Shown: in pieces, positions 1 to 47,766 of the stretch | How positions within the stretch are numbered: position 1 is the stretch's first letter | Layout of the letters: each line of letters begins with the position of its first letter | IMG/VR virus record: IMGVR_UViG_3300009100_000005 | Reading direction: 5' to 3' (one strand) | DNA length: 47,766 nt | Source: a virus | Program-made: the position numbers and the translations under genes | The notes under the pieces: generated by a model | Told to the model about the DNA's origin: nothing | What the model saw: only the letters and a program-made list of their open reading frames with translations | Databases searched by the model: none

Positions 1-123
1 CGGACGACCGCCAGTAGGTGGCGATGGTGGGTACGGCTAAAACTAAAGTAACTTTAGTAGGAGAATGATATGCAAAATGAAGAAGAGCTGAGACAAATCC
101 TAGCTGGATTACAAGAAAGGCAA
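1..123. repeat. terminal overlap, identical to 47644-47766 (circular closure or terminal redundancy)
   Basis: Read directly: cggacgaccgccagtagg...caagaaaggcaa occurs at both ends; motif 43-57 = 47686-47700 and ATG 70 = ATG 47713. Confidence 0.9.
43..57. repeat. junction palindrome CTAAAGTAACTTTAG
   Basis: Exact; 12 nt upstream of ATG 70. Confidence 0.95.
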
Positions 124-1473
124 CAGCCAGTTCCTATCTGGCAGCGTATCATTGAATCCGTTGCTCGTGGAATAGGTACAGCTGGATCAGAACGCCCTGG
201 CGATGCTTTACTCCAACAGGTTAAAGAGAAAGGTGCTGAGCGACAAGAGCGTAATAGACGGCAGCAAGAGATTGCTAACGTTGCTACTCAATTTCGTCTG
301 ACAGACCTTGCTAATCGGATGGCAGAGAAGCGTCAGATTTCTGCTGAAGGCAGAGGTGAGGCTCGCGATATTGCCAAAGAGCAGAGAGATAAGCAAAGAG
401 ATGTTGAGATGTACAATCTACAACTCTCTGGTCAGAAAACTCTCAAAGGTATGGACAATGACCAAGCTATGAGTATGTTCAATTTGTCCAAAACCTGGGA
501 AAGTCTGATGAGAGAAGAGGATAAAGAATTTGCCCTTCGTCGTGATGAAACACAACGTAAGGGCAATTTTGAGGATCAGTCAAAGATTGCTCAACAGAAT
601 CTTGTCTACAGTCTGATTGCATCGAAGGTTATGGACGGTGGAAAAGTATCCGGTATGATGTCTAAGTTACGCAATGGTGGTGAAGGATTGACTGCCGACG
701 ATATGAAACTGCTCAACAAAGCTGCCGTTCAAATGAGCGATCAGAATTTTACTCGACAGCTTAAGCTTCAAATGGCCCAACGTGATGGTCAGTTTACTGG
801 TATGGAACGAATCCAACACGAGGCTGCTATGGCCGCGATGACTTCTGCCAGAACAGAAGAATTGATCAAGGTGCAAGGTCCAGATGGAGCAAGATTAATT
901 CCTGGCAGAAAAGATGATCTTGGTAAGTACATCATTCCACAAGGCTTTAAGTTTGTAGAGTCAGCAGACTATGGCGAAAGGTTGATGTACTTCTATGATC
1001 AGTTTGGAGTTACTGAAAGATTCAGAGTAGGAAAGAAAGACATAGAGAATCTTGAAGGCAATAACGGACACGACGTTAACCACTTTCTCAATGAAATCAA
1101 AAAAATCAGAGATTCTGGTGGCAACGATGATCAGGTTAAAGCTCAAATGGACATATTGAGTAATAAGTCTCCCAAGTATGCAGATGCTATTAGGTTGGCA
1201 TTGGCTACGGATGAGAACGAAAAACTTAAATCGAAATTTGATGCTAGCAAATCTGCTTTTGATGATACTAGCGGTCCTCTTGGATTTCTTGGTCGAACTT
1301 ATGAAAAGATTACCAAAGAACTTGGTAAACAAGGAACGGCTCGATGGCTTAGACAAGAACTTATCAAAGCTAAGAATAAGAGAGATAGGGCAACTAGCGA
1401 ATCAGATAAACAGGCATTGACAAAATTGATTGCTGAGTTAGAAGGTCGTCTTGATGTAGCAACCAAGAACTAA
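70..1473 (+). CDS. hypothetical charged, coiled-coil-rich protein; putative internal virion protein
   Basis: 467-aa ORF; AGGAG SD and ATG 12 nt after motif 43-57; stop TAA lies inside motif 1470-1484; function inferred only from position after the fibre genes. Confidence 0.75.
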   Translation: MQNEEELRQILAGLQERQQPVPIWQRIIESVARGIGTAGSERPGDALLQQVKEKGAERQERNRRQQEIANVATQFRLTDLANRMAEKRQISAEGRGEARDIAKEQRDKQRDVEMYNLQLSGQKTLKGMDNDQAMSMFNLSKTWESLMREEDKEFALRRDETQRKGNFEDQSKIAQQNLVYSLIASKVMDGGKVSGMMSKLRNGGEGLTADDMKLLNKAAVQMSDQNFTRQLKLQMAQRDGQFTGMERIQHEAAMAAMTSARTEELIKVQGPDGARLIPGRKDDLGKYIIPQGFKFVESADYGERLMYFYDQFGVTERFRVGKKDIENLEGNNGHDVNHFLNEIKKIRDSGGNDDQVKAQMDILSNKSPKYADAIRLALATDENEKLKSKFDASKSAFDDTSGPLGFLGRTYEKITKELGKQGTARWLRQELIKAKNKRDRATSESDKQALTKLIAELEGRLDVATKN

Positions 1474-1484
1474 AGTAACTTTAG
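1470..1484. repeat. junction palindrome CTAAAGTAACTTTAG
   Basis: Exact; holds stop TAA of 70-1473; 9 nt upstream of ATG 1494. Confidence 0.95.
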
Positions 1485-1493
1485 AGGTGTGAA

Positions 1494-4400
1494 ATGCCAC
1501 AAAATGTCTATAAAGCGCAGTTGCCGGTCGAGACTGTGCCACAACCATATCAGGCTCAAGTTCCGTATGAAGCACAATTACCATCTGATGCGGAACCGGC
1601 ACAAGGTTGGGGTGGCGCAGTCCTCTCCACTATTGCTCCGGCATTAGAGTTTATCTCGCGTCCTCAGTATGCCTCAGCCAAGTTTGCCGATAGCTTGGCT
1701 GATCCGTCGAAGTCTATCTTCGATGCGATGCTTGGAGCATTTCAGGAGTTTGTTAGTCCGAAGGATAAACTTTCATACTCTGAAGTTATTAGACGTAGAG
1801 CGCCAGAGTTTGCAAAGATGTATCCTAAAGCTACTTCTGTTATAGGTTTTATGGGAGATGTAGCATTTGATCCAACTACCTATTTAGGTATTGGGTTTGC
1901 TCGACAAGGTTTAACCGTAGGTCGTAAAGTTCTTACAGAGTTTGGTGAACAAACTTTGCACAGACTTGAGAAAGATATAGCACAGCAAGAAATATTGACT
2001 ACGGTTAAGAACAAAGTGAGAACCAATGTTATTGAAGCGGAACGGAAAGGTATACAAGCTCAATCTAGTTTGTTTACTAAGACAGAAGCTAGGCAAAAGT
2101 ATGGCGAGGTTCGTAGTTCGTTCTTACAGGAATTTGATGAACTAGCCAAAGATCCTGAACTTATGCGTAAGCTTCAGAATGGTACTATTGCTAGAAGTCG
2201 AATGAATGATTTGGCTCTTGATGAGTTAAACTCTGCTGGTGCTAAGGCTAAGTTTTCAAAGACTGGATTAGTACAATTGAAAAGACAGAAACCTGTCGAG
2301 TCTGTGATTCGTAAGCTTGCGCCAGAGGAAGTTACCGAAAAGGCAAGCCAGCGTATTCAAAAGTTAGCTGATCTTGATCCTGTTATTGCCTCGAAGTATT
2401 TTAAGCCGCGAGAGATTAACCTTCTTATCGGTCTACCATTCGGTAAACAGAAAGAAGTGTTGAGAATAATGGGTCTTGATTATCTCGACAGCAAGATTGA
2501 TGCTATCGTCAAGTTTAGGGATATGATTGTAGGAAAGAATATTCCTGTAATCAGTGCTGCTCTTGGCGCAGGCATTAAAGCTGGCAGAATGGCAAAGAAT
2601 GCTTTTGTCAGACCAAACGAAGAGCCATACAAGAATGCTATTACCGCTCTTGAGAAAGCTAAAAACTATAACGTAGGAGAAGTACATCGAGAGATTGTCA
2701 AACTATTTGAAGGTGTTGATGAAGCAGGCCGACAAAAGATCAGCAAGCTTGGCGTCGCTATTGACGATGAAAGCAGAGAAGTCGAAGCAAGGATAGGTAG
2801 AAGTCTAACTCAGACAGAAGCAGACAGAATCTATAGGGATGAGCTTTCTAAAGTAACTTTAGCTCCGAAGGAGATGGCTGCTTTTGCTGGTTTGACTCAA
2901 TCATATAAGACAGCAATGGAACTTGAGATGGAAGCTGGACTTCTCAAGAGTGCATTGCTGAATTATTATCCTCGTTATTACAAAGCTTTGGCTGATCCTG
3001 GCGAGATGTCTGTTCTTTTCAAAACTAAAAAAGGATTGTCAACCTCCCTTTCTTCGTCAAAGAAAAGGGAGTTTTTAACTTTACAAGAAGCCGAAGCTAA
3101 TGGATTTGTTCCTGAATTGGATGCTGCCAAGATATACGCTGCTCGTGTTATATCTTCTCGTCGTGCCTTGTCAGTAAAGCAATTTGAAGATTCCTTGAAC
3201 GGCATCTACAACTTGCCACAAGGTACAAAGATTGGTAGCAAAGCATTTAACAAGGTTATCCCTTCTGAAATCAAAGACGATATCAGAACGTTAGGAGAGT
3301 CAGTTTACCCTAGTGGTATGAACTCCACTGTTAATGACTTCTTGTACGCATATGATAGGTTGATGGGATATTTCAGACAAGGTGCAACTATCTTAAAGCC
3401 AGCGTTTGCTGTCAAGCAATTGATTAGCAATACTATGCAAATGGCTTTTGGTACTAATGCTAAAGCCTTTAAGTCTATGGATGGTAGATCATTCCTCGAT
3501 GCATCTATGCTTCTTATGGACTATTACAGAGGCAAACCAATAGAAGGATTACCGGGAGTATTTAAAAGTATCTTGAACAAACATTCTCTATCTGGCGAAG
3601 GTGGCGTTGATGCCATTCTTGCTGGTAGGGTAGCTTTAGAAAGGTTGATTAAAGAAGATGATATTCAATCGTTTGCGAAAGCTATTGAAATCATCCAACC
3701 GTCTGGTATGCGGTATAGCGGGGTTGACGTTGTTCGTCTTGGTAGAGAACACGGAATGGTTGTCAACTTTGACGCATCTGGCGAACAAATGTTCAGGCAA
3801 GTAGATGAGATACTTTCCTATGATCCAAAAAATAAAGTAACTTTATCGAAAGAATTGTTCAAATATTGGAAGATGTCTTCCACGTTTGAAACATATTCTC
3901 GGATGTCTGGTTTCATCCAAGGTTTGCGTATGGGCTATTCGCCTAAGCAAGCTGCCGCTGTAGTCGAAGATAATCTCTTTGATTATCTACACGGTCTGAC
4001 TAAGATAGAGAAAAGTTTTATCAGACGGGTGATGCCATTCTATTCGTTCCAACGCTTTGCTATACCGCAAGTGCTAAGAACGTTAGTACGCCAACCGGGC
4101 AATGCTGCTACTACCAACAAGATAGTTAACTTGATGGAGAAGTTAATTGTACCGGATGCTGAGAAGATGTCGGAGGCTGAAAGGGAAACATTTGGTGATA
4201 CATTACTTGTCGAACAGCCTAGACTATTCACTGGTTTCGACAAAGAAGGTAGAGCCAACTTCAATATCTTCAACAACTTCTCCCCACTAGATGCTTTGTC
4301 TCTTATGGTATATGACCAGAAGACAGATAAACTTGACCTAGAAAGAACAGTTCAAAGAACTTTCTTGGCTGCTCTTGCACCATACCTTAAGATTCCACTT

Positions 4401-4949
4401 GAGATGGCAATAGGCCAGAACTTCTTTACTGGCAAAGCTTTAGAGACTGGTGGTAGGATTGGCCAGTTGTCATACATCACCAATAATACGCCTCAGATTG
4501 TTAAAGACTTTATTGGTTGGGAAGACCGATATAATGAAAGGAGCGGCGAGACTAGAACATACATTAACCCTTACTTTGCACACGTAAGTATGTCTCTATT
4601 TCCTGCTTTACGCGAGTACATCAAACCGCTCGATGCTGAGACTTCTGCTTTAGACAAGGCAATGCAAATGATTGTTGGCAGTGTTAATGTCAAAGCCGAT
4701 TTGAAGGCTCAGTCAGAATGGCAGGCTATGACTAGCAAGGGTAAAGCACAAGAACTAAAGAGTAGCATACGAAAGTCTATGCTTATGGGAAGTGAGAACG
4801 AGTATGAAAAGAACTTGAGGGAATACCAAGAGTATATGACAATGCTCGAAGAGAGTAATAAGAGAAAACAAGCTGGTGATATCCGTGGTGCTGGTCTTGG
4901 TAATCAGATGATGAATGCCGAGCCTGCCATATTTCAAGAGCAAAGATAA
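1494..4949 (+). CDS. large (1151 aa) virion-associated protein, putative ejection/internal core protein
   Basis: Longest ORF and last gene of the structural block, as in the podovirus gene order; ATG 9 nt after motif 1470-1484; carries two in-frame motif copies (2848, 3832); no catalytic motif recognised. Confidence 0.8.
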   Translation: MPQNVYKAQLPVETVPQPYQAQVPYEAQLPSDAEPAQGWGGAVLSTIAPALEFISRPQYASAKFADSLADPSKSIFDAMLGAFQEFVSPKDKLSYSEVIRRRAPEFAKMYPKATSVIGFMGDVAFDPTTYLGIGFARQGLTVGRKVLTEFGEQTLHRLEKDIAQQEILTTVKNKVRTNVIEAERKGIQAQSSLFTKTEARQKYGEVRSSFLQEFDELAKDPELMRKLQNGTIARSRMNDLALDELNSAGAKAKFSKTGLVQLKRQKPVESVIRKLAPEEVTEKASQRIQKLADLDPVIASKYFKPREINLLIGLPFGKQKEVLRIMGLDYLDSKIDAIVKFRDMIVGKNIPVISAALGAGIKAGRMAKNAFVRPNEEPYKNAITALEKAKNYNVGEVHREIVKLFEGVDEAGRQKISKLGVAIDDESREVEARIGRSLTQTEADRIYRDELSKVTLAPKEMAAFAGLTQSYKTAMELEMEAGLLKSALLNYYPRYYKALADPGEMSVLFKTKKGLSTSLSSSKKREFLTLQEAEANGFVPELDAAKIYAARVISSRRALSVKQFEDSLNGIYNLPQGTKIGSKAFNKVIPSEIKDDIRTLGESVYPSGMNSTVNDFLYAYDRLMGYFRQGATILKPAFAVKQLISNTMQMAFGTNAKAFKSMDGRSFLDASMLLMDYYRGKPIEGLPGVFKSILNKHSLSGEGGVDAILAGRVALERLIKEDDIQSFAKAIEIIQPSGMRYSGVDVVRLGREHGMVVNFDASGEQMFRQVDEILSYDPKNKVTLSKELFKYWKMSSTFETYSRMSGFIQGLRMGYSPKQAAAVVEDNLFDYLHGLTKIEKSFIRRVMPFYSFQRFAIPQVLRTLVRQPGNAATTNKIVNLMEKLIVPDAEKMSEAERETFGDTLLVEQPRLFTGFDKEGRANFNIFNNFSPLDALSLMVYDQKTDKLDLERTVQRTFLAALAPYLKIPLEMAIGQNFFTGKALETGGRIGQLSYITNNTPQIVKDFIGWEDRYNERSGETRTYINPYFAHVSMSLFPALREYIKPLDAETSALDKAMQMIVGSVNVKADLKAQSEWQAMTSKGKAQELKSSIRKSMLMGSENEYEKNLREYQEYMTMLEESNKRKQAGDIRGAGLGNQMMNAEPAIFQEQR
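2848..2862. repeat. junction palindrome CTAAAGTAACTTTAG
   Basis: Exact; inside 1494-4949, read as KVTL. Confidence 0.95.
3832..3846. repeat. palindrome variant ATAAAGTAACTTTAT
   Basis: 13-nt core exact; inside 1494-4949, read as KVTL. Confidence 0.9.
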
Positions 4950-4950
4950 A

Positions 4951-4965
4951 CTAAAGTAACTTTAG
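4951..4965. repeat. junction palindrome CTAAAGTAACTTTAG
   Basis: Exact; 1 nt after the stop of 1494-4949. Confidence 0.95.
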
Positions 4966-5042
4966 TATTAAATTAAATCTCATTTACTCTATGTCTCGAT
5001 CTAAGGCTGAAGAATACGATTTCAGTTATCATTCTGGCGCTT

Positions 5043-5148
5043 ATTCTTTGCGATAGGAAAGCCGTGGTAAGGTTTTTCAGCCTTAGTCCATACCGTAGCA
5101 TAGGCCAAATCAACCTAGCACGGCTACATAGTAAAACAAAGGACTTAC
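5043..5148 (+). ncRNA. about 105-nt conserved non-coding element, copy 1 (paralogue of 25591-25696)
   Basis: Shares the blocks TTTGCGAT.G.AAG.CCGTGGTAAG.TTTTT, CCAAATCAA and AAAACAAAGGA at identical spacing with copy 2. Confidence 0.35.
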
Positions 5149-5194
5149 AGCTTTACCGTGTATCATAATGACACACTAGAATCCCCTAATCTTT

Positions 5195-5209
5195 CTAAAG
5201 TAACTTTAG
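5195..5209. repeat. junction palindrome CTAAAGTAACTTTAG
   Basis: Exact; 14 nt upstream of ATG 5224. Confidence 0.95.
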
Positions 5210-5223
5210 TTTGGAGGGATGCA

Positions 5224-5439
5224 ATGAATACGTTATCTGTTGTACTGACTGTGATAGGATGTACAATGGTGTTGGTAACTTCGGTGATCGGAGCGACTTG
5301 GAGATTGGCAGGTAAGATAGCAGACCTCCAAACTGCAATAGCTACTGCTAATGGCAAGATCGAAGGTCTGCAATTGATTATTTCTTCGCTTCAGTCGAGA
5401 ATAATCCACCTTGAGTCACGGTTGGATGCGAAGGGCTAG
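5224..5439 (+). CDS. small membrane protein (N-terminal TM helix plus coiled coil)
   Basis: Track ORF 5158-5439 trimmed to ATG 5224, which follows motif 5195-5209 and a GGAGGG SD; hydrophobic LSVVLTVIGCTMVLVTSVIG; hairpin plus T-run lies downstream. Confidence 0.65.
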   Translation: MNTLSVVLTVIGCTMVLVTSVIGATWRLAGKIADLQTAIATANGKIEGLQLIISSLQSRIIHLESRLDAKG

Positions 5440-5818
5440 TATTTATATCAACCAATTGTTGCAGGAGGTCTTTTACTCCTGCAATTTCTTTTTCTAGCTC
5501 CAATTGCTTAAAGAAGATATCCTTATTGCCTGCCTCGATTCTCACTACCGTTTGGTACATTTCAGGGTATGTGCCGGGTTTAGGTAGATTGTCGGGAGTG
5601 ATCTTGCCCGCTATTCTTTTGGTGAAGATGTCAGGATCGTCTCTATAGACTTTGTGGCCTAACACCGTTCTCTCTTCTACGTTATTGTCGGTTATTCTTT
5701 TCCAGATAAAGCTATCAGAAGCTTCGTATTTGACTCTAAGTTCTTCTCTGGTATAGAACAACTTGCCATCAAGCTTCACGCCGGTCGGTCTTCTCTTCTC
5801 TTCTTTCATCTTGCTCAC
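5378..5818 (-). CDS. hypothetical protein
   Basis: 146-aa ORF; ATG 5818 lies 9 nt after motif 5828-5842 with a GGAGGG SD; its 3' end overlaps convergent gene 5224-5439 by 62 nt. Confidence 0.65.
   Translation of the reverse strand: MSKMKEEKRRPTGVKLDGKLFYTREELRVKYEASDSFIWKRITDNNVEERTVLGHKVYRDDPDIFTKRIAGKITPDNLPKPGTYPEMYQTVVRIEAGNKDIFFKQLELEKEIAGVKDLLQQLVDINTSPSHPTVTQGGLFSTEAKK
5459..5495 (+). terminator. Rho-independent terminator-like hairpin ending the plus-strand late block
   Basis: TTGCAGGAG (5459-5467) pairs with CTCCTGCAA (5476-5484), 8-nt loop, followed by TTTCTTTTTCT; embedded in the 3' coding part of convergent ORF 5378-5818. Confidence 0.55.
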
Positions 5819-6188
5819 CCTCCTGAGCTAAAGTAACTTTAGCATCTAATTCCACGTCCAATTCTGTGCAATCCTTAAATTCATCAATGATAGTGTGCTT
5901 AAGCTCATATGATAGGTTGAAGTTACGCTGTCTTTTCAACTCTACCACTGCCATTAGGGTGTACTTCATCCAACTATAAAGCATTAACTCTTTCAATGGT
6001 GAGGGATACTTGCTATCAATGTAGAAGCATAATGCTCCACAAAGAACGCGAGACATACCTCGCAAAAAATCTTCATTGTTAAGGTCTTCTTCGTTAAGAT
6101 TAGCTTCTACCTCATCTAGTTGTATCTTTAGACAAGATTCGCCAATTCCGTCCAGCTTGATGCCCATTTCTTTTAGCTCATCAAACAT
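5769..6188 (-). CDS. hypothetical protein
   Basis: Track ORF 5769-6215 begins with GTG; I prefer ATG 6188, which overlaps the upstream stop (ATGTTTGA); the C-terminus reads through motif 5828. Confidence 0.55.
   Translation of the reverse strand: MFDELKEMGIKLDGIGESCLKIQLDEVEANLNEEDLNNEDFLRGMSRVLCGALCFYIDSKYPSPLKELMLYSWMKYTLMAVVELKRQRNFNLSYELKHTIIDEFKDCTELDVELDAKVTLAQEGEQDERREEKTDRREA
5828..5842. repeat. junction palindrome CTAAAGTAACTTTAG
   Basis: Exact; 9 nt upstream of minus-strand ATG 5818; read as KVTL in the upstream ORF. Confidence 0.95.
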
Positions 6189-6570
6189 TCTTCTTTGACT
6201 CCAAGTACCTGACACGGCTTTTTTTTCTCTTCAAGATTGCTCTTGCTAGTTGATCAACCGTGATGTAGTCTCGTACCAATATAGGATTGGTTACTATCAC
6301 TATCCAATTACGGATTTGTGCTTCGCCAATCTTCTCATAGTCATTACTAACACCAACTATTGTGGTATGTCCGGTCCTTCCGATATTGCCTTTTGTTTTG
6401 GAATATCGGATGCCATTGTATTCTATAGCCACTTTCAGATCAGTCCAAGCATAGTCGAATCGCCAATCACGGCTATCCATAAACTTATATTCGTACTGAT
6501 CTGGAAGTGGGAGATTTACTTCAGCAATTTGCGTCAGTAGTAAACCTTTGTAATTCACTTTGTCTTTCAC
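6181..6570 (-). CDS. PD-(D/E)XK-type endonuclease (Vsr/DUF559-like pattern)
   Basis: WRFDYAWTDLKVAIEYNG...H...NDYEK...NWIVIV resembles the D...E-x-K core of Vsr/DUF559-like nucleases; GTG start is the last base of motif 6570-6584. Confidence 0.5.
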   Translation of the reverse strand: MKDKVNYKGLLLTQIAEVNLPLPDQYEYKFMDSRDWRFDYAWTDLKVAIEYNGIRYSKTKGNIGRTGHTTIVGVSNDYEKIGEAQIRNWIVIVTNPILVRDYITVDQLARAILKRKKSRVRYLESKKNV

Positions 6571-6584
6571 TAAAGTTACTTTAG
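6570..6584. repeat. junction palindrome CTAAAGTTACTTTAG
   Basis: Exact; its loop is the stop of 6576-6827; its last base is the G of GTG start 6570. Confidence 0.95.
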
Positions 6585-6827
6585 TTTCTTCAGTTCCTTC
6601 TTGATAGCTTTCTTGGCAGCTTTCAAGTGAAACTTTCGTTCTTTTTCGTTTGTAAACTCTCCGGTCAGACTGTCACCAATTGGTGATTTGTATACTTCTT
6701 TGCCAGAACTGTTAGGAAAGCTAGCAGAGAAATATCCATATCTTAACCGAAGGTAGCCAACCAGTTCTTTCTTATGAAAGACATCGTATTGTTCTGGACA
6801 AGCATCGCAAGTCTTGACTAATACCAT
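6576..6827 (-). CDS. hypothetical protein with lysine-rich C-terminus
   Basis: 83-aa ORF; stop TAA is the loop of motif 6570-6584. Confidence 0.65.
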   Translation of the reverse strand: MVLVKTCDACPEQYDVFHKKELVGYLRLRYGYFSASFPNSSGKEVYKSPIGDSLTGEFTNEKERKFHLKAAKKAIKKELKKLK

Positions 6828-6830
6828 ACT

Positions 6831-7136
6831 TTACTTCTTTGGCTTCAGTGAGCCGATTGCTTTGTCAAGCCTATCGTGTACTACAGCCAGTTCTCGCTGT
6901 ACCTCTCTTAGGATATTGATGTTATCGTCAGAGAGTTTCTTTTGTTCCTCTAGCCAAGCATTGATCCAATCTCTCAATTGGATAACTTCTTTAGTCCGAA
7001 GTTTTATTGTGTGTCTATCGTGTAGACCCATACTGTCTAGTCTGATAGCAACACAATCCGATATCAGTTGATCGGAATTAAGATATGTTGTCGTATCAGA
7101 AACTATCGTATTCCTAGTCAAGTGCAAATCTTTCAT
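6831..7136 (-). CDS. hypothetical protein
   Basis: 101-aa ORF; ATG 7 nt after motif 7144-7158, with the SD fused to it (TTTAGGAG). Confidence 0.7.
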   Translation of the reverse strand: MKDLHLTRNTIVSDTTTYLNSDQLISDCVAIRLDSMGLHDRHTIKLRTKEVIQLRDWINAWLEEQKKLSDDNINILREVQRELAVVHDRLDKAIGSLKPKK

Positions 7137-7143
7137 TGTTCTC

Positions 7144-7158
7144 CTAAAGTTACTTTAG
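7144..7158. repeat. junction palindrome CTAAAGTTACTTTAG
   Basis: Exact; fused to AGGAG, 7 nt upstream of ATG 7136 (minus strand). Confidence 0.95.
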
Positions 7159-7248
7159 TTTGTGGCGATAGCTAGTATCGCTGACACAAAGTATCCAACA
7201 GCCAACAGCACAATGGCTGAAAGAAGTAAAAGAGTTACGCATCCTATC

Positions 7249-7662
7249 TTATTCTTCACTTGTAATGTTATCAGCGTCATTAGTTGTTTCGGCAACTGGT
7301 GGATTGCCATCGTTAAACTTTCCAAGTTGATTGACTAGGGAGCAAAATCTGCTCTTAACTGCTGGCGACATAAGATGTATTATGAAGCCTATTCGTGCAT
7401 TGACCACAGAGATATAGAGTAACTGTCTCTCTGAAAGATCAGCCCACGAACAGTGGAGCATCTGGACGTGGAACATACCGACATATGCCTCCACTTCTAG
7501 CCCACTTGGGATATGCCTCATAATACCAGCTCTCCAATGGTCTGGATATGAGTTAAAAACGTCGTGGAATGTTTCTAACAGTTGTGGAGTCATACTCTTA
7601 TATACTTGGACAGCGGCAAAGATTCCATCTTTAGCGTTTTCTTTCTGTTCTATTACTCCCAT
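7249..7662 (-). CDS. hypothetical protein (shares an IPxG...YVGxxH segment with 18669-19001)
   Basis: Track ORF trimmed to ATG 7662, 11 nt after motif 7674-7688 with a GGAGG SD. Confidence 0.65.
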   Translation of the reverse strand: MGVIEQKENAKDGIFAAVQVYKSMTPQLLETFHDVFNSYPDHWRAGIMRHIPSGLEVEAYVGMFHVQMLHCSWADLSERQLLYISVVNARIGFIIHLMSPAVKSRFCSLVNQLGKFNDGNPPVAETTNDADNITSEE

Positions 7663-7673
7663 TTGAATTCCTC

Positions 7674-7688
7674 CTAAAGTTACTTTAG
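7674..7688. repeat. junction palindrome CTAAAGTTACTTTAG
   Basis: Exact; its loop is the stop of 7680-8102; 11 nt upstream of ATG 7662. Confidence 0.95.
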
Positions 7689-8102
7689 TAGATATTGGGC
7701 CAGTGAGTAAGCTAGTATGACGGCTGCTATTCCTAAGCAAAATAGAAAACAGCCCATCTCACTCGCCCAATCTGATTTTACCTTAGCTTCGGCAATGACT
7801 CGTTTTATCATTGCTTCTTGCTGTTGCTCAGTTTGCTGTAAATGTTTAGTAGCATATTCGACGGCATCGTCGAAATCTTTAAGTGAGGCGAAGCAATGCG
7901 GTTTAGCATTTCTCGCATAGTGGTTGTGATTAGGTAGTAATACTACACCGAGTGTGTTCCATTCAGTAAACTTCCATTCTTGTTTACAAAACTCACAATG
8001 ATGAATGATATGTGGTTTTGCTCCATCGGTATCTATATGCTGTTCTCCACATCGAGGACACCATAGTATACATCTTACTGCATCAAATCCTATTTCAGCC
8101 AT
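7680..8102 (-). CDS. zinc-ribbon protein with C-terminal TM anchor
   Basis: CPRCGEQH...HHCEFC cysteine/histidine pairs; hydrophobic C-terminus; stop TAA is the loop of motif 7674-7688. Confidence 0.65.
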   Translation of the reverse strand: MAEIGFDAVRCILWCPRCGEQHIDTDGAKPHIIHHCEFCKQEWKFTEWNTLGVVLLPNHNHYARNAKPHCFASLKDFDDAVEYATKHLQQTEQQQEAMIKRVIAEAKVKSDWASEMGCFLFCLGIAAVILAYSLAQYLLK

Positions 8103-9016
8103 CAGTCCTCCGCTGGATAGAATCCTTCTAAAGTTACTTTAGAAGTATCTTCCATCTCTCTTCTGAACTCCATTTCCTCTTCCTCTTCTTGAGCAAACTT
8201 TGGTCGAGTTGAACCAGTCCAGCAACTATCATAGAAGCGACAGAATTTACACTGGCTAGAGTTAGATCGAGTTTCCTCCTTATGGATAAGGCCCAATGGA
8301 TTCTTTCTTCTGATAGCTCTGATTGTATCTCTTAATCGAAGCAATCTATCCTGAATGAAATTCTCATTAGGCACTATTAGGATTGGCGACATTATATCAG
8401 ACGTAGCCCTATTCTTTATTATCAGATAGAACGGCATTCCCATCGCTTTGGTATACCATTGAATCTGACCGTACCATTGGTCTGATATTTCGCCTGTCCT
8501 CTTTATCTTATCCCACGTATACTTTTTGACTGACTTGATTTCTAAGCCGTAGTTCCTGTCTTTGAAAACAAGAACACCATCAATGTGAGATATGATTTTA
8601 AACTTTACTACGTCTACACTATTAGTTTCTTGGTCTTCTATCTCGCAAGCAATATCTGTTATCTTCTCATATTCCGGCTTATTTCCACAAGCCGCAACGT
8701 GTAACCCTCCTTTTTCTAAATGCTCAAAGACTGTAGCCTCGTGTATATGTCCATCATATAACGATGCTTCGGATTCTGCTCCCCTAATAGATGTACTAAC
8801 ACCATTTGCCATTGCTTGATACAAGCAGAGTTGACAAATATTAAATTCGCTGCCGTGAAAGTGACCTCTTACTTTCGCCGGTTTAGCTTTAGCTGCATTC
8901 ATTCTGCACGCTTGGCAAGGCTGACTTTGATCTGATGTCTTTAGCGCCCCGCCATAATATGCATTACGAATGAACCAAGATGTCTCGTCGTTATGCGGCT
9001 TCAGGCTTACTTGCAT
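8102..9016 (-). CDS. Cas4/RecB-like PD-(D/E)XK exonuclease with Cys cluster
   Basis: HIDGVL...LEIKSVK (D...ExK), QWYGQIQWY (QxxxY), N-terminal CQAC and C-terminal CKFCRFYDSC cysteines. Confidence 0.65.
   Translation of the reverse strand: MQVSLKPHNDETSWFIRNAYYGGALKTSDQSQPCQACRMNAAKAKPAKVRGHFHGSEFNICQLCLYQAMANGVSTSIRGAESEASLYDGHIHEATVFEHLEKGGLHVAACGNKPEYEKITDIACEIEDQETNSVDVVKFKIISHIDGVLVFKDRNYGLEIKSVKKYTWDKIKRTGEISDQWYGQIQWYTKAMGMPFYLIIKNRATSDIMSPILIVPNENFIQDRLLRLRDTIRAIRRKNPLGLIHKEETRSNSSQCKFCRFYDSCWTGSTRPKFAQEEEEEMEFRREMEDTSKVTLEGFYPAED
8128..8142. repeat. junction palindrome CTAAAGTTACTTTAG
   Basis: Exact; read as KVTL near the end of 8102-9016; 25 nt upstream of ATG 8102. Confidence 0.95.
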
Positions 9017-9293
9017 TTTTATTCAAGTTGTACACAATAGGCGACAACTGCATATTAGTAGGAGTAACTTCTAGCACTGGAATCTCCTGAGCTACTAAAG
9101 TTACTTTATCCAGTAAGTCGCCTATGTTTTCGGCTTGTACTGTTTCTAACATTCGTATCTCTCCAAACCTAAAAAACCCTAAAGTAAATTTTCCATCTTT
9201 AAATCTGATAACTAGATTGTTAGACAATAGCAGAACAGACAGTTTTTCTAACTTGCTTTTAATTACGTTAGTGCTAATCCAATTCATCGTCAT
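8991..9293 (-). CDS. hypothetical protein
   Basis: 100-aa ORF in the operon orientation; internal motif copy at 9095. Confidence 0.55.
   Translation of the reverse strand: MTMNWISTNVIKSKLEKLSVLLLSNNLVIRFKDGKFTLGFFRFGEIRMLETVQAENIGDLLDKVTLVAQEIPVLEVTPTNMQLSPIVYNLNKNASKPEAA
9095..9109. repeat. palindrome variant CTAAAGTTACTTTAT
   Basis: Core exact; inside 8991-9293. Confidence 0.9.
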
Positions 9294-9492
9294 CGTCCTC
9301 TGGAGTTAGATAAGTTGAAAGACCAGCAGCACCCGATAAGAGTGCTGCCAGTCCCCAAAAGATCCAAACGTCATCCCATCTGTTCAATGCTACCATCAGT
9401 AATGATAGACTGACGCTTACGCTGACAAATATCACAGTAACAAATTGTGTGTACCGGATCAGTTTCTTCAATGTATGGTTCAGGTTGCGCAT
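9274..9492 (-). CDS. small two-TM membrane protein with acidic tail (overlapping ORF)
   Basis: ATG 9492; two clear hydrophobic helices (FVTVIFVSVSVSLSLLMVAL, IFWGLAALLSGAAGL); nested out of frame in the 3' end of 9371-9715. Confidence 0.4.
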   Translation of the reverse strand: MRNLNHTLKKLIRYTQFVTVIFVSVSVSLSLLMVALNRWDDVWIFWGLAALLSGAAGLSTYLTPEDDDDELD

Positions 9493-9715
9493 CTTCACCC
9501 ATCTCAAATTCTATAGTAACATTTTCCGCTAAAGTAACTTTAGCTCTTAAATCACTGACGGTTTGTCGTGATAGTCTCAAGTCGTATATTCTTTTCTGTG
9601 CAATGTTGATTGATTTCTCAAGGTCTTGCGCCTTTAATTCGTATATGTCACCAACTTGCTCAAGGGCACTTAAGATATCATTATGCTCTTCTTCAGACAG
9701 TAGAACTTGCTTCAT
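9371..9715 (-). CDS. hypothetical protein (C-terminal CxCxxC)
   Basis: 114-aa ORF; internal motif at 9529; its last 122 nt overlap ORF 9274-9492 out of frame. Confidence 0.55.
   Translation of the reverse strand: MKQVLLSEEEHNDILSALEQVGDIYELKAQDLEKSINIAQKRIYDLRLSRQTVSDLRAKVTLAENVTIEFEMGEDAQPEPYIEETDPVHTICYCDICQRKRQSIITDGSIEQMG
9529..9543. repeat. junction palindrome CTAAAGTAACTTTAG
   Basis: Exact; inside 9371-9715. Confidence 0.95.
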
Positions 9716-10034
9716 TCTTCCTCTCGAAAGAAACTCCGTACTCGTCTTCGCTTTGTTTTTCTTTGCGGACGAATTCGACTTTGTAAAAGTCGTTGTGAAA
9801 TTGTGTTAGAAATTCATCCACAGTCTCTTCTACTGCATCATAGTTTGGGATAATACCTTTCCATCTATGATTGTCAAGGTACTCAATTGCAGCAACTATA
9901 AACTCTTTTTCGGTAACAAATTCTTTTGGAGGATGATCGAATCCAGCCACGACCATTTCTCCACATTCAGGACAATGAAACATACCTATTGGCTTTCCTA
10001 AATAGGTTTTTGGGTCGAAGCTGCATTCTTTCAT
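9693..10034 (-). CDS. zinc-ribbon protein
   Basis: 113-aa ORF with HCPECGEM; ATGA overlap with the upstream stop. Confidence 0.6.
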   Translation of the reverse strand: MKECSFDPKTYLGKPIGMFHCPECGEMVVAGFDHPPKEFVTEKEFIVAAIEYLDNHRWKGIIPNYDAVEETVDEFLTQFHNDFYKVEFVRKEKQSEDEYGVSFERKNEASSTV

Positions 10035-10405
10035 AGCAGTATACTCGACCCTCTCTTCTGAGACACCTTGTTGAATTTCCTTCTAATTTCTTCTTCCAAT
10101 CTGTATCCCTGGGAAGTTAGAAGTAGATCAGCATATGTTACTGCATCCGCTATCTCTTCTGCTAAGGCATCCTGCATTCTGGCATACCCATCAACTGGAT
10201 CAGTACCGTCTTGCATTCTCCTGATCTTTTTGAGTATGTTCATTGCTTCGCCAACTTCACCAACAAAAGCAATTGACCAATCGAACAAACCCCAATGATG
10301 AATAGGATGAAAAACATCTTCACATCTCCTTAAATTCTGCAATCTAAAATGATCGAACGTAATGCTATCTGTGGTTGCTATCCTGTCAATCTCTTCTGGA
10401 TTCAT
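10031..10405 (-). CDS. MazG-like nucleoside triphosphate pyrophosphohydrolase
   Basis: FVGEVGEAMNILKK and LAEEIADAVTYADLL match the EXXE/acidic helix pattern of the MazG family; ATG 6 nt after motif 10412-10426. Confidence 0.65.
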   Translation of the reverse strand: MNPEEIDRIATTDSITFDHFRLQNLRRCEDVFHPIHHWGLFDWSIAFVGEVGEAMNILKKIRRMQDGTDPVDGYARMQDALAEEIADAVTYADLLLTSQGYRLEEEIRRKFNKVSQKRGSSILL

Positions 10406-10411
10406 TTTCTT

Positions 10412-10426
10412 CTAAAGTAACTTTAG
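10412..10426. repeat. junction palindrome CTAAAGTAACTTTAG
   Basis: Exact; 6 nt upstream of ATG 10405 (minus strand). Confidence 0.95.
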
Positions 10427-10550
10427 TTGTTCGGCTTTATCCTTAGTAAGCTCGAACTTCCTTTTTGGCATAAGCCAATCCGAAAAGGTAAACCTCTTCG
10501 GATTGACTATACGTTTAGCCCTTATTATTTCTATAACCGATTTGGTCCAA

Positions 10551-11687
10551 TCAAAAGGGAATGTCGTCGTCTTCCTCATCTGGCGGAGCAAACGATTGTT
10601 TGTTACTTACTTCAAGTTCAACTTCTGCATCTTCTTTGTCCAGTTGTGCCTTAACTATAGCTTCCACTTCAGCTAACGCAGCTTTGCGAGATTGTGCGTC
10701 TTGCTTCTGCAATTCCTTTTCCTTTTCCTCATAGCTTGAGTCTTCTCCACTAAACTCAAATCCTATGCTGTGCAAGGCCGCCGCCCAATATCGTTTAGCG
10801 ACCTTGATACAGTCTTGATAAGGTTGGAATGTGCCAGCTTCGATATCCGAAACTAGATCGTAAACAACAATCTCAGACGGTACTGATATGGTATAACTTC
10901 CATCTTCTAGTTTTTGTCTAAACCATTTGATCCCAGGTTTGCCACTAACCTGATAAGAGTAAGTGCGTCCTGTCTTTCCTTCGCCTTCTGCGCGTACCGA
11001 AAGGTTTACTCCCTGATACGGATCAAGTGGATTCTCGATAGGTACTTGCTCTTCTTCACCATCTTCATTCTTCGAGCCATATCTTGCTGTTGTTATTGTA
11101 GTTAAAATACTATTCTTAGCTCTAGCAGATGTCAACGTCCAGAGATATAATCCCGGTTCTATCAGCTTAGGTGTCCCTGGTGTTGCGTCATCCTCTTTAG
11201 GATTGCTGCGCCTTACATAATACGAATTAAGATAATAGTTATGTTTAAATTGTATTCTATCTAAAATATCTTTATCGGCATTGGCAGAATGAAGTGCCTT
11301 ACGCCCTTCGCATATTGGACATCCATATTTCTTTGCGAGAGCATAATCAGTCTTCGTTAGCTTACCGTTCTTTGCAAGGAATGATCGAAGTGATCCTTCA
11401 ACTGGTCGCTTCTCGTCGTCTGGTTTCTGCTGAGAGAGTAACCGATCTTCGTGATCGTTTATCATATACTCCCAACATACTACCTTGCGATAATCCTTAC
11501 CTGCTCCGAAGTCGTGTGTTTTACTGTAACGGTAGAAAGTATCGTCAGACTCGTTTCCCAAAGGAAGGAGTCTGACGATGTGAGTTCCCTGAGTGAATTT
11601 CAGGTGTTTAACTTTAGTATATTGTTGATCCGTGAATGATTTCTCTTGCTCGATTATCTTTTCAAGCTTTGAATAATCAACAACCAC
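10551..11687 (-). CDS. T4 gp32-like single-stranded DNA-binding protein with bacterial SSB-type C-terminal tip
   Basis: HIVRLLPLGNE..F, CPICEGRKALH zinc site, YYLNSYYVRR, LYLWTLTS and GVNLSVRAEG run parallel to gp32 blocks; acidic tail ends ...EEDDDIPF. Confidence 0.7.
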   Translation of the reverse strand: MVVDYSKLEKIIEQEKSFTDQQYTKVKHLKFTQGTHIVRLLPLGNESDDTFYRYSKTHDFGAGKDYRKVVCWEYMINDHEDRLLSQQKPDDEKRPVEGSLRSFLAKNGKLTKTDYALAKKYGCPICEGRKALHSANADKDILDRIQFKHNYYLNSYYVRRSNPKEDDATPGTPKLIEPGLYLWTLTSARAKNSILTTITTARYGSKNEDGEEEQVPIENPLDPYQGVNLSVRAEGEGKTGRTYSYQVSGKPGIKWFRQKLEDGSYTISVPSEIVVYDLVSDIEAGTFQPYQDCIKVAKRYWAAALHSIGFEFSGEDSSYEEKEKELQKQDAQSRKAALAEVEAIVKAQLDKEDAEVELEVSNKQSFAPPDEEDDDIPF

Positions 11688-12025
11688 TATTCATCCTCAT
11701 CGAATTGCCACTTCGTACCCTTGTACAGAAGTTCTTCTTGGTCCAAACGAGTTTCTAAAGTAACTTTAGTCTCAGATTCTTTTGCTTTTACCTCAAGTTC
11801 TTTATGTAAGTTAGGGTTAGCCAGCGGCCAGACAATATCTCTGACCGTGATCATTTGCTCTATGAGTTTGTTCATCACCACAACGCTTTCGATGATGAAC
11901 CATCTGCCGCCTACTGCAATGATAACATATCTACCGTTTTCCTCGTACCCAATGATTTCAATATCTGCGTTGTGGGTACGATTTTGGTTTTGAATATGTA
12001 TCGAGACTAGCACCTGTTTTGACAT
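11687..12025 (-). CDS. hypothetical protein
   Basis: 112-aa ORF; internal motif at 11755; stop overlaps the GTG start of the SSB gene. Confidence 0.6.
   Translation of the reverse strand: MSKQVLVSIHIQNQNRTHNADIEIIGYEENGRYVIIAVGGRWFIIESVVVMNKLIEQMITVRDIVWPLANPNLHKELEVKAKESETKVTLETRLDQEELLYKGTKWQFDEDE
11755..11769. repeat. junction palindrome CTAAAGTAACTTTAG
   Basis: Exact; inside 11687-12025. Confidence 0.95.
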
Positions 12026-12572
12026 CTTCTGCTATCTTCTCTACCATTGATGAGAACATATCAGCAATTGATTGTTCGGTTTTGACCATATCAAATCCCT
12101 TAACTTCCATCTCATCATCTTCAATTTTATCATCTAACTTAGCTTCAACATCAAAGGCAATCCTAGAAGGTATCGCAGGAACGTCAGGTTTTGGTTTACT
12201 TTCCGTAACTATCGGAGGAAAGTTCATCTTAGCCAATCTATCAATGAGTTCGTCTTTCGCCTTGTCAGGCAAAGAATGCGCCCAATCAACGCCAGGATGA
12301 TCTACCCAAGATGGTCTGCCATACACGATAAGCCTGTCAACTTCCTCGGATTCGTATCGAAGGATATCGTTTATCTCTACAAAATCTTTTTCAGAGATTA
12401 CGAATTGTGGACCACTTTTCAGTAAGACATCCCATCTAGGTTTCTTATCGACGTATGATACGGGTGTGTATCTGGTGAAGTTGATTTCACTTATCCGTAT
12501 CATCGAGCCGTTCTCAAGCTGGTAGAACTTTAATCGTTTCACTTTCTGGTGGACGACCGTTTGATCCTTCAT
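11958..12572 (-). CDS. hypothetical protein
   Basis: 204-aa ORF; ATG 9 nt after motif 12582-12596 with a fused AGGAG. Confidence 0.65.
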   Translation of the reverse strand: MKDQTVVHQKVKRLKFYQLENGSMIRISEINFTRYTPVSYVDKKPRWDVLLKSGPQFVISEKDFVEINDILRYESEEVDRLIVYGRPSWVDHPGVDWAHSLPDKAKDELIDRLAKMNFPPIVTESKPKPDVPAIPSRIAFDVEAKLDDKIEDDEMEVKGFDMVKTEQSIADMFSSMVEKIAEDVKTGASLDTYSKPKSYPQRRY

Positions 12573-12792
12573 CCAATTCTCCTAAAGTTACTTTAGCCTG
12601 ATCTATCACAGGAAATATGGTTATATTCAAGTGATACTTTGCAGGCTGTCTCTCGTTAGAGTATCCGACTTCTATACTTAGTATGTCGGAATCCATAATC
12701 TCTGGAAGATTAACGTTAGCATCAGCAGAAAGCTCTGCCGGTACTTTTTCAAGGAATGGTGCTATCTTCGCAAAAAACTCTCTTACTCTCAT
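12514..12792 (-). CDS. hypothetical protein
   Basis: 92-aa ORF immediately after the polymerase stop; reads through motif 12582 as KVTL. Confidence 0.55.
   Translation of the reverse strand: MRVREFFAKIAPFLEKVPAELSADANVNLPEIMDSDILSIEVGYSNERQPAKYHLNITIFPVIDQAKVTLGELDEGSNGRPPESETIKVLPA
12582..12596. repeat. junction palindrome CTAAAGTTACTTTAG
   Basis: Exact; fused AGGAG, 9 nt upstream of ATG 12572. Confidence 0.95.
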
Positions 12793-12793
12793 C

Positions 12794-14743
12794 TTACTCC
12801 CATCTATTCAATAATTTAAGATCAATCTCCATTGGGACATTGATGGAGAACTTAAACACGTTACGAATGTAATCCTTAACAGAATGAGTAGAAATGTATC
12901 TAATATCATCTTTGATCTGCTGCATTCTGCTACTGCTACACAACCGTAATTCTGTTAATACGCTGTCGTGGACGGACAGGATTACGTGTCCGTCAACCTC
13001 TGGTATACCAGAAAAATAATGGTCAACTAGGACCATATTTATCAGAGTGTACCATCCTGCGGTACTCTGAATTATGAAGTTGACAGCTTCTCTTAGGGCG
13101 TGTCTTCCCTCGCCAGTTTTGAAATCAGCTAATGGTAGTCGTCGTCTCGACCCTAAAGGGTTTACAATCTCTTTGTATTGGACAACGAATTGCTCTACGC
13201 CTCTTTTCCATTTTACTATGTTTGGATACCGTTCTCGCCAAGCATCGAGCATTTCTTTGCATTGCTCAACGGTCCATTCTACATCATTTTTCGCTAGCTC
13301 TCTTTGGATTCGTTCTGCTGTCGCGCCATAAGCTATACCAAAGTTAACGTTCTTGATGCCTACCCTTAAATTCTTCCACTTCATATAGTTAGGATTGGAA
13401 GAATCTCTGAGCAAGTTTACCATATCGCTATAATCTTGCTTATATATGTCACACAAGACAGCGGTATGAATATCAAGACCGTCTTTAAACATCTGAATCA
13501 TCTTCGGCTCTTTAGCTAGAGCAGCGATGATTCTCATTTCAATCTGCGCAAAGTCCCATTCCATAAACACATAACCGGGAGTGGGAACGAAGATACCTCG
13601 AAAGTCTGATCCTCGTTTCTGATTCTGCATATTCGGCTTCTCTGATGAAAGCCGATTAGTCTCAGTTCCGGTTATGTTAAATGTCGTGTGTACTCTGCCA
13701 TCCCGTTGCAACCATTCTGGTATCTTATTATAATATGTATGATTTAGTTTGAAGTCCTTTTTAAACTTCAGCAACAGATCAACAAACTTAGTATCTTGCT
13801 TGTTCTTTTTAAGATGAACTTGCAAAGACTTGATTGCTTCATAATCTGTGCTTGCAGCTTGAGATAAAGTTACTTTAGGGATTTGGTAGCCGTACTTTCC
13901 GTACAGAATGCCAGCAACTTGATCGTTAGAGTTAGGTGAAAAGGTTGATCCGGCTTGCTCTTTGAGTGCAAATCTAGTCTCCACAAGACCACGTTGGAGT
14001 TCGCCTTGCTTCTTTTTAGCGTACTCACGATCAACTGCGATCCCTCTGTTCTCCATTTTGATAAGAACGGGATAGACTTGTGATGATGCATTGATAACAG
14101 CCTTTAATTTCTGTTCCTCTAATTCCTTATTAAGATCATTCTTCAGACGTAGTGCTGAATCAGCATCGCGTATATTGTAAAGAAGTAGATCCCTTATAGG
14201 CGTCATCTCTGTCTTCTTACGGTCTACGCTTTTTTTGTATTCTACTGGTATGTCAGCATATCTATCTGGAAATCTGTATCTATATCGAGCTACTAAATTG
14301 TCAAGACTAATCCTCTTCTCGTCTTCGTGCAAGAAGTAATTAGCAACCATCGTGTCGTATAACATACAGTTAAGTTCGTGATCGGGTATCTGAAGCTTTT
14401 GCATCAGAAACTTGATGTCGAACTTAATGTAGTGACCGACAAACATTACCGTATCTTCGGCCAGCAACCGTCTCAGACACTCTAATCCAACTAAAGCTAC
14501 TTTAGAAGGATTTACACCCACATAAAAGCCAAATCCTTTGCCTTCTTCGGTTGCAAAACTAATCGAGAGAATGTGTTCTCTTGGACTGAACATATTGAGG
14601 TCAGTCGTCTCTATGTCCAGTCCAGAGACTCTCGGCATTAACTCAAAGCATTTTCTTATTTGATCTAAGTCTTCTGCAAAAGTGTAACCTTCCGGCCACT
14701 TATCTAATGAGGGATAATCAAGACCTAGATATGCTTGCTTCAT
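12794..14743 (-). CDS. family A DNA polymerase with 3'-5' exonuclease domain
   Basis: GLDIETTDL (Exo I), YNIRDADSALRL (Exo III), DFAQIEMRIIA (motif A), NFGIAYGAT (motif B), ILSVHDSVLTE (motif C). Confidence 0.92.
   Translation of the reverse strand: MKQAYLGLDYPSLDKWPEGYTFAEDLDQIRKCFELMPRVSGLDIETTDLNMFSPREHILSISFATEEGKGFGFYVGVNPSKVALVGLECLRRLLAEDTVMFVGHYIKFDIKFLMQKLQIPDHELNCMLYDTMVANYFLHEDEKRISLDNLVARYRYRFPDRYADIPVEYKKSVDRKKTEMTPIRDLLLYNIRDADSALRLKNDLNKELEEQKLKAVINASSQVYPVLIKMENRGIAVDREYAKKKQGELQRGLVETRFALKEQAGSTFSPNSNDQVAGILYGKYGYQIPKVTLSQAASTDYEAIKSLQVHLKKNKQDTKFVDLLLKFKKDFKLNHTYYNKIPEWLQRDGRVHTTFNITGTETNRLSSEKPNMQNQKRGSDFRGIFVPTPGYVFMEWDFAQIEMRIIAALAKEPKMIQMFKDGLDIHTAVLCDIYKQDYSDMVNLLRDSSNPNYMKWKNLRVGIKNVNFGIAYGATAERIQRELAKNDVEWTVEQCKEMLDAWRERYPNIVKWKRGVEQFVVQYKEIVNPLGSRRRLPLADFKTGEGRHALREAVNFIIQSTAGWYTLINMVLVDHYFSGIPEVDGHVILSVHDSVLTELRLCSSSRMQQIKDDIRYISTHSVKDYIRNVFKFSINVPMEIDLKLLNRWE
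13864..13878. repeat. palindrome variant ATAAAGTTACTTTAG
   Basis: Core exact; inside the DNA polymerase gene (IPKVTLSQ). Confidence 0.9.
14491..14505. repeat. degenerate copy CTAAAGCTACTTTAG
   Basis: One mismatch next to the centre; inside the DNA polymerase gene (KVAL). Confidence 0.6.
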
Positions 14744-15177
14744 CGTATCAACATCATTATTAGTCTAGCTATAACGTTAATAGCAGAAGCAGCCAATATC
14801 ACTAAAAGAATGTATTCTATCCAATCCCTTGCAGTCAAAAACTTTTCTATCCTAGCTTTAATTGTAGCTAAAGATATTTTATTCACATCCCTCCTGATAG
14901 GTCTATCTGGAAATTTAGTTAACAAGAACTCAAGTGCGTCAATTGCGCCATCAGCACGCCAATAAAGTCTCTGGCCAGTTTCGGTCGGGCTTTCGCAATA
15001 TTGGGCAGCAGTTTGTTCGCATTCTAACTGATAATCTATTATTATCTTTCTAGCATTGGCGTTGAAGTGGTTCAGCCTTTCCACCAAGTTTATTATTTGC
15101 TTGGCTTGGTGCCGTATCTTCCAGCGCTTTTGCTTCCATTTGTTTTTATTTCTAGGAACTAAAGTTACTTTATTCAT
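14740..15177 (-). CDS. hypothetical protein with C-terminal TM anchor
   Basis: Track ORF starts at TTG 15183; the first ATG is at 15177 and overlaps the upstream stop; motif 15159 is read as KVTL at codons 3-6. Confidence 0.6.
   Translation of the reverse strand: MNKVTLVPRNKNKWKQKRWKIRHQAKQIINLVERLNHFNANARKIIIDYQLECEQTAAQYCESPTETGQRLYWRADGAIDALEFLLTKFPDRPIRRDVNKISLATIKARIEKFLTARDWIEYILLVILAASAINVIARLIMMLIR
15159..15173. repeat. palindrome variant CTAAAGTTACTTTAT
   Basis: Core exact; holds the stop of 15170-15388. Confidence 0.9.
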
Positions 15178-15388
15178 TTTCAAACTGTTCCGTGATTACC
15201 ACGGTTTGTATCTCGCCAGTTGATTTAGATTGAACCTCTATGTCTACCCTCTTAATCGTCATTCCTTGTGGAACAGGTTTGTATATCACATTACTTCTCA
15301 GTATCTGCAACAAGCCTGCCTTCAATTCAGCATCTTCGATTGTGTAAGTTCTCCTTGCGATAGTCTGAAATTGCTCTTTTACTAACAC
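15170..15388 (-). CDS. hypothetical protein
   Basis: 72-aa ORF; GTG start 9 nt after motif 15398-15412 with a fused AGGAG. Confidence 0.65.
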   Translation of the reverse strand: MLVKEQFQTIARRTYTIEDAELKAGLLQILRSNVIYKPVPQGMTIKRVDIEVQSKSTGEIQTVVITEQFENE

Positions 15389-15397
15389 CGTAATCTC

Positions 15398-15412
15398 CTA
15401 AAGTTACTTTAG
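15398..15412. repeat. junction palindrome CTAAAGTTACTTTAG
   Basis: Exact; fused AGGAG, 9 nt upstream of GTG 15388. Confidence 0.95.
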
Positions 15413-15550
15413 TTATAGACCGTTCTTTTTTATGTAGTCGAACAGCCCTTTCATTGCTAACCAACCAAAGAACCAAAAGCCCAATAACATTACGATTAGT
15501 AATGTTATGATTGAACCTATCACGACGATCAAATACCAATACCATTCCAT
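15413..15550 (-). CDS. small hydrophobic membrane protein (45 aa, below track cutoff)
   Basis: My translation is MEWYWYLIVVIGSIITLLIVMLLGFWFFGWLAMKGLFDYIKKNGL; GGTGGAG SD 6 nt upstream; stop TAA directly abuts motif 15398-15412. Confidence 0.5.
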   Translation of the reverse strand: MEWYWYLIVVIGSIITLLIVMLLGFWFFGWLAMKGLFDYIKKNGL

Positions 15551-15753
15551 TGTTCTCTCCACCTTCTGAATCGCTCAGAAGTCTTGTAATAGATACTGTT
15601 GACTGTTGCCATTGGCATAGCATATCTCTTTGCTATGCCTTCCTTAATCTCTTTGCCAGAAGCGTGCCAAGTATGCGCAATTTCGCAATAGATCAGAATG
15701 TTTCTGATTGCGACAGCCCTGTTATCTACCTTTTTGCCAGGGTATGCTGGCAA
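15529..15753 (-). CDS. small helix-turn-helix protein (putative transcription regulator)
   Basis: GKEIKEGIAKRYAMPMATVNSIYYKTSERF resembles an HTH (sigma region-4/LuxR-like); 74 aa. Confidence 0.45.
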   Translation of the reverse strand: MPAYPGKKVDNRAVAIRNILIYCEIAHTWHASGKEIKEGIAKRYAMPMATVNSIYYKTSERFRRWREQWNGIGI

Positions 15754-15820
15754 ATAGTTGGATTGTGATAGCTGAATTGCATACTCTTAACTCTGCCTCG
15801 ACTTGTTCCCACTGAATTCT

Positions 15821-15835
15821 TTAAAGTTACTTTAC
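15821..15835. repeat. palindrome variant TTAAAGTTACTTTAC
   Basis: Core exact; intergenic, just after the primase-helicase stop. Confidence 0.9.
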
Positions 15836-15842
15836 GCCCCAT

Positions 15843-17459
15843 TTAACCTCTCATTGTTACCGTTGCCGGGATTATTCTCTGGTGAGCATAATCAATCTTG
15901 AATAGCTTGTTAATAAGCGGTCCTCTAGTATTCTTCGTCACTGTCAATGACATTGTATCAACAAAATCAGCCTTGCCGAGCTTGATACATTGTTGACTAC
16001 TAAATTCTATTTGACCACTACCCTGAAACATATGGCCAGTATCCTTGTCATATGCGGAGACAGGCATACGGTTAATACATATGATAATCTTACCATAGTC
16101 ATTAACCATAGTAGTAAGGTATTCCAGATGACCATCGATTCTAATTCTTTCGTCCTTCTCTTTGGACTTGATTTTTTGCAGATAGTCAATGATGAATACA
16201 TCATAGTATTTCTTTGCATAGAAGATTTCTTCTATGGTCAATAGCCCTGTAATGTTTACTTTTTGAAGTAGAATATCAGTTTTCTGTCTGACACTCTCTT
16301 CGACGATGTTGCAGTCTCGCTCAATCTCAGTCCAGCTATACTTAGAGTCATAAGATTGTATGCGGGCGAATATTTGTTCGTGGGGCAATTCGCCATTCAT
16401 ATACAATACTTTCGCTCCCTGGTTAGCAAAGTATCTCAATAGAGCCAATGATAAAGTTGTCTTACCAATACCAGATTTGCCAGTGATCGAATGCAATCCA
16501 ACGGTAAAGGCAAGTTCCTGGATTGGTGAATTAAAGTAGCGTAGATTCTCTGATTTAAAATACTTCTTTCGATAGTATGTGACACTAGACGATGAGTACC
16601 TAGCAAGCACGTCAGAGAACCAGACACAGAAGTATTCGGCGTCGCGCGACAGGTGGTAGTTGATGTCTTGTTTTTCATCTATCCCTTCTTTTTGATAAAT
16701 CTCTATGGGAATCGGAACCCCTTTGTATTTGCGAATCTTATCTACCGCTCCGATGTCTTTCTCATACGTTCCAGTGTAACCCTCAAAGTCAGTATGGAAA
16801 ACAACGAATACAGTCTTGCCACGTAGTAAATAAGCTTGGCGATCAGTAAGACTTGCACCAAAAGAGCAAACAACATTTTCATATGCGTATTGTCTAAGTG
16901 AAAGCCAGTCTGTTACGCTTTCAACTAAGATAATCTCCTCGAATTTCTTTATGTTTTCTTGACCTAATAAGCCTTTTTCTCCATTTGAGTTTTCATATCG
17001 GGGCTTATCCTTATCGTCCGTAAGTCGTCTTGCAACCCAACAGCCATCACCATATTCAAAAGTGAGATAACCATTCTTATCTACAAAACCACCCAACCTT
17101 GAAATCGTATCAATTCCAATACCCTTTTCTTCAATAAACCTTTCGAGAGCTATTAGGAGATGGTCGCTAACCGTAGCAACCCGCCTTTCTTTTGAGACTA
17201 AAGTAACTTTAGTCGTATCTACCGGAATTGGAATGCCCTCTCTGATAAAAGCCATAAACCTTTTTAGGCTTACAACTTTATTGCATCCGTGACAACCATA
17301 TACACCATTACCAGCGGTATCGAATTTGACGTAAGCACTAGGACTGCTATCATTATGGTCAGGTAATCTACATCGAATAGAGTAGAGTCTACTAGACTCT
17401 ACTCTATTCGCGTCGAAACCAAGATACTCAGCTACCTCCCTCTGCAAGCCTGTCAGCAT
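15843..17459 (-). CDS. bifunctional primase-helicase (T7 gp4-like)
   Basis: CHGCNKV zinc finger, TOPRIM-like ILVESVTDWLSL, Walker A ITGKSGIGKTT, Walker B DVFIIDYLQ. Confidence 0.9.
   Translation of the reverse strand: MLTGLQREVAEYLGFDANRVESSRLYSIRCRLPDHNDSSPSAYVKFDTAGNGVYGCHGCNKVVSLKRFMAFIREGIPIPVDTTKVTLVSKERRVATVSDHLLIALERFIEEKGIGIDTISRLGGFVDKNGYLTFEYGDGCWVARRLTDDKDKPRYENSNGEKGLLGQENIKKFEEIILVESVTDWLSLRQYAYENVVCSFGASLTDRQAYLLRGKTVFVVFHTDFEGYTGTYEKDIGAVDKIRKYKGVPIPIEIYQKEGIDEKQDINYHLSRDAEYFCVWFSDVLARYSSSSVTYYRKKYFKSENLRYFNSPIQELAFTVGLHSITGKSGIGKTTLSLALLRYFANQGAKVLYMNGELPHEQIFARIQSYDSKYSWTEIERDCNIVEESVRQKTDILLQKVNITGLLTIEEIFYAKKYYDVFIIDYLQKIKSKEKDERIRIDGHLEYLTTMVNDYGKIIICINRMPVSAYDKDTGHMFQGSGQIEFSSQQCIKLGKADFVDTMSLTVTKNTRGPLINKLFKIDYAHQRIIPATVTMRG
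17198..17212. repeat. junction palindrome CTAAAGTAACTTTAG
   Basis: Exact; inside the primase-helicase gene (aa 84-87, after the zinc finger). Confidence 0.95.
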
Positions 17460-17745
17460 CGGTTTCTTGTTCTAACTCTTTCTTGACCTCTTCCCAAGGA
17501 ACAGTCTTTAACTTCCAGCTTTCCGCAAGCACACGTAATTCCTTCATTATTCTCTCGACGAAAAGCTTATGAGATAGAGTTACTCTCTCTTCGGCTTCCC
17601 ACAGATCAAGGTTAGCTTCCAGAAGTTTTCTAGCTTCGTCTTTGCCAACCGAAATGCCAGATTCCAATGCTACCTTTATTTCTTTAGACCTTTCTCCGGC
17701 TTCTATCTTCTTCTCGATATCCTTCATTGATATCTCACCGCCCAT
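17428..17745 (-). CDS. hypothetical charged helical protein
   Basis: Track ORF trimmed to ATG 17745, 8 nt after motif 17754-17768 with a GGAGG SD. Confidence 0.6.
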   Translation of the reverse strand: MGGEISMKDIEKKIEAGERSKEIKVALESGISVGKDEARKLLEANLDLWEAEERVTLSHKLFVERIMKELRVLAESWKLKTVPWEEVKKELEQETDADRLAEGGS

Positions 17746-17753
17746 TATTCCTC

Positions 17754-17768
17754 CTAAAGTTACTTTAG
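17754..17768. repeat. junction palindrome CTAAAGTTACTTTAG
   Basis: Exact; fused GGAGG, 8 nt upstream of ATG 17745. Confidence 0.95.
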
Positions 17769-17914
17769 AAACTTCTCTGTATCTTTGAGAAGTTCCTGTT
17801 GGCGTTTGTCTTCTAACATTAACAGCTTGATACCTAGATACTTTCCTAGATACCAAGCTGCCACTATGCCGGAAGGCAAACACATAAGAACGATTGCCAC
17901 CAGCATTATTCTGA

Positions 17915-18718
17915 TCATTGCCTTAATTGAAGTTGGGTTGGCTGATTGCCTTCGATCATAGTCAAGGTTTGACCTCTGAAGTTCGCTACTCCATTGGCCT
18001 TAGCTTGCTCGATCTGTAGCCTTAATTCCAATAACTTTATCTGTAACAAGGCGGGATTAGCAAAGCTTTGTGCCTCTATCTGCTTTCTTTCAGCATCTAC
18101 CTTTGCTGTAGCTAGCGCAGCTTCGGCACCCTCTTTGCCTTTTTGATTAGCCACTACTTGTGACGCAGCATTCTCGATATTATCTGGTAGGTCTGGTCTA
18201 CCGATAATTTGAATTGATTCCAATTCCAGCCACATCTGAGATTTCAAAACAGGCTTAAGAGAATCGGTTATCTTTTTCTGAATGCTCTCTTGATTAGCAA
18301 GAATACCATAAGCATCAAACTCAGCTATAGCGTTCTTAGCTTCGGTATTGACTCTCGCGTGAAGTAGTGGTTCAAGTCTGCTCTTTCTTGCTTCTGAATC
18401 CAAACCAAACTTGGTAACAAAAGCAGAGATGTCAGCATCGCTCTGTGGAGGATCAGCCGTAAACTGAATCTTCATACTGACTTGAACATTATCTTTAGTA
18501 GACCCTTGAACGTCTTCTGTTAGTGTAAACGTCTTGGCGTCATACTCGTATTCGGTTTGAGCAGGATTCATCGTTGAGACAAATCCATTCTCTGGTTTAA
18601 CTATCTGGCTGATACCAGTAGAGTTAGTCAGAATTAGTCTTGTTCCTACATCAGCGCTCTTGCAACCACTAATTAGGGTTGTCAGAACTAAAAAAACTCC
18701 GACGATAATCTTTCCCAT
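17915..18718 (-). CDS. lipoprotein with SPFH/band-7 (prohibitin/HflC-like) domain
   Basis: Signal peptide plus lipobox LISGC; Ala/Gln/Glu-rich helical C-terminal region typical of the SPFH family; ATG 9 nt after motif 18728. Confidence 0.55.
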   Translation of the reverse strand: MGKIIVGVFLVLTTLISGCKSADVGTRLILTNSTGISQIVKPENGFVSTMNPAQTEYEYDAKTFTLTEDVQGSTKDNVQVSMKIQFTADPPQSDADISAFVTKFGLDSEARKSRLEPLLHARVNTEAKNAIAEFDAYGILANQESIQKKITDSLKPVLKSQMWLELESIQIIGRPDLPDNIENAASQVVANQKGKEGAEAALATAKVDAERKQIEAQSFANPALLQIKLLELRLQIEQAKANGVANFRGQTLTMIEGNQPTQLQLRQ

Positions 18719-19001
18719 CGTTTTCTCCTAAAGTTACTTTACTCACCAATTCGTTGATCAATCTGACAAATTCCTCAATAGAATTAGTCTTGCTTATCTC
18801 ATAGCAGATTCTAGCTCCAACATCTGAGCTTTCTGCTATATGCATCGCACCCACATAAAAGTCTATCGGCATACCTGCCGGTATTATCCTTTCGAGTTGG
18901 TAACGGTAATGCTTTGGTAGAGTATCATAATACTCTGTCCCTTGCATAACCCAATCTTCATCTATCGTAGCAGTTATGTAAGCAATAGGTTTTGTGTCCA
19001 T
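18669..19001 (-). CDS. hypothetical protein (paralogue-like to 7249-7662)
   Basis: 110-aa ORF; ATG 7 nt after motif 19009-19023 with GGAGG; C-terminus reads through motif 18728. Confidence 0.6.
   Translation of the reverse strand: MDTKPIAYITATIDEDWVMQGTEYYDTLPKHYRYQLERIIPAGMPIDFYVGAMHIAESSDVGARICYEISKTNSIEEFVRLINELVSKVTLGENDGKDYRRSFFSSDNPN
18728..18742. repeat. palindrome variant CTAAAGTTACTTTAC
   Basis: Core exact; fused AGGAG, 9 nt upstream of ATG 18718. Confidence 0.9.
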
Positions 19002-19008
19002 TTTCCTC

Positions 19009-19023
19009 CTAAAGTTACTTTAG
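19009..19023. repeat. junction palindrome CTAAAGTTACTTTAG
   Basis: Exact; holds the stop of 19020-19442; 7 nt upstream of ATG 19001. Confidence 0.95.
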
Positions 19024-19442
19024 ATATCCTTGCGGTACTTCTCAAGGTACTTTATGATAATATGGTAGGCATCAACCCACCGTTTAAGAGGCAAGTTGAT
19101 GCCCATTAGAGTCGGTCGAAAGTAAACTTTTGGATTCTCGTGTTCTCCATAAGTTACTTTTTCGTAAGCTCGAATGTCAATGTATTTCCGTCTTTCAATC
19201 CTATGAAACCATACCTTAACAATGATATGGATCATACCCTCAGACGTAAATAGAGGTATCGGTCTTGACGATTCGAGTTCTTCCATCAACTCTTTTCTGT
19301 TGGTGTTAACACCAATAACTTGTGTTTTATCAGCAAGTTGACAGAGAGAATCCCAATCATATAACCACTGCTTAACCAGCGGATTGCCAGCGTGAGTACG
19401 CCGCAAGTGCCGCCGTAAGGCTTCGCGGTCTAGCTGTTTCAA
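19020..19442 (-). CDS. PC4/p15-like ssDNA-binding protein
   Basis: RKYIDIRAYEK...FRPTLMGINLPLKRW matches the vDiReY...kGIsL...W pattern of the PC4 family (a homologue is known in phage T5); stop TAA lies in motif 19009. Confidence 0.5.
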   Translation of the reverse strand: MKQLDREALRRHLRRTHAGNPLVKQWLYDWDSLCQLADKTQVIGVNTNRKELMEELESSRPIPLFTSEGMIHIIVKVWFHRIERRKYIDIRAYEKVTYGEHENPKVYFRPTLMGINLPLKRWVDAYHIIIKYLEKYRKDI

Positions 19443-19734
19443 AGGTCTGATCCAAGCTGTGAAACATTCTTTCGTTTACGTACTCACCTCTTTCTATTTT
19501 AAGATCAATCTCTGCCATAGTCTTCTGTAAGCTAGCACCCTTACGCTTGCGGTAGCCCTTTGGGACATCTAGTTTATAGAAAACCTTTGAGTCGAATGTG
19601 TCATTTTCAAGATTAAGTTCATCGGTATGTTTAATACGACCATAATGATCCCAATTAGCACTATATGATTGATCTAGTTCATCCCAAGATAGGCTTTCGG
19701 GATCAATTTTACCGATGAGTTCATCCATTGACAT
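19372..19734 (-). CDS. hypothetical protein
   Basis: 120-aa ORF; overlaps the next gene by 71 nt. Confidence 0.55.
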   Translation of the reverse strand: MSMDELIGKIDPESLSWDELDQSYSANWDHYGRIKHTDELNLENDTFDSKVFYKLDVPKGYRKRKGASLQKTMAEIDLKIERGEYVNERMFHSLDQTFETARPRSLTAALAAYSRWQSAG

Positions 19735-19999
19735 TCTCCGTCTGAATTCGACCAGTAGTAACCGCGTCTAAAGTTACTTTAGTCTTGTCTTCGCCCTCGC
19801 GGCGATTGCGCTCGGCACATTTAGTACAGATCCTGGAAACGTCGTAATTCATCTTCTCCCAGGCTTCGACTATTGGGACAACGTAACCGAGAAAATTAAG
19901 TTCGTTAACGGTGTTGTTCTCTTCTCCCTTTTCCATTATTGCATTGATGGCGGCGAGAAAAGACTCATTCTCTTCTTCTGTTTGAATCACTAGAACCAC
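19721..19999 (-). CDS. hypothetical protein
   Basis: 92-aa ORF; GTG start preceded by a strong AAGGAGG; internal motif at 19768. Confidence 0.6.
   Translation of the reverse strand: MVLVIQTEEENESFLAAINAIMEKGEENNTVNELNFLGYVVPIVEAWEKMNYDVSRICTKCAERNRREGEDKTKVTLDAVTTGRIQTENVNG
19768..19782. repeat. junction palindrome CTAAAGTTACTTTAG
   Basis: Exact; inside 19721-19999. Confidence 0.95.
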
Positions 20000-20010
20000 T
20001 ATTATCCTCC

Positions 20011-20544
20011 TTAGATAACCAATCCTAAGTGTCTAGCTACTTCTTTCGTTAATTCTTCTGTATCATAAACTTTCTTGCCAAAAGGACTGCATACCGGGAT
20101 TCTCCACGGACTTTCCTTTTGTCTGTATCTATCTGGACCGCAGATAAAGTTGCCGTTTTTATCTTTGGTCCAATGTAATGCTTCGTGGACAATCGCCACT
20201 ATAGTAAAGTTTTCAGACCAATCTATCCTCGTATTGAACCACATCGTTGGTGTGCCATTCACATTAGGATAGACCCAAGCTTGAATTGATTTGTCTCTTT
20301 CAGCAAAGCCAAAAGTGAACTCTTCAATAGTGGGAATTGTGCTTGCTAAGATGCAATCTGTATGAAAGTCTCTCAGCATAACCAAGGTTAATTGTTTACG
20401 CTGTTCAAAACTTTGCATTACCGGATAAGATAATTTCATCGTCTGTCCTTTGACCATCTTAGTAATGATGACAGCCAGAGCGATGATAACTATCAAACTA
20501 GCAATGACCTCAAGAGCGGACATTCTGTGTTTGTAGGTTGACAT
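20011..20544 (-). CDS. membrane-anchored protein with HExxH zinc-metallopeptidase motif
   Basis: N-terminal TM helix (VIASLIVIIALAVIITKMV); IVAIVHEALHW; ATG 9 nt after motif 20554-20568. Confidence 0.55.
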   Translation of the reverse strand: MSTYKHRMSALEVIASLIVIIALAVIITKMVKGQTMKLSYPVMQSFEQRKQLTLVMLRDFHTDCILASTIPTIEEFTFGFAERDKSIQAWVYPNVNGTPTMWFNTRIDWSENFTIVAIVHEALHWTKDKNGNFICGPDRYRQKESPWRIPVCSPFGKKVYDTEELTKEVARHLGLVI

Positions 20545-20553
20545 ATTTCTCTC

Positions 20554-20568
20554 CTAAAGTTACTTTAG
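20554..20568. repeat. junction palindrome CTAAAGTTACTTTAG
   Basis: Exact; fused AGGAG, 9 nt upstream of ATG 20544. Confidence 0.95.
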
Positions 20569-20670
20569 TTTATCGCCATAGAGTATGAAGAAGACTGCTG
20601 CTCCTAACAATACTCCAAGTAGGAGTCCAAAGAACAATAATGTTGCTATGGACTTCGATCTATCTCTCAT
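20560..20670 (-). CDS. tiny single-pass membrane protein (36 aa, below track cutoff)
   Basis: My translation is MRDRSKSIATLLFFGLLLGVLLGAAVFFILYGDKLK; ATG lies 1 nt after the upstream TGA; stop TAA is the loop of motif 20554. Confidence 0.4.
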   Translation of the reverse strand: MRDRSKSIATLLFFGLLLGVLLGAAVFFILYGDKLK

Positions 20671-20671
20671 A

Positions 20672-20770
20672 TCAACAGTATGCGACGACTATCGTAGCCA
20701 CCGCAATGGCAAATGCTCCCAACAGCCAAAGCAGTGGAGTTGGTTGTTTCTTGTTATTGTTTTCACTCAT
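20672..20770 (-). CDS. tiny single-pass membrane protein (32 aa)
   Basis: Internal ATG of track ORF 20672-20857 (MSENNNKKQPTPLLWLLGAFAIAVATIVVAYC) with an AGGGAG SD; begins 5 nt after the stop of 20776-20994. Confidence 0.4.
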   Translation of the reverse strand: MSENNNKKQPTPLLWLLGAFAIAVATIVVAYC

Positions 20771-20775
20771 AAGCT

Positions 20776-20994
20776 TTATCTCCCTTGATTGTCGAGGATC
20801 TTTTCCTCGATCCATTTTGGTGTATGACCAAGATGCCAATGTCCACAGAATTGGCAAATATATGGTCGCATCAACCCTTGCTCTGCTTTTCTCTTTCTTG
20901 CTTTAATTTGTGCCGATAATTCAGAAGAATATCTCGTTTTGCCTTCGCATTGCTTCTTCTTAAGAACTCGGCGTAACCTCCTTTTGCTTGCCAT
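20776..20994 (-). CDS. small basic zinc-binding protein
   Basis: 72 aa, Arg/Lys-rich, with CEGK...CQFCGHWH; GGAGG SD. Confidence 0.55.
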   Translation of the reverse strand: MASKRRLRRVLKKKQCEGKTRYSSELSAQIKARKRKAEQGLMRPYICQFCGHWHLGHTPKWIEEKILDNQGR

Positions 20995-21481
20995 CGTGAT
21001 CCTCCAATTCTGAGATTGTCACGTTTTTAAGATAAGCCGGTTTTACCTCATCTGCATCTACCCATTCGTCGTCTGATTCATTATATGGTTCAAGCCTCCT
21101 TTCTTGTACTGATTCTCTCTTAGGTCTAACATCATCAGATTCGTATGTAAGAGCATAACTAAGAGCGCGCCATCTATTCTCATCATTTATGATATCATAA
21201 TCAATCTTATCGCCAGTTCTCGTTTGAACTTCAACCAATGAAAGATATTCTGCAAACATACGTTCGCTATTAAAGTGGTGTATTAGATCGTAATGCTCAA
21301 ATGCCAATATTCTCTTGTTAATGCTCTGCCAGATTTCCTCTAAAGTTACTTTAGAAAGTTTTTCAAGTGCCCTTCTCATCTGATTGGTTACACTTGGTAT
21401 TTCAACCCGCCCTGCACACTTGGTACAGAGCGGGTTGTTATTCTCCCAACTATATTTCAAGCACAGAATGCATTTAAGCAT
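20960..21481 (-). CDS. hypothetical protein (N-terminal Cys4 zinc ribbon)
   Basis: CILC...CTKC; internal motif at 21340. Confidence 0.6.
   Translation of the reverse strand: MLKCILCLKYSWENNNPLCTKCAGRVEIPSVTNQMRRALEKLSKVTLEEIWQSINKRILAFEHYDLIHHFNSERMFAEYLSLVEVQTRTGDKIDYDIINDENRWRALSYALTYESDDVRPKRESVQERRLEPYNESDDEWVDADEVKPAYLKNVTISELEDHDGKQKEVTPSS
21340..21354. repeat. junction palindrome CTAAAGTTACTTTAG
   Basis: Exact; inside 20960-21481. Confidence 0.95.
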
Positions 21482-22262
21482 TCACTGTCTCAGCCACCTC
21501 CTTTGATTGATCTGTTGGTGTCTCTTCAAATTGTGCGATGTGTTCTTTGATTTCTTCGAGAACCTTCTCGCCTTCGACAACTGGATCAAACGACTCGACA
21601 ATCTCTTCAACCTTTAGCTTATCAACCTGTGGTTCTGGATCAGGATCACCCTGGCATATGCTGTCGTGTGGTTCGATAACCATCGGCACTGGCGTTGACT
21701 TAGCCAACCAACCACGTTGATAGGCAATACGGCGAGCTAAAGTTACTCTAGCGCCTTCTTCGTCGTTGTTGGTTTCTGGATACTGTTCCTTGGCCTCTTG
21801 CAAAGTTAGTTGCCGACAACCGCCGGTAATAATAGCTTGGCCATTTTCGTATGATAGCACGACTTTATAGCCCCTAGCTGTCATACCAAGGTCAACTATA
21901 TTTGCACCTTTGAGTGTGCAGGAATCCATTGAAATTTGACCGGCGTGAGTCTGCTCCCACTTAGTGTAGTCCAAGTTGCATTGTCGCATAACCGTACGAT
22001 ACGTTGGACAATGATTAAAAGTTGCATCCTCGAAATGGCAGGTATCGAAGATCGTTTTTTGAAGTCTAGCTTTGTTAAAGTTAGCCCTCGTAAAGACGCA
22101 GTTAGAAAACGTAATGCCTTCCAAATCGAAAAGGGTGAAGTCTACGTCTGTGAAATCAGTGATACCGTAGGCTAATGCTTCTTTCATCAAAGCGTTTCTG
22201 CTAATGGCATTTTTGTTCTCGAAAATCGTTTTAGGATTCTCGCCAAGGGTGTTGATTTTCAT
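21474..22262 (-). CDS. pentapeptide-repeat protein
   Basis: About 100 aa of tandem A(D/N)LxX-like pentads: FSNCVFTRANFNKARLQKTIFDTCHFEDATFNHC...CNLDYTKWEQTHAGQISMDSCTLKGANIVDL. Confidence 0.75.
   Translation of the reverse strand: MKINTLGENPKTIFENKNAISRNALMKEALAYGITDFTDVDFTLFDLEGITFSNCVFTRANFNKARLQKTIFDTCHFEDATFNHCPTYRTVMRQCNLDYTKWEQTHAGQISMDSCTLKGANIVDLGMTARGYKVVLSYENGQAIITGGCRQLTLQEAKEQYPETNNDEEGARVTLARRIAYQRGWLAKSTPVPMVIEPHDSICQGDPDPEPQVDKLKVEEIVESFDPVVEGEKVLEEIKEHIAQFEETPTDQSKEVAETVNA
21737..21751. repeat. degenerate copy CTAAAGTTACTCTAG
   Basis: One mismatch; inside the pentapeptide-repeat gene (RVTL). Confidence 0.6.
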
Positions 22263-22280
22263 CTGTTTTCCTTTCAGTGG

Positions 22281-22568
22281 TTAATCAGTTAATTCGTAAT
22301 GCTCGGCAGCGTACCTAGCACAGTTTGAGCAAACTCGAAGAGCTACTAATTCTTCGATACTGTCTCCGACTCTTGGAATGCATATCAAATGTGTCCAAAC
22401 CATATGGACCATTCCGCACCAAGAAACATCGTCATTGTGTAACGACGGGATGTGAATTTTGACCCAAGCTGTTCTTGTTGGCAGAGGCTTGGCTTTTATA
22501 CCAGTCCTACGTGTTGATTTGCGTCTTTTGGCGATGCCCTTCACTGGCTTTGCCTTTTGTCGTGACAT
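22281..22568 (-). CDS. hypothetical protein with highly basic N-terminus
   Basis: 95 aa; ATG 9 nt after motif 22578-22592 with a fused AGGAG. Confidence 0.6.
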   Translation of the reverse strand: MSRQKAKPVKGIAKRRKSTRRTGIKAKPLPTRTAWVKIHIPSLHNDDVSWCGMVHMVWTHLICIPRVGDSIEELVALRVCSNCARYAAEHYELTD

Positions 22569-22577
22569 AACTTTCTC

Positions 22578-22592
22578 CTAAAGTTACTTTAG
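22578..22592. repeat. junction palindrome CTAAAGTTACTTTAG
   Basis: Exact; its loop is the stop of 22584-22823; 9 nt upstream of ATG 22568. Confidence 0.95.
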
Positions 22593-22823
22593 TTCGTTCT
22601 TGTATACCGAATAAGCCGCATTGCCTTTGACAGATACTCTGTATATAGCAAATCTGCTATTCGATTTCATACTCACATACTTCGCTCGAAGTAGTGTGGA
22701 AAGGGCAGAACCCAAGTTAGCAGGTTTTGCCTTAGTTCGCAATTGCAAATCCGAGAAACTTAACTCATATTCATTCGTCAACTCTCTCAGAATTAAAGCT
22801 TTAAGACTATGTTTCAGAAGCAT
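22584..22823 (-). CDS. winged-helix DNA-binding protein, PadR/MarR-like (paralogue 3 of 3)
   Basis: SLKALILRELT...LSFSDLQ...LSTLLRAKYVSM...FAIYRVSVKGNAAY follows the PadR-like wHTH pattern; stop lies in the loop of motif 22578. Confidence 0.6.
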   Translation of the reverse strand: MLLKHSLKALILRELTNEYELSFSDLQLRTKAKPANLGSALSTLLRAKYVSMKSNSRFAIYRVSVKGNAAYSVYKNELK

Positions 22824-22835
22824 CTCTCGATCCTC

Positions 22836-23087
22836 CTAGAGTCCCATCTCTCTCAGATACGCCTGAAAAGCTTCATTGCCTCTTGGCGTTACCATATAGG
22901 CTGTTTGGTGACAACCTTTTACTTTCGAGATGAACTTCACTTCTATCAGTCTATCAATCGCTATCTGAAATAACCCTGGTTCGTGTCGTGCTAACTCATT
23001 CTGCATCTGATCAGAATATAGAGCGCCGTGACGAACCAAGTCTCTCAAGATATACGCTCGAAGGCTATGTTTGAGGGTTTCAGCCAT
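22836..23087 (-). CDS. winged-helix DNA-binding protein, PadR/MarR-like (paralogue 2 of 3)
   Basis: SLRAYILRDL...IDRLIEVKFISK...TAYMVTPRGNEAF; ATG 6 nt after motif 23094. Confidence 0.6.
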   Translation of the reverse strand: MAETLKHSLRAYILRDLVRHGALYSDQMQNELARHEPGLFQIAIDRLIEVKFISKVKGCHQTAYMVTPRGNEAFQAYLREMGL

Positions 23088-23093
23088 ATACTC

Positions 23094-23108
23094 CTAAAGT
23101 TACTTTAG
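23094..23108. repeat. junction palindrome CTAAAGTTACTTTAG
   Basis: Exact; holds the stop of 23105-23350; 6 nt upstream of ATG 23087. Confidence 0.95.
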
Positions 23109-23350
23109 TCCATCAATTGTCTGACGTACCATTCAAAGACAGCTTTGCCTTTGATAGTTATTCGATAGATTGTGAGTCTATCTACGTTTGGAACTTTGGT
23201 TATGTAACCATCGAAAAGCAATGAAAGTAGAGATTGGTAGATATTACCTTCTGTTACGTTGAGCAATCCTACCAACTCCATAAACGTAAGGTCATTGCCA
23301 TCTTTCAATGCTTTCAGAATAAAAACTTTAAGACTGTGGTTGCGAAGCAT
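23105..23350 (-). CDS. winged-helix DNA-binding protein, PadR/MarR-like (paralogue 1 of 3)
   Basis: SLKVFILKAL...GNIYQSLLSLLFDGYITK...LTIYRITIKGKAVF; stop lies in motif 23094. Confidence 0.6.
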   Translation of the reverse strand: MLRNHSLKVFILKALKDGNDLTFMELVGLLNVTEGNIYQSLLSLLFDGYITKVPNVDRLTIYRITIKGKAVFEWYVRQLMD

Positions 23351-23364
23351 CTTTGCCTCCGAAT

Positions 23365-23625
23365 TTACTTTATGGTTAATCTTACCCTAATCCCTGGTGG
23401 ATTAGCGTCGAACTGTCTGAGTGATGGTTCCTGATAGTCGTGGAAATCCCAAATGTAATGATACTCTTTAGCATCAAAATCAGCTTTGGCTACTGACCAC
23501 TTCCTAGCAAGGTGGTTTGTTAGTTTGTCAATATAGTCTATATGAGTATGATCAGTAGCTTGATCATAGTGTATGATCAACCTAACAGAGATATGCATTA
23601 ACTCGTTGATCGGTGAGGGATGCAT
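23365..23625 (-). CDS. hypothetical protein
   Basis: 86-aa ORF in the operon orientation; weak SD. Confidence 0.5.
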   Translation of the reverse strand: MHPSPINELMHISVRLIIHYDQATDHTHIDYIDKLTNHLARKWSVAKADFDAKEYHYIWDFHDYQEPSLRQFDANPPGIRVRLTIK

Positions 23626-23701
23626 ACGCGGGAAATCCTTTCGTGATGAACCCTCTGGTTCGTACTATCCTGTGTTTGCTCCTAAGACCATATTATTAGC
23701 T

Positions 23702-23929
23702 TCAGAGTTTTGGTTTACTCCGAGCAGAACGTTTTTGGGGTTTATCCTGTTCGGCGTCAGTAATATCGGTGTCCTCTCTTACCTCTCTAACAAAGTAGAA
23801 ATAGTATAGATGAACATCTCGATCAAAAACTATACTTGTTAAGAGCCAACCCTCAAATCCAAGTTCATTACATAGTCTCTCAGATATGATAGTGGGAGAG
23901 CCTAACACTTTGTACTCTATGATCATCAT
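23702..23929 (-). CDS. hypothetical protein
   Basis: 75-aa ORF; ATG overlaps the end of motif 23928-23942. Confidence 0.55.
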   Translation of the reverse strand: MMIIEYKVLGSPTIISERLCNELGFEGWLLTSIVFDRDVHLYYFYFVREVREDTDITDAEQDKPQKRSARSKPKL

Positions 23930-23942
23930 AAAGTAACTTTAG
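23928..23942. repeat. palindrome variant ATAAAGTAACTTTAG
   Basis: Core exact; overlaps ATG 23929 and the stop of 23939-24322. Confidence 0.9.
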
Positions 23943-24322
23943 TGGATTACTCCGTAGAAATCCATCAAACGTTCCGAGAAGTCGGGCAGCTCTATATCTT
24001 CCGGCCAAATTGGATCGTTGTCTGCCAGAACTGCCGCCACTACTTCTTCGTGTCCCTTCTCTGCTGATTCCCACGATGTGTAGTATCGTTCCTTCATATG
24101 ATGGTCGCCTCCGACTATCATAGTCTGAAACGTCTGTGGGTTTTGTTTATCCGAGAATGGCGTACTATGCGCCAAGAATACTGTTAGGATATACGTCCCA
24201 TCGTCCAGTTCAGTTGACGCAACGGTACGATTCTCCATATTCTTCTGTAGCCATTGGACCCATACGTCGAATGAATCCGCAAGAATAGGCTTCTTTACTT
24301 CATTCAAGACATAAAGCCACAT
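23939..24322 (-). CDS. hypothetical protein
   Basis: 127-aa ORF with a GGAGG SD; stop TAA lies in motif 23928. Confidence 0.6.
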   Translation of the reverse strand: MWLYVLNEVKKPILADSFDVWVQWLQKNMENRTVASTELDDGTYILTVFLAHSTPFSDKQNPQTFQTMIVGGDHHMKERYYTSWESAEKGHEEVVAAVLADNDPIWPEDIELPDFSERLMDFYGVIH

Positions 24323-24331
24323 AGTGACCTC

Positions 24332-24532
24332 CTATTTTTTTGATTGTTGTTTGATACGCATTACTGTTAAAGCGATTAAGTCTCTACCAGTAACCGCTTT
24401 ATCACCACGTTCGACAAGGCCGTCGCAGACCAATTTCATTTGATCTAAGGCGTACAAATAGTCCACATTCGCTTCTTTGGCTACGTGAACTAATATTGAT
24501 CTTACGGCGGCCTCAAGGATTTTATCATCCAT
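24332..24532 (-). CDS. hypothetical protein
   Basis: 66-aa ORF; ATG 13 nt after motif 24546-24560 with GGAGG. Confidence 0.55.
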   Translation of the reverse strand: MDDKILEAAVRSILVHVAKEANVDYLYALDQMKLVCDGLVERGDKAVTGRDLIALTVMRIKQQSKK

Positions 24533-24545
24533 AAAGCCTCCAAGA

Positions 24546-24560
24546 CTAAAGTTACTTTAG
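24546..24560. repeat. junction palindrome CTAAAGTTACTTTAG
   Basis: Exact; holds the stop of 24557-24952; 13 nt upstream of ATG 24532. Confidence 0.95.
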
Positions 24561-24952
24561 CCTGCGATTGCTGCTTTTGTTAGTGGTTTATCTTTGCAGG
24601 TATTGCACACTCGCTGTAGGTAAAACGGTTCCCCTATCGGATACGACTTATTGTTGCGCAGAATATTGATGGCTTGAAAGTATCCGCAGCAATCTGCATA
24701 GTAAGGGATGCCCTTGACTCTGGTTGATGCATTAGCCCCGTATACTTTCCTAGCAACAAAGATTGCTGCTTGGTCGTAAGAGATAGCAAGAACGGTTGAT
24801 AGATTTTTGGGATTAGTACCTACACGAAATGTATATCGAACTTGGTGTGTTCTACTAGGAAGGGTATTGTCTAAGGTATGCCCGTCTACCGGACGGACGG
24901 ATGAACTTATGCTCGTTTGACTTGTCATTGTAACTTCTCCGCTAAAGACCAT
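24557..24952 (-). CDS. hypothetical protein (first gene after the 0.94-kb non-coding gap)
   Basis: 131-aa ORF; ATG 12 nt after motif 24965-24979; stop lies in motif 24546. Confidence 0.6.
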   Translation of the reverse strand: MVFSGEVTMTSQTSISSSVRPVDGHTLDNTLPSRTHQVRYTFRVGTNPKNLSTVLAISYDQAAIFVARKVYGANASTRVKGIPYYADCCGYFQAINILRNNKSYPIGEPFYLQRVCNTCKDKPLTKAAIAG

Positions 24953-24964
24953 AAGAGGGAAATC

Positions 24965-24979
24965 CTAAAGTTACTTTAG
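24965..24979. repeat. junction palindrome CTAAAGTTACTTTAG
   Basis: Exact; 12 nt upstream of ATG 24952. Confidence 0.95.
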
Positions 24980-25006
24980 CAAAAAAGATTTGGGATGTGA
25001 GGTGGG

Positions 25007-25295
25007 AACGGTACAGGCTAATCCGTGTGACATCTGCTAGAATGAGGCACGGATTAAACTCACCGATACCTGTACCGTTGCCCATAAAGGACATAGACAC
25101 CATAGGTTCCCTCGATTACAAATCTGCGCCGATCTGCGAATCGCACTATGGTGCCTATGCCAGTTATTACTAGCCGCACAGCCCCTGTTAATATAACCAT
25201 ACGGCTAGCACCTAATGGATGGTTGCAATCGCGCTGCCTGTCCCAAGACCGTGGATGTTTTAGCCCAAAGAATTAGCAGCCCGTCCAATCCATTA
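25007..25295. ncRNA. about 290-nt array of four long hairpins (candidate structured RNA or origin element)
   Basis: Pairings: AACGGTACAGG 25007-25017 / CCTGTACCGTT 25069-25079; TAATCCGTG 25019-25027 / CACGGATTA 25048-25056; 25089-25105 / 25146-25161; CTAGCCG 25170-25176 / CGGCTAG 25202-25208; TAATGGAT 25213-25220 / ATCCATTA 25288-25295. Confidence 0.35.
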
Positions 25296-25306
25296 AGATC
25301 GAATAA

Positions 25307-25321
25307 ATAAAGTTACTTTAG
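25307..25321. repeat. palindrome variant ATAAAGTTACTTTAG
   Basis: Core exact; non-coding. Confidence 0.9.
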
Positions 25322-25416
25322 TTGACAATCGCCTCGTAAGAGGATCACAGCTTGTGTCATACTGTGACTCGTCATTTCTAACCGAGGGTGAGGCGTTATC
25401 GTATCGCGCTTGCGAA

Positions 25417-25431
25417 CTAAAGTAACTTTAC
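25417..25431. repeat. palindrome variant CTAAAGTAACTTTAC
   Basis: Core exact; non-coding. Confidence 0.9.
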
Positions 25432-25486
25432 TATCCGAACGCAGTCTCCAAGCGTATCGTAATGATACACTAAAGATTAGAATTTG

Positions 25487-25537
25487 TCAACTACAAAATG
25501 TAGTATGTAGATTACTACATACACTATATGTTGTGGT
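25487..25537. repeat. about 51-nt dyad element, copy A (TCAACTACAAAAT...ACACTATATGTTGTGGT)
   Basis: Shares both ends with 27539-27590, including the identical 17-mer ACACTATATGTTGTGGT (25521-25537); the two ends are imperfect inverted repeats of each other. Confidence 0.7.
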
Positions 25538-25590
25538 ATTGTCCTTGCTGATCGTTTCCAGACCTTGCAAGTATCATCTACAGACGGCAT

Positions 25591-25696
25591 TTCTTTTGCG
25601 ATTAGAAGACCGTGGTAAGCTTTTTATACCGTTGCCTATGCCCTACTATGGACCAAATCAAATGGTATCGGTAACGTAAGAAAACAAAGGAGTTAT
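25591..25696 (+). ncRNA. about 105-nt conserved non-coding element, copy 2
   Basis: Same three blocks with 43-nt and 28-nt spacing, as at 5043-5148. Confidence 0.35.
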
Positions 25697-25758
25697 AGCC
25701 ACACTATGCAATGCATTATAATGAATATGGTAGTAATCTACATAGTACCAAAACTTGT

Positions 25759-25773
25759 CTAAAGTTACTTTAT
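25759..25773. repeat. palindrome variant CTAAAGTTACTTTAT
   Basis: Core exact; non-coding. Confidence 0.9.
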
Positions 25774-25840
25774 TTTCTAAGAGTCTTAGACCTCGCAAGG
25801 TTAGCTTATTGTCTAAGACCTGTCGGGAGGGTAATTTGGA

Positions 25841-25881
25841 CAAAAAAATAGGCTACCCACAACCCTCCTTGTAGGTAGCCT
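25841..25881 (-). terminator. Rho-independent terminator-like hairpin after gene 25891-26115
   Basis: AGGCTACC 25850-25857 pairs with GGTAGCCT 25874-25881; on the minus strand it is followed by ATTTTTTTG; the 16-nt loop makes it weak. Confidence 0.45.
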
Positions 25882-25890
25882 TGAGTTTGC

Positions 25891-26115
25891 TCATCGGACA
25901 TCTTTGATCGAACATATCCAATCGTTTTCGTTTTTGATGTATACGAAATAAACACCAAACGAAAATCGGTAAGACGTAGCAAAAAACCATTCTATGCCAA
26001 GCGCTGTCGCTATTGCAAGAGGATAAGTAACCACGCCATTTTCAAAGTAGTAAATCTTGAAGTTTTGGACATCACAAACCAGATTGCCTTCGACGATTTT
26101 TAGGTCGAAATCCAT
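25891..26115 (-). CDS. hypothetical protein
   Basis: 74-aa ORF with a GAGGGA SD; motif 26135 lies upstream; terminator-like hairpin lies downstream. Confidence 0.5.
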   Translation of the reverse strand: MDFDLKIVEGNLVCDVQNFKIYYFENGVVTYPLAIATALGIEWFFATSYRFSFGVYFVYIKNENDWICSIKDVR

Positions 26116-26134
26116 ATCATTTTTCCCTCAAAAA

Positions 26135-26149
26135 CTAAAGTAACTTTAT
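26135..26149. repeat. palindrome variant CTAAAGTAACTTTAT
   Basis: Core exact; between the ParB-like stop and ATG 26115. Confidence 0.9.
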
Positions 26150-26194
26150 AAAATGAGGGATGGAGTGTATACCGCACACTCCATCCCAATTGAT

Positions 26195-27391
26195 TTAGCT
26201 TTCCTGATCGTCCTCGTACTCCCACGAATTCAACTCGCCGTCGGATTCGTCGTCGTCGTGTGCGTCAGGATGCGTCCGCTCTAATTCAGCAGTATCGCCC
26301 TTGACGGTCGGAGGATTAGTAAGCTTGTCCATTTCCTTCTGTTCATTCGCAGCATTCAAAGCCGCCGCGCGCCGTTTATCGGCGAGGATTTCTTTCTTTG
26401 AACGGAAATCAATCGTTTTGATCCATTCCAAATCCTTACAAATAGCAAGAACTTCGGATTTGGAATAATGCTCTTTACCTAACAGAGCGCCGATAAACAT
26501 CTTGAATGGCAATGGAATCTGAATACCTACTTCGGACGCAAACATCTTTTTCAAGTCGTCACGGCTGAAAGCAGATTTCGGCGTTCCTTTGCCGCCGTCA
26601 GGTGAAGCCACTTGCTTCATATGTGAACGGACGGCATTGCGCGAAAGAGCCTTACCTTGTGTAACCATTTCATCGAGGATAGGCTGAACTTTTGCTTTCA
26701 GCTTGTTATCGTCGATTTTTTTGGTGGTTGGATCACGGAACGCATCAAGAAAGTCTTTTTGCGCAAACTGATCAGAACAAGTGTCGAGGGAAATAATCTC
26801 ATCCTTAACCAGGCTTGCCAAGTATGGCGACTCGTCAACACGCGCAACCTTTGAAATCCACATTTCAGATTTCTTGAGCAATTGCGCGATTTCCTTGTTT
26901 TTCTTGTTCATACCGCGAAATCCTCTGATATACGCGGCAATGGACATAAAAGACTCTTCCACGGTCTTATCATTGATGATAAATTGGGAAGCGAGAAGCT
27001 TATCCATTTCATCCTCTTTGATAACGCAAACGGGAAAGGTCTTATCAAGGAATAGTTGCTCACGTCTGCGAGCAACGTCTACCAGACCGCGACGTTGACG
27101 ACCGGAAATCAGGTAGAAATTACCATCTTTCCTCAGAAAACCTTGCGTCGGTACGCGAATGTAATTCTCTTTTATGTCGAGATACATTTCGGTAAGGTTA
27201 TCGTAAACCTCTTTCTTCAAAGACATTTTAGAGTCTTTGTCGAAATACATACGCTCCCAAATGGAAACGTACTCATCGCGTTCACTGCCAAGCTGCGGAA
27301 TGACATCCGTAGCAGATTTGACATTATCAAACGGAACGTTTACGAAATCGCCCGGTCGAATGATATTCTTTTGCGTCTTTTCTGTAGCCAT
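26195..27391 (-). CDS. ParB/KorB-like protein (ParB N-terminal domain plus HTH)
   Basis: Track ORF trimmed to ATG 27391 (AAGGAG SD); YLISGRQRRGL resembles the ParB GxRR box; NKEIAQLLKKSEMWISKV resembles the ParB HTH; acidic C-terminus. Confidence 0.55.
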   Translation of the reverse strand: MATEKTQKNIIRPGDFVNVPFDNVKSATDVIPQLGSERDEYVSIWERMYFDKDSKMSLKKEVYDNLTEMYLDIKENYIRVPTQGFLRKDGNFYLISGRQRRGLVDVARRREQLFLDKTFPVCVIKEDEMDKLLASQFIINDKTVEESFMSIAAYIRGFRGMNKKNKEIAQLLKKSEMWISKVARVDESPYLASLVKDEIISLDTCSDQFAQKDFLDAFRDPTTKKIDDNKLKAKVQPILDEMVTQGKALSRNAVRSHMKQVASPDGGKGTPKSAFSRDDLKKMFASEVGIQIPLPFKMFIGALLGKEHYSKSEVLAICKDLEWIKTIDFRSKKEILADKRRAAALNAANEQKEMDKLTNPPTVKGDTAELERTHPDAHDDDESDGELNSWEYEDDQES

Positions 27392-27417
27392 TTCTATTCT
27401 CCTTAAGGAAAAAAGGA

Positions 27418-27432
27418 CTAAAGTAACTTTAT
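27418..27432. repeat. palindrome variant CTAAAGTAACTTTAT
   Basis: Core exact; 26 nt upstream of the ParB-like ATG 27391. Confidence 0.9.
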
Positions 27433-27468
27433 TATTTGCTCTCAGGCACAAGCGTATGCGCCTTGCAA

Positions 27469-27483
27469 ATAAAGTAACTTTAG
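27469..27483. repeat. palindrome variant ATAAAGTAACTTTAG
   Basis: Core exact; upstream of the ParB-like gene. Confidence 0.9.
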
Positions 27484-27538
27484 TCAAATTGTCAAATATC
27501 TGATCTAAAAAAGAGCATACGCTCTAATTTAGTGGCTG

Positions 27539-27607
27539 TCAACCACAAAATATGGTAGTGTAAACAATCGTTGACACTATATGTTGTGGTGTAAACAATC
27601 GTTTACA
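27539..27607. repeat. about 52-nt dyad element, copy B, plus GTGTAAACAATCGTT direct repeat
   Basis: TCAACCACAAAAT at 27539-27551; 17-mer at 27574-27590; GTGTAAACAATCGTT at 27558-27572 and 27589-27603; the second copy forms the palindrome TGTAAAC-aatc-GTTTACA (27590-27607). Confidence 0.7.
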
Positions 27608-27695
27608 CATACATACTCTGTGATTAAATTGATAAAGAACTGTGAGCAAACCACTTTATTCAACACAGGCAAGTTTGCTCTATCCTGTGGACGCC

Positions 27696-27710
27696 CTAAA
27701 GTTACTTTAG
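27696..27710. repeat. junction palindrome CTAAAGTTACTTTAG
   Basis: Exact; non-coding. Confidence 0.95.
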
Positions 27711-27877
27711 AGCGTTTCTGTTTAACGCCAAAACAACGGAAAGCTAATCATAAGCTTTACCTTGCCAATTCTAAACCATTTGGTATAAGTCTTGCTAGGC
27801 TTAAGAAAATAGTTCTTAACTGGCGCGGTACGATAGCCTTTGTTCATAGGCACATAGAAATGGTTAAGCATATTTCC

Positions 27878-28132
27878 TCATTCGTCAAATGCGAAATCTT
27901 CGCCATTTATGGCGTAGACAGCGCGAAACGTTTTGATTGTAAATCCATCTAACAGATAATCATTTACCATATCTTGTGTAACGTGGTAACTCTTATCGTC
28001 AGACGAATTACGCTCTAATACAATAAGCTTAACGGCAGACTCGAATTCAATGAAGTATTCGACGCCGTTACGCTCGCGGCATCTGATAGAAATAGCTTCT
28101 GCCATTTCTTTTTCTATTTTTGGCATAAGCAT
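27878..28132 (-). CDS. hypothetical protein (first gene of the leftward block)
   Basis: 84-aa ORF with an AAGGAT SD. Confidence 0.5.
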   Translation of the reverse strand: MLMPKIEKEMAEAISIRCRERNGVEYFIEFESAVKLIVLERNSSDDKSYHVTQDMVNDYLLDGFTIKTFRAVYAINGEDFAFDE

Positions 28133-28409
28133 ATCCTTTCGTTTTTCAATGTTAAAAAATAGTGGGAGTGATGATACTTCATCGTGTTAGCGATCTACTC
28201 AATCTATCTAAGCTAGTAGACTCAATTGTCAGATACGCATCAGATACTTCGCGTTAATCACTTCCCACTAAATATCAACGAGCGCTATTCGCGCTTTCGC
28301 GCGACAAACGGGTTATCCAAGCTATTGCTTTTTGTTGTCCCGCTTGCACAATGGTAATAAGCAACGTATGTGCCACAATATGAAATCATTGATAGCAATA
28401 GACTTAGGA

Positions 28410-28424
28410 CTAAAGTTACTTTAT
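28410..28424. repeat. palindrome variant CTAAAGTTACTTTAT
   Basis: Core exact; non-coding divergent region. Confidence 0.9.
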
Positions 28425-28582
28425 TTCTGGCCTGTTATTACACCATATCGTATGCTCATTTAGCTATCAAATGAACAAACACAGCTTATCATCAATAAAC
28501 ACAAATAGTTACAGAATATACCAAATGGTAGATTATGTACACCAAATAGTTTAGAGAAAATAAATATATGAGAATAAAGGAA

Positions 28583-28597
28583 ATAAAGTAACTTTAT
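28583..28597. repeat. palindrome variant ATAAAGTAACTTTAT
   Basis: Core exact; non-coding AT-rich region. Confidence 0.9.
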
Positions 28598-28910
28598 CGA
28601 ATGCTTATAAGGATAGTGGGATTGACACAAATGTTTCATAGATGAGATTCTACAGGTGCGCGGTAAGACATACCAAGTTAATTGTTATGTTTATTAGCTT
28701 TATGGTGTATATGGTCGTATGCGTCAAGTGGAGTGTACCATAAGATTAACATATGTAACTGTAATAAAACAAGTAAGATAACCCATTAGATATAGCTACT
28801 TTATTGCTAATATGATGCTATGTAGTAAGCTATATGATGTAACATAAAACTCATTATCAGACGCAACTAATAGATCATATAATAATGAAGAAAGTAGACA
28901 TCTACATAGG

Positions 28911-28925
28911 GTAAAGTAACTTTAG
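28911..28925. repeat. palindrome variant GTAAAGTAACTTTAG
   Basis: Core exact; non-coding. Confidence 0.9.
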
Positions 28926-28973
28926 TACCATAATAATGAAGCCACTACCCATTGACCCATCACCCCTTCTTTG

Positions 28974-29216
28974 ATGTTGACCATCGCTGATATCCCACCA
29001 AAAAAAAATTATATGAGAAAGACAAGTTTAAAGAAGTATGATCTATTAGGTAAAAGATTATCTGATCTAACATTTGAAGAATATGCTTACTTTGCTTCAC
29101 TCCCACTAGAGAAGAGAAGACAAATAGTATTAGATAATTACTTACTACTATATCCTAATACATTATATGCTAATCAAATAATAATGGATAGAAGTAAGAA
29201 GAAAAAGATAAAGTAA
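28974..29216 (+). CDS. hypothetical lysine-rich protein (uncertain)
   Basis: 80-aa ORF in the AT-rich region; no clear SD; stop TAA is the loop of motif 29208-29222. Confidence 0.3.
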   Translation: MLTIADIPPKKNYMRKTSLKKYDLLGKRLSDLTFEEYAYFASLPLEKRRQIVLDNYLLLYPNTLYANQIIMDRSKKKKIK

Positions 29217-29222
29217 CTTTAT
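29208..29222. repeat. palindrome variant ATAAAGTAACTTTAT
   Basis: Core exact; its loop is the stop of ORF 28974-29216. Confidence 0.9.
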
Positions 29223-29353
29223 GGAAAAGTGTTAATAAATTATTCTTCCTTAATAGTCCCACCTTTAATCCTTCCACATTAGAATTCCAAATAATTAGTA
29301 ATTTACACACTGTATGTATGGTGTGATAGTTTATTTATATAAGCCATACGAGT

Positions 29354-29368
29354 CTAAAGTAACTTTAG
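29354..29368. repeat. junction palindrome CTAAAGTAACTTTAG
   Basis: Exact; non-coding. Confidence 0.95.
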
Positions 29369-29386
29369 GTTTTTATTCGTTTTTCC

Positions 29387-29401
29387 CTAAAGTTACTTTA
29401 T
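29387..29401. repeat. palindrome variant CTAAAGTTACTTTAT
   Basis: Core exact; 18 nt after copy 29354. Confidence 0.9.
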
Positions 29402-29438
29402 TCCTTTCGTTGAGGGTTTAGGTTTTGCGCACTGGTAT

Positions 29439-29476
29439 GGAGAGGGAAGATTACAAGTTTTCTCTCTCCTATTTTT
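29439..29476 (+). terminator. terminator/attenuator-like hairpin just upstream of the first late-block gene
   Basis: GGAGAGGGAA 29439-29448 pairs with TTCTCTCTCC 29460-29469 (10 bp, including one G-U that exists only on the plus strand), followed by TATTTTT. Confidence 0.45.
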
Positions 29477-29491
29477 CTAAAGTTACTTTAG
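29477..29491. repeat. junction palindrome CTAAAGTTACTTTAG
   Basis: Exact; 11 nt upstream of ATG 29503. Confidence 0.95.
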
Positions 29492-29502
29492 AGGGAGGTA
29501 AT

Positions 29503-29832
29503 ATGACAAATAGTGGAATAGAAGCTAGATTGAATCTACTTCACGATCAAGTTCTGGTGTTAAAGAGAGACAATCCTAAGATACTAGAACATTTGACCAA
29601 TATTGACAAACAGTTAACTGAGATATGGTCAAAGATAATTCAATTGCAATTTGACGTTGCAAGAATCCGTGGAGGTATACCAGGGAGAGCTTACGTTCAC
29701 AACTTCACTCTGGTAGACAACGATGAAGCGAAGAAACTTTCTAAAGGGATTGTTGACCGCGACACTGAGTTCAATACTCCCACTAAAGAAGCGTACAACC
29801 GTCAACGTAGCGAAAGTGATCCAGAATGCTAA
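29503..29832 (+). CDS. hypothetical coiled-coil protein
   Basis: Track ORF trimmed to ATG 29503, 11 nt after motif 29477-29491 with a GGGAGG SD. Confidence 0.6.
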   Translation: MTNSGIEARLNLLHDQVLVLKRDNPKILEHLTNIDKQLTEIWSKIIQLQFDVARIRGGIPGRAYVHNFTLVDNDEAKKLSKGIVDRDTEFNTPTKEAYNRQRSESDPEC

Positions 29833-29945
29833 TGACGAGTTTTACGTTCAAAGAATAAGTCCAATAGTATGGACGGAAAAAGGTGTTTATTTTTACTATA
29901 ACTCGTTTATCGCAGGTAAACCATCAGGAAGGATGAATAATATCA

Positions 29946-30089
29946 ATGGATAACGAAGAACGAAAGATGCAGCAATGCAAGATAGATCAGTTGCAAAAGC
30001 TTATTGATAGACTGGAATGGGTACAAATTCTGATGTCAGTATATTGTGGGTTAATTACTTTGCTACTGATCATACTGATTCAGAAATAA
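29946..30089 (+). CDS. small C-terminally anchored membrane protein (47 aa, below track cutoff)
   Basis: My translation is MDNEERKMQQCKIDQLQKLIDRLEWVQILMSVYCGLITLLLIILIQK; stop TAA lies in the left arm of motif 30086-30100. Confidence 0.35.
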   Translation: MDNEERKMQQCKIDQLQKLIDRLEWVQILMSVYCGLITLLLIILIQK

Positions 30090-30100
30090 AGTTACTTTAG
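30086..30100. repeat. palindrome variant ATAAAGTTACTTTAG
   Basis: Core exact; fused AGGAG, 8 nt upstream of ATG 30109. Confidence 0.9.
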
Positions 30101-30108
30101 GAGAGAAT

Positions 30109-30345
30109 ATGCCACTTGATCTTTACAATAAAAAAACATCAGAACAAATGAGATGTGGATTCTTTTGGAGAAAAGGTAAGCTTGTTGGTTTTATCGGTGT
30201 TGAGAGTACGATGAATCCAACATTAAGAGGATTCTACACATTTACTGATATGGATCAAGTTAAAGAGTTAAGAACATTTCTGGAAGAATGGGAAAAAGAG
30301 TATAAGGAGAAAAATGAGCGAACCACATCTGCCAATTCCGCCTGA
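30109..30345 (+). CDS. hypothetical protein
   Basis: 78-aa ORF; ATG 8 nt after motif 30086-30100 with a fused AGGAG. Confidence 0.65.
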   Translation: MPLDLYNKKTSEQMRCGFFWRKGKLVGFIGVESTMNPTLRGFYTFTDMDQVKELRTFLEEWEKEYKEKNERTTSANSA

Positions 30346-30982
30346 AGGTTATAGATATTATGTTGCTACCATATTGGGAGTACCATTAAGAGGTATCGAG
30401 ATTTATCAGATAAAAGACCCAGGATATGCTGAGCCTATTACACAATTGGTCGTGCGCGACTTAACGTCTTTGGCCAAGTTGCATCAAGCTTTGTTCAGCT
30501 TGAATATGACTGTTACTAAAGAAAAAGAAGAAGCCAAAAAGATGGGTATCTCTCTTAGTGAGTACCACGCTGTATTGTGTAAGCAAGATGCTGAAAGAAT
30601 GCAGAAAGAATGGGAGGAAGAAGATACTAAAGTTACTTTAGAAGAACATATCAAGCATCTCGAAGATCACTTTGAATTGGAGCGGGAGAGACAAAAGAAA
30701 TTCGCAGCTATAGCTTTCCCACTATTCAATGAGTTATGGATTGCCAGTGTTCGTGGTCCAGAACAACTAATCAAAGCTTTTGGTGTTAGTGAAGAAGTCT
30801 ATGATGAATTGAAGAAAGCGTCTGGAGAAGGCGATACCAATTACGAAGAATATGCCAGAGGCAAAGAAGTCGAGTTTGAGATATACTATAAGCGTGTCCC
30901 TATTGTGATTGAGAACAAAGCATTAGGAAGACAGGTAATTCCAATTTACAGATATGGAAGACTTCCCACTACAAAAATATGA
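30314..30982 (+). CDS. hypothetical protein
   Basis: 222-aa ORF with an AAGGAG SD; internal motif at 30627. Confidence 0.65.
   Translation: MSEPHLPIPPEGYRYYVATILGVPLRGIEIYQIKDPGYAEPITQLVVRDLTSLAKLHQALFSLNMTVTKEKEEAKKMGISLSEYHAVLCKQDAERMQKEWEEEDTKVTLEEHIKHLEDHFELERERQKKFAAIAFPLFNELWIASVRGPEQLIKAFGVSEEVYDELKKASGEGDTNYEEYARGKEVEFEIYYKRVPIVIENKALGRQVIPIYRYGRLPTTKI
30627..30641. repeat. junction palindrome CTAAAGTTACTTTAG
   Basis: Exact; inside 30314-30982. Confidence 0.95.
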
Positions 30983-31433
30983 TAATTATGACGCGCTTGA
31001 ACGCAAGAGATTGGAAGTGGAGATTGCTTCCGCTGTATCCGATAACCAAGTCTCCACTGCGAATGATATAGCAGATCAGTTTGGCATTGATGTTATGGAC
31101 GCTATACGTCTTTTGGGAAGCGATGAATTCTTGGAGACTGTCACGCTGTTCACAAATGCCAAGTTGACTTTGTTATGGCACGGCGAGGCTATTAACAAGT
31201 TACGCGATATTCTCAGAACCGGCGATAATAAAGAGAAGCTCTCTGCGATCAATACTTTGGGCAAGATCAAAGGCGCATTGAAAAGCGGAGTCGAACTCAA
31301 TCTCAATCTGGAAAGGTTGCTGGACGAAGCACACGATAAACCAGTTACTAAAGTTACTTTAGATGAAGACGACGACGTAACAGACTTGTTTCCTGATGAA
31401 AAAGGAACTTACGGTAGAAAGGATCGCAGATGA
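30954..31433 (+). CDS. putative terminase small subunit (HTH protein)
   Basis: N-terminal HTH-like STANDIADQFGIDVMDAIRLL; lies two genes upstream of the large terminase; internal motif at 31348; assignment is positional. Confidence 0.45.
   Translation: MEDFPLQKYDNYDALERKRLEVEIASAVSDNQVSTANDIADQFGIDVMDAIRLLGSDEFLETVTLFTNAKLTLLWHGEAINKLRDILRTGDNKEKLSAINTLGKIKGALKSGVELNLNLERLLDEAHDKPVTKVTLDEDDDVTDLFPDEKGTYGRKDRR
31348..31362. repeat. junction palindrome CTAAAGTTACTTTAG
   Basis: Exact; inside 30954-31433. Confidence 0.95.
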
Positions 31434-31798
31434 CAAATAACATTGGACTTTTTCTAGTTGGTTCAACAGACGATATTGATGCCGAATCAACAGGTTCGAC
31501 AGTTATTACCGATACAGAAGACGACCAATGCCATCCTATGGTTGCTCAGATTGAGGCCGTCGAAGTTGATACGGTAATTACTCCGGCCGTGATTAGCATA
31601 GGTACTAATTCTCCCAATTACGATAATATAGTTCCTGTTGCTTATCTTGGCGTAGTACCATTTGTTGTGCAGAATTTTACTATATCGGCAGTTAGAGTCC
31701 CTGCCAATACTGAAATAAAGGCCAGAGTCGTAACCGCTTCCATTGCCACTGCTCATAAGTTTAGAGTTGCGTTGATGGGGCACAGAGGATTTCCGTGA
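31430..31798 (+). CDS. hypothetical protein
   Basis: 122-aa ORF; ATGA overlap with the upstream gene. Confidence 0.55.
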   Translation: MTNNIGLFLVGSTDDIDAESTGSTVITDTEDDQCHPMVAQIEAVEVDTVITPAVISIGTNSPNYDNIVPVAYLGVVPFVVQNFTISAVRVPANTEIKARVVTASIATAHKFRVALMGHRGFP

Positions 31799-32091
31799 TG
31801 AAGATGTTCTTGATGCCAGAATTGGTTTGCGAATGCGGATCGCACTTGTATAGAGAAAGTCGTGGCGAAACTATGTACTTTGCTTGCGTCTCTATGGCTT
31901 GTCCCGATTACGGAGTGTTCAAGATCGTTAAGTCAATCGAGATTCCGCATACCGTATCTCCCACTAGAGCAGATGTGGTATACCAAGACCTTGATCTTGG
32001 CGAACAAGAAGCTCAGAAGCAACGTGAAGAGAATGACAGGTTGCAAAAGGAGCACAGACAAGTAAAAGACTTGCGTATGTTCAGCGGCTAA
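31798..32091 (+). CDS. zinc-ribbon protein
   Basis: CECGSH...CVSMACPDYG; track start GTG 31795 moved to ATG 31798 (TGATG overlap); stop lies in motif 32088. Confidence 0.55.
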   Translation: MKMFLMPELVCECGSHLYRESRGETMYFACVSMACPDYGVFKIVKSIEIPHTVSPTRADVVYQDLDLGEQEAQKQREENDRLQKEHRQVKDLRMFSG

Positions 32092-32102
32092 AGTAACTTT
32101 AT
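32088..32102. repeat. palindrome variant CTAAAGTAACTTTAT
   Basis: Core exact; holds the upstream stop; its last two bases are the AT of terminase ATG 32101. Confidence 0.9.
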
Positions 32103-33984
32103 GGTTCGTAACGAAGTAGTAAAGAAATATCTGCCGAAGTTAATTGCTAGTTTTGCATTATACGCGAAGTTTAACCTTTGGATTACTGACAAGAAGATGC
32201 AACTTGTCAGGCTGGTTCTTAATAGAGCGCAGCGTTACGTAGTTCGGGAAATTCTGCGAAAGATCGCAGCGGGCATACCAGTCCGAATGTACGTGATCAA
32301 AGGTCGGCAGTTAGGCTTTACTACTTTGTTCACGGCCTTTATTTACTGGCTTTGTTCTTTGAATAAAAATAGGCGATTCCTCTTCGTTTCGCACGATATG
32401 GCGTCTGCCCAAAACATATGCGATAGGTTACAGAGCTACTATTACCATTCACATCCGGTATTACAACCGGAATTTAAGAAGATGAACCGAGAAATGGTTC
32501 ACTTTGCTACTCCTATTAAGAGTATCAATAATGGTAAAGAGGTCAGAAAAGACATAGGACTAGACTCCTTTATGATGGTGCGTACTGCCGATAATGAACA
32601 TCTCGGCAAGTCTTACACCTTCCAAGGAGCGCATCTGACCGAGTTTTGCTCGTGGCCTACACTTGGAATTGATGTTCCGAAGCGTATGATTTCGCTCCAA
32701 CAGGCGATTCCGAAGCTCCCGAATACCTTTATTTTCATCGAGAGTACGGCTCAAGGTGAGAATTATGGCAAGGAATTCTGGGATGATCCTGACAATGGGT
32801 ACGATAAGATATTCGTTTCGTGGCTTGCAGACGACGAATATAGAACTAAAGTTACTTTAGTAGATTACTTCGAGCTTTCTGTAAATCCTGAATCCAAGTA
32901 CGGAGATGAGATTTCAGAGCGAGAAAGAATCATATCGCAGCTTCAGTTCTGGTATCCAGAGATGGATTATTATAGCGAAAACTGTGATTTTCCAGATCAA
33001 GAAGGCGAAGATTACGAGGTTTGGCTGCAAAAAGAGTCAATGTGTCGGTTGCTCTGGCGTCGTGGGAAGATTGATACTGAATGTCTTGGCAACAAATGGG
33101 CATTCAAACAAGAGTATCCAACTATTCCCGAAGACGCTTGGGGTATGAAAACTCAATCCATCTTCTCCGCTCAACGATTGATTGAGATGGATGAGTATCG
33201 GAAGAAAGTACAAAAGCCAACACGCTATAGATATAGACACGACCATTCGGTTAGAGATTGTAACTTAAAGTTTCAAGAGCAATCGTATGGACACTTGCAA
33301 ATATTTAAACCACCTGAAAAGGAGAAGGTTTATGTCGCAGGCGCAGACGGGGCACAGGGAGTTAAAGGAGGTGATCACAGTTCGGTGGTGGTACTGGAAC
33401 TCCCCACTTTGGAAGAGGTTGCCACATTTAGCGATGTCATTCAGCCTGCCGAGTTCGCAGGTGTATGTAATTTTCTTGGCGAGTTGTACAACTGGTGCAA
33501 ACTCGGAGTCGAGCGAAACGACAAAGGAGGGTACGCAGCATTAGAGTATCTTCTGAAGAATTATCGGTATCCGAATCTTTACTACTATTTGCATCCATTT
33601 AAAGTTGCAATTAGTGGTGATGTGCAATGGGGTTATATCACTAATGATGACACAAAACAGATTATGGCTAGAGATGCTATGTACGCTGTTGACAATATGG
33701 ATGTTGTTGTTAACTCAGAAGAGTTGCTTTCGCAAATGAAATCCTTCGTGGAACATCCTAAGACGAAAGTGCTTGCGGCTTCTCCAGGTAAACACGATGA
33801 TATTGTTATGGCTTGGATGATTGCCATCCAAATGGCCAAGGACATTAAGATTCGTGCTTCTTCTCCGCCTCCGAAAACTGTCGGACTAACTCACGGTTAT
33901 ATGCGACAGCTAGTAGAGAAAAGAGATGGCAGAAGCAATTATGAGCGAGCCTTGAACAAACAAAGACGTAGGATTTCGTACTAA
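32101..33984 (+). CDS. terminase large subunit
   Basis: Walker-A-like VIKGRQLGFTT, FIESTAQGENYG, nuclease-domain GKHDDIVMAWMIA; 627 aa; directly upstream of the portal region. Confidence 0.88.
   Translation: MVRNEVVKKYLPKLIASFALYAKFNLWITDKKMQLVRLVLNRAQRYVVREILRKIAAGIPVRMYVIKGRQLGFTTLFTAFIYWLCSLNKNRRFLFVSHDMASAQNICDRLQSYYYHSHPVLQPEFKKMNREMVHFATPIKSINNGKEVRKDIGLDSFMMVRTADNEHLGKSYTFQGAHLTEFCSWPTLGIDVPKRMISLQQAIPKLPNTFIFIESTAQGENYGKEFWDDPDNGYDKIFVSWLADDEYRTKVTLVDYFELSVNPESKYGDEISERERIISQLQFWYPEMDYYSENCDFPDQEGEDYEVWLQKESMCRLLWRRGKIDTECLGNKWAFKQEYPTIPEDAWGMKTQSIFSAQRLIEMDEYRKKVQKPTRYRYRHDHSVRDCNLKFQEQSYGHLQIFKPPEKEKVYVAGADGAQGVKGGDHSSVVVLELPTLEEVATFSDVIQPAEFAGVCNFLGELYNWCKLGVERNDKGGYAALEYLLKNYRYPNLYYYLHPFKVAISGDVQWGYITNDDTKQIMARDAMYAVDNMDVVVNSEELLSQMKSFVEHPKTKVLAASPGKHDDIVMAWMIAIQMAKDIKIRASSPPPKTVGLTHGYMRQLVEKRDGRSNYERALNKQRRRISY
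32846..32860. repeat. junction palindrome CTAAAGTTACTTTAG
   Basis: Exact; inside the large terminase gene (RTKVTLVD). Confidence 0.95.
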
Positions 33985-33995
33985 AGTAACTTTAG
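33981..33995. repeat. junction palindrome CTAAAGTAACTTTAG
   Basis: Exact; holds the terminase stop; 11 nt upstream of ATG 34007. Confidence 0.95.
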
Positions 33996-34006
33996 TAGGA
34001 AGTTAG

Positions 34007-34216
34007 ATGGACAATGTATATGAGCCGATGATGCAATTCTTCGAGTATTCGCATTTGCCGATAGATTTGCAAACAGTTAGTTATCAGTTTTATAGCGTGG
34101 CTAATTGGATAGTCAATAGCCTTCCTCGTAATCCAGAAAGAACTGTTGCTTTGAGAAAGCTACTCGAAGCTAAAGATTGTGCAGTTAGGGCAAAGATTTA
34201 TAAAGATAATAACTAA
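34007..34216 (+). CDS. hypothetical protein
   Basis: 69-aa ORF flanked by motifs 33981 and 34213. Confidence 0.6.
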   Translation: MDNVYEPMMQFFEYSHLPIDLQTVSYQFYSVANWIVNSLPRNPERTVALRKLLEAKDCAVRAKIYKDNN

Positions 34217-34227
34217 AGTAACTTTAG
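34213..34227. repeat. junction palindrome CTAAAGTAACTTTAG
   Basis: Exact; holds the stop of 34007-34216; 18 nt upstream of ATG 34246. Confidence 0.95.
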
Positions 34228-34245
34228 TAGGATTTAGGAGAGCAA

Positions 34246-36093
34246 ATGTCACCGTTAGAACAAGAAGCAAAAACAGGAGCAGATGCATACAACCTGTGGG
34301 CCGCTAGGATTCAAACGGCCATCTTCTGGCGTGCGAATCTGTGGAACGGTGACGCTCTCTGGAAGCGAGCATACCGGGATTACAAAGGTATGCAGTGGAA
34401 CGAGATGGTAGATGAAGGCCAGGATAAGGCATCGGATAATCCGGCAGATCAGATTACGATCAATATCCTGGCTTCTCAGATAATGACTCTTGCTCCATTT
34501 CTGGTTAATACAAATCCTGAGTACAAGGGTAAGGCCAGAAAGCCGGATGGTTATGTATCGTCAATGATTCAAGAAGCGGTACTTAACTACGAATGCGATA
34601 GAAAGAAAGTCTTCGATCAATTGCTGAAATCTGTTTACGATGATCTTATCATCGGTCACGGTGTAGCCAAAACGGGATTCACCCGTAAGATTGACGAAGC
34701 GACATTAGCTGCTGCTGGCGATATAGTTTATGAGGATTATATTGCTGATGAGTCAGTCTATGCAAAAAGAGTCAGACCGTTCGATTTTTTCTTTGATCCA
34801 AATGCCTCTGAGCGTAACTTGGAGACGGCAAGGTGGTGTTGTGAACGTTACTACAAATATGCAACAGACGTTGCGGTTAATGATGCTTACAAGTCGTCAG
34901 TTACTCGCAAGTTGCGTAGTGGTGAATACAAGCTCAACACTAAAAACCTTGTCTACCCTGAGTACAGCAGTGATCAGGTGCCAGGATATCCAAGCGGAGC
35001 TACTGAAGAGACATACATCAATCCAGAATCTGAGCTTGCGATTCTGTATGAGATTTGGGATAAGAAGCATAACAAGTATTACGTATTTGCTGATGGCGTG
35101 CCTGAGCCTTTGCTTGAGGCGAGGTCGCCATACGACTACTTGAAGGGAGAATTCCCCTATAAGAAAGTTGATTTTGTTCTGTTGCCTGACGAATGGTATG
35201 GTGTTGGTGTACACTATATGATCCAAGATCAGGCATATGAATTGAACCGACACAGAACGTTTAGCTTCCATCACAGACGCAGATTTTCTGCTAGAAAGTA
35301 TGAAGCTTTAAACTCAATAGAGAATGACGAACTTGAAAAGCTTGCTGGCGGTGAAGATGGGGCATACATAAAAGTTCCTGCAACTGGATCGGTTAAGCCT
35401 ATCGAAGATGTTCCTATGCCACAAGATTATATCTTGGTGGAACAACTGATTAAGGCTGATATCGAAACAATGACTGGCGTGGATCAATTGATTCGTGGTG
35501 GTCAACTTCCAAGCAGAACAACTGCCGGTGAAGTAGGGACAAGAGTTAACGTCTTTACTTCTAAGCTTGCGCACAAGATTAAATCGGTTGACGATTTCTA
35601 TCTTGGAATAGGAATGCAGCTAAATACTCATATTGCTGCCAACTATTCAAGGTCGCAAGTTGTACGTGTTGTCGGTGCCCAAGGTGAGTTCTTTGTTGAA
35701 TACTCTCCACAAGACCTCAAGGATGAAATCATCATTGAGATGGAGACTATCAGCGCGCCTAAGTATGATCCGGCTGTTGATAAGAATCAGCGTATACAGT
35801 TGTTTCAGATCATTGCTCAGATGTGGCAGACAGCTATGCAAGCTGGACAACAGTTACCGATTAACTTTCAAGAGTTGTTTAAATGGGTCATTGAGGCGTT
35901 TGATTATAAGGATATTGGTAGGTTCTTTGCTCCGGCGAATCAACCTATTCAACCTCCACAAGTAATTACGTCTAGTCAGTTGGGACAACAGTTACCACAA
36001 CAACAGACAATGAATTCGCAAGACTTGTTAAGACAAATTTCTGGCCAAGCAACTGCTGCTGGTGGCCAAAACGGAAATCCATCAGGAATTTAG
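34246..36093 (+). CDS. putative portal protein
   Basis: 615-aa ORF downstream of the terminase and upstream of scaffold/capsid; Gln-rich C-terminus; call rests on position and size. Confidence 0.6.
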   Translation: MSPLEQEAKTGADAYNLWAARIQTAIFWRANLWNGDALWKRAYRDYKGMQWNEMVDEGQDKASDNPADQITINILASQIMTLAPFLVNTNPEYKGKARKPDGYVSSMIQEAVLNYECDRKKVFDQLLKSVYDDLIIGHGVAKTGFTRKIDEATLAAAGDIVYEDYIADESVYAKRVRPFDFFFDPNASERNLETARWCCERYYKYATDVAVNDAYKSSVTRKLRSGEYKLNTKNLVYPEYSSDQVPGYPSGATEETYINPESELAILYEIWDKKHNKYYVFADGVPEPLLEARSPYDYLKGEFPYKKVDFVLLPDEWYGVGVHYMIQDQAYELNRHRTFSFHHRRRFSARKYEALNSIENDELEKLAGGEDGAYIKVPATGSVKPIEDVPMPQDYILVEQLIKADIETMTGVDQLIRGGQLPSRTTAGEVGTRVNVFTSKLAHKIKSVDDFYLGIGMQLNTHIAANYSRSQVVRVVGAQGEFFVEYSPQDLKDEIIIEMETISAPKYDPAVDKNQRIQLFQIIAQMWQTAMQAGQQLPINFQELFKWVIEAFDYKDIGRFFAPANQPIQPPQVITSSQLGQQLPQQQTMNSQDLLRQISGQATAAGGQNGNPSGI

Positions 36094-36095
36094 GA

Positions 36096-36110
36096 CTAAA
36101 GTTACTTTAG
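36096..36110. repeat. junction palindrome CTAAAGTTACTTTAG
   Basis: Exact; 13 nt upstream of ATG 36124. Confidence 0.95.
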
Positions 36111-36123
36111 TCGAAAGGGAGAT

Positions 36124-36621
36124 ATGAAAAATCTATTCGCGGTTCTTAGTTTGGTTCTGGCGTTTGGTGTAGTAGCGAACGCTCAACAGTTTCGATTTAA
36201 CGTTTCTGCTCTTAATAAGGAGCAGTATAGACCGGAGGCACTGAATCCGAAAAATATCGTCGAGTACGCGCAAGCCGTTTCTGCCGAGGTTGAAGCAAGG
36301 GCTGTCCAAGCTGGCGAGTTTAGCTTTGCCGGTGTTGGAACTTATCAGCGAGACTTTAGTAACGATCTTAACACTGTTCTGGTCGGAGCAAGATTGAGAT
36401 ATAAGAAAAGTTTCTTCAGTCCGTTTGCAAGTTTTCACGTTGGATACGAGTCGGCGGATGGTCTTGAGAAAGAGTTCTGCCGTGAAATCCAATTCGGCGC
36501 AGACCTTGACTTCGGACGATTCACCGTTCGGCCTTTGGCCTATGGCCAGAAGCGAAAGGGCGCATTGCTATCGCCTGCCGAGAATAGATTCTATTCCGGC
36601 ATTGGTATCAATATTAAATAA
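36124..36621 (+). CDS. secreted outer-membrane beta-barrel protein (OmpX/OmpW-size moron)
   Basis: Signal peptide MKNLFAVLSLVLAFGVVANA/QQ; 165 aa with alternating hydrophobic strands; sits between the portal gene and the tRNA island. Confidence 0.55.
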   Translation: MKNLFAVLSLVLAFGVVANAQQFRFNVSALNKEQYRPEALNPKNIVEYAQAVSAEVEARAVQAGEFSFAGVGTYQRDFSNDLNTVLVGARLRYKKSFFSPFASFHVGYESADGLEKEFCREIQFGADLDFGRFTVRPLAYGQKRKGALLSPAENRFYSGIGINIK

Positions 36622-36626
36622 GTTAT

Positions 36627-36703
36627 GTCGGGTGGTGTATGACGCACGCTCTCCATTCCTGAAAGGAGGGAAGAGTAGGGTTTAAATCCCTGCCCCGATG
36701 CCA
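36627..36703 (+). ncRNA. tRNA-like element with encoded CCA but no canonical D-arm (possible pseudo-tRNA, GAA-type loop)
   Basis: Acceptor GTCGGGT / CCCCGAT (one G-U, one mismatch); T-arm TAGGG-TTTAAAT-CCCTG; 5-nt variable region; loop CTGAAAG; 3' G-CCA at 36700-36703. Confidence 0.25.
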
Positions 36704-36911
36704 AGCTAGCCGTCTTATTCTCCGTCTTCCTGTTCTCGAAAGAGTACCAACGGAGTTGGCGGCTACCATTGGGCCGAACCGCTGTGTTATGTGGCAGCGC
36801 TAGGCGACAGAGGGCATAGGCCACGTAACGTCTATGCCCTCCAGTTCAGGAGCGAATGCTCGTAGGAACTACATTCTATCATTCTGAATGTTTCTACACC
36901 TCTAGTCGCTC
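36704..36911 (+). ncRNA. densely structured non-coding segment (nested helices, GAAA tetraloop)
   Basis: Pairings: TAGCCG 36707-12 / CGGCTA 36760-65; CTCCGT 36720-25 / ACGGAG 36750-55; CTC-GAAA-GAG 36735-44; CGCTG 36780-84 / CAGCG 36795-99; AGGGCATAG 36811-19 / CTATGCCCT 36832-40; GGAGCGA 36849-55 / TCGCTCC 36906-12. Confidence 0.35.
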
Positions 36912-36926
36912 CTAAAGTTACTTTAG
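36912..36926. repeat. junction palindrome CTAAAGTTACTTTAG
   Basis: Exact; ends 1 nt before tRNA-Tyr. Confidence 0.95.
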
Positions 36927-36927
36927 T

Positions 36928-37013
36928 GCCATTGTTGGGAAGTTGGTATCCCGACCCGTCTGTAAAACGGGTGTTCTTGACAGGACGTGAGAGTTCGAGT
37001 CTCTCCAATGGCA
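36928..37013 (+). tRNA. tRNA-Tyr (anticodon GTA), class II with long variable arm
   Basis: Acceptor GCCATTG / CAATGGC; D-arm GGGA-AGTTGGTA-TCCC; anticodon arm CCCGT-CTGTAAA-ACGGG; 17-nt variable arm; T-arm GAGAG-TTCGAGT-CTCTC; discriminator A; no encoded CCA; starts 1 nt after motif 36912-36926. Confidence 0.85.
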
Positions 37014-37037
37014 TAGGGCGAATGCTTTAGGGAGTAC

Positions 37038-37119
37038 ATCCTAAACTTTAGGTCGTTGGTTCGAGTCCAACCCCGTGCCCATTTTATGGTACGGGTAGCT
37101 CAGTTGGCAGAGCGAAAGT
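37038..37119 (+). tRNA. circularly permuted (3' half before 5' half) tRNA-Arg(CCT)-like gene
   Basis: 3' half is 37038-37079: loop ATCCTAA, ACTTT, variable AGGTC, T-arm GTTGG-TTCGAGT-CCAAC, acceptor CCCGTGC. 5' half is 37089-37119: GTACGGG-TA-GCTC-AGTTGGCA-GAGC-G-AAAGT. All four stems form only when the halves are joined in permuted order. Confidence 0.5.
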
Positions 37120-37214
37120 GTTATCTCTCTATTACTCTTGTCGCCCTTAAGTTTGAGACGAATCTCAAATACTTGTCGTCTCAATTAGTTTCTGGCGTAA
37201 ATGCCAGATAAGAG

Positions 37215-37229
37215 CTAAAGTAACTTTGG
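37215..37229. repeat. degenerate copy CTAAAGTAACTTTGG
   Basis: One mismatch; followed by TGCC, as is copy 36912. Confidence 0.6.
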
Positions 37230-37239
37230 TGCCCTCTCG

Positions 37240-37254
37240 CTAAAGTTACTTTAG
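37240..37254. repeat. junction palindrome CTAAAGTTACTTTAG
   Basis: Exact; 23 nt upstream of ATG 37278; enclosed by the CCCTCTC/GAGAGGG stem. Confidence 0.95.
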
Positions 37255-37277
37255 CTTCTGATAGAGAGGGTAATACT

Positions 37278-37802
37278 ATGCCAATGTATGAATTTTATTG
37301 CGAGTGTTGCAAAAATAGATGGGAAGAGTGGTATCCCTGGAAGCATAATGATGGTGTCACCTATACGGATGATCCCACTATGCAGGAGTGCCACGAGGAT
37401 TCTGAGCATAAGGTAGAATTCCTTGATTCTCTTTACTCTCCACGACCAGATGATATGTGGATGGGAGTAATGACAGACGTAGGATACTTTACTGATAAAA
37501 AGAAATGGGATGATGCAAGACATCGTGATAGATTTGGCAATAAGCGTGAGTTGTACGATGTGACTAATAGAGGTGATCGTGAGTACCTTACTAAACACGT
37601 CGAGAGGGAAAAGAAAGAGCAAGAAGAGAAAGATTTTAATCAGATTGAAAAGGTTGTTGCTAAGAATGTTATGGATCACGATTTTAGTCCTGACAATACT
37701 CATATCATTCGAGGTCAGCCTGAAGCCTTTGCCGAAGATGTGGATATTGTCGAAATGAAACAAGACGGTTTTACCGAACAGCAAATCGCTGCTTACAAGT
37801 AA
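37278..37802 (+). CDS. FmdB-type zinc-ribbon protein
   Basis: N-terminal MPMYEFYCECCKNRWE matches the MPxYEYxCxxCG FmdB/CxxC_CxxC_SSSS pattern; its SD GAGAGGG can pair with CCCTCTC 37232-37238. Confidence 0.55.
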   Translation: MPMYEFYCECCKNRWEEWYPWKHNDGVTYTDDPTMQECHEDSEHKVEFLDSLYSPRPDDMWMGVMTDVGYFTDKKKWDDARHRDRFGNKRELYDVTNRGDREYLTKHVEREKKEQEEKDFNQIEKVVAKNVMDHDFSPDNTHIIRGQPEAFAEDVDIVEMKQDGFTEQQIAAYK

Positions 37803-37811
37803 GGAGGCGTT

Positions 37812-38429
37812 ATGGGTGGATATGTCCATTATGATAGAATTGATGTGGGTTATCCAAAACCACAAACAATCATTTCAGATTCATTGAAGAAAGAGTTTAA
37901 TGATATGCCGGAAGATCGCAAGGAAAAAGTTATCAATCTTCTCCAAGCTAAGATTCGTCTGCTTGAGCAGAAGTGGATTGCTGATGTGAATATGTATGAG
38001 ACTCAGCAAGCAGAGGAAGATCGTAAATTCTTTCTCCATTATCGCAAGCCTACTAAACTAGAGCGAGAGGTGTTGATGAATGCCAGTGATAACATCGATG
38101 AGGTACTTCCGTATAAGCCTGTCGAAGATACTATCAAGAGAAACATCTTTGATAGGAGTGCTGCGTTTGACAGTCTGTTTGGTCTGAAAACTGATACAGT
38201 GTGTATGGGTCACGATGATGATCTATACGAATCTTTGGATATGACTCCCGTAGAGCCATTACCGACTAAAGTAACTTTAGTTGAGCAGCTCAACAAAGAA
38301 TTGGATCAGCTGACTATGCTCGTCGAAAGGATGGGTAATGTTTGTATTGTCGTTAATAAGAGAACACATAATATCGTATACAGTAACGAAACTGAAGATA
38401 CGGTAACAATCACATTCGAGAGGAAGTAA
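37812..38429 (+). CDS. hypothetical protein
   Basis: 205-aa ORF with an AAGGAGG SD; internal motif at 38266. Confidence 0.65.
   Translation: MGGYVHYDRIDVGYPKPQTIISDSLKKEFNDMPEDRKEKVINLLQAKIRLLEQKWIADVNMYETQQAEEDRKFFLHYRKPTKLEREVLMNASDNIDEVLPYKPVEDTIKRNIFDRSAAFDSLFGLKTDTVCMGHDDDLYESLDMTPVEPLPTKVTLVEQLNKELDQLTMLVERMGNVCIVVNKRTHNIVYSNETEDTVTITFERK
38266..38280. repeat. junction palindrome CTAAAGTAACTTTAG
   Basis: Exact; inside 37812-38429. Confidence 0.95.
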
Positions 38430-38430
38430 T

Positions 38431-39192
38431 ATGTCAAAGTTCGATGTAGATTCGATCAAGAGTATGACTATGACTGACGATGGCATCCAGTTTGAACTCG
38501 ATGAGTCAGAGGAAGAAGACAAGGATGTAGGAGAAGAGGAAGAGGAACAAGAGTATGAGCTAGCCGACGATGATAGCTCGACAGGCGAAGATGACGAAGA
38601 GGAAGTGGAAGAAAAACCCTCTCGATCAAAGTCTAAATCGGACGACAACATCGAGGCCAGATTCAATCGGATTGAAGGTCTGATTGATAAGATGGCTACT
38701 GCCATCGTTGACGGTAGGGGTAAGGCCAAAGTCACTGAAGAAGAAGAGGAAGATTTAGAGGATTTAGATGATCCGAAGAAACTTCTTTCCACCATCGAAA
38801 AGAGAGTTGCTAAGCTTATTGACAATCGTTTAGCACCACATCAGGACGCTATGCAGGCCGCTACCGTTCGGTCACAGTTCGACGCTGCGGCTGGCAGATA
38901 TGGTCAAACGTTCATTGATGCTGCTCCGCTTGTTGCTAGATTGATGCTTGCGTCAAAAGGTTCGATGTCTGTTGAAGAGGCTTATTCTACGTTGAAAGAA
39001 AACGGGATGGTTAAGTCTACTCCACGAAAGACCAAGCAACAGGTTATCAAGGAGAAGAAGCAAGTTAAGAGTGATGCAGACGATGAGGAAGTGGTTACTA
39101 CTGGTAATCGCGTACCTCTTAGAAAGAAAGGTCGTAGCGTTAAAGAGAGTGCTATGGAAGCTTTAAAGAAATTAAGTCGTGGTGAACTCTAG
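38431..39192 (+). CDS. putative scaffolding protein (highly acidic)
   Basis: 253 aa with long Glu/Asp runs, immediately upstream of the capsid gene; positional inference. Confidence 0.5.
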   Translation: MSKFDVDSIKSMTMTDDGIQFELDESEEEDKDVGEEEEEQEYELADDDSSTGEDDEEEVEEKPSRSKSKSDDNIEARFNRIEGLIDKMATAIVDGRGKAKVTEEEEEDLEDLDDPKKLLSTIEKRVAKLIDNRLAPHQDAMQAATVRSQFDAAAGRYGQTFIDAAPLVARLMLASKGSMSVEEAYSTLKENGMVKSTPRKTKQQVIKEKKQVKSDADDEEVVTTGNRVPLRKKGRSVKESAMEALKKLSRGEL

Positions 39193-39193
39193 G

Positions 39194-39208
39194 CTAAAGT
39201 AACTTTAG
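39194..39208. repeat. junction palindrome CTAAAGTAACTTTAG
   Basis: Exact; 1 nt after the scaffold stop; 40 nt upstream of capsid ATG 39249. Confidence 0.95.
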
Positions 39209-39248
39209 TCCAATATCAACCAAGAGAGGGAGAAAGCAATGTTTAGAA

Positions 39249-40295
39249 ATGCCGAACGTAAACTTCGAGCAATTGGCAACGACCACGTTGCGTCTGCACA
39301 GACCCGAACTTGCCGATAATATCACCGGCAAGAACGCGGCTATTGTTCAAATGAAACAGCGTGGTTTCGTTGAGGAAGAGGAAGGCGCTCTTTCCTACAA
39401 CGAACCCATCCTGTTTGACGAGAACAGTACAACTGGTTCCTATCGAGATTGGGACCCAATTGATCTGACTCCGCAAGACGGTATGACCAACGCTGAGTTC
39501 TTGATTGCTCAGCTTGCAGGATCTTTGATGATTTCTGGTCGTCAGGAGTTCATCAACAGCGGTAATCGTACCCGTATCATCAATCTTCTTACAGCCAAGA
39601 CGATGCAGCTTCAGAAGTCCCTGACTCTGCTCGTTAACCGTCAGTCCCACGGTGACGGTACTGGAAATAGCGGTAAAGACCTGACTGGCTTCGCTGCCCT
39701 AGTTGAGAGCGGTGCGGGTGGTCTGTGGTCTGTCGTTGGTGGCATTGACTCCCAAACTGATGTTTGGTGGAGGAATCAATGGCTAGACTTCGACGTTGCT
39801 TTGACCAGTGCTGCCGGTCTTTCCTTTGGTAACGTCCAAGATATGGCTGAGTTCCGCCGTTTCGTAACCACAATGGTTAACGCTGCGATGCGTAACTCTG
39901 AGCGTACTACGCTTCTTCTGTCAGACCAGATGGTTCACGAGTATATGGAATCCACCATTACTCAGAACGAACGGTATGTCAAAGAAGGTTCGATGGCTGA
40001 TGCTAATCTGGCTAACGCTGGATTCGTCAACATCTTCTTCAAAAACATTCCCTGGGTGATGGATGACGATATGCCTGGATTCTCTTTGGTTGCCGGTTCT
40101 GACAATCACGAAATCCTTGGTCTGAACAACGACTTTCTCCATCTTAAGATTGGTAAAGGCAAGAACTTCGTCGTGACTCCTTTCGTCCGTCCGCCTGACA
40201 AAGACGGTAAGGTTGCACAAGTCCTGTTCTACGCTAACTATACGATTGCGAATCGTCAGCGTCAGTTCAGAATTGATAACATTGACTTCGCATAA
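39249..40295 (+). CDS. putative major capsid protein
   Basis: 348-aa ORF following the scaffold-like gene; size, position and composition are typical of HK97-fold capsid proteins; not verified by homology. Confidence 0.65.
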   Translation: MPNVNFEQLATTTLRLHRPELADNITGKNAAIVQMKQRGFVEEEEGALSYNEPILFDENSTTGSYRDWDPIDLTPQDGMTNAEFLIAQLAGSLMISGRQEFINSGNRTRIINLLTAKTMQLQKSLTLLVNRQSHGDGTGNSGKDLTGFAALVESGAGGLWSVVGGIDSQTDVWWRNQWLDFDVALTSAAGLSFGNVQDMAEFRRFVTTMVNAAMRNSERTTLLLSDQMVHEYMESTITQNERYVKEGSMADANLANAGFVNIFFKNIPWVMDDDMPGFSLVAGSDNHEILGLNNDFLHLKIGKGKNFVVTPFVRPPDKDGKVAQVLFYANYTIANRQRQFRIDNIDFA

Positions 40296-40296
40296 A

Positions 40297-40311
40297 CTAA
40301 AGTTACTTTAG
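40297..40311. repeat. junction palindrome CTAAAGTTACTTTAG
   Basis: Exact; 1 nt after the capsid stop; 19 nt upstream of ATG 40331. Confidence 0.95.
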
Positions 40312-40330
40312 TTTGGAGAAAGGACAAGAA

Positions 40331-40909
40331 ATGGCTGGTACAACTAATATTCTCGATATTGATCGAGTGACTACTGCCCAAGAGCACGATCTTAGTACGA
40401 TTATGGATGACCCTAGAGGTAAATTTGGGGTCATCACTATCAATCGTGTCATTGCTGGTTCTGTAGTTACTGAAACAGTTCGCTATTCTCCTGGCGGACA
40501 GTTTATGTATGTGCAAGCAGGGTCTACCATTGTTGGTGCTGATGCGGCTGCTGGCGGTGATGCTTTAATGATAAGCAATGCCGGTTCCGATACGCTTAAG
40601 CCTGGACTGGTAATTCCTACTGCTGGCGTTACTGATGTTGTTGCAGGTATAGCTCGCGTATCTCAAGCAACCAGCTCCTTTGGCTGGATGCAAATCAGAG
40701 GTCGCGTATACAATTGTAAGGTGGCTGATGGTTTTGCCGAAGGTGATGCTTTGGGTGCCTCTGCTACTGCTGGAAGACTTGTACTTCTTACTGCTACCAC
40801 GCCAACAACTGCGGAAGTTATAGCGGCTATTCGTTTCGCTGCCGGTCGTCGCGCATTCGGTTTGGTGGATACTGGTGCTAACCTCGGTGACGTTAACCTT
40901 GCGGGGTAA
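40331..40909 (+). CDS. putative head decoration/accessory protein (Ala/Gly-rich)
   Basis: Track ORF trimmed to ATG 40331, 19 nt after motif 40297-40311 with a GGAG SD; positional inference. Confidence 0.45.
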   Translation: MAGTTNILDIDRVTTAQEHDLSTIMDDPRGKFGVITINRVIAGSVVTETVRYSPGGQFMYVQAGSTIVGADAAAGGDALMISNAGSDTLKPGLVIPTAGVTDVVAGIARVSQATSSFGWMQIRGRVYNCKVADGFAEGDALGASATAGRLVLLTATTPTTAEVIAAIRFAAGRRAFGLVDTGANLGDVNLAG

Positions 40910-40911
40910 TT

Positions 40912-41199
40912 ATGCAAAAGAAAAGTGTTGGTCAGCCTTTAGCTAAACAAGTAAAGGCTGACCAAGAATTTACGCTTGCAGATGATTATAGTGAAGAGTA
41001 TCTTGAAGCTAAAGTAACTTTAGTCGAAGAAGAGAAATACAATCTCGGAGAGGGTGAGGCCAAAGAATCAGTAGCTCTTGCAAAGCCGTATAGCAGGAAG
41101 AAACAGCATAAGCTTGTTAATCAAGATTCTGTTGAAGAAATCCTTCCTACGGCATACCAACCGGGATTACTTGTTAGGAGATTAAAGAAAAATGCCTAG
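40912..41199 (+). CDS. hypothetical protein
   Basis: 95-aa ORF; internal motif at 41009. Confidence 0.55.
   Translation: MQKKSVGQPLAKQVKADQEFTLADDYSEEYLEAKVTLVEEEKYNLGEGEAKESVALAKPYSRKKQHKLVNQDSVEEILPTAYQPGLLVRRLKKNA
41009..41023. repeat. junction palindrome CTAAAGTAACTTTAG
   Basis: Exact; inside 40912-41199. Confidence 0.95.
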
Positions 41200-41737
41200 A
41201 CGGATGCAACTTGGCGTTGAGCCTGATATAGAACTCGATGAAACGTTAGGGCAAGGTAGGGGCACTGCTGCTCCTACCTTAGCTGATATGCAAGATGTTC
41301 AAGGCTTCGCTCTTGATGAAGACGACGAGGGAGTGGAACTAGATCCGACTCCTAGATTGGACGCCTTGTTCACGCAAGATGATATTAACTTTCTTCAGGA
41401 AAGCCGACAAGCCCCTGGCTTCTCTTATGATAGCATACTGCAACCAGAGCCAGTACAAGAGGAAGCGGAGTTTAAGGCTAAGAATATCAAAGTAAATCAT
41501 CTGCTCGTAATTAGGAAACCAATTAAGGTTACACCTAGTATGTGCAGAGCGGTTGGTTGCAACTATGATTCTGCCGTTAGCAATGGGTTTCCTGCTGGAT
41601 GGGAGTCTGTGCCAAAAGCTAGACGCCATATCTTTACCGAATTGGTGAAGCAGCATACTACTAAGTACCACAGCGGTATAGAATCCCATATCATCAAGCA
41701 GAATCAGTTGCCGAAACATTGGCTGCATAAAAGCTAG
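41192..41737 (+). CDS. hypothetical protein
   Basis: 181-aa ORF overlapping the upstream gene by 8 nt. Confidence 0.55.
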   Translation: MPRRMQLGVEPDIELDETLGQGRGTAAPTLADMQDVQGFALDEDDEGVELDPTPRLDALFTQDDINFLQESRQAPGFSYDSILQPEPVQEEAEFKAKNIKVNHLLVIRKPIKVTPSMCRAVGCNYDSAVSNGFPAGWESVPKARRHIFTELVKQHTTKYHSGIESHIIKQNQLPKHWLHKS

Positions 41738-41745
41738 AGTAATCG

Positions 41746-41760
41746 CTAAAGTTACTTTAG
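41746..41760. repeat. junction palindrome CTAAAGTTACTTTAG
   Basis: Exact; 21 nt upstream of ATG 41782. Confidence 0.95.
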
Positions 41761-41781
41761 CTCGATAACTCTAGGGGTTTT

Positions 41782-42468
41782 ATGACCGTCAATCAGTTAG
41801 CTCAGATTTTGGTTCGTGAGCAAGCCGAGAAGCAGAGCGATGCCAATTTTATCTCAATGGTTGAAAATTGGATCGCTTCTGCTCTCAAGGTAATTGCTCT
41901 TAAATCGAACTGGAAATTCTTCAAGAAAGAATTTTCTTTTGCTACCGTTGCGCTTCAGCAAGAATATAACCTGCCAGAGGAAGCGCGACAAGTAATATGG
42001 CTTCAGATTGCAAACACAGATACTAAGCTTATTTATCGAGATAAGCGAAAGCAGGCTGAACTTAGAGTTGACTTTGAACAGCAAGGTACTCCTAAGTTCT
42101 GGTCTTATGCTGACAACATCGTCGTTGCAACTAATCCTCTGAGGCGTATTTCTGTACAGCCTATTCCACCTTCGATAATTACCATCATCGGAGAATATTA
42201 TTTCCATCCTGTCAACATCGGTTCTTCTTATGAGATTCCGTTGGATGAAAGCTTTGACGAGATTATCCAATGTTATGTCAGATCGAAGATGATGAAGGTA
42301 GACAAGAACTATGCAGGTGCATCTATCGAGATGCAAGACTTCAATGGTTTATTGGCTACCGCTATTATGATGGAGAGACAGAAGCCAGCTGAAGAACCAG
42401 TAAATGAACCTACTGATATTCCATCGGCTAGGATGTATAACCACAGACTAAGATACACCTGGGAGTAA
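41782..42468 (+). CDS. putative head-tail adaptor/tail tubular protein
   Basis: 228-aa ORF in the position of podovirus adaptor/tubular genes; motif 41746 lies upstream. Confidence 0.45.
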   Translation: MTVNQLAQILVREQAEKQSDANFISMVENWIASALKVIALKSNWKFFKKEFSFATVALQQEYNLPEEARQVIWLQIANTDTKLIYRDKRKQAELRVDFEQQGTPKFWSYADNIVVATNPLRRISVQPIPPSIITIIGEYYFHPVNIGSSYEIPLDESFDEIIQCYVRSKMMKVDKNYAGASIEMQDFNGLLATAIMMERQKPAEEPVNEPTDIPSARMYNHRLRYTWE

Positions 42469-42469
42469 T

Positions 42470-42772
42470 ATGGCATTTGGATCAGGCAACTTAAACCTCG
42501 TTGACAGCGACGGAGCTAAGCATCTCGATCAGATCATAACTCCAACAGGATCATCGTTTACATACGTTAAGATTAGCGCTATTAAGATTGGTGCCAAAGA
42601 TGCTGGTGCAATCGTAGTAGGCGCTACTGGTCTAACAGGATCTAACTACGGATATGCTATTAAAGTGGGAGAAAGCTTGGAACTTATATTCCAAACTGCT
42701 GTCGCTGCTGCTCAGATATTCGTAAGAAATCCTGATACGACTTCGGTTAAGGTGGCAGTAATCGGGGGCTAA
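42470..42772 (+). CDS. hypothetical protein
   Basis: 100-aa ORF with a GGGAG SD; stop lies in motif 42769. Confidence 0.55.
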   Translation: MAFGSGNLNLVDSDGAKHLDQIITPTGSSFTYVKISAIKIGAKDAGAIVVGATGLTGSNYGYAIKVGESLELIFQTAVAAAQIFVRNPDTTSVKVAVIGG

Positions 42773-42783
42773 AGTAACTTTAG
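42769..42783. repeat. junction palindrome CTAAAGTAACTTTAG
   Basis: Exact; holds the upstream stop; 2 nt upstream of ATG 42786. Confidence 0.95.
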
Positions 42784-42785
42784 TT

Positions 42786-44474
42786 ATGGCATTCACTCAA
42801 ATAGAAGACATCAGATTGACTCCATTTAGCCAGCAGAAGTTTTCTGGTGGGATCAATACTTCTACGCCTGCTCCCACTATAGAAGACGATGAGGTAGTTG
42901 ATCAGCTAAACTTGATGCTGGATCAAGGCGATAACTTAGTTACAAGATCGGGTGTTTCTGGCGCTGGTGGTGCTTCTCTTTGGGGTAGTGCTATTTGGGG
43001 TACAAGTCTTTGGAGTAATACCACGTATACTCAGCGCATAACGAGTATGCTCAACTTCCAGAATGAGTCTGGATTCGTTGGTGTTCTCTATACTACTGGA
43101 ACCAAGCTCATTTCAAGGGCGTTAAATGGTAACATAACCGATATAACTGGTAGCTTGACATTACCCGACGATGTATTTTGGCAATGGCAGATAATGAACG
43201 GTATTGCTGTTGGAGTTAATAAGGCTACTTCTGGAAGCAATCCCGTTAAGGTTGTTGGGCCTGCTCCCGGTACTGCTTCAGCATTGGGTGGCAGTCCACC
43301 AAGAGCTAAATATGTTACTTTGTGGAATAGCAGGTTATGGATTGTGCGTGCTGACCAACCAAATCAGATTCAATGTTCTGATCTTGGTAATCCTGAATCG
43401 TGGAACACCGACGGTGGTGCAATTACTTCTCACGGTGCGATCTTTGACAGAGACACAGATGACGGAGATGTAATAACCGGCATTCACGCAACTAGGAAAA
43501 GATTGTTTGTCTTTAAGCGCAGATCAATTCACGTTGCGATAATGGTAAGCGAACCAGTAACTAATTTGAATTTTATCCATTGGGATTTATACTCGGATCA
43601 AATTGGTTGCGTTGCTCCTTATACAATTAAGACGGTAGCGAATGATGTTCTATTCCTTTCCGAGACTGGTGTTGCCAGCTTATCGGCTGTGGAGACTGTG
43701 GCAGATTTCGAGGAATCATTGCTTAGCCGTAAAGTTAGAGATATTTCCTTGATTAGTAAGAACGTTGAGGAAATTTCGGCTGGTGTGTTTGATGATGTTA
43801 CTCAGTATTGGCTATCTATTCCTCAAGTAGCTTCACCTGTAGGCAGGAACATTACATATGTTATGGACTACAGACGAATCTTTGAGAATAAAATTCGCTG
43901 GACTACTTTCGACGGTGGTGCCTGGGGTACTTGCTTTGAGAAGGTTCGCAATGGCAATAACATTGAATATCTTATTGGTGGACAGGATGGTACGGATTTC
44001 TATGTTGGTACATACAAACCGCTTGCCGTTGATAAGATTTATTCAGATGGATCAAAAGCTTATCGTAAGTATTTCAGGACTAAGGCATATGACTTCTCGA
44101 TGCCGAATATTAGGAAGGAATACTTTGAATGGACTATCATATTCTTGATTCGTACTGTTAGTTGTTCTATAGCTGTCAATTACTATTTCGATGATGAACA
44201 ATCAGAGGCTAACGGTAATTATTCGTTCAATTACTCGATTAACGTGACTGGTACGTTGTGGGACCAAGCGCAATGGGATGATGGCGTATACGATCTGACA
44301 TCGAAACCAATTCGTAAGGTAGCACGGAAAGGATTTCTGTTTAATGATGATGGCAGGAAGGCAACTTCCGTGGCATTTGATGTTTTGAATGCGCAATTAG
44401 ATCAAGCTTTTGAAGTGCTTAACTTGTCGGTATACTACTTGCCATTGACATCGGATCTTACGGGAATTGACTAA
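42786..44474 (+). CDS. putative tail (nozzle/tubular) protein
   Basis: 562-aa ORF between the adaptor-like and fibre genes; ATG 2 nt after motif 42769-42783; contains a motif relic at 43306. Confidence 0.5.
   Translation: MAFTQIEDIRLTPFSQQKFSGGINTSTPAPTIEDDEVVDQLNLMLDQGDNLVTRSGVSGAGGASLWGSAIWGTSLWSNTTYTQRITSMLNFQNESGFVGVLYTTGTKLISRALNGNITDITGSLTLPDDVFWQWQIMNGIAVGVNKATSGSNPVKVVGPAPGTASALGGSPPRAKYVTLWNSRLWIVRADQPNQIQCSDLGNPESWNTDGGAITSHGAIFDRDTDDGDVITGIHATRKRLFVFKRRSIHVAIMVSEPVTNLNFIHWDLYSDQIGCVAPYTIKTVANDVLFLSETGVASLSAVETVADFEESLLSRKVRDISLISKNVEEISAGVFDDVTQYWLSIPQVASPVGRNITYVMDYRRIFENKIRWTTFDGGAWGTCFEKVRNGNNIEYLIGGQDGTDFYVGTYKPLAVDKIYSDGSKAYRKYFRTKAYDFSMPNIRKEYFEWTIIFLIRTVSCSIAVNYYFDDEQSEANGNYSFNYSINVTGTLWDQAQWDDGVYDLTSKPIRKVARKGFLFNDDGRKATSVAFDVLNAQLDQAFEVLNLSVYYLPLTSDLTGID
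43306..43322. repeat. motif relic CTAAA-TAT-GTTACTTTG
   Basis: Looks like a copy split by a 3-nt insertion (read as AKYVTLW) inside 42786-44474. Confidence 0.4.
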
Positions 44475-44485
44475 AGTTACTTTAG
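44471..44485. repeat. junction palindrome CTAAAGTTACTTTAG
   Basis: Exact; holds the stop of 42786-44474; fused GGAGG, 9 nt upstream of ATG 44495. Confidence 0.95.
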
Positions 44486-44494
44486 GAGGAAAAT

Positions 44495-44629
44495 ATGCCA
44501 AAAGGTGATCCGGCAGGATATTTGCCAAATGTGAAGAAGTCGAGAAAGAAAGCAACAAAGAAGAAAAAAGGGAAGAAGAATTTATCCTCTGTAAGAGAGA
44601 AGTTCGTTAAGACTGCAATGGGTTACTAA
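44495..44629 (+). CDS. small highly basic protein (44 aa, below track cutoff)
   Basis: My translation is MPKGDPAGYLPNVKKSRKKATKKKKGKKNLSSVREKFVKTAMGY; bracketed by motifs 44471 (fused GGAGG SD) and 44626 (supplies the stop). Confidence 0.4.
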   Translation: MPKGDPAGYLPNVKKSRKKATKKKKGKKNLSSVREKFVKTAMGY

Positions 44630-44640
44630 AGTAACTTTAG
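44626..44640. repeat. junction palindrome CTAAAGTAACTTTAG
   Basis: Exact; fused AGGAG, 8 nt upstream of ATG 44649. Confidence 0.95.
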
Positions 44641-44648
44641 GAGAATAT

Positions 44649-45398
44649 ATGTCATTACCAGCAAGAATTACCGACTTCCAGCCATTGGCTACGATTTTGA
44701 GTAGCGAGGTTGATAGCGAATTTAATAATCTGGTCAATATCTTGAATGGTACTGACCAGACTAAAAACATTCGTGTACGCAGCAACGATAACTCTTTTGC
44801 TGTAGCTAGATTCGATCAACTTGCATCAAGTGCCAATATCTTAGAGTTTTTTTCTGGCGGCGTTGAGGTCGGTAGAGTAGAGAAAGATGGCGATCTAGTC
44901 TGTCTTGGATTATCTGGTGCTGCTGGCATATACACGTTCAGTAGTATTCCTGTTGGTCCAAGTTCTAACCCTACTACCGATAATCAATTCGCCAGAAAGA
45001 AGTATGTTGATGACAAGATTGCTCCTTTTGTTATTACATATAAGATTGACGATCCTTCGACTTTCGGAATAAATGACAACGTTGTATTGCCATTTGTGAG
45101 AATACCTGCGATTACAGGTGGTTTCATAAATAAAATACATATTTGGTATCAATCTGGAAGTCATACTTCGGGGGGAAGCGTTACCTTTAAGCCTAGTATT
45201 TCAGGCGTTGGCAACATTGGTAGTGGCGTCTCGTTCAACAATAGCAACGCTACTATATTCACTGTATATACTGACGACTTTACCGATCAGTCTATATCGG
45301 AAGGTAGTATGCTAAATGCAGTTATAAGTGCCAGGAGTGGAGTTATAACAGAAAGAGATGTCTCTATTAACATAGAAGGATTTAGGAAACTATCTTAA
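44649..45398 (+). CDS. tail fibre/receptor-binding protein 1
   Basis: Its N-terminal roughly 40 aa are paralogous to 45936-46688 (ITDFQPLATILSSEVDSEFNNLVNILNGTD vs LNDFVAGTLILDSQVDSEFNQLVGALNGTD); divergent C-terminus. Confidence 0.55.
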   Translation: MSLPARITDFQPLATILSSEVDSEFNNLVNILNGTDQTKNIRVRSNDNSFAVARFDQLASSANILEFFSGGVEVGRVEKDGDLVCLGLSGAAGIYTFSSIPVGPSSNPTTDNQFARKKYVDDKIAPFVITYKIDDPSTFGINDNVVLPFVRIPAITGGFINKIHIWYQSGSHTSGGSVTFKPSISGVGNIGSGVSFNNSNATIFTVYTDDFTDQSISEGSMLNAVISARSGVITERDVSINIEGFRKLS

Positions 45399-45399
45399 T

Positions 45400-45897
45400 A
45401 TGATTACTGTAAATCCAACTTCAAATCAATCTCCCGATGCTACTCTAGGTGGATTGGCAGTAACTACGCCTAGCAATACGGGGCACGCTCTAACGCAAAC
45501 TGTATCTAACGATGGCGGTTCTACCACTAAGACTATAAGATGGTTTAGTTTTCCTGTAGTGAATGGAACTAAGAAACTGGTTACACTCAAGATAGATCAC
45601 AATACTGAAGGTGTATTGGTAGGCGGTGGCGCTCTCAATGACTATCTTTTGGAACACAGTACCAATGGTGGAAGCTCTTGGTCAACTACTGTACACAGAG
45701 CCAATCTTACTAGCCAAGTAGTAGCAACAGTATCTGTACCTTTATCTGTTGGGCAAGACATATCGCAAGTTCAAGTTCGAGAAACTAACTTTGCATTTAC
45801 GGTGGACCCTGGAGAATCAGCACAAGTTGCTTCGACTACATCGAACGTTAGAGTTGAGATTGAGTTTGTGAATCAAGCGATAATAGTTATGATGTAG
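45400..45897 (+). CDS. hypothetical protein (Ser/Thr/Gly-rich, possible fibre accessory)
   Basis: 165-aa ORF starting 2 nt after the upstream stop. Confidence 0.5.
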   Translation: MITVNPTSNQSPDATLGGLAVTTPSNTGHALTQTVSNDGGSTTKTIRWFSFPVVNGTKKLVTLKIDHNTEGVLVGGGALNDYLLEHSTNGGSSWSTTVHRANLTSQVVATVSVPLSVGQDISQVQVRETNFAFTVDPGESAQVASTTSNVRVEIEFVNQAIIVMM

Positions 45898-45909
45898 TAC
45901 GGTAATTAA

Positions 45910-45924
45910 CTAAAGTAACTTTAG
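45910..45924. repeat. junction palindrome CTAAAGTAACTTTAG
   Basis: Exact; fused AGGAG, 11 nt upstream of ATG 45936. Confidence 0.95.
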
Positions 45925-45935
45925 GAGAAAATACA

Positions 45936-46688
45936 ATGGCACTTGCTAGACTAAATGATTTCGTTGCCGGAACTCTTATCTTAGATTCGCAGGTAGACTC
46001 CGAGTTCAACCAACTTGTTGGAGCACTTAATGGTACAGACTCGATTGAAATATTGCATAAGTTCTCCCACGCGACTACTCCCGTTATAAACGCAAATCAA
46101 CTCAATACTGCCGTAACTGCCCTGATTGTAAAAGGTCAACAGAACTCAGTAGATACCTTTAAAATCAAAGCTAATGGGTACATTGTTGGCTATCCTAAGA
46201 CTATTAACTCGGCTTTGCCTAGCGTTGGCAATGTTGGTGCTGGTGTTGATACATTGTTATCGTATGATATTCCCATAAATAGTCTAGCAGCTGATCTGGA
46301 TTACTTTGAAGCTGAATTTGGTGGCATTTTTGCTACTAATAACAACGACAAGAGGGTTGTAATCAGTATTGGTGGGGTCACGTTTGAAGACACAGGCGTA
46401 ATAGACATAGACGGTCTTGCTTGGAATTTTAGGGTGAAAGGGATAAGAGCAAGCTCTACTTCTTTGATTTTAAATGGTTGTTTTGAGGGAGCATTATTGC
46501 AAACGGATAGCGCAGGTACTAACGCTGCTACAGGGATAGGCGGTAGATTTGATGCCAGAGTTTCTAATCCTACTGGTTTAGCTAACCTTGGTTCCAACGT
46601 ATTAAATCTACTTGTTCAGGCAGAAGGCGTTGCCGACAACGATATAACTATCAGATCGGTCAAGGTTGCTGTTTGCCAGATGAGCTAA
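45936..46688 (+). CDS. tail fibre/receptor-binding protein 2
   Basis: Shares its N-terminal module with 44649-45398; motif 45910 lies upstream with a fused AGGAG; stop lies in motif 46685. Confidence 0.55.
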   Translation: MALARLNDFVAGTLILDSQVDSEFNQLVGALNGTDSIEILHKFSHATTPVINANQLNTAVTALIVKGQQNSVDTFKIKANGYIVGYPKTINSALPSVGNVGAGVDTLLSYDIPINSLAADLDYFEAEFGGIFATNNNDKRVVISIGGVTFEDTGVIDIDGLAWNFRVKGIRASSTSLILNGCFEGALLQTDSAGTNAATGIGGRFDARVSNPTGLANLGSNVLNLLVQAEGVADNDITIRSVKVAVCQMS

Positions 46689-46699
46689 AGTAACTTTAG
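46685..46699. repeat. junction palindrome CTAAAGTAACTTTAG
   Basis: Exact; holds the stop of 45936-46688; fused GGAGG, 9 nt upstream of ATG 46709. Confidence 0.95.
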
Positions 46700-46708
46700 G
46701 AGGAAATT

Positions 46709-47683
46709 ATGGCGTTGAATGCCTTTCAAACAGAAGTCCAAAAGCTTGCCAAAAAGCTAGGACTGCAAGGCTCTGACGAACAGAGAGTTTACGCCAGTCC
46801 TGAGTATAGCCAATTGGTCGGCAAGTATTTTGGCCAGATTGACTTACCGGCAGGAGTTACCGAAGATATGGTAACTTTCAGAACTCCTTTCGGTATTGAG
46901 TATAAAGATCAATATGGCTACATCCATAAGCTCGAAAGGAATATGGATGCCAGATCGCCACAACTTGGTCAAGTTAATGAGAAGACTACTGATCGCCCTG
47001 CCATACTCCCACTAGAGAAGACAAACCCTGGGATAGCAGAAGCGATGAAGCTTTTGACTGAGAGAACATCTCAGCCTATGTCGTCAGGATTGCCTAAGCT
47101 TGATCCAGATACTCTGGCAGAATTGCAAGCTATAGCTAAGGGCAATCAAGATCAGCTTGACCAGTTGTTCGAGAGGGGCAGAGGCGATCTGATTACTGGT
47201 TTGTATGGTAGTGGCAATAACCGTTCTACTCTGGCTAATGATGCTTCTGCTAGGTTACTGCAAGAACAAGGTATAGTTCAATCTGATAAACTTGGTAAGG
47301 ATGCCGAAAGAGAATTGGCAGCTAGGGCAGGATCGAGAGATGCAGCAATAAACTTGAGAGGTCAAGATATTCAATACTTGATGGGATTGCTTGGTCAAGA
47401 TACTGCTCGTGCTGTTCCTTCTGCTCAATTGTCTCAACAGCAATCTGAATTGAGAGAGAACTCAAGACAGTTCGATTTACAATATTTGTTAGAGCAAGAG
47501 AAGATGAAGCAGCAACAGCGTAGTGGTCTTATGAGTGCATTGGCTGGAATTGCTAGTGCTGGTCTATCGTTGATACCGGGTGTTGGTCCAATCTTAGGTG
47601 CTGCTTCTAGCTCTATCTTTGGTGGATTAACCGGAGGAAAAGCCGGACGACCGCCAGTAGGTGGCGATGGTGGGTACGGCTAA
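46709..47683 (+). CDS. hypothetical protein with Gly-rich hydrophobic C-terminus; putative internal virion protein
   Basis: 324-aa ORF; ATG 9 nt after motif 46685-46699 with GGAGG; the C-terminal SGLMSALAGIASAGLSLIPGVGPILGAASS segment runs into the terminal overlap. Confidence 0.65.
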   Translation: MALNAFQTEVQKLAKKLGLQGSDEQRVYASPEYSQLVGKYFGQIDLPAGVTEDMVTFRTPFGIEYKDQYGYIHKLERNMDARSPQLGQVNEKTTDRPAILPLEKTNPGIAEAMKLLTERTSQPMSSGLPKLDPDTLAELQAIAKGNQDQLDQLFERGRGDLITGLYGSGNNRSTLANDASARLLQEQGIVQSDKLGKDAERELAARAGSRDAAINLRGQDIQYLMGLLGQDTARAVPSAQLSQQQSELRENSRQFDLQYLLEQEKMKQQQRSGLMSALAGIASAGLSLIPGVGPILGAASSSIFGGLTGGKAGRPPVGGDGGYG

Positions 47684-47766
47684 AACTAAAGTAACTTTAG
47701 TAGGAGAATGATATGCAAAATGAAGAAGAGCTGAGACAAATCCTAGCTGGATTACAAGAAAGGCAA
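47644..47766. repeat. terminal overlap, identical to 1-123
   Basis: Same 123 nt as the window start; genome unit is 47,643 bp. Confidence 0.9.
47686..47700. repeat. junction palindrome CTAAAGTAACTTTAG
   Basis: Exact; the same physical copy as 43-57 (terminal overlap). Confidence 0.95.

Follow-up and report, generated by a model that had tools for sequence, protein, structure and literature searches.

ParB-fold regulators have precedent on mobile elements, among them KorB with its operators and clamp mechanism (PMC11790492). KorB of plasmid RK2 has 13-bp operators (TTTAGCSGCTAAA) and offers, along with Noc and ParB, an analogy for the loading of a protein at a site and its spreading from there. 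Mycobacteriophage stoperators provide the corresponding analogy for silencing or road-blocking by dispersed sites.

The genome considered here belongs to an uncultivated tailed phage of 47.6 kb (IMGVR_UViG_3300009100_000005), and the window, i.e. the whole stretch of DNA that was analysed, comprises 47,766 nt. Regular expression and pattern searches match the palindrome core TAAAGTWACTTTA exactly 67 times in the window, whereas 100 dinucleotide-preserving shuffles average 0.02 matches and never exceed 1. Because 123 bp are duplicated at the window ends (positions 1–123 recur at 47644–47766), one genome unit measures 47,643 bp and contains 66 sites, 46 of them copies of the full 15-mer CTAAAGTWACTTTAG and 20 of the core only (Table 1). 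Neighbouring sites are 722 bp apart on average and at most 1.9 kb. An earlier sequence-only reading had listed about 66 copies across the genome, not expected by chance and always with A or T at the centre. All of this is borne out, and both coordinate lists (46 full, 20 core-only) are fully correct, with none missing and none in excess. The centre is W in 66/66 sites, and allowing N at this position yields no extra copy, never G or C. Three of the four one-mismatch relics that had been proposed are genuine, while the one at 43306 is not a one-mismatch copy; two-mismatch copies of the core are no commoner than chance. The stated 2:1 preference for A on the sense strand is 41:25 (A:T) over all sites, which is not significant, and 34:18 outside the regulatory region, likewise not significant versus sense-strand composition (p = 0.13). 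The identical genome is found in Logan SRR5585388 (an independent assembly, 47,645 bp) and in JGI contig Ga0075428_100000314; hence the array is no assembly artefact, a concern which had been raised.

Table 1. Palindrome sites and associated features, in positions of the window ("kept": site kept in the relative named).
Feature	Position	Strand	Remarks
site	44..56		junction; ATG 70, 13 nt downstream
site	1471..1483		junction; site TAA = stop of gene 70-1473; ATG 1494 10 nt beyond
site	2849..2861		within 1151-aa gene (K-V-T-L); then SD + in-frame ATG; kept in L165
site	3833..3845		within 1151-aa gene (K-V-T-L); kept in L165
site	4952..4964		right behind 1151-aa gene stop; no start downstream; kept in L165
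site	5196..5208		junction; ATG 5224 (+) 15 nt downstream
site	5829..5841		junction; - strand gene start 5818
site	6571..6583		junction; - strand gene start 6570
site	7145..7157		junction; - strand gene start 7136
site	7675..7687		junction; - strand gene start 7662
site	8129..8141		junction; - strand gene start 8102; in exonuclease gene tail
site	9096..9108		in-gene (K-V-T-L)
site	9530..9542		in-gene; kept in L162 + L165
site	10413..10425		junction; - strand gene start 10405; kept in L162
site	11756..11768		in-gene; kept in L162 + L165
site	12583..12595		junction; - strand gene start 12572; kept in L162 + L165
site	13865..13877		within DNA polymerase gene (P-K-V-T-L-S); substitution, not insertion; kept in L162 + L165
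site	15160..15172		in-gene, 4 codons past gene start
site	15399..15411		junction; - strand gene start 15388
site	15822..15834		non-coding; just past primase-helicase gene end
site	17199..17211		within primase-helicase gene, behind zinc-binding motif; kept in L162
site	17755..17767		junction; - strand gene start 17745
site	18729..18741		junction; - strand gene start 18718
site	19010..19022		junction; - strand gene start 19001
site	19769..19781		junction; - strand gene start 19734, distance 34 nt
site	20555..20567		junction; - strand gene start 20544
site	21341..21353		in-gene (K-V-T-L)
site	22579..22591		junction; - strand gene start 22568
site	23095..23107		junction; - strand gene start 23087 = winged-helix paralogue
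site	23929..23941		junction; - strand gene ATG overlaps site's last A; without SD
site	24547..24559		junction; - strand gene start 24532
site	24966..24978		junction; - strand gene start 24952
site	25308..25320		non-coding, regulatory region
site	25418..25430		non-coding; downstream of sigma70-like promoter 25490-25462 (-)
site	25760..25772		non-coding, regulatory region
site	26136..26148		junction; after terminator-like hairpin 26187-26157 (-), before SD + ATG 26115
site	27419..27431		27 nt upstream of ParB-like gene start (27391); position kept in L371 + L372
site	27470..27482		second upstream of ParB-like gene; conserved TTGACAATTTGA precedes; kept in L371 + L372
site	27697..27709		regulatory region
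site	28411..28423		non-coding, low-GC region
site	28584..28596		non-coding, low-GC region
site	28912..28924		non-coding, low-GC region
site	29209..29221		non-coding, low-GC region
site	29355..29367		non-coding; no. 1 of three in 135 nt
site	29388..29400		non-coding; no. 2 of three in 135 nt
site	29478..29490		junction; after terminator-like hairpin 29439-29469 (+), before SD + ATG 29503
site	30087..30099		junction; ATG 30109; heads five overlapping genes
site	30628..30640		in-gene (K-V-T-L)
site	31349..31361		in-gene (K-V-T-L)
site	32089..32101		junction; terminase ATG overlaps site's last A; without SD
site	32847..32859		within large terminase gene, aa 250 of 627
site	33982..33994		junction; site TAA = terminase stop; ATG 34007
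site	34214..34226		junction; portal ATG 34246
site	36097..36109		junction; ATG 36124
site	36913..36925		15-mer end 1-2 nt ahead of tRNA-Tyr 5' end
site	37241..37253		junction; ATG 37278
site	38267..38279		in-gene (K-V-T-L)
site	39195..39207		junction; major capsid ATG 39249, distance 41 nt
site	40298..40310		junction; ATG 40331; kept in L165
site	41010..41022		in-gene; kept in L165
site	41747..41759		junction; ATG 41782; kept in L165
site	42770..42782		junction; ATG 42786; kept in L165
site	44472..44484		junction; ATG 44495; kept in L165
site	44627..44639		junction; ATG 44649; kept in L165
site	45911..45923		junction; ATG 45936; kept in L165
site	46686..46698		junction; ATG 46709; kept in L165
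site copy	47687..47699		repeat of site 44-56, 123-bp terminal overlap of assembly
one-mismatch copy	14492..14504		sense CTAAAGTAGCTTTAG; in polymerase gene; same variant kept in L162 + L165
one-mismatch copy	21738..21750
one-mismatch copy	37216..37228		then tRNA-5'-like GTGCC
tRNA-Tyr	36928..37014	+	adjoins site 36913..36925
ParB/KorB/Noc-like protein, 398 aa	26195..27391	-	GRQRRG arginine patch, HTH IAQLLKKSEMWISKVARV; candidate palindrome binder
three winged-helix paralogues (79, 83, 81 aa)	22584..23350	-	alternative candidate binders
sigma70-like promoter match TTGACA-17-TATGCT	27514..27542	-	upstream of two sites + ParB-like gene

The palindrome had been described as occurring roughly once per gene, which is too high: of about 75 units (74 protein genes and one tRNA), 39 have a site at most 45 nt upstream of the start codon or the tRNA. 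The other 27 of the 66 sites have no adjoining start, 14 being deep within genes (always in the K-V-T-L reading) and 13 in non-coding DNA. Most sites occupy the sole tolerated slot, between a stop codon and the ribosome-binding site of the next gene, and non-overlapping genes are mostly flanked by sites. Start codons are most frequently found 10 nt past the core, and the Shine-Dalgarno (SD) sequence AGGAG overlaps the final two bases of the 15-mer. In two genes of the window, and in at least six of the unrelated L055/L370 phage, the A of the ATG is at the same time the final A of the site (CTTTATG). In-gene copies arose by point substitution, and long and short genes carry them equally densely (0.45 and 0.41 per kb), so that no spacing rule is apparent. 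The regulatory region is densest: the window has 10 sites in 2 kb there, and the relatives L371 and L372 have 25 in 13.9 kb and 19 in 8.3 kb, respectively. This distribution does not link the array to translation. Each of the two strong terminator-like hairpins has a site no more than about 10 nt behind it, with SD and ATG next, an arrangement so tight that a conventional promoter has no room.

This placement may suggest a compact promoter, a serious rival which we nevertheless regard as unlikely. A −10-only promoter was one of four roles put forward in the sequence-only reading. The TAAAGT arm would serve as a −10-like element with its A at position −11 and its T at −7, and transcription would begin at the final A of the core, 7 nt downstream (TAAAGT-N6-A). 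The enzyme would be host RNA polymerase aided by a phage factor, or else a phage polymerase, either of these phage proteins having gone unrecognised; each unit's RNA would therefore begin at a ribosome-binding site, a start codon (leaderless) or the tRNA. The modal spacing with its SD overlap agrees with this geometry, and the abutting tRNA-Tyr, the sites straight after terminator-like hairpins and the overlapping ATGs fit a promoter equally well as, or better than, an operator. Sigma70-like matches are not enriched within the two 20-kb gene blocks. The promoter sets of T7 and of T4 late genes are similarly invariant and include in-gene copies, too. However, an asymmetric polymerase or sigma factor would not account for perfect two-fold symmetry and a W (or, in sister lineages, S) centre, and given this symmetry a promoter at every site would fire both ways. 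The sister-lineage words TAAACA, TTAACC and TCAAAT do not match TANNNT, and no conserved sequence was found upstream of the sites. Pfam and PHROG scans of about 60 proteins revealed no RNA polymerase or sigma factor, in line with the earlier impression that no phage RNA polymerase is recognisable. The conserved 1151-aa protein yields a low-confidence, all-helical model without significant structural match, its nearest (non-significant) matches being T7 core proteins.

Comparison with relatives displays strong constraint. In L162 (75% nucleotide identity) 6/6 orthologous sites are conserved at 15/15 positions, and in L165 21 orthologous sites, including those deep within genes, are perfectly conserved between flanks that are 56% identical. 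Individual sites are under purifying selection, and they stay in place within a conserved gene order. A search of related metagenomic phages, as the sequence-only reading had advised, found the same architecture with other words (TAAACAnTGTTTA, TTTAACCnGGTTAAA, TTAAATnATTTAA, TCAAATnATTTGA) in uncultivated podophages; the palindrome array is a family trait with lineage-specific word versions. In sister lineages the centre is S rather than W, again in both orientations. A centre that is either W or S suggests a dimer reading the DNA on its dyad axis, as an RNA loop would fix one base.

An RNA element, in which each cistron would carry at its 5′ edge a hairpin of 6 bp with a loop of 3 nt, is the least probable of the explanations weighed here. 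Its reader would be a sequence-specific RNA-binding protein or an endoribonuclease (Cas6-like logic); alternatively, it would serve as AU-rich translational enhancer, and UAACUUUA matches 8/9 bases of the T7 gene-10 "epsilon" enhancer. The position of 39/66 sites directly 5′ of an SD, start codon or tRNA would suit such an element, as would the complementarity preserved through arm changes between lineages and the G-U wobble by which two of the three one-mismatch variants retain the stem pair on the sense strand (the third alters a loop base). The hairpin proposed earlier is marginal, at −1.9 kcal/mol with centre A, −0.4 with centre U and 0 in the TTAAAT class; an energy near zero makes RNA structure implausible. 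Moreover, the stem-breaking variant TTAAATAAATTAA occurs 7–10 times per locus in sister phages, the 27 start-less sites are nonetheless exact and conserved, and no Rfam family matches. Hence, three features lead us to prefer a dimer on double-stranded DNA over an mRNA hairpin: a centre that is W-only or S-only in both orientations, a hairpin stability close to zero, and exactness of an all-or-none kind (66 exact copies versus 3 with one mismatch).

A signal in DNA metabolism also appears very improbable, be it a cassette-exchange junction, a Chi-like mark for the Cas4-like exonuclease or a lagging-strand priming signal. The flanking of most non-overlapping genes and the distances between sites would be compatible with it. 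Every family phage with a strong exact palindrome has the Cas4-like exonuclease gene, while the two members without palindrome and the three with degenerate ones lack it; this correlation involves few, phylogenetically linked genomes. The orientation of an asymmetric variant in some sister phages goes with the absolute strand (29:10) and not with gene direction. Nevertheless, substitution-born in-gene copies show no cassette borders, orthologous sites do not move, long genes carry no surplus of in-gene sites and some relatives have gaps of 3–5 kb. Fifteen bp are also short for homologous recombination. The recombination junction suggested previously thus finds little support.

Among the roles proposed, the operator of a dimeric protein encoded by the phage gains most from these data, given the strict two-fold symmetry and the W centre in both orientations, binding itself being a prediction. 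Of the candidate binders then named, the three small winged-helix paralogues are real proteins, and so is the ParB/KorB-like one: it weakly matches phrog_1033 ParB-like (E=1.3e-4) and TIGR00180 (E=7e-4), though Pfam misses it. Its AlphaFold model (pLDDT 65 overall, 70–87 in the N-terminal 250 residues) has KorB 8qa9 as best PDB match (E=2e-4), followed by ParB, Noc and Spo0J, and the top 28 structural matches are all ParB-family; the protein is thus predicted to have a ParB-like fold. In homologue contigs at 45% identity, both sites ahead of its start are retained. Neither a ParA nor a KorA-like partner nor an integrase was recognised.

A second, unrelated phage (IMGVR_UViG_3300029913_000052) carries TAAAG-YWR-CTTTA about once per kb; a distant DNA polymerase is the only protein that it has in common with the window. 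Its own ParB-like protein falls into the same PHROG (E=2.8e-18; Pfam HTH_ParB 2.7e-7) and has a comparable HTH stretch, and a site lies shortly ahead of the gene. Pairwise BLAST of the ParB-like proteins of the two phages gives no significant similarity (E=0.64). ParB-like gene and TAAAG-class word thus co-occur in two unrelated phage lineages. The same half-site in phages without common structural or replication genes may also indicate a host protein hijacked or titrated by the phage, e.g. a ParB/Noc-type or other dimeric regulator, which we consider rather improbable. Differing sister-phage words would then mirror different hosts. In its 7-1-7 layout the palindrome is similar to the boxes of dimeric regulators that are common in bacteria, such as those of the Fur family and CodY. 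Pentapeptide-repeat proteins encoded by both TAAAG-class lineages hint at a common host group, so that the common word could stem from a host factor, given a common host. Across motif classes, no conserved phage-encoded binder was found: ParB-like or winged-helix homologues were not detected in the sister lineages whose palindrome differs, among them a TCAAAT-class genome that is nearly complete at 41 kb. The family-wide binder would therefore be another, unrecognised protein, or one diverged beyond detection. Against a host protein stand the ParB-like genes of both TAAAG-class lineages, with sites ahead of them, and a genome-collection scan that returned single chance-like matches and no clustered copies, using an 18-mer including the SD that is not suited to dispersed host sites.

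Based on this dataset we tentatively hypothesize, with somewhat less than even confidence, that the palindrome is a double-stranded DNA site for a two-fold symmetric dimer, most likely the phage's own ParB/KorB/Noc-like protein, in genome-wide control. Binding by this protein, its action as dimer or clamp and a regulatory output are what we infer as most likely. The orphan ParB-like gene heads a leftward early transcript, with two sites ahead of it, and would be autoregulated. The dimer may load at each of the 66 sites and then hold or spread, which would put the entire phage chromosome into one protein-bound state, with extra copies fixed in genes and non-coding DNA. The slot between stop codon and ribosome-binding site, together with these extra copies, suggests control of transcription across the genome as the most likely output, possibly as KorB- or stoperator-like silencing or road-blocking.

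As partial precedents, the start-associated sequences and promoter-early stem-loops (PeSL) had been named earlier; KorB operators, stoperators and the Cluster O 17-bp palindrome resemble the array more closely than either. These three, though as a kind poorly understood, are known counterparts of the array described here.

The palindrome, written here as CTAAAGTWACTTTAG or, in the form used for the pattern count, as TAAAGTWACTTTA, occurs 67 times in the window, compared with a mean of 0.02 and a maximum of one copy in dinucleotide shuffles. This confirms the array that the sequence-only reading had described, and both of its lists of coordinates (46 copies with C...G flanks, 20 without) are exact; a relic claimed at 43306 is not a one-mismatch copy. 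As nucleotides 1–123 are repeated at 47644–47766, the genome unit measures 47,643 bp and carries 66 sites, and the window is a circularly closed or terminally redundant assembly of this genome. An assembly artefact is ruled out by two assemblies, the same genome having been independently assembled from another run. Permitting any base at the centre adds no copy, only three copies with one mismatch exist, and those with two mismatches (about four) are at chance level; hence the distribution of sites is all-or-none. The density amounts to one site per 720 bp, and a 2-kb stretch of the regulatory region contains ten sites.

Placement was assessed on a curated set of 74 protein genes and one tRNA. 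Thirty-nine of the 66 sites are located at most 45 nt upstream of a start codon or the tRNA, 14 are inside genes and away from any start, and 13 are in non-coding DNA. The modal distance from the end of the core to the start codon is 10 nt, the final two bases of the 15-mer are also part of the Shine-Dalgarno (SD) sequence AGGAG, and at 18 sites the upstream gene takes its stop codon from the palindrome. A census of gene junctions displays a site in none of 30 overlapping or abutting pairs, in 23 of 32 short gaps (5–80 nt) and in nine of ten long gaps. No conserved sequence was found upstream of the site, and the orientation of the centre base displays no significant relation to gene strand or transcription. 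The palindrome has a single open frame on either strand, and every in-gene copy is therefore translated as K-V-T-L, 20 times in all across the annotated proteins. Their density of about 0.4 per kb is far above chance and alike in long and short genes, which gives no sign of a spacing rule for priming or looping. One in-gene site, in the gene of a conserved 1151-aa virion-side protein, has AAGGAG and an in-frame ATG behind it; L165, a related phage locus, keeps the same order, which could yield a separately translated C-terminal product of 691 aa.

Comparison with related loci indicates that the sites are held while their surroundings change. In L162 (about 75% nucleotide identity), six orthologous sites are identical at 15 of 15 positions with diverged flanks, and the centre base flips between A and T. 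In L165, 21 orthologous sites are exact, those deep inside genes included, and the 30-nt flanks are 56% identical. The in-gene copy of the polymerase aligns residue for residue with K-x-T in a variable loop of its homologues, with no indel. An origin of in-gene copies by insertion is ruled out by this alignment; hence sites are made by point substitution and then retained. Mobile palindromes of the REP/MITE type were rejected on the same alignment, and an accompanying transposase (RAYT) was not found. Recombination-linker and mobile-repeat models fit poorly.

Relatives were fetched via homologues of the polymerase and the 1151-aa protein, and their loci were scanned de novo for palindromes. 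High-copy dyads occur only in a clade in which the large protein is about 27–44% or more identical; L175, at 27% identity, has 19 copies. Two clade members (L173, L174) and more distant relatives lack the dyad. The array is a family trait, with at least five lineage-specific words in the same architecture: TAAAGTnACTTTA in the window clade, where L159 has a looser form TTAAAG-NNN-CTTTAA; TAAACAnTGTTTA and TTTAACCnGGTTAAA, with 21 and 18 copies, respectively, each in 24 kb; TTAAATnATTTAA, with a maximum of 19 copies in 19 kb; and (AT)TCAAATsATTTGA(AT), with 24 copies in 24 kb and 48 in a 41-kb genome. The word adjoins the SD sequence alike in each lineage, and changes between lineages in one arm are always compensated in the other, so that the dyad is kept.

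Two further observations concern the same loci. Where the gene of a Cas4-like exonuclease is missing (L173/L239, L174/L235; L166, L178, L234), the palindrome is absent or only degenerate, and all clade members with this gene have strong exact palindromes. In L166, L170, L178 and L234, the TTAAAT-class word has an asymmetric variant, TTAATTTATTTAA, which points in one direction along the absolute strand in 29 of 39 cases, whichever way the genes run. Such a bias hints at a polarity connected with replication or packaging, but the cases may not be independent, as the sites could be orthologous.

The palindrome is probably a double-stranded DNA site for a symmetric dimer. Its centre is A or T only in the window phage and G or C in others, with either base of the pair occurring on the sense strand. 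Such degeneracy is expected on the axis of a dyad that is read as double-stranded DNA by a symmetric dimer, examples being CCWGG- or CCSGG-type sites and the KorB operator; a loop in RNA would not show this pattern. Moreover, 27 of the 66 sites are exact and conserved though unconnected with translation starts. A structured RNA hairpin is disfavoured: predicted folding energies are marginal (−0.4 to −1.9 kcal/mol, and 0 for the TTAAAT class), the invariant sequence offers no covariation within the genome, and Rfam gave no match to the site. Stem-breaking variants are abundant in some sister phages. A test for G-U wobble pairs had too few variants, and other lineages gave mixed results.

The window is the complete, circularly permuted genome of an uncultivated podophage. 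It encodes a P22-like portal, an SU10-like adaptor, a major capsid protein and a large terminase, next to a family-A DNA polymerase without 5'-3' exonuclease domain, a primase-helicase with a zinc-binding motif, a Cas4-like exonuclease, an SSB-like protein, a pentapeptide-repeat protein and an SPFH protein (see table). No near relatives at the DNA level were found among cultured phages; the capsid protein is at most 29% identical to those of Myxococcus, Ruegeria and Microcystis phages, and neither the ParB-like proteins nor the 1151-aa protein could be matched there. Neither an integrase nor a CI-like repressor was recognised, and most early proteins are without annotation. The ParB-like gene could fit a plasmid prophage.

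Location of genome features and side observations in the window
Feature	Position	Strand	Remarks
Rightward genes	about 29.5 kb through window end to 5.4 kb		
Leftward genes	about 27.4 kb to 5.4 kb		
Low-GC regulatory region	about 25–29.5 kb		
1151-aa protein gene	1494–4949		
In-gene site with AAGGAG and ATG	2849–2876		within 1151-aa protein gene
378-aa family-core protein	10551–11687	−	CPIC motif; C-terminus DEEDDDIPF
SPFH/Band-7 protein	17915–18718	−	early block
Conserved 140-aa protein	19020–19442		
Pentapeptide-repeat protein	21474–22262	−	early block
Three tandem paralogous wHTH genes	22584–23350	−	79–83 aa; HTH_34/PadR/ArsR-like
Segment with 74-aa gene and hairpins	25850–26187		two strong terminator-like hairpins
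74-aa gene	25891–26115	−	between the two hairpins
ParB-like gene	26195–27391	−	first gene of leftward regulatory transcript
20-bp near-palindrome GTGTAAACAATCGTTKACAC, two copies	27558–27577, 27588–27607		30 bp apart; between divergent sigma70-like promoter matches
Non-coding region	36622–37277		650 bp; tRNA-Tyr and tRNA-like fragments
tRNA-Tyr	36928–37014		
Degenerate copy of site plus tRNA 5' end	37215		

Several of these features deserve a remark of their own. The C-terminus of the 378-aa protein is the tip known from bacterial SSB (DDDIPF); judged from its sequence, this protein is likely a phage SSB that would plug into SSB-interacting proteins of the host, which speaks for a bacterial host. 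Pentapeptide repeats, a typical feature in cyanobacteria and their phages, give a weak hint at the host. The non-coding region around tRNA-Tyr contains a T-arm/acceptor-like fragment GGTTCGAGTCCAACC, a 5' half GGTACGGGTAGCTCAGTTGG and the degenerate site copy at 37215, which together suggest decayed or split tRNA genes that were duplicated along with the site; the tRNA was the only match in the Rfam search. Between the upstream hairpin and the ATG of the 74-aa gene, only the palindrome and an SD sequence are present. The two copies of GTGTAAACAATCGTTKACAC, a different word, look like a conventional operator pair for another regulator. Organisation of gene blocks by sigma70 promoters or terminators was rejected, as neither is enriched, except for terminators in the regulatory region at 24.5–30.5 kb.

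Regarding the protein that reads the palindrome, the 398-aa ParB-like protein is the leading candidate, at somewhat less than even odds. Its profile matches are weak (phrog_1033, E=1.3e-4; TIGR00180, E=7e-4, below the curated cut-off), and Pfam gave no match. Its AlphaFold (AF2) model, of moderate confidence (pLDDT 65), matches KorB, ParB, Noc and Spo0J with a probability of about 1 over some 235 columns that span the N-terminal and the DNA-binding domain; the best 28 PDB matches all belong to these four, with KorB first. The protein has an arginine patch GRQRRG at residues 97–102, and its ParB-type HTH stretch IAQLLKKSEMWISKVARV aligns with the HTH_ParB-positive stretch of its counterpart in an unrelated phage (locus L370). 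Two sites separate the start codon of its gene from a sigma70-like promoter match, and site density is highest in the regulatory region around its gene. The two-site arrangement recurs in contigs where the ParB-like homologue is only 45% identical; these use the same word at 1.8–2.3 copies per kb. Said unrelated phage, the 41-kb IMGVR_UViG_3300029913_000052 (L055, L065, L078, L370), has Pam3-like and Kyanoviridae-like genes and, except for a distant polymerase, was found to have no protein in common with the window besides those of the ParB-like and pentapeptide-repeat types. TAAAG-YWR-CTTTA occurs in it about once per kb, and its ParB-like protein belongs to the same PHROG, matches Pfam HTH_ParB and has a site just upstream. 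This joint presence of word and ParB-like protein is the strongest single clue to the reader.

Scans of the proteins against Pfam, PHROGs and NCBIfam revealed no ParA, Walker ATPase or KorA, which makes the ParB-like protein an orphan, and IMG/VR yielded no ParB-like relatives. The wHTH paralogues are alternative candidates. One site is directly upstream of the wHTH start at 23087, and another (22579) is just downstream of the cluster. A host factor is possible as well, since the pentapeptide-repeat protein shared by both TAAAG-class phages would fit a common host. The sister lineages with other words speak against the ParB-like protein as reader and for a host factor: in their obtained DNA (about 20 kb per genome), no wHTH or ParB-like homologue was detected by HMM or phmmer, nor did 38 ORFs from a TCAAAT-class genome that is nearly complete yield one in a Pfam scan. 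A scan of a genome collection with one 18-mer, CTAAAGTAACTTTAGGAG, which includes the SD sequence, gave only single matches in unrelated genes and no sign of a host genomic repeat or prophage relatives. A role in DNA metabolism would agree with the loosely correlated presence of the Cas4-like exonuclease and of strong palindromes, and with the asymmetric variant that tracks the absolute strand in some sister phages; we assign it a low probability.

According to a serious rival reading, which we nevertheless consider rather unlikely, the site is a promoter and RNA would begin at the last A of the core. TAAAGT-N6-A has the canonical geometry from −10 element to start, the SD sequence begins at that same A, and the 5' end of tRNA-Tyr is 1–2 nt past a site. 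The start codon uses the last A in two window genes and in at least six genes of the unrelated phage, several of which have an ATG overlapping this A and no Shine-Dalgarno sequence. Past each of two strong terminator-like hairpins comes a site within about 10 nt, and then SD and ATG. However, words of other lineages do not match TANNNT, the symmetry of the site is left without explanation, and in compact genomes the slot before the SD sequence would be the sole tolerated intergenic position. None of the libraries gave a match to an RNA polymerase, a gp55-like factor or a sigma factor. An RNA polymerase hidden in the 1151-aa protein, the only large unassigned protein, was rejected: it has no PDB sequence match, and its AF2 model (pLDDT 47) is all-helical without a significant fold match.

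Based on this dataset, we tentatively read the array, with prospects only a little short of even, as operator or loading sites for a symmetric dimer, most likely the ParB/KorB-like protein, that give genome-wide control; the regulatory output is the least certain step of this explanation. A wider hypothesis for the podophage family, which appears unlikely as a whole, is a palindrome code. A lineage-specific exact dyad would precede nearly every independently translated unit and occupy extra positions, and would be read by a phage-encoded symmetric clamp or dimer (of ParB/KorB-like CTPase fold in the TAAAGT lineage); word and reader would co-evolve, and word switching would insulate sister phages from each other's regulation. 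If true, this would be the first ParB-fold protein acting as a global switch of gene expression or chromosome state in a virulent-type phage, and the orphan Cluster O palindromes would be accounted for as well. The material offers a natural experiment, in which the word changed and the architecture stayed in at least five sister lineages, together with a concrete candidate reader. Binding of the sites by the ParB-like protein would extend the ParB-CTPase-fold regulators (KorB, VirB, BisD) to genome-wide control in phages, explain the orphan ParB-like genes common in phages, and provide compact orthogonal operator/binder pairs for synthetic biology. If the site were a promoter, it would represent a new 13-bp symmetric class with unit-by-unit transcription.

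Among known systems, KorB and its 13-bp operators on RK2 come closest in mechanism, along with other ParB-fold regulators, those of mobile elements included (Noc binding sites, VirB/virS, BisD). The sites of Noc are dispersed 14-bp palindromes, some 70 in number. The KorB operators (OB) of the IncP plasmid RK2 are a 13-bp palindrome, TTTAGCSGCTAAA, with a degenerate central base pair (PMC11790492). Both systems have many copies dispersed over one replicon, near promoters and inside genes, and a protein of ParB-CTPase fold with an HTH (predicted in the window) encoded on the same element. However, RK2 is a plasmid with 12 operators on 60 kb, whereas the window is a virulent-looking podophage with 66 sites on 47.6 kb that are packed against ribosome-binding sites; a ParA/KorA partner was not recognised, and no ParB-like gene was detected in sister phages that use other words.

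The closest phenomenological analogue is the 17-bp palindrome of Cluster O mycobacteriophages, and Cluster A stoperators are also close. The former, TGTTCGGNNNCCGAACA, has more than 30 invariant copies per genome and only about three with one mismatch, distributed at about one third each between intergenic DNA, the vicinity of gene 5' ends and gene interiors; it is unlinked to predicted promoters, its function is unknown, and a dimeric binder was predicted (PMC4351075). Cluster O genomes also encode proteins with ParB-like domains (PMC4351075), so that an invariant high-copy palindrome and a ParB-like gene are found in both. In contrast, the Cluster O palindrome has another sequence, a 3-bp spacer, a high-GC actinobacterial host and half the density, it is not closely linked to translation starts, and lineage-specific word switching as in the window family is not described. 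Stoperators (L5, Bxb1) are 24–36 near-invariant 13-bp sites in short intergenic gaps that overlap stops and starts, with a lineage-specific consensus that co-evolves with the phage repressor and silences the genome by blocking elongation (PMC9283540, PMC6550527). The window array likewise has dozens of near-invariant copies in short gaps over stops and starts. However, a stoperator is an asymmetric site that follows the direction of transcription and binds its repressor as a monomer, while the window site is a perfect dyad. Cluster A phages are temperate; no integrase or immunity repressor was recognised in the window.

The precedents named by the sequence-only reading, start-associated sequences (SAS) of Cluster K and PeSL of T4-type phages, differ in symmetry and placement. 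SAS are short conserved sequences immediately upstream of many start codons, but they are asymmetric, contain the ribosome-binding site and are strictly linked to starts; in the window the SD sequence follows a symmetric site, and 27 of 66 sites are not start-linked. PeSL are regulatory cassettes at gene borders, but consist of a sigma70 early promoter and a stable stem-loop, neither of which is present at the window sites. Promoter sets of phage polymerases (T7/T3/SP6, N4, T4 late TATAAATA) are invariant lineage-specific words of 8–23 bp before many genes and occasionally inside them, and those of the N4 virion polymerase form hairpins with a 5–7 bp stem and 3-nt loops; they are asymmetric, in contrast to the perfect dyad of the window. 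High-copy invariant repeats have been noted in Cluster O, in Nostoc phages A-1/N-1 and in T1-like phages, and left unexplained. Within this known but poorly understood class of phenomenon the window array is a fresh variant, and, at one site per 720 bp, the densest case found.

Follow-up and report, generated by a model that had tools for sequence, protein, structure and literature searches.

In the 47,766-nucleotide stretch of viral DNA analysed here (the window), one short palindrome recurs from end to end, which raises the question whether it works as an RNA hairpin at gene starts or as a double-stranded DNA site, and which protein would read it. The 15-bp element CTAAAGTWACTTTAG occurs 47 times as an exact match and 70 times with at most two mismatches, while dinucleotide shuffles give 0.00 and 0.19 matches, respectively. 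Because the window begins and ends with the same 123 nt (terminal redundancy), the palindrome at 43 is the same as that at 47686; with this site counted once, the phage genome measures 47,643 bp and has 69 distinct copies, far above the shuffled expectation, and the array of near-identical palindromes noted in the preliminary description is real. The 13-bp core TAAAGTWACTTTA hardly varies, with just three substitutions across 69 x 12 fixed positions. Site spacing is more even than random (CV 0.60 vs 0.98, p<=0.001), and the largest gap between sites is 1883 nt vs 3302 nt in random placement (p<=0.001). The copies are listed here without strand (gap: nt between copy and start codon).

43..57: junction; start 70, gap 12; same site as 47686..47700
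1470..1484: junction; TAA (positions 2-4) ends gene 70-1473; start 1494, gap 9
2848..2862: intragenic, 1151-aa gene (S-K-V-T-L-A), followed by in-frame AAGGAG..ATG
3832..3846: intragenic variant ATAAAGTAACTTTAT, 1151-aa gene
4951..4965: 1 nt past stop of gene 1494-4949 and not followed by a gene start
5195..5209: junction; start 5224, gap 14
5828..5842: junction (minus-strand genes); start 5809, gap 18; within 3' end of upstream ORF as KVTL
6570..6584: junction; loop TAA ends gene 6576-6827
7144..7158: junction; TTTAGGAG; start 7136, gap 7
7674..7688: junction; loop TAA ends gene 7680-8102; TTTAGGAGG; start 7662
8128..8142: in 3' end of gene 8102-9016, 25 nt ahead of start 8102
9095..9109: variant within ORF 8991-9293 (possible start 9077, uncertain)
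9529..9543: intragenic
10412..10426: junction; start 10405, gap 6
11755..11769: intragenic
12582..12596: junction; TTTAGGAG; start 12572, gap 9
13864..13878: intragenic, DNA polymerase gene
14491..14505: intragenic variant (CTAAAGCTACTTTAG), DNA polymerase gene
15159..15173: TAA (positions 2-4) ends gene 15170-15388; next gene has its codons 2-7 (N-K-V-T-L) in this copy
15398..15412: junction; TTTAGGAG; GTG start 15388
15821..15835: two mismatches, 9 nt past stop of primase-helicase gene
17198..17212: intragenic, primase-helicase gene
17754..17768: junction; TTTAGGAGG; start 17745
18728..18742: junction; TTTAGGAG; start 18718
19009..19023: junction; TAA ends 19020-19442; TTTAGGAGG; start 19001
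19768..19782: within gene 19721-19999, 39 nt ahead of start 19728
20554..20568: junction; TTTAGGAG; start 20544; loop TAA closes a 42-codon ORF only
21340..21354: intragenic
21737..21751: intragenic variant, pentapeptide-repeat gene
22578..22592: junction; loop TAA ends 22584-22823; TTTAGGAG; start 22568
23094..23108: junction; TAA ends 23105-23350; TTTAGGAG; start 23087
23928..23942: TAA ends 23939-24322; variant ...TTTAT+G makes ATG of 23702-23929
24546..24560: junction; TAA ends 24557-24952; start 24532
24965..24979: ahead of first gene (start 24952) of long leftward operon
25307..25321: in conserved non-coding leader of leftward operon
25417..25431: begins 31 nt past -10 box of promoter 25490..25462(-)
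25759..25773: non-coding, between promoter 25490 and terminator 25850-25881
26135..26149: right behind terminator 26157-26187; start 26115, gap 19
27418..27432: proximal copy in ParB-like gene leader, 26-27 nt ahead of start 27391
27469..27483: distal copy in ParB-like leader, begins 31 nt past -10 box of promoter 27542..27514(-)
27696..27710: non-coding, behind gene 27722-27871
28410..28424: divergent control region
28583..28597: variant (A...T), divergent control region
28911..28925: begins 28 nt past -10 box of rightward promoter 28854..28883(+)
29208..29222: variant; loop TAA ends gene 28974-29216
29354..29368: non-coding, ahead of terminator 29439-29469
29387..29401: second non-coding copy ahead of terminator 29439-29469
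29477..29491: junction, directly behind terminator; start 29503, gap 11
30086..30100: junction; TTTAGGAG; start 30109
30627..30641: intragenic (T-K-V-T-L-E)
31348..31362: intragenic (T-K-V-T-L-D)
32088..32102: TAA ends 31798-32091; variant ...TTTAT+G makes terminase ATG; missing in relative L132
32846..32860: intragenic, terminase gene; same codon position holds own palindrome in each relative
33981..33995: junction; TAA ends terminase gene; start 34007
34213..34227: junction; TAA ends 34007-34216; portal start 34246
36096..36110: junction, 2 nt past portal stop; start 36124
36912..36926: adjoins 5' end of tRNA-Tyr (36927-37014), no gap
37215..37229: variant, non-coding island; next copy 25 nt away
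37240..37254: junction; start 37278, gap 23
38266..38280: intragenic
39194..39208: 1 nt past stop of scaffold-like gene; gap 40 to capsid gene start 39249
40297..40311: junction, 1 nt past capsid gene stop; start 40331
41009..41023: intragenic
41746..41760: junction; adaptor gene start 41782
42769..42783: junction; TAA ends 42470-42772; start 42786, gap 2
44471..44485: junction; TAA ends 42786-44474; TTTAGGAGG; start 44495
44626..44640: junction; TAA ends 44495-44629; TTTAGGAG; start 44649
45910..45924: junction; TTTAGGAG; start 45936
46685..46699: junction; TAA ends 45936-46688; TTTAGGAGG; start 46709

The palindrome had been regarded as a universal gene junction. It is indeed common at junctions, but a copy is found between -5 and +45 nt relative to the start in only about 40 of the 73 predicted genes (55%), a figure based on automated assignment plus manual correction of five starts, with gene starts taken from an ORF, codon-bias and SD heuristic and not from a trained gene finder. 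Of the 69 copies, 29 (42%) lie away from protein-gene starts: 14 are truly intragenic and read as K-V-T-L, and 15 are found in leaders, in control regions, after operon ends or beside a tRNA. The estimate of about 30 copies 2-23 nt before a start agrees well with our count of 32, 24 of them at 6-14 nt.

All 13 stop codons ascribed to the left arm were confirmed (1470, 15159, 19009, 23094, 23928, 24546, 32088, 33981, 34213, 42769, 44471, 44626 and 46685), the TAA at motif positions 2-4 ending ORFs of 47-630 codons. Among the five proposed loop stops, those at 6570, 7674, 22578 and 29208 are solid, whereas the one at 20554 ends only a 42-codon ORF. Altogether, the palindrome supplies the stop codon for about 18 genes, and five more genes stop 3-4 nt ahead of the motif (4951, 36096, 39194, 40297, 47686). 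Fusion to the SD was also recovered: ACTTTAGGAG is present on the coding strand at 15 junction copies, the 14 cited before plus 18728, fusions of the TTTAGGAG type number 15, TTTAGAGG is present at 1470 and 29477, and about 15-17 genes have an SD that begins with the final AG of the palindrome. As described, two of the three reading frames are closed: TAG at 13-15 (and, if W=A, TAA at 7-9) stops frame 1, while frame 2 is stopped by the TAA at 2-4, and this is identical on the opposite strand because the motif is palindromic; frame 3 is open and translates as K-V-T-L. The overlaps with stop codons and with the SD seem to be secondary, the site having been co-opted to save space.

Related phages (numbered L loci) carry palindromes of their own. 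In a clade with terminases at least about 37% identical, the odd palindromes switch from lineage to lineage (CTAGAGTwACTCTAG, ACTGAAGTwACTTCAGT, TTTAAACCwGGTTTAAA, TTCAAATsATTTGAA and others) and occur at 0.5-2.3 per kb, mostly 1-2. Every type whose centre-flanking bases are fixed is palindromic across the centre; some lineages have W as the central base and others S, and both orientations occur. The window's own core is conserved in relatives: motif columns show 11% differences vs a background divergence of about 26%, and most of these differences fall on W or the terminal C/G. At one and the same terminase codon position, the window, L132, L128, L129, L130, L137, L177 and L178 each carry their respective palindrome; the type CTAGAGTwACTCTAG was predicted from the terminase peptide YRTRVTLEE, and 18 copies were then found in 9.4 kb of L177. 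No such array was detected in the outgroup L155-L170 or in L119-L124, phages sharing only a distantly related capsid gene.

Given the tight association with starts, which is seen in relatives too, the palindrome could act on expression at the RNA level, and a weak stem is predicted to form in the mRNA context in 31 of 46 exact copies. The preliminary description went further and proposed that a hairpin or an RNA-bound factor gates initiation or reinitiation at nearly every cistron. This is not upheld, and six points in all speak against it. The stem is marginal (-1.9 kcal/mol for W=A, -0.4 kcal/mol for W=U) and would sequester just 2 nt of the SD. Symmetry is unbroken across the putative loop (T-W-A) in every window copy, and the same is true of those types in relatives that have fixed bases beside the centre. 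Compensatory variation and an extended stem are both missing: terminal variants of the 15-mer lack compensation in 17 copies and show it in three, and pairs outside the 15-mer are complementary in only 35, 22, 19 and 17% of copies. Gating at cistron starts is at odds with the 42% of copies sited elsewhere (intragenic, tRNA-adjoining or promoter-linked), and the orientation bias of the central base on the coding strand is modest (46 A vs 23 T). Finally, the relation between palindrome and SD differs among the other phages: in L130 the start lies 3-6 nt past the palindrome without an SD, in L177 the SD precedes the palindrome, whose 3' end carries the ATG, and L055, an unrelated podovirus contig, has no SD at all. 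Continuous palindromy together with a W/S centre in both orientations is the mark of a two-fold axis running through one base pair of duplex DNA and not of a hairpin loop, and we infer that the palindrome is a dsDNA site of two-fold symmetry, read by a dimer that the phage itself encodes.

A candidate reader is encoded in the window:

26195-27391, minus strand: ParB/KorB-family protein (GRQRR box, HTH), candidate palindrome binder

An AF2 model of this protein, of moderate confidence (pLDDT 65, 6-sequence alignment) and with low TM-scores, matches KorB (8qa9, E=2e-4), Caulobacter ParB, Noc and Spo0J, and its homologues in L135 and L148 pass Pfam HTH_ParB. The KorB operator, too, is an odd palindrome of 13 bp (TTTAGC-G-GCTAAA; PMC11790492). 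The ParB-like gene is present in 11 of 11 clade loci with a visible early region and absent from outgroup loci having the same flank. In 9 of 9 array-bearing loci the palindrome of the own lineage lies 9-44 nt ahead of its start, which is unremarkable by itself because 55% of genes have an upstream copy. In the CTAAAGT group the two leader copies hold their spacing (about 78 and 27 nt) with a protein only 44% identical. Both the CTAAAGT group and the TTCAAAT group have a conserved HTH recognition helix, a different one in each. Covariation of palindrome and ParB-like protein is imperfect: L135 and L146 have a common core (TAAATwATTTA) but differ in their ParB-like HTH helices (26% identity), and no iterated palindrome was found in L147 and L148, although a ParB-like protein (Pfam HTH_ParB) is encoded. 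For L055, which shares the same core despite being unrelated, no homologue of the window's protein was found in its available parts or in a search of 5.8 billion proteins. The ParB/KorB-like protein is the leading, if unproven, candidate for the reader, a weaker assignment than that of the dsDNA site. Taking both together, we give a probability of roughly one half to the reading that the 15-bp element is recognised as dsDNA by a phage-encoded homodimer, most likely the ParB/KorB-family protein, and is not an RNA hairpin.

All three recognisable early promoters have a palindrome 28-31 nt past the -10 box:

25462..25490, minus strand: sigma70-like promoter (TTGACA-17-TATCAT), leftward operon
27514..27542, minus strand: sigma70-like promoter (TTGACA-17-TATGCT), ParB-like gene
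28854..28883, plus strand: sigma70-like promoter (TTATCA-18-TATAAT), rightward early unit

In the scheme proposed here, the ParB-like gene would be an immediate-early, self-contained unit of sigma70-like promoter, two leader palindromes, gene and terminator, and its product would bind the 69 sites, spaced at most 1.9 kb apart. The sites would lie at gene junctions because the tightly packed genome has almost no other non-coding bases; where there is no spacer, a site would be tolerated within genes in the single open frame (K-V-T-L). By analogy with KorB, ParB and Noc, the bound protein may close into CTP-dependent clamps that slide off the sites, although both the sliding and the regulatory outcome are speculative. 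Sites 28-31 nt past the -10 boxes could serve as roadblocks or shut-off sites, and those within operons may act like stoperators or distal KorB operators. The likely result would be genome-wide control of transcription in this phage; as a related possibility, the sites might label the phage chromosome as 'self'.

The palindrome of this phage, CTAAAGTAACTTTAG, was confirmed. We found 47 exact matches to CTAAAGTWACTTTAG and 70 with at most two mismatches, compared with 0.00 and 0.19 in shuffled sequences. The two ends of the window are identical over 123 nt (1-123 = 47644-47766), so the window represents either a circular assembly or a terminally redundant form of a 47,643-bp genome, and the palindromes at 43 and 47686 are one site. 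Removal of the duplicated end leaves 69 distinct copies. Their 13-bp core TAAAGTWACTTTA shows just 3 substitutions over 69 x 12 fixed positions, and the outer bases are C in 56 and G in 58 copies. The copies are spaced more evenly than random, with a largest gap of ≤1.9 kb.

Leftward genes extend from ~28.1 kb to 5.4 kb, whereas rightward genes begin at ~29.0 kb and continue across the ends to 5.4 kb. The last rightward gene (5224-5439, +) and the last leftward gene (5378-5809, -) converge, and their 3' ends overlap by ~60 nt. The genes with an assigned identity include:

32101-33984, large terminase
34246-36093, portal
39249-40295, major capsid protein
41782-42468, SU10-type adaptor
12794-14743 (-), family-A DNA polymerase
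15843-17459 (-), primase-helicase
21474-22262 (-), pentapeptide-repeat protein
17915-18718 (-), SPFH/Band-7 lipoprotein
8102-9016 (-), Cas4/RecE-like exonuclease
10031-10405 (-), MazG-like protein
6181-6570 (-), PHROG-503 protein, whose motifs look to us like those of a Vsr/DUF559-type endonuclease

Most window proteins are unannotated: scans of nearly all of them with Pfam and PHROGs found no RNA polymerase, sigma factor, integrase, ParA or methyltransferase. Megablast against isolated phages gave no close relative, tblastn gave matches of ≤29% identity only, and a host search against genome contigs yielded no usable match.

ORFs ending near each copy and starts following it were tabulated mechanically, and association with gene starts was counted on predicted genes with manual corrections of starts. 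A preliminary description had placed about 30 copies 2-23 nt upstream of a start codon, mostly at 6-14 nt; the tabulation gave 32, with 24 at 6-14 nt. It also bore out that the palindrome can run straight into the Shine-Dalgarno (SD) sequence, with 15 junction copies continuing into GGAG and two into GAGG on the coding strand, and that the left arm supplies the stop codon of 13 genes (13/13). Four of the five stops assigned to the loop held as well, the exception being 20554, where just a 42-codon ORF ends. In five further genes, the stop lies 3-4 nt ahead of the motif. As described, two of the three reading frames are closed in both orientations, and the single open frame per strand reads K-V-T-L. 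Upstream minus-strand ORFs that enter the palindrome in this frame (5828, 12582, 18728) continue across it (...KVTL...), and their overlaps with the next gene, at 40-60 nt, are unusually long.

The term "universal" gene junction had to be given up. Of the 73 predicted genes, about 40 are preceded by a copy at the 5' junction, and 29 of the 69 copies lie elsewhere: 14 well within genes (the 1151-aa and polymerase genes hold two each, the primase and terminase genes one each, with the rest in other genes) and 15 in non-coding DNA that does not precede any protein gene. At 2848-2880 in the 1151-aa gene, the intragenic palindrome is followed by AAGGAG and, 11 nt downstream, an in-frame ATG, which could be an internal translation start for a 691-aa product. 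A non-coding island of ~650 nt (36622-37277), bracketed by palindromes at 36912, 37215 and 37240, contains a tRNA-Tyr gene (36927-37014, anticodon GTA) with tRNA-like fragments downstream (~37040-37110). One copy directly adjoins the 5' end of the tRNA-Tyr gene.

The element had been interpreted as a stop, hairpin and SD cassette in mRNA, in which folding or an RNA-binding protein would gate initiation or termination-reinitiation at each cistron; as an extension, it might serve as a 5' stabiliser or processing site. The overlaps with stops and SD are real: 40 of the 69 copies lie ≤45 nt upstream of a start, ~18 stops fall inside the motif, the association with starts is present in relatives too, and the stem was predicted in context for 31 of the 46 exact copies. 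The gating mechanism did not fare as well. RNA folding of the element gave a 6-bp stem with a 3-nt loop, worth just -1.9 kcal/mol (W=A) or -0.4 kcal/mol (W=U). The T-W-A "loop" is itself palindromic in every copy, as it is in every lineage with fixed centre-flanking bases, and the centre takes A/T or C/G symmetrically. Flank pairs beyond the 15-mer are complementary in 35, 22, 19 and 17%, which is not above chance, and compensatory variation is lacking (terminal variants are uncompensated in 17 copies vs compensated in 3). The central base on the coding strand is A in 46 and T in 23 copies, a weak bias. Features of an intrinsic terminator or stable hairpin, namely a G+C-rich stable stem, a T-run or compensatory variation, were not seen in the palindrome, none of the terminator-like sites from our scans coincides with a copy, and Rfam matched nothing except the tRNA.

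Placement relative to the SD also varies among relatives. In L177, a related metagenomic phage locus, three junctions (1352, 1579, 1875) read TGA-GG-TAGAGTAACTCTA-ATG. Here, the stop and an SD-like GAGG lie upstream and the ATG overlaps the 3' end of the palindrome, which thus fills the spacer between SD and start; a hairpin at this position could shorten the spacer. Together with the 29 copies off protein-gene starts, some of which lie in promoter leaders, these properties make control through mRNA folding improbable. Hairpin promoters of the N4 type have a 5-7-bp stem and a 3-nt loop and are read by a virion-packaged giant RNA polymerase. Stem and loop geometry of the element would fit this arrangement; a start 11 nt past the loop centre would fall inside the SD. 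An RNA polymerase was not detected by sequence in the window, and sequence searches of Pfam, PHROGs and the PDB with the 1151-aa protein gave no match. We consider it quite probable that the palindrome is a dimer site at the DNA level.

A terminase search led to a family of ~40-47-kb metagenomic phages, and the DNA around many of these terminase genes was compared; additional loci of the clade were found with a narrower terminase alignment. Where terminase identity is about 37% or higher, loci have an iterated odd palindrome of their own, at a density of 0.5-2.3 copies/kb (mostly 1-2). The palindromes and the loci that carry them are:

CTAAAGTwACTTTAG, window and L132-L134
CTAGAGTwACTCTAG, L177
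ACTGAAGTwACTTCAGT, L129
TTAAAG.w.CTTTAA, L128
TTTAAACCwGGTTTAAA, L130
TT(T)AAATwATTTAA(A), L135, L137, L139, L142, L146, L150 and L152
TTCAAATsATTTGAA, L136, L145, L154 and L172
TTTAACCsGGTTAAA, L140, L143, L144 and L171
TTAAACAsTGTTTAA, L149
TTCAAACAGTTTGAA, L153
GCTTAAGC-N3-GCTTAAG, L178

Depending on the lineage, the centre is W or S, and the bases adjoining it are complementary in all types but L128 and L178, where the central three bases are variable. L130, whose palindrome TTTAAACCwGGTTTAAA has a CCWGG centre, encodes a D12-class N6-adenine methyltransferase (8160-8966); none was seen in the window.

An iterated palindrome was absent from L147, L148, the G+C-rich outgroup L155-L170 and phages with only a distantly related capsid gene. 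L147 (IMGVR_UViG_3300012944_000016) and L148 (3300050512_000016) are clade members that have the ParB-like protein described below; a sparse or hidden palindrome was sought in both and none was found, and they represent either a natural "loss" or the ancestral state. Scans with the capsid protein (IMG/VR and metagenomes) gave only relatives of 31-34% identity, all without arrays. Among the matches listed in a motif scan of IMG/VR, most were single chance hits, and a scan with the 17-mer ACTGAAGTWACTTCAGT gave 8 chance matches, all single. The sole multi-copy contig among the matches listed was L055 (also L065/L078; IMGVR_UViG_3300029913_000052), from an unrelated podovirus whose tail fibre has a T7-like N-terminus and whose polymerase is just 24% identical. 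The contig contains the core TAAAG(T/C)(W)(A/G)CTTTA, the same as the window's, at 0.9/kb, and its copies are mostly intragenic or at starts without an SD.

Compared with close relatives (~74-79% nucleotide identity), differences amount to 11% in the motif columns vs 26% in the background, and most motif changes affect W or the outer bases. Junction copies are gained and lost individually; the copy at 32088, for example, is missing in L132. One codon position of the terminase gene, just past the conserved D-D-E-Y-R, holds each genome's own palindrome (compared in the window, L132, L128, L129, L130, L137, L177 and L178), and the peptide changes accordingly (TKVTLV, TEVTSV, KETLKT, IYFKPGLK, TRVTLE, LKLGLS). 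From the peptide YRTRVTLEE, we predicted CTAGAGTwACTCTAG before the DNA of L177 was seen, and then found 18 copies in 9.4 kb. Since the terminase sites stay put while their sequence switches, individual copies appear to be under selection and the specificity determinant appears to be phage-encoded. A signal that probably acts at the DNA level shapes coding sequence, with insertions such as K-V-T-L, T-E-V-T-S and F-K-P-G-L in the terminase. The palindrome is also a practical marker, as the terminase peptide after Y-R foretold it in the sole blind case (L177).

A candidate reader is encoded at 26195-27391 (-). This 398-aa protein has a weak PHROG ParB-like match and no Pfam hit, and a PDB sequence search gave nothing significant. 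Its AlphaFold model (pLDDT 65) returned only ParB-family proteins as top Foldseek hits, with KorB of RK2 (8qa9) ranked first, followed by Caulobacter ParB, Noc and Spo0J (E=2e-4 to 5e-3). The structural alignment with KorB/ParB spans ~235 columns and covers the N-terminal and DNA-binding domains. The protein is predicted to comprise a ParB/Srx (CTPase) N-terminal domain with the arginine-rich box II and a central helix-turn-helix (HTH), NKEIAQLLKKSEMWISKVARV. The arginine-rich box GRQRR is invariant in 6 homologues, and G-x-Q-R is kept across 11 clade proteins. The homologues of L135 (31.7 bits) and L148 (25.8 bits) pass the gathering score of Pfam HTH_ParB (22.6) and match ParB_N below its gathering score; that of L147 was detected only with a custom profile.

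Syntenic ParB-like homologues occur in 11/11 clade loci with a visible early region, and the gene is absent from outgroup loci that share the same flank. The genes flanking it encode small proteins without assigned function. In 9/9 array-bearing loci, the lineage's own palindrome lies 9-44 nt before the ParB-like start, and within the CTAAAGT group, the spacing of the two leader copies has been retained despite a protein identity of just 44%. The CTAAAGT and TTCAAAT groups each conserve their recognition helix, which differs from one group to the other. Three observations speak against this protein as the reader: L135 and L146 share a core but differ in their HTH helices, L147 and L148 encode the protein but lack an array, and the unrelated L055 has the window's core. 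Weighing these data, we put the chance that the ParB-like protein reads the palindrome just short of even. Our main reading is a double-stranded operator array for a phage-encoded dimer, probably this ParB/KorB-like protein, with a probability of roughly 0.5.

Another protein could read the same array, either a winged-helix paralogue, a small early protein or a host factor. The window encodes three tandem winged-helix paralogues:

22584-23350 (-), three paralogues of ~80 aa (HTH_34 / PadR / ArsR-like)

Winged-helix dimers bind palindromes of this size, and the imperfect covariation of the ParB-like protein (L135 vs L146; L147/L148) leaves room for a different reader. The trio was rejected as a clade-wide binder, since its homologues are limited to the window and its closest relative L134, where identity is 28% despite the same palindrome, and were not found in other array-bearing loci covering the same early region. 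The core shared with L055 could point to a common host factor, which in turn leaves unexplained the different palindromes of close relatives with 52-56% terminase identity and similar G+C. In an all-against-all comparison, no other gene family tracked the arrays. We consider a reader other than the ParB-like protein rather unlikely.

Three sigma70-like promoters each have a palindrome copy that starts 28-31 nt after the -10 box, and the immediate-early units are flanked by strong hairpin terminators with stems of 12-14 bp and T-runs:

27542..27514 (-), sigma70-like promoter
25490..25462 (-), sigma70-like promoter, the strongest (11/12 matches)
28854..28883 (+), sigma70-like promoter
26157-26187, terminator, bidirectional
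25850-25881, terminator
29439-29469, terminator

Two of the three promoter modules share the upstream sequence ATTTTGTrGTTGACA. The region 24980-25890 comprises ~900 nt without a convincing gene and contains the promoter at 25490..25462 and a ~500-nt leader with three palindromes; its sequence is conserved in L132-L134. As the terminator at 29439 separates the late genes from the rightward early promoter, late expression may need read-through or antitermination.

The late region (29600-47766) shows no excess of sigma70-like promoters (30 vs 35.9 expected from shuffles) or intrinsic terminators (9 vs 11.6). This lack of promoters above chance over 18 kb, together with copies in front of most late genes, would fit a palindrome that constitutes or belongs to a promoter or activator site close to the gene, giving most genes their own transcription start, analogous to T4 late promoters. 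The half-site TAAAGT indeed resembles a -10 hexamer (A at 2, T at 6), and our promoter scan matched it as one. However, firing from a palindrome would be bidirectional, copies are equally common in the early and late modules and also follow genuine sigma70-like promoters, the -10 likeness is lost in other lineages (TTTAAACCwGG, ACTGAAGT), and a phage RNA polymerase or sigma factor was not detected. We regard a promoter function as very unlikely.

There is only a slight chance that the array lacks a function of its own, being kept by a sequence drive (for instance biased repair or gene conversion, as has been proposed for cyanobacterial HIP1) or supplying short stretches of homology through which related phages shuffle modules. 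In line with this idea, some copies lie inside genes, copies flank most genes like cassette boundaries, junction copies vary between close relatives, as seen at 32088, and recombination genes are encoded, including the Cas4/RecE-like exonuclease. The strong preference for non-coding spacers, the fixed placement after promoters, the conserved position with switching sequence and the even spacing argue against it, and lineage-specific palindromes would hinder rather than help exchange between lineages.

Among known systems, KorB with its operator O_B is the closest mechanistic analogue of the favoured operator array. O_B, TTTAGC-G-GCTAAA, is a 13-bp palindrome of odd length centred on one base pair (PMC11790492). 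Both systems have short palindromic sites over the whole replicon, near and far from promoters, and a regulator gene preceded by its own site(s), and the candidate resembles KorB, ParB and Noc in its predicted ParB fold with arginine box and HTH. RK2 carries about a dozen O_B sites, chromosomes have ~10 parS sites, and ~70 NBS sites are spread over a whole chromosome, whereas the window has ~70 sites in 47.6 kb. Unlike in these systems, the carrier is an apparently lytic phage, nearly one gene junction in two has a site, other sites fall inside genes, and specificity changes fast from one sister lineage to the next; the candidate's binding and CTPase activities are putative. In contrast to KorB and ParB, a ParA or KorA partner was not found in the window, with no ParA, CbiA or AAA_31 hit among the proteins scanned (Pfam/PHROGs).

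Stoperators of Cluster A mycobacteriophages (L5/Bxb1 type) block transcription elongation at dozens of 13-14-bp repressor sites, largely in short intergenic spaces (PMC9283540). They are asymmetric and oriented with transcription (PMC9283540, PMC6550527), and their motif varies with the repressor between immunity groups (PMC6550527). The window shares with them numerous junction-located sites across a phage genome. Stoperators are, however, bound by the monomeric immunity repressor of temperate phages, whereas the window sites are orientation-free perfect palindromes, in which only the central base is asymmetric. An integrase or CI-like repressor was not detected in the window (Pfam/PHROGs), a weak negative given the low annotation coverage.

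Cluster O mycobacteriophages (Corndog) have >30 invariant 17-bp copies of TGTTCGG-N3-CCGAACA per genome, intergenic, near 5' ends or, for about one third, inside genes, with no orientation bias and unknown function, and their genome encodes a protein with a ParB-like domain (PMC4351075). The Cluster O family is defined by description only; both arrays consist of >30 invariant dyad-symmetric copies, intergenic and intragenic, without orientation. Sequence and host are unrelated, the Cluster O spacing is 7-3-7 with a free centre, and the repeats there are not closely linked to starts, nor is lineage-specific switching described. The same paper contrasts these repeats with the SAS/ESAS of Cluster K mycobacteriophages (PMC4351075), a conserved 13-bp motif immediately upstream of many starts that overlaps the ribosome-binding site (PMC3203893). 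SAS are asymmetric, include the SD and are strictly start-linked, whereas 42% of the window copies (29/69) are off starts and the SD, fused in 15-17 copies only, is not part of the conserved core. No paper describing a ParB-type array of such density in a phage was found in the literature.

In the mechanism that we propose, the ParB-like gene would form an immediate-early unit of sigma70-like promoter, two leader sites, gene and strong terminator. Its product would bind the 69 sites and, by analogy with KorB, ParB and Noc, may form sliding clamps. Copies downstream of all three early promoters suggest shut-off or roadblock control, and those within operons are reminiscent of stoperators or distal KorB operators. 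The placement at junctions is best explained by economy, because spacers are almost the only non-coding bases, and the stops and the AG-SD overlap would have been co-opted.

As a tentative scenario built on these analogies, a ParB/KorB-type CTP clamp of an apparently lytic, podovirus-like clade (SU10-type adaptor/portal) might load at ~70 sites, about 1/700 bp, and coat or silence the chromosome. Fast co-evolution would have produced mutually incompatible sister palindromes (symmetric A->G/T->C switches, W->S centres), with sites kept even inside essential genes such as terminase. Such incompatible palindromes would fit competition between phages, as with heteroimmunity.

The entanglement of the motif with stops and ribosome-binding sites is a caution against reading such motifs as translational signals. 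On our reading, the clade would offer at least ten natural specificity variants, some of them one symmetric base-pair change apart (CTAAAGT, CTAGAGT, CTGAAGT), a series suited to studying the joint change in specificity of a DNA-binding protein and ~70 sites. If our reading is true, no known replicon would carry a denser array of ParB/KorB-type (or other dimer) sites, and the carrier would be a phage.

Follow-up and report, generated by a model that had tools for sequence, protein, structure and literature searches.

Among published systems, the 17-bp palindrome found in Cluster O mycobacteriophages comes closest to the array described here. Proteins with a MarR/PadR/AspA-like fold belong to a class whose dimers bind palindromes. 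In an uncultured phage (IMGVR_UViG_3300009100_000005; the window is the whole stretch analysed, 47,766 nt), a 15-bp palindrome, written C-TAAAGT-W-ACTTTA-G, recurs about once per 0.7 kb. Its core, TAAAGTWACTTTA, has 67 exact occurrences in the window as against 0.02 by chance; none of 100 shuffles gave more than 1. Since 123 bp are identical at the two ends of the window, this corresponds to 66 unique copies in a unit of 47,643 bp. The core is preceded by C in 57/67 and followed by G in 53/67 cases. Near-copies are scarce (three with one mismatch and five with two, a number close to the roughly 3.4 that chance would give). The motif is all-or-none, with many exact copies and few that carry one or two mismatches. 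Each position listed in the initial annotation holds an exact copy, the core beginning one base later. With moderate confidence, we consider the copies to be an evenly spaced array of putative sites on double-stranded DNA for a dimeric, sequence-specific DNA-binding protein.

Copies between genes and the symmetry of the site

At many gene boundaries the motif itself provides the stop codon. Its TAA terminates the genes at 70-1473 (copy 1471-1483, 10 nt before the start at 1494), 29946-30089 (30087-30099, next start 9 nt downstream), 31798-32091 (32089-32101, the last A of which is the A of the terminase ATG), the large terminase gene (33982-33994), 34007-34216 (34214-34226, portal start 19 nt downstream), 42470-42772 (42770-42782, 3 nt upstream of 42786), 42786-44474 (44472-44484, 10 nt upstream of 44495), 44495-44629 (44627-44639, 9 nt upstream of 44649) and 45936-46688 (46686-46698, 10 nt upstream of 46709). 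The central TAA of 6571-6583 ends 6576-6827 and adjoins the 6181-6570 start. Stop codons are also contained in the copies at 7675-7687 (gene 7680-8102; 12 nt upstream of the 7249-7662 start), 17755-17767 (17760-17918; 9 nt upstream of the start at 17745), 22579-22591 (winged-helix gene 22584-22823; next start 10 nt downstream), 23095-23107 (winged-helix gene 23105-23350; 7 nt upstream of winged-helix gene 22836-23087), 23929-23941 (23939-24322; touching the 23702-23929 start) and 24547-24559 (24557-24952; 14 nt upstream of the start at 24532).

Other copies lie wholly between genes. Those at 44-56 (present again at 47687-47699 because the ends of the assembly overlap by 123 bp), 5196-5208, 7145-7157, 10413-10425, 19010-19022, 20555-20567, 41747-41759 and 45911-45923 are located 13, 15, 8, 7, 8, 10, 22 and 12 nt upstream of 70-1473, 5224-5439, 6831-7136, 10031-10405, 18669-19001, 20011-20544, 41782 and 45936, respectively. 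A few follow a stop closely: 4952-4964 (2 nt past the gene of the 1151-aa protein), 15822-15834 (8 nt past the primase-helicase gene; flanks T/C), 36097-36109 (3 nt past the portal gene, 14 nt upstream of 36124), 39195-39207 (2 nt past 38431-39192, with the capsid gene 41 nt downstream) and 40298-40310 (2 nt past the capsid gene, 20 nt upstream of 40331). The copy at 36913-36925 is 1 nt upstream of tRNA-Tyr (36927-37014), and those at 37241-37253 and 27419-27431 are 24 and 27 nt upstream of the starts of 37278-37802 and of the first leftward early gene, 26195-27391. Further copies occupy the noncoding stretch 25104-25890 (25308-25320 and 25760-25772) and the ORF-poor region 27953-29502 (28411-28423, 28584-28596, 28912-28924, 29209-29221, 29355-29367 and 29388-29400); relative L275 has the variant TAAAGCTACTTTA in place of two of these noncoding copies, at the positions aligned with 25760 and 29355.

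This placement also fits a role of the motif in expression. A start codon is found at most 30 nt downstream of 36/66 copies, with a mode of 10 nt, and two copies directly follow terminator hairpins and precede genes devoid of an obvious promoter: 26136-26148, between the bidirectional hairpin 26157-26187 and the 25891-26115 start, and 29478-29490, flanked by the terminator-like hairpin 29439-29469 and by the start of the rightward block's first gene, 29503-29832. Two others, 25418-25430 and 27470-27482, follow the -10 of leftward promoters (25490-25462, sigma70-like, and 27542-27514) by about 32 nt.

The geometry of the site is symmetric, as duplex DNA would require. In this lineage the centre base is only A or T, in both orientations (31/36), and it is only C or G in lineages L227, L220 and L126/L214; across seven lineages, positions -1/+1 do not vary and are complementary to each other. 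Isolated half-sites show no enrichment (36 seen, 30.5 expected), and the motif has no preferred orientation relative to genes (42/66, p=0.14). A centre that is W or S according to lineage, together with symmetric ±1 positions, points to a two-fold symmetric double-stranded DNA site. An RNA hairpin was considered and rejected, because the ±1 positions are unable to pair within it, the fold energy amounts to just -1.9 or -0.4 kcal/mol and the class of the centre base (W or S) follows the lineage.

Copies inside genes and the level of selection

In the present gene model 22 copies lie wholly within genes, and all 22 are read as KVTL, as the initial annotation had claimed for 18 of them; the four added here are 15160, 15399, 24966 and 27697. 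Among 14,185 residues KVTL occurs 22 times where 0.32 would be expected, and it is motif-encoded every time. The 15-mer C-TAAAGTWACTTTA-G has TAA in frame 1 and TAG in frame 3 (plus TAA if W=A), and it is a palindrome, so that on either strand every crossing gene must use the remaining frame. KVTL is hence forced arithmetically; it is not an independent observation, and the peptide is a by-product. That only one frame is open is true of most copies but not of a minority in which W is T and the 3' flanking base a pyrimidine, where the third frame is open as well; no gene uses it.

For about ten of these copies the gene concerned overlaps or adjoins its successor, and the copy falls within its last 7-23 codons or its first 6; such copies effectively sit just 5' of the following start. 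On the minus strand they comprise 5829-5841 (ORF 5769-6188, 19 aa from the C-terminus and 19 nt upstream of the 5378-5809 start), 8129-8141 (Cas4/RecE-like exonuclease 8102-9016, 8 aa from the C-terminus; next start 26 nt downstream), 11756-11768 (ORF 11687-12013, aa 83; an SSB-like gene starts 68 nt downstream), 12583-12595 (12514-12792, aa 67; 10 nt upstream of the 11958-12572 start), 15160-15172 (14740-15177, codons 3-6, MNKVTL; it also contains the stop of 15170-15388), 15399-15411 (15327-15545, aa 46; 10 nt upstream of the 15170-15388 start), 18729-18741 (18669-19001, aa 88; the Band_7 gene 17915-18718 starts 10 nt downstream), 19769-19781 (19721-19999, aa 74; next start 40 nt downstream) and 24966-24978 (24942-25103, aa 43; next start 13 nt downstream). 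On the plus strand, 31349-31361 lies at aa 133 of a conserved 159-aa ORF (30954-31433), likely the small terminase.

The others are deep within their genes. The conserved 1151-aa protein (1494-4949, plus strand) has two, 2849-2861 (aa 453-456) and 3833-3845 (aa 781-784; flanks A/T), both KVTL; at the position of the second, homologues have ..VTL/..VTK. On the plus strand there follow 27697-27709 (first rightward ORF, 27581-27952, aa 40), 30628-30640 (30314-30982, aa 106), 32847-32859 (large terminase, 32101-33984, aa 250-253), 38267-38279 (37812-38429, aa 153) and 41010-41022 (40912-41199, aa 34). Minus-strand copies are 13865-13877 (KVTL, aa 290-293 of DNA polymerase A, 12794-14743), 17199-17211 (primase-helicase, 15843-17459), 21341-21353 (20960-21481, aa 44), 9096-9108 (small ORF 8991-9287, aa 61) and 9530-9542 (small ORF 9371-9715, aa 59), the last being exact in L205 with its centre flipped. 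Of four copies previously assigned to the DNA polymerase, only 13865 belongs there, while 9096, 9530 and 11756 are in the small ORFs just given; similarly, 32847 alone could be kept for the large terminase. The description of the primase-helicase copy as lying just past the zinc finger was accurate: it covers aa 84-87, in a linker, some 25 residues beyond the cysteines of the zinc ribbon (C56-x2-C59).

Conservation in close relatives, at 73-82 % nucleotide identity, strongly supports the view that purifying selection acting on the DNA sequence rather than on the peptide maintains the intragenic copies, as had been proposed. All 62 aligned site pairs, 27 of them intragenic, lack half-site changes (0/744 positions), the centre is flipped between A and T in 10, and divergence across the ±30-nt flanks is 23 %; other lineages encode other peptides. 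The intragenic pairs are exact in 27/27 cases, and the polymerase and primase-helicase copies are each exact in 5/5 aligned relative contigs. Around the polymerase copy codons drift freely, conserved residues keeping the same codon in 54 % of cases in two more distant relatives and 72 % in the closest (n=3); the motif itself stays exact. With background codon usage, KVTL would be spelled AAA-GTW-ACT-TTA 2.3 % of the time (probability 0.023).

Internal initiation or module boundaries, envisaged earlier as possible, are not supported: the deep copies are not systematically followed by a Shine-Dalgarno sequence and start. In particular, the AAGGAG-ATG after the 2849 copy, once regarded as a possible internal start, has no spacer, and its Met is not conserved among homologues. 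The polymerase copy took over a pre-existing K-V-T stretch with no insertion.

Decayed relics of the motif are plausibly represented by two minus-strand one-mismatch sequences, TAAAGCTACTTTA at 14492-14504 in the polymerase, read KVAL, and TAAAGTTACTCTA at 21738-21750 in a pentapeptide-repeat protein, read RVTL. The former aligns with an exact own-motif copy of L208 (TEVTS), and L126/L127 have copies nearby. A third relic proposed earlier, KYVTL (43308), is doubtful as it needs a 3-nt insertion plus a mismatch. The remaining one-mismatch copy, TAAAGTAACTTTG at 37216-37228, is intergenic.

Spacing of the array

The coefficient of variation of the gaps is 0.59 vs 0.97 under random placement, and the largest gap, 1883 bp vs a random mean of 3424 bp, was matched in 0/2000 random placements. 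The 12 deep intragenic copies are positioned to fill the largest gaps, a feature that is new relative to the initial annotation. Without them gaps of 3481 (closed by the 2849 copy), 2577, 2284, 2024, 1954, 1933 and 1893 bp would appear, and random re-placement of these copies matched the observed evenness in 0/20,000 trials. Under-dispersed gaps are also present in six relatives with other motifs. Part of the regularity is an automatic consequence of siting at gene boundaries.

The phage would seem to need a site about every 0.7 kb and not to tolerate gaps above about 1.9 kb. Most sites occupy the narrow space that separates a stop codon from the following ribosome-binding site, often supplying the stop codon; where genes are too long for this, a site would be made by point substitution in a linker or loop of the gene that tolerates the change. 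A dimeric protein probably binds the palindrome. Nucleated at the spaced sites, the bound array may, as our best guess, coat, organise or self-mark the whole genome or act as an array of transcription roadblocks.

Recoded palindromes and candidate readers

More distant relatives have other palindromes, e.g. CTGAAGTwACTTCAG and TTTAAATwATTTAAA, and seven related palindromes have a common 7-1-7 architecture. In the polymerase, primase-helicase and terminase genes each lineage has its own motif exactly or nearly where the others have theirs, and the encoded peptides differ (EVTS, LTGLK/FNPVK, LNNLN/FKLFK), sometimes two per motif in one genome. In L126 the alignment columns of polymerase copy 13865 are occupied by the motif of that lineage (FNPVK), and L126 and L127 have theirs in the same primase-helicase linker as copy 17199. 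Terminase copy 32847 shares its columns with the own-motif copy of L209, other lineages using two other variable mid-gene spots. These alignments show lineage-by-lineage recoding of the motif across a whole uncultured phage family, the intragenic positions being kept or nearly so.

The protein that reads the motif is most likely phage-encoded. Hypothetical candidates are three small paralogous winged-helix genes in tandem (79, 83 and 81 aa; 22584-23350, minus strand; Pfam HTH_34), whose models (pLDDT 90) match MarR/PadR/ArsR and AspA folds. They encode the sole recognisable sequence-specific DNA binders in this genome and are found only in relatives of the window's group that have the same motif. 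No homologues of the trio were detected in lineages with other palindromes, including the nearly complete genome m127, and it is therefore not demonstrable as a family-wide reader. L061, an apparently unrelated phage contig, carries almost the same core at about 0.9/kb, which suits a reader encoded by the host, or a reader gene that is mobile, no less than a phage-encoded one. Finally, and making this type of site plausible for a dimeric regulator, unrelated high-GC metagenome contigs have paired copies of the same 13-mer on either side of a promoter, an arrangement that resembles a classical operator.

A palindrome at gene boundaries and inside genes

The 13-bp sequence TAAAGTWACTTTA occurs in the window in 67 exact copies, 66 of them unique, against an expectation of 0.02. 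It is preceded by C in 57 copies and followed by G in 53, which extends it to a 15-bp palindrome, C-TAAAGT-W-ACTTTA-G, whose central base is A in 31 copies, T in 36 and never G or C. The motif is all-or-none: three near-copies have one mismatch and five have two, the latter compared with about 3.4 by chance. A literature search with the exact motif returned only an unrelated C. elegans paper.

A start codon follows within 30 nt in 36 of the 66 copies, compared with 3.6 under random placement, and the most frequent distance from copy to start, 10 nt, leaves barely enough room for a Shine-Dalgarno sequence. The motif also supplies the stop codon of 17 genes. Twenty-two of the 66 copies are wholly intragenic in a gene model that merges public gene calls with our own ORF calls and is therefore in part our own. 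About ten of these are functionally “pre-start” copies, found in genes that overlap the following gene, either in the last 7-23 codons or in the first six. The truly deep copies number twelve, at 2849, 3833, 9096, 9530, 13865, 17199, 21341, 27697, 30628, 32847, 38267 and 41010. The copy coordinates of the initial annotation are correct, as is its placement of copy 13864 in the polymerase and 32846 in the large terminase; however, the copies at 9096, 9530 and 11756, which it assigned to the polymerase, lie in small ORFs, and among those it placed in the large terminase only 32847 is found there. Its suggestion of a possible internal translation start, made for the copy at 2848, is not supported: the deep copies have no Shine-Dalgarno sequence and start downstream. 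After 2849 an AAGGAG abuts an ATG without any spacer, and the corresponding Met is not conserved in homologues.

The window is an uncultured phage genome, complete or nearly so. Bases 1-123 are identical to 47644-47766, which makes it a circularly closed or terminally redundant assembly of a 47,643-bp unit, and copy 47687 duplicates copy 44. The JGI metagenome contig Ga0075428_100000314 is 99.995% identical to the window over the stretch fetched, and two Logan assemblies are 99.99-100% identical; the six contigs L001-L006, identical at 99.99% or more, come from this one genome and are uninformative about its evolution. Recognisable genes encode a Cas4/RecE-like exonuclease (8102-9016, minus strand), a family-A DNA polymerase (12794-14743, minus), a T7-gp4-like primase-helicase (15843-17459, minus), three tandem small winged-helix proteins (22584-23350, minus), the large terminase (32101-33984, plus), the portal (34246-36093, plus) and the major capsid protein (39249-40295, plus). 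Beyond the replication and structural genes, Pfam and PHROGs searches with all ORFs returned almost nothing. No integrase, partition protein, RNA polymerase, methylase or homing nuclease was found among the window's ORFs, nor any sigma factor, CI-like domain, ParA, ParB, transposase or RAYT. No similarity to deposited phages was found at the DNA level, and neither a megablast of 4.7 kb nor a tblastn of the 1151-aa protein against 50,697 phage records gave a match; the capsid matches, to Mx8/Mx9-like and other phages, have only 24-29% identity. The phage is probably lytic, since no prophage copy of the family was found in 185,579 species genomes, where the only trace was a fragment of 1.2 kb in the bin of an acidobacterial MAG.

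The 378-aa SSB-like protein (10551-11687, minus strand) is conserved across the family, with three invariant cysteines and a C-terminal DDDIPF identical to the tip of E. coli SSB. The protein is probably an SSB that contains zinc and docks onto replisome partners of the host or the phage, and its SSB-like character and DDDIPF tail led to its rejection as a specific binder of the motif. The 1151-aa protein (1494-4949, plus strand), encoded at the end of the structural block, is among the most strongly conserved in the family (36-44% identity, and more so than the polymerase in the relatives L127 and L128) and has no Pfam, PHROG or phage-database match. A tRNA-Tyr (GTA) gene, the sole match of an Rfam scan, lies within the structural gene block at 36927-37014 (plus strand), and a motif copy ends 1 nt before it. 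ORF-poor DNA is richer in copies: the stretches 27953-29502 (1.5 kb) and 25104-25890 (0.8 kb) contain seven and three, respectively, many of them flanked by A/T and not by C/G. These stretches could have a regulatory or origin-like role, or could be a source of small RNAs.

Spacing, conservation and coding constraint

The mean gap between copies is 722 bp (CV 0.59, compared with 0.97 for random placement), and the largest is 1883 bp, compared with a random mean of 3424 bp (0/2000 placements). This regularity is partly automatic because the copies sit at gene boundaries, and the 12 deep copies were therefore tested conditionally. Without them the largest gaps would be 3481, 2577, 2284, 2024, 1954, 1933 and 1893 bp. 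The eight largest gaps account for ten of the 12, and random re-placement of the deep copies never reached the observed evenness or maximum gap (0/20,000). The intragenic copies are thus explained by the long genes, in which stretches of about 1.9 kb or more would have no site in their absence. Under-dispersion is likewise seen in the gaps of six relatives that carry other motifs (CVs 0.32-0.75). The spacing rule limits the possible mechanisms to those acting locally along the DNA over about 1-2 kb, and provides a handle on a question open since 2015, namely what purpose the hyper-abundant invariant palindromes of some phages (Cluster O) serve.

Contigs from four or five relatives with 73-82% nucleotide identity (the close relatives L207 and L275 are probably one phage) were aligned to the window. 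In 62 aligned site pairs, not all independent because some of the contigs overlap on the same genome, 744 of 744 half-site bases are identical while the ±30-nt flanks differ at 23% of positions; in 10 pairs the central base has switched from A to T or the reverse. The 27 pairs with an intragenic site in the window are exact without exception. In the polymerase, conserved residues keep the same codon in 54% of cases in the two more distant of three relatives and in 72% in the closest, yet the block CT-AAA-GTA-ACT-TTA is identical in all four genomes amid synonymous neighbours that drift. Together with the single spelling of KVTL described below, this bears out the initial annotation's view that selection acts on the nucleotides and not on the peptide. 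The polymerase copy was made by substitution on a pre-existing K-V-T stretch: the more distant relative L208 has AAAGTAACTGAC (KVTD) there, in a gapless alignment.

Terminase and polymerase searches recovered a large uncultured family with genomes of about 40-44 kb, about 70 members being represented among the large-terminase matches. Members with at least 37% terminase identity mostly have a dense palindrome of their own in the same 7-1-7 layout, as defined by exact half-sites on partial loci: CTGAAGTwACTTCAG in L208, TTAAAG-nnn-CTTTAA in L209, TTTAACCsGGTTAAA in L126, L211, L214, L215 and L252, TTTAAATwATTTAAA in L127/L217, L213 and L210, TTAAACAsTGTTTAA in L220, TTCAAACwGTTTGAA in L226 and TTCAAATsATTTGAA in L227. 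Such a motif is weak or absent in L125/L219 and L218, and none of the more distant, GC-richer relatives has one. In the long genes, the palindrome specific to each lineage is found again at corresponding or neighbouring positions. Behind the primase zinc ribbon, the linker reads TKVTL in the window, LTGLN in L126 and LNNLN in L127. Polymerase columns 102-114 read TEVTS in L208, LTGLK in L126 and FKLFK in L127, the window having the one-mismatch relic KVAL, and columns 309-316 read PKVTL in the window and FNPVK in L126. In the terminase, at one of three variable mid-gene spots, the TKVTL of the window coincides with RKETL of L209. As a signature, the motif makes it possible to recognise and classify this uncultured family, and the graded series of variants offers a test set for the joint change of specificity in a DNA-binding protein and dozens of sites.

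Two members with little of the palindrome have other features. In L212 (IMGVR_UViG_3300005983_000002), where it is weak, a different 12-mer, CTATTGACTCTA, is repeated 6 times and may be a promoter-like element. The motif-poor L125/L219 (merged as m125; IMGVR_UViG_3300050512_000016) has ORFs that, by sequence reading, resemble LAGLIDADG- and HNH-type homing endonucleases, of which none was found in the motif-rich window.

All 22 intragenic copies in the merged gene model translate as KVTL. The initial annotation had said that copies are always read in this way, which is true but forced by stop codons: the frame C-TAA-AGT-WAC-TTT-AG contains TAA, the frame CTA-AAG-TWA-CTT-TAG contains TAG (plus TAA when W=A), and the palindrome is the same on the other strand, so that KVTL is not an independent fact. 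By composition 0.32 occurrences of KVTL would be expected, and all 22 use a single spelling to which background codon usage gives 2.3%. Were the peptide itself functional, for example as a docking or cleavage site, the identity of the DNA would be a side effect. KVTL is indeed retained in polymerase homologues down to 81% identity, and K-V-T is present at the polymerase spot in a 46% homologue that lacks the motif. However, one spelling in 22 of 22 cases (background probability 0.023 each) is not what such selection would give, two thirds of the copies are untranslated and the proteins concerned are functionally unrelated. Moreover, the corresponding or neighbouring positions in relatives read EVTS, LTGLK, FNPVK, LNNLN or FKLFK, and a single motif sometimes gives two peptides within one genome. 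A motif that leaves two frames open yields both, as in L127 with LNNLN in the primase and FKLFK in the polymerase, which excludes selection at the peptide level. We give that explanation practically no chance and consider it effectively refuted already. The same positions read KVTL, EVTS, LTGLK/FNPVK or LNNLN/FKLFK depending only on the palindrome of the lineage, a clean natural case in which a signal at the DNA level takes precedence over the coding of essential enzymes. Gene calling and codon-based selection tests call for caution here, since seeming peptide conservation can be a constraint on DNA.

Duplex DNA, RNA or promoter

Several features of the sequence argue for duplex DNA and a site with two-fold symmetry. 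Four lineages have “A or T” at the centre and three have “C or G”, both orientations being used about equally; a dyad axis through a base pair predicts exactly such a W or S centre, which is unnatural for the loop base of a hairpin. In seven lineages positions -1 and +1 do not vary and complement each other, even though their pairing would require an impossible one-base loop. Half-sites on their own show no enrichment (TAAAGT 36 against 30.5 expected, CTAAAGT 8 against 6.4), and a Chi-like recombination hotspot was discarded for this reason. Relative to the genes, W is A in 42 of 66 copies compared with a background of 0.54 (p=0.14), and thus the motif has no orientation with respect to transcription.

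That 36 of the 66 copies precede a start codon by no more than 30 nt, most often by 10 nt, would also suit a signal in RNA, i.e., a hairpin of 6 bp and 3 nt lying 5' of ribosome-binding sites and read by a phage RNA-binding protein in short-range antitermination of the boxB/N type, mRNA processing or translational control. Copies are found about 25 nt into both leftward early transcripts, much like nut sites, one copy adjoins the tRNA gene, and a short-range antiterminator would likewise require regularly placed sites. However, the hairpin is marginal, with -1.9 and -0.4 kcal/mol for two centre variants that are equally used, and its stem contains a single G-C pair per arm, or two if the C/G flanks are counted, and no T run. 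The A/U or C/G centre of each lineage and the complementary but unpairable -1/+1 positions reflect duplex symmetry, a preference for one orientation is absent, and cleavage or repression within the polymerase, primase and terminase mRNAs would be harmful. An RNA signal is therefore unlikely in our view. An intrinsic (Rho-independent) terminator was rejected because the stem is not G+C-rich, its dG is only -0.4 to -1.9 kcal/mol and a U tract is missing; canonical terminators and sigma70-like early promoters are present separately from the motif. Nor does the motif correspond to a boxB/nut-type RNA hairpin, given its W/S centre by lineage, the unpairable complementary -1/+1 positions and the lack of any RNA family match.

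TAAAGT also matches TAnnnT and could be a -10-like hexamer to which host RNA polymerase is redirected by an unrecognised phage factor, as at the late promoters of T4. This reading implies start sites for nearly every gene, a few bases before the Shine-Dalgarno sequence. The conserved 3' flanking G is plausible as the start and would give a leader of 10-25 nt, and copies 26136 and 29478 lie between terminator hairpins and genes without a sigma70-type promoter. Yet a -10 element is read asymmetrically, whereas here the full palindrome is invariant and lone TAAAGT is unenriched. Motif density is equal in the replication and structural blocks, copies are not oriented with respect to genes, the 12 deep copies have no start downstream, and 66 sites firing in both directions would produce large amounts of antisense RNA across the genome. 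Searches of the window found neither an RNA polymerase nor a sigma factor, although a highly diverged factor is conceivable. The odds are thus clearly against a promoter element. A T7-like or T4-late-like phage promoter in particular was set aside, the motif being palindromic and unoriented, its deep copies lacking starts and no RNA polymerase or sigma domain having been found in the window.

The early region has a number of other signals. A strong bidirectional terminator hairpin (26157-26187) follows the first early gene, and a terminator-like hairpin (29439-29469) immediately precedes the rightward block's first gene; after each hairpin comes a motif copy, and beyond that a gene without an obvious sigma70 promoter. 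A second repeat, ACACTATATGTTGTGGT(GTAAACAATCGTT), at 27544-27605 and 25521-25537, accompanies sigma70-like early promoters at 27542-27514 (minus strand), 27571-27599 (plus) and 25490-25462 (minus), being upstream of both leftward promoters and overlapping the rightward one. Both leftward leaders contain a motif copy about 32 nt after the -10, then a similar GCAAG(G)CGC(G/A)ATACG segment. It looks as if an early promoter/leader module had been duplicated.

The phage encodes a Cas4/RecE-like exonuclease and an SSB-like protein, the sets of small genes between primase-helicase and polymerase vary among relatives, that of the window being bounded by copies, and repeat-flanked indels are reported for the Cluster O palindrome (PMC4351075). 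The 15-mers might thus be crossover points between co-infecting relatives that delimit cassettes, or else a self-spreading element. However, evolvability as a second-order benefit cannot keep 66 sites invariant (0/744 changes), intragenic copies arose by substitution and not insertion, as in the gapless polymerase alignment, and gap-filling placement is unexpected for a selfish element. With no transposase, RAYT or homing nuclease found in the window, we think both variants very improbable. A mobile palindrome of the REP/RAYT or MITE type, which would be imperfect, extragenic and 20-40 bp long and would spread by insertion with the help of a Y1 transposase, was likewise rejected, as the 15-mer is exact, one third of the copies are intragenic, their origin is by substitution and no transposase was found.

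Most likely, as far as sequence comparison can tell, the motif is the DNA site of a dimeric sequence-specific DNA-binding protein, whose array would be needed at a minimum density along the whole genome. The bound array might serve coating or organisation, protection, or roadblocks and insulation; a ceiling of about 2 kb on the gaps favours a function exerted locally along the DNA. More specifically, we propose, as a possibility still short of probable, that an uncultured family of ~40-48-kb phages keeps evenly spaced 15-bp palindromes read as duplex (one per ~0.7-1 kb, no gap above ~2 kb) by a fast-co-evolving dimeric reader. The array would act as phage “chromatin” or a self-identity code, e.g., by nucleating a protective or organising nucleoprotein coat. 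It would dictate residues in polymerase, primase-helicase, terminase and portal, and its dozens of sites (66 here) would be rewritten together when specificity shifts. The architecture is that of operators of dimeric HTH/winged-helix regulators, which are two-fold symmetric and about 13-17 bp long with a centre that is not contacted or is read indirectly: the window motif has a 7-1-7 layout, a W or S centre and symmetric half-sites in seven lineages.

The only recognisable reader candidates in the window are the three winged-helix proteins, whose link to the motif is weak. Their genes encode 79, 83 and 81 aa, are 28-34% identical to the first of the three and are separated by motif copies that supply the stop codons. 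The AlphaFold model (pLDDT 90) fits MarR/PadR/ArsR folds and, over its full length, the spreading centromere binder AspA; for the 81-aa protein the fold match to AspA (TMq 0.83) is no better than to generic MarR or ArsR regulators, and the sequence match is weak (E 0.012). An HMM of the trio found homologues only in relatives with the same motif; none was detected in the other palindrome lineages, nor was any small regulator common to the lineages. L061, a contig without detectable protein homology to the family, carries TAAAG-YWR-CTTTA at ~0.9/kb. A near-identical motif in such a genome means that a reader encoded by the host, or by a mobile gene, is possible.

Scans of IMG/VR for the 15-mer, alone or followed by GGAG, returned almost only single chance matches; the one multi-copy match was L061 (also L071 and L084; IMGVR_UViG_3300029913_000052, 41 kb). 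Its 13 copies lie within 14 kb at gene boundaries, its sole resemblance to the window family at the protein level is a 24% polymerase match, and the TAAAGC half-site, which occurs in the window only as a “relic” variant, is common there. A metagenome scan for paired copies gave operator-like pairs in high-GC contigs, AT-rich marine contigs and a tandem array, all in unrelated contexts. In L282, L289, L291 and L293 (GC 0.66-0.70), two copies of TAAAGTWACTTTA are 28-29 bp apart centre to centre just upstream of a conserved ORF, the first following a TTGACA promoter hexamer in L282, L289 and L291. Such a pair looks like the classical paired operator of a bacterial regulator, and the 13-mer is in this sense an ordinary operator-type sequence.

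Comparison with known site systems

The closest published analogue, by analogy and not homology, is the 17-bp palindrome of the Cluster O mycobacteriophages, 5'-TGTTCGG-NNN-CCGAACA, for which 34 copies without orientation are reported, a third of them intragenic, and dimeric regulators are suggested as readers (PMC4351075). The two motifs share invariant half-sites, a free A/T-rich centre, more than 30 dispersed copies, about three one-mismatch variants, roughly a third of copies inside coding regions, many at gene 5' ends, an orientation without meaning and positions kept in relatives. In the window, the corresponding values are 67 exact against 3 one-mismatch copies, a centre of A 31/T 36, 22/66 intragenic copies and 62 conserved pairs. 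The phage, its presumed host and the sequence are all unrelated to those of the window, and the site is 7-3-7 in place of 7-1-7. Homology finds no support in the absence of nucleotide matches to deposited phages, in the distant capsid matches or in repeat and spacer, which differ. Cluster O genomes are ~70 kb in size, and with 34 sites this gives roughly 0.5/kb, about one third of the 1.4/kb of the window. Gap-filling intragenic copies, family-wide recoding by lineage and a forced single peptide are shown for the window and its relatives and are not known to have been reported for Cluster O (PMC4351075).

The stoperators of Cluster A phages (L5, Bxb1) are dozens of near-identical 13-bp sites in short intergenic gaps, which differ between related phages in step with repressor divergence; the bound phage protein acts on elongating polymerase, and the sites are asymmetric, bound by a monomer and point in one direction relative to transcription (PMC9283540, PMC6550527). 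The window resembles them in its 66 dispersed copies, 36 of them no more than 30 nt upstream of a start, and in the seven lineage-specific variants. However, its site is a perfect palindrome, unoriented, with both centre orientations in use. Cluster A phages are temperate with lysogenic immunity, whereas homology searches found no integrase, partition or immunity genes in the window, which does not prove their absence, nor any prophage copies of its family. In addition, stoperators are not reported as evenly spaced or as recoding essential genes, both of which apply to the window. A Cluster A-type system was rejected on asymmetry, orientation and temperate immunity.

In phiC31, with its conserved inverted repeats, and in P1, with its C1 operators, one phage regulator has roughly 17-20 dispersed sites per genome, near early-gene promoters, those of P1 being asymmetric. 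The sites of the window are far more numerous, and we know of no spacing rule or intragenic recoding for these operators. The sites of parS/ParB, Noc (NBS), MatP (matS) and the pNOB8 AspA centromere are, like the window motif, palindromes; they measure 13-16 bp and are read as duplex by dimers that spread or bridge. AspA is a winged-helix protein of ~90 aa, similar in fold to the 81-aa protein of the window, which is equally MarR-like. These sites are clustered or regional, however, whereas those of the window are at gene boundaries throughout; parS and AspA systems include a partition NTPase, and no partition ATPase, ParA or ParB was found in the window. The PeSL cassettes of T4-type phages and bacterial REP elements are short stem-loop-forming repeats at gene boundaries, a location shared with the window motif. 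They are imperfect, longer, GC-rich and only extragenic and act via RNA structure or promoters, and REPs have a RAYT transposase; none of these traits is found in the window motif. To our knowledge, no phage example of a site array that is constrained in spacing and overrides protein sequence has been described. What is new here is the density, the demonstrated filling of gaps by intragenic copies and the concerted, family-wide recoding that drags protein sequence along.

Follow-up and report, generated by a model that had tools for sequence, protein, structure and literature searches.

A sharp palindrome dispersed through a phage genome is densest around a ParB/KorB-like gene

Results

A palindrome at nearly every gene boundary

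The window, by which we mean the whole 47,766-nt stretch of phage DNA analysed, contains 68 exact matches to the core AAAGTWACTTT, against 0.04 expected from shuffles. One match is duplicated, since bases 1–123 recur as 47644–47766, leaving 67 unique copies of TAAAGTWACTTTA (an earlier note on this DNA had put them at about 66). Permitting one mismatch adds just 5 matches (1.85 expected by chance), so the motif is extremely sharp. Sites recur about once per 0.7 kb across the chromosome, with a copy at nearly every gene boundary of the 47.6-kb phage. Approximately 36 of the 67 have a start codon no more than 40 nt downstream, many of them touching the Shine–Dalgarno sequence (SD), and 16 are in non-coding DNA; one directly abuts the 5′ end of tRNA-Tyr. 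A further ~15 are found solely within ORFs, always in the only stop-free frame (K-V-T-L). On either strand, two of the three reading frames of the motif contain a stop codon, so that a fixed 15-mer is tolerated at gene junctions; in long genes, sites are placed in-frame inside them.

Density peaks in the interval 25307–30100, at one copy per 320 bp versus 824 bp elsewhere (Poisson p=0.004), the highest in the genome. A recount reproduced all 15 copies listed there previously (Table 1) and confirms that the palindrome is clustered around the ParB/KorB-like gene. The description of most of these copies as followed by neither an SD nor an ORF also holds, approximately 10 of the 15 having no start codon within 40 nt.

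Table 1 Features of the palindrome cluster and the genome-wide palindrome set
Feature	Position	Strand	Context
Palindrome set, 67 unique copies of TAAAGTWACTTTA	1–47643	.	
Palindrome ATAAAGTTACTTTAG	25307–25321	.	Non-coding; directly adjoins TTGACA 25322–25327
Palindrome CTAAAGTAACTTTAC	25417–25431	.	Non-coding
Palindrome CTAAAGTTACTTTAT	25759–25773	.	Non-coding
Palindrome CTAAAGTAACTTTAT	26135–26149	.	Between terminator of ParB-like gene and 74-aa ORF; 19 nt upstream of ORF start
Strong bidirectional terminator-like hairpin	26157–26187	.	Directly after ParB-like stop codon
Orphan ParB/KorB-like protein, 398 aa	26195–27391	-	First gene of leftward early block
Palindrome, operator 2	27418–27432	.	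5′ UTR of ParB-like gene, 26 nt upstream of start codon
Palindrome, operator 1	27469–27483	.	6 nt downstream (minus strand) of conserved GATATTTGACAAT box
Sigma-70-type promoter TTGACA-17-TATGCT	27514–27542	-	Points into ParB-like gene; 10/12 match
Two tandem 31-nt repeats with TTGACA (27571–27576)	27544–27605	+	Candidate rightward promoter or regulatory repeats
Palindrome CTAAAGTTACTTTAG	27696–27710	.	Non-coding
Palindrome CTAAAGTTACTTTAT	28410–28424	.	Non-coding
Palindrome ATAAAGTAACTTTAT	28583–28597	.	Non-coding; A/T at both flanks
Palindrome GTAAAGTAACTTTAG	28911–28925	.	Non-coding
Palindrome ATAAAGTAACTTTAT	29208–29222	.	Overlaps stop of small ORF 28971–29216 (+)
Palindrome CTAAAGTAACTTTAG	29354–29368	.	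Non-coding
Palindrome CTAAAGTTACTTTAT	29387–29401	.	Non-coding; 18 nt past preceding copy
Terminator-like hairpin	29439–29469		Precedes 29477 copy
Palindrome CTAAAGTTACTTTAG	29477–29491	.	Then GGGAGG and ATG 11 nt downstream
Palindrome ATAAAGTTACTTTAG	30086–30100	.	8 nt ahead of ATG of ORF 30109–30345

Copies lacking the CT...AG flanks are concentrated in the interval: 12 of 15 inside (as previously counted) against 9 of 52 outside (Fisher p=1.4e-5), for a total of 21 rather than the earlier 20. By location, they make up 11 of the 16 non-coding copies and 10 of the 51 elsewhere (p=4.8e-4). Extension of the dyad to ATAAAGTWACTTTAT had been called frequent, which overstates it: A/T occurs on both sides only at 28583 and 29208, and at 3832 beyond the interval. 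Nor do A/T-flanked copies constitute a functional class of their own; flanks differ at orthologous sites in the related contigs L119, L120 and L121. The variation is best read as tracking AT-rich non-coding context, with relaxed outer positions and no second site class.

A divergent early control region

Promoter conservation supports 25307–30100 as a putative divergent early control region, with sigma-70-type promoters conserved over five lineages. At the ParB-like gene these take the form TTGACA-17/18-TAnnnT, followed in the window and L119–L121 by two palindrome sites, with operator 2 conserved in position. Operator 1 and its GATATTTGACAAT box (which includes TTGACA at 27490–27495, minus strand) keep their arrangement in the same four; the more distant L122 retains the promoter and the first site, the latter in its own palindrome variant. 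The palindrome–TTGACA pairing at 25307 is likewise present in L119–L121. A 17-mer of the tandem repeats, ACACTATATGTTGTGGT, is found again at 25521–25537; the small ORF that ends at the 29208 copy is conserved in L119 and L120, and the rightward block opens with the gene at 29503–29832, after the 29477 copy. An origin, early promoters or a partition site had been anticipated here. The sigma-70-type promoters fit the second of these; a classical role in partition or as a centromere is unlikely, given that the window lacks a ParA gene.

A very divergent ParB-family protein

The ORF, its ISGRQRR box and its helix–turn–helix (HTH) were all found where reported. The N-domain of the protein is of the ParB/Srx type and contains G97-R98-Q99-R100-R101; the HTH, at approximately residues 165–186 (NKEIAQLLKKSEMWISKVARV), aligns with the ParB HTH. 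G97, R98 and R100 are invariant in the family, which is small: only 8 relatives among 1.84e9 proteins. Pfam returned no match (ParB_N fell below threshold, and there was no KorB match), and PHROG 1033 ‘ParB-like’ aligned at 1e-4. Foldseek, using an AlphaFold (AF2) model built without canonical ParBs (pLDDT 72.6), placed KorB, Noc, ParB or Spo0J in all of the best 30 matches, led by KorB (8qa9, 2.3e-5). A profile reaching 1e-13 against ParB PDB chains included two weak canonical-ParB matches; with those two removed, the best match was Spo0J at E=0.29. The profile search proposed earlier drew nothing from Pfam and a ParB-like match from PHROG; with the Foldseek matches, this supports assignment of the protein as a very divergent orphan ParB-family member, remotely related to the rest. 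Its GxxR box departs from GERR (E to R, first R to Q), making CTP binding uncertain. The protein lacks the ParA-binding N-terminal motif, and no KorA-like, TrbA-like or IncC partner was recognised in the window.

Palindromes and ParB-like genes in other phages

Relatives were gathered by searching with ParB-like proteins; co-occurrence of gene and palindrome is hence partly built into the sampling, and all related phages compared encode the gene. Contigs whose homologues share at least 45% identity (L119–L121) keep TAAAGTWACTTTA. Those at 26–33% carry TAAAGCWGCTTTA (L122), TAGAGTWACTCTA (L123) or TGAAGTWACTTCA (L124), each iterated 8–13 times and each differing by one symmetric change. Comparing the recognition helices of the ParB-like proteins gave no consistent code separating the motif variants.

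Outside these relatives (group 1), the unrelated phage IMGVR_UViG_3300029913_000052 (group 2) carries the identical 13-mer 20 times, together with a gene for another ParB-family protein (Pfam HTH_ParB 2.7e-7; 82% in hhalign against A2). All five sampled contigs with homologues of this protein have iterated palindromes, including variants TAAAGCWGCTTTA and CAAAGTWACTTTG. HMMER does not connect the two ParB-like families, although the 13-mer is identical in both. A third phage type, of 65 kb, has 23 copies; the 24 kb of it that could be inspected show no ParB-like gene.

Together, the symmetric lineage changes and the second ParB-family gene with the same palindrome family lend comparative support to the earlier proposal of a ParB-like protein using dispersed sites. 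The comparison of related phages suggests that this protein may bind the sites genome-wide; we see about an even chance that the palindromes are KorB-operator-like binding or loading sites, with the phage's own ParB-like protein as candidate reader.

It is possible, though clearly less probable, that the palindrome is a double-stranded DNA site for a different reader, the ParB-like gene being a bystander or having another role. Candidates are a dimeric DNA-binding protein encoded by, and shared among, the hosts of these phages, one of the three winged-helix paralogues (22584–23350, minus strand) and a small basic Zn-ribbon protein (20776–20994, minus strand). The three phage groups sharing the identical 13-mer have almost no detectable proteins in common, TAAAGCWGCTTTA recurs in both L122 (group 1) and L168 (group 2), and a host reader would explain such sharing between HMMER-unconnected families more simply than parallel evolution; the lack of clear recognition-helix covariation points the same way. 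In two bacteria (L132, Nocardioidaceae; L139, Pedobacter), moreover, 13-mer pairs stand as ordinary operators by MarR-like winged-helix genes. A genome scan nevertheless gave isolated pairs and no motif-enriched host genome, and the related group-2 phages L165 and L166, from a single sequencing run (SRR29078200), carry different variants, which better fits a phage-encoded reader. The winged-helix paralogues have no counterpart in group 2. The Zn-ribbon protein is the only one detectably shared by both groups besides DNA polymerase, but the PHROG families to which its own is matched are widespread and have no assigned function. Against any other reader stands the resemblance of site architecture and core to a ParB-family operator, KorB OB.

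A double-stranded site or a hairpin

The only hairpin that the palindrome can form is very weak (3-nt loop, −1.9 kcal/mol). Both phage groups acquired a ±1 change (T..A to C..G); it adjoins the centre, unpaired within the hairpin loop, and for this reason a two-fold double-stranded site for a dimer is favoured. The copy beside a tRNA gene is also in keeping with such a site. We regard as improbable an RNA-level element, in which a small hairpin at the 5′ boundary of each cistron is read by an RNA-binding protein or endoribonuclease for polycistronic transcript processing or translation control, like the start-associated sequences of Cluster K phages. Such a role would suit the many copies just ahead of start codons, those of group 2 that often lie 0–6 nt before an ATG without an SD, the copy abutting tRNA-Tyr, and the changes at ±4, ±5 and ±6, which are compensatory in a stem. 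It is at odds with the symmetric loop changes, with copies that are all identical within a genome and show no compensatory-pair variation, and with a central W that goes with the AT skew of its surroundings and not with the sense strand; the copies in non-coding control DNA (16) and within ORFs (15) also tell against it, as do those of the 65-kb phage, 50–65 nt from starts.

Discussion

In the mechanism that we propose, a dimeric sequence-specific protein would read (C)TAAAGTWACTTTA(G) as a 13–15-bp two-fold symmetric double-stranded site. The ParB-like protein would be made early, from the conserved sigma-70-type promoter heading the leftward block, and would bind the two sites in its own leader, giving autoregulation. 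It may then bind, or load as a ParB-type clamp, at the dispersed sites over the whole chromosome, acting as a KorB-like global regulator, a stoperator-like roadblock, or a coat or organiser of phage DNA. The cluster would mark the early control region.

The least probable alternative is that the sites, instead of regulating, flag the DNA for some chemical or physical action: ParB-directed base hypermodification (as in 5mYOX-ParB), site-specific nicking, or, as short boundary sequences, the exchange of modules between co-infecting phages. Phage ParB homologues do activate thymidine dioxygenases (PMC13229309), and the ParB/Srx fold is known in nuclease and modification contexts (PMC12704722). 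However, 5mYOX-associated ParBs lack the HTH that the window protein has (PMC13229309), and the window gave no match to a dioxygenase, methyltransferase, kinase or glycosyltransferase. Exchange would suit the presence of sites at almost all gene boundaries, as well as the mosaic relation of the window to L119 (TerL 90%, ParB-like 45%), but with sites at almost all junctions, breakpoints at sites and at junctions are indistinguishable, and comparable Cluster O repeats were not linked to rearrangements (PMC4351075).

Among known systems, the likeness to the window is partial in each case. The stoperators of Cluster A mycobacteriophages (L5 gp71) are dozens of near-identical 13-bp sites in short intergenic gaps genome-wide, bound by one phage protein that silences transcription genome-wide. 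They are asymmetric, oriented with transcription and read by the immunity repressor of a temperate phage, whereas the window site is palindromic, its candidate reader is of the ParB family, and the window showed neither an integrase nor an immunity module. ParABS systems use parS centromeres, which are dispersed in plasmid prophages such as N15; these palindromes are bound by a ParB-family HTH protein; the window differs in having 67 sites rather than 1–10, not gathered at one locus, and in lacking ParA and the ParA-binding motif. Start-associated sequences of Cluster K are a conserved 13-bp motif directly upstream of many start codons. They are summarised as asymmetric and strictly start-linked (PMC4351075). 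The window motif is instead a perfect palindrome, with a third of copies non-coding or intragenic and one before a tRNA.

Cluster O mycobacteriophages (Corndog) carry over 30 copies of a 17-bp repeat, TGTTCGGNNNCCGAACA, with invariant arms and dyad symmetry, located intergenically, near gene 5′ ends and inside genes; orientation is meaningless and function unknown, and the phages have a gene for a protein with a ParB-like domain but neither an integrase nor parA (PMC4351075). They thus resemble the window in combining dispersed dyad repeats with a ParB-like protein, without integrase or parA. Their repeat is built 7-3-7 rather than 7-1-7, is less dense and is not closely tied to start codons, in an unrelated host and phage type; the authors did not tie it to the ParB-like protein, and reports of lineage covariation are lacking.

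By the earlier note's figure, KorB operators number about a dozen, in 60 kb, against ~67 sites in 47.6 kb here. The window sites are mostly at gene junctions touching the SD rather than at promoters, the replicon is apparently a lytic phage and not a plasmid, the GERR box is altered, and ParA (IncC) and a recognisable KorA or TrbA partner are missing. KorB of the IncP plasmid RK2 belongs to the ParB family, has an HTH and uses the operator TTTAGCGGCTAAA. OB is an invariant 13-bp palindrome built around one central base (TTTAGCSGCTAAA); its copies are scattered along the plasmid, in part at promoters and in part far from them, and KorB controls its own expression (PMC11790492). KorB is the best Foldseek match of the window protein. 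Sequence similarity between the two is negligible. OB has the same 6-1-6 architecture as the window palindrome, and shares the core AGCNGCT with variant V2, TAAAGCWGCTTTA (PMC11790492).

A dense and evenly spaced array of one palindrome

The window spans a complete phage genome, 47,643 bp long when its exact 123-bp terminal duplication is counted a single time. The duplication shows that the genome is either closed into a circle or redundant at its ends, and because of it the motif copy at 45/47688 is counted twice. Genes fall into a rightward and a leftward block (see table), and scans of the window ORFs recognised no integrase, repressor, ParA or RNA polymerase. Searches of 50,697 phage records gave no match, either to the DNA of 25000-31000 or, by tblastn, to the ParB-like protein encoded within it. 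The major capsid protein is at best 24-29% identical to those of Mx8, Mx9, Ruegeria 45A6 and similar phages, so the window has no close cultured relative.

The sequence AAAGTWACTTT occurs 68 times (67 unique), against 0.04 expected. Permitting one mismatch brings only 5 extra matches (1.85 by chance), and the 13-mer TAAAGTWACTTTA is therefore essentially invariant; with their flanks, forms in the window include CTAAAGTAACTTTAG (CT/AG) and ATAAAGTAACTTTAT (AT/AT). About 36 copies precede a start codon by at most 40 nt, often in contact with the Shine–Dalgarno sequence (SD), about 15 lie solely within ORFs, 16 are non-coding and one reaches the first base of tRNA-Tyr. On either strand the motif introduces a stop codon in two of the three reading frames, so copies within genes always occupy the single open frame (K-V-T-L). 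Spacing is far more regular than random (CV 0.60; largest gap 1,883 bp versus 3,424 bp expected, P<0.001), and the central A/T tracks local AT skew (p=0.003) and not the sense strand. The even spacing, the in-frame copies in long genes and the indifference to distance from promoters or starts suggest selection for coverage of the chromosome over control of individual promoters, a pattern that fits a ParB-type loader or spreader, or a genome-wide roadblock.

Two further observations concern single copies. The one at 37215 is the sole copy whose 13-mer is broken (TTTGG). The copy at 2848, inside ORF 1494-4949, is followed by GGAG and, 11 nt on, an in-frame ATG; a nested start here would yield a product of 691 aa within the 1151-aa ORF.

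Features of the window that bear on the palindrome array, in window coordinates
Feature	Position	Remarks
Rightward block	~29.5 kb to end to 4.9 kb	TerL, portal, major capsid and other structural proteins
Leftward block	~27.4 kb down to 5.3 kb	Family-A DNA polymerase, primase-helicase, Cas4-like exonuclease, SPFH and pentapeptide proteins, numerous small ORFs
Terminal duplicate	1-123 and 47644-47766	Exact, 123 bp
ParB-like gene	26195-27391(-)	398 aa
Promoter TTGACA-17/18-TAnnnT	27542-27514(-)	Kept in five lineages
Tandem 31-nt repeats	27544-27605	
Repeated 17-mer	25521 and 27574	
Strong terminator-like hairpins	26157-26187, 25850-25881, 29439-29469	
ORF-free 0.9-kb stretch	24980-25890	Leftward block; three palindrome copies, CTATGTAG-type motifs
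19-nt inverted repeat	25500-25518 / 25730-25748	Within the ORF-free stretch
Winged-helix paralogues	22584-22823, 22836-23087, 23105-23350(-)	Three in tandem, 79-83 aa
Zn-ribbon protein	20776-20994(-)	Small, basic
Pentapeptide-repeat protein	21474-22262(-)	
Palindrome before tRNA-Tyr	36912-36926	
tRNA-Tyr	36927-37014	Inside structural block
Two further palindrome copies	37215-37254	~200 nt past tRNA-Tyr
Possible nested start	2848-2873	

The cluster around the ParB-like gene is a regulatory region

Site density in 25307-30100 is 2.6x that of the remainder of the genome, and the fifteen copies that an earlier note had placed in this interval all lie where it put them. Upstream of the ParB-like gene one order is kept across the five lineages: the promoter, a GATATTTGACAAT box and, starting six bases after the box, palindrome 1. 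In the window and three related contigs (L119, L120 and L121) palindrome 2 follows about 38 nt after palindrome 1, and then come the SD and ATG; a more distant relative, L122, shares the layout only up to palindrome 1, which there has L122's own palindrome variant. The conserved promoter, the repeats, the hairpins and three small conserved ORFs also present identify the interval as a divergent early regulatory region, as had been supposed. Rfam found no known RNA family in the non-coding interval, tRNA-Tyr being the sole match.

The ORF-free stretch in the table keeps its organisation in L119, L120 and L121. Rfam found nothing in it; promoters, an sRNA or an origin may lie there.

Copies with A/T flanks had been described as a class of their own, with 12 of 20 members in the interval. 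The count of 12 stands and the genome total becomes 21, where any copy lacking CT...AG flanks is scored as a variant (12/15 inside 25307-30100 versus 9/52 outside, p=1.4e-5). As a separate class these copies do not hold up among relatives: at the orthologous sites before the ParB-like gene the flanks are CT..AT and AT..AG in the window, GT..AG and CT..AT in L121, and CT..AG at both sites in L119 and L120. Flank variation is concentrated in non-coding AT-rich DNA (33-35% G+C), and two start-associated variants (23928, 32088) merely form an ATG overlapping the motif. Our preferred view is that the A/T-flanked copies are instances of one and the same 13-bp site, relaxed at its outer positions.

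A divergent ParB fold encoded at 26195-27391

That this gene belongs to the ParB family, as the earlier note proposed, is borne out by one profile collection and not by another: PHROG 1033 ('ParB-like partition protein') matches weakly (1e-4), whereas Pfam gives no match even at E<=1, the gathering scores of ParB_N (PF02195) and HTH_ParB (PF17762) not being reached. The family is tiny (8 matches among 1.84 billion representative proteins), and a second homologue search, with a profile, gave no further members. A profile including two weak matches, one of them a canonical ParB, reaches ParB, Spo0J, Noc and KorB structures at 1e-13 to 1e-6. Minus those two, its best match is Spo0J at E=0.29, and the sequence evidence by itself is accordingly thin.

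We built an AlphaFold model (AF2; pLDDT 72.6) from an alignment (A2) of nine family members only, with no canonical ParB. The top 30 Foldseek matches in the PDB are exclusively KorB, Noc, ParB and Spo0J, with sulfiredoxins next. The multidomain geometry keeps TM-scores low (0.2-0.4); the alignments cover 240-260 columns, taking in the N-domain and DNA-binding domain of KorB, Noc and ParB. The model and these matches thus predict an N-terminal ParB/Srx fold, and in HMM alignments residues ~165-186 (NKEIAQLLKKSEMWISKVARV) align with the ParB helix–turn–helix (HTH). Invariant across the family are G97, R98, R100 and N140; these align with the G and second R of GERR and the N of ENxQR. The GERR box itself reads GRQRR, R98 replacing E and Q99 replacing the first R. 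We accept that the protein is an orphan with the ParB fold, divergent and equipped with an HTH; its CTP binding is only putative given GRQRR.

The hallmarks of ParABS, an adjacent ParA and a ParA-binding motif, are both lacking. None of ~75 window ORFs scanned is ParA-like, and LG[KR]GL is absent from the N-terminus MATEKTQKNIIRPGDF; with ParA missing, the protein is unlikely to serve in classical partition. Nor was a clamp-locking partner (KorA/TrbA) or an IncC/ParA recognised with Pfam and PHROG, in which most small ORFs are unannotated.

Two ParB-like families accompany variants of the palindrome

Within the window's own group (group 1; L119-L124), contigs whose ParB-like homologue is 87-90% or 45% identical (L121, L119, L120) share the window's 13-mer and match its density (9 copies in 4.3 kb, 25 in 13.9 kb and 18 in 8.3 kb). 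Homologues of 26-33% identity sit on contigs with a different iterated palindrome: TAAAGCWGCTTTA in L122 (8 copies in 3.8 kb), TAGAGTWACTCTA in L123 (13 in 7.3 kb) and TGAAGTWACTTCA in L124 (10 in 8.1 kb), each a single symmetric change from the window 13-mer. The window and L119 are strongly mosaic, with TerL and portal ~90% identical and the ParB-like and adjacent early genes 43-62%; the palindrome is identical in both.

A motif scan yielded IMGVR_UViG_3300029913_000052 (ctg52, 41 kb), which has 20 copies of the window 13-mer at gene junctions and, besides a remote ParB-like protein, shares with the window only a DNA polymerase (25% identity) and a small Zn-ribbon protein. Its 361-aa ParB-like protein matches Pfam HTH_ParB (2.7e-7), with ParB_N borderline, and is related to the window family at profile level only (hhalign 82%, E 1e-5). 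The first HMMER screen missed this gene, which came to light on inspection of the ORFs and has the support of Pfam and hhalign, so HMMER negatives in the ParB-like family are weak. Homologues of the ctg52 protein (43-62% identity) occur in ~43 kb phages, and iterated palindromes are present in 5/5 sampled contigs that encode them (L165-L169, with ctg52 forming group 2). Three carry the same 13-mer, L168 TAAAGCWGCTTTA and L166 CAAAGTWACTTTG; L165 and L166 differ in variant despite a common sequencing run. One palindrome family is thus accompanied, in two phage groups, by two ParB-fold families. Gordonia phage DirtyBoi, taken as a negative control, has ParB-like nuclease-domain proteins and no iterated palindrome, so the association is not general to all phage ParB-like genes.

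Pentapeptide-repeat proteins occur in both groups, and group 2 additionally has Kyano_Gp96 and Pam3_Gp34 domain matches (the group 2 loci concerned are ctg52 25809-26189 and 25437-25712, and L166/L167); together these hint at cyanobacterial hosts.

The palindrome as a protein-binding site, and its reader

The sole hairpin that the motif could form has six A/U-rich pairs, a 3-nt loop and an energy of -1.9 kcal/mol. The ±1 positions, which would lie in its loop, have co-changed from T..A to C..G in both phage groups. Copies are identical within each genome and their orientation is irrelevant; they precede a tRNA, occur in promoter DNA and, in a 65-kb phage, adjoin terminators. A two-fold double-stranded DNA site for a dimer fits better than an RNA element, and we regard an RNA role as highly improbable, as we do a role in marking or recombination.

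Three specific assignments were tried and rejected. An intrinsic terminator or stable RNA hairpin would have only this A/U-rich 6-bp stem and no T-run, and the real terminator-like hairpins are features distinct from the motif. A scheme in which TAAAGT is a -10 element and each site a bidirectional promoter fails on the variants TGAAGT and TAAAGC, which destroy A-11 and T-7, and on the symmetry of the changes. For a phage RNA-polymerase promoter, the RNA polymerase gene was not found in the window.

As to what binds the site, we give the ParB-like protein about an even chance. Palindromes co-occur with two ParB-like families, and sites lie in the gene's own leader. ParB-family proteins, moreover, bind short palindromes as dimers. 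The motif also resembles the KorB operator, TTTAGCGGCTAAA (PMC11790492), with which variant TAAAGCWGCTTTA has the core AGCNGCT in common. Against this, the sampling was itself protein-driven, and the two families are extremely divergent yet share an identical site, with the same variant recurring in both groups; a common host reader would be simpler. Some other reader is possible, if somewhat unlikely. In its favour are a Zn-ribbon protein common to both phage groups, a third phage type with no ParB-like gene in the 24 kb read of its 65-kb contig, and paired 13-mers beside MarR-like genes in a few bacteria, which indicate that other protein folds can read the sequence. The window's winged-helix paralogues were rejected as readers, being absent from group 2. 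A recognition-helix 'code' for AGT versus AGC was also discarded, as inconsistent across the two ParB-like families, which counts against the ParB-like protein as reader.

Some particulars of these systems are worth recording. The Zn-ribbon protein (YxCxxCGxWHL; PHROG 14788/15216) is found in ctg52, L166, L167 and L169, and is the sole protein common to the two groups besides the DNA polymerase and the remote ParB-like proteins. The winged-helix paralogues (Pfam HTH_34, mutual E ~1e-8) each have a palindrome copy before them, and one homologue occurs in L121. The third phage, the unrelated 65-kb contig IMGVR_UViG_3300035686_000005 (L164, L171), bears the identical 13-mer 23 times in 21.7 kb; several copies directly follow hairpin-plus-T-run terminators, ~50-65 nt upstream of the next start, and after some, at promoter distance, come TATAAT-like boxes. 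The bacterial pairs, with 28-40 bp between their members, occupy the gap separating a MarR-like gene from a divergent one in L132/L147/L154/L156 (Nocardioidaceae, 66-67% G+C) and L139 (Pedobacter), in L132 after a TTGACA box; each looks like an ordinary operator pair.

A possible virus-wide assembly and its relation to known systems

Returning to the ParB-like protein as reader, one speculative and, taken whole, unlikely scheme is that an orphan HTH-bearing protein of the ParB-CTPase fold loads at about one site per gene in lytic phages and coats or organises the entire chromosome as a virus-wide ParB–DNA assembly. It would serve to gate transcription across the genome, to compartmentalise the genome or to shield it from host defences. 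Protein and site would form an ancient module, frozen by the number of sites, whose specificity may have shifted one symmetric base pair per step in at least two phage groups. If a host factor is the reader instead, unrelated phages would have converged on dense arrays of one host protein's site.

Parts of this picture have precedents in dispersed palindromic operators of a ParB-family regulator (KorB) and iterated phage palindromes (Cluster O). Literature searches retrieved no prior report of the combination, of a density of about one site per gene or of five site variants across two protein families, and no relevant paper for the motif string; the case put forward here is purely comparative. 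Orphan ParB-fold proteins are common on phages and mobile elements, with a DNA target or role known for almost none (PMC12704722). Here, a candidate target of 67 unique sites is visible in the sequence, with five natural specificity variants over two protein families.

The array can be set against four known systems. Stoperators of Cluster A mycobacteriophages are distributed similarly, but are asymmetric, oriented with transcription and read by the immunity repressor of a temperate phage, whereas the window site is a perfect palindrome whose central W follows AT skew, in a genome with no integrase or repressor found. Cluster K start-associated sequences are likewise asymmetric and lie strictly 3-8 bp upstream of starts, unlike a palindrome with non-coding, intragenic and tRNA-associated copies. 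Closer in distribution than stoperators are the 17-bp palindromes, still unexplained, of phages in Cluster O; these phages also have a ParB-like protein and lack an integrase (PMC4351075). KorB offers many identical, short, dispersed palindromic operators that include its own promoter, as does the window, where two copies lie downstream of the ParB-like gene's conserved promoter; protein and site chemistry are similar, with binding and repression putative here. If the ParB-like protein does read these sites, the KorB paradigm of a dozen operators on a plasmid would extend to an array covering a whole virus, and might explain the iterated palindromes of Cluster O mycobacteriophages.
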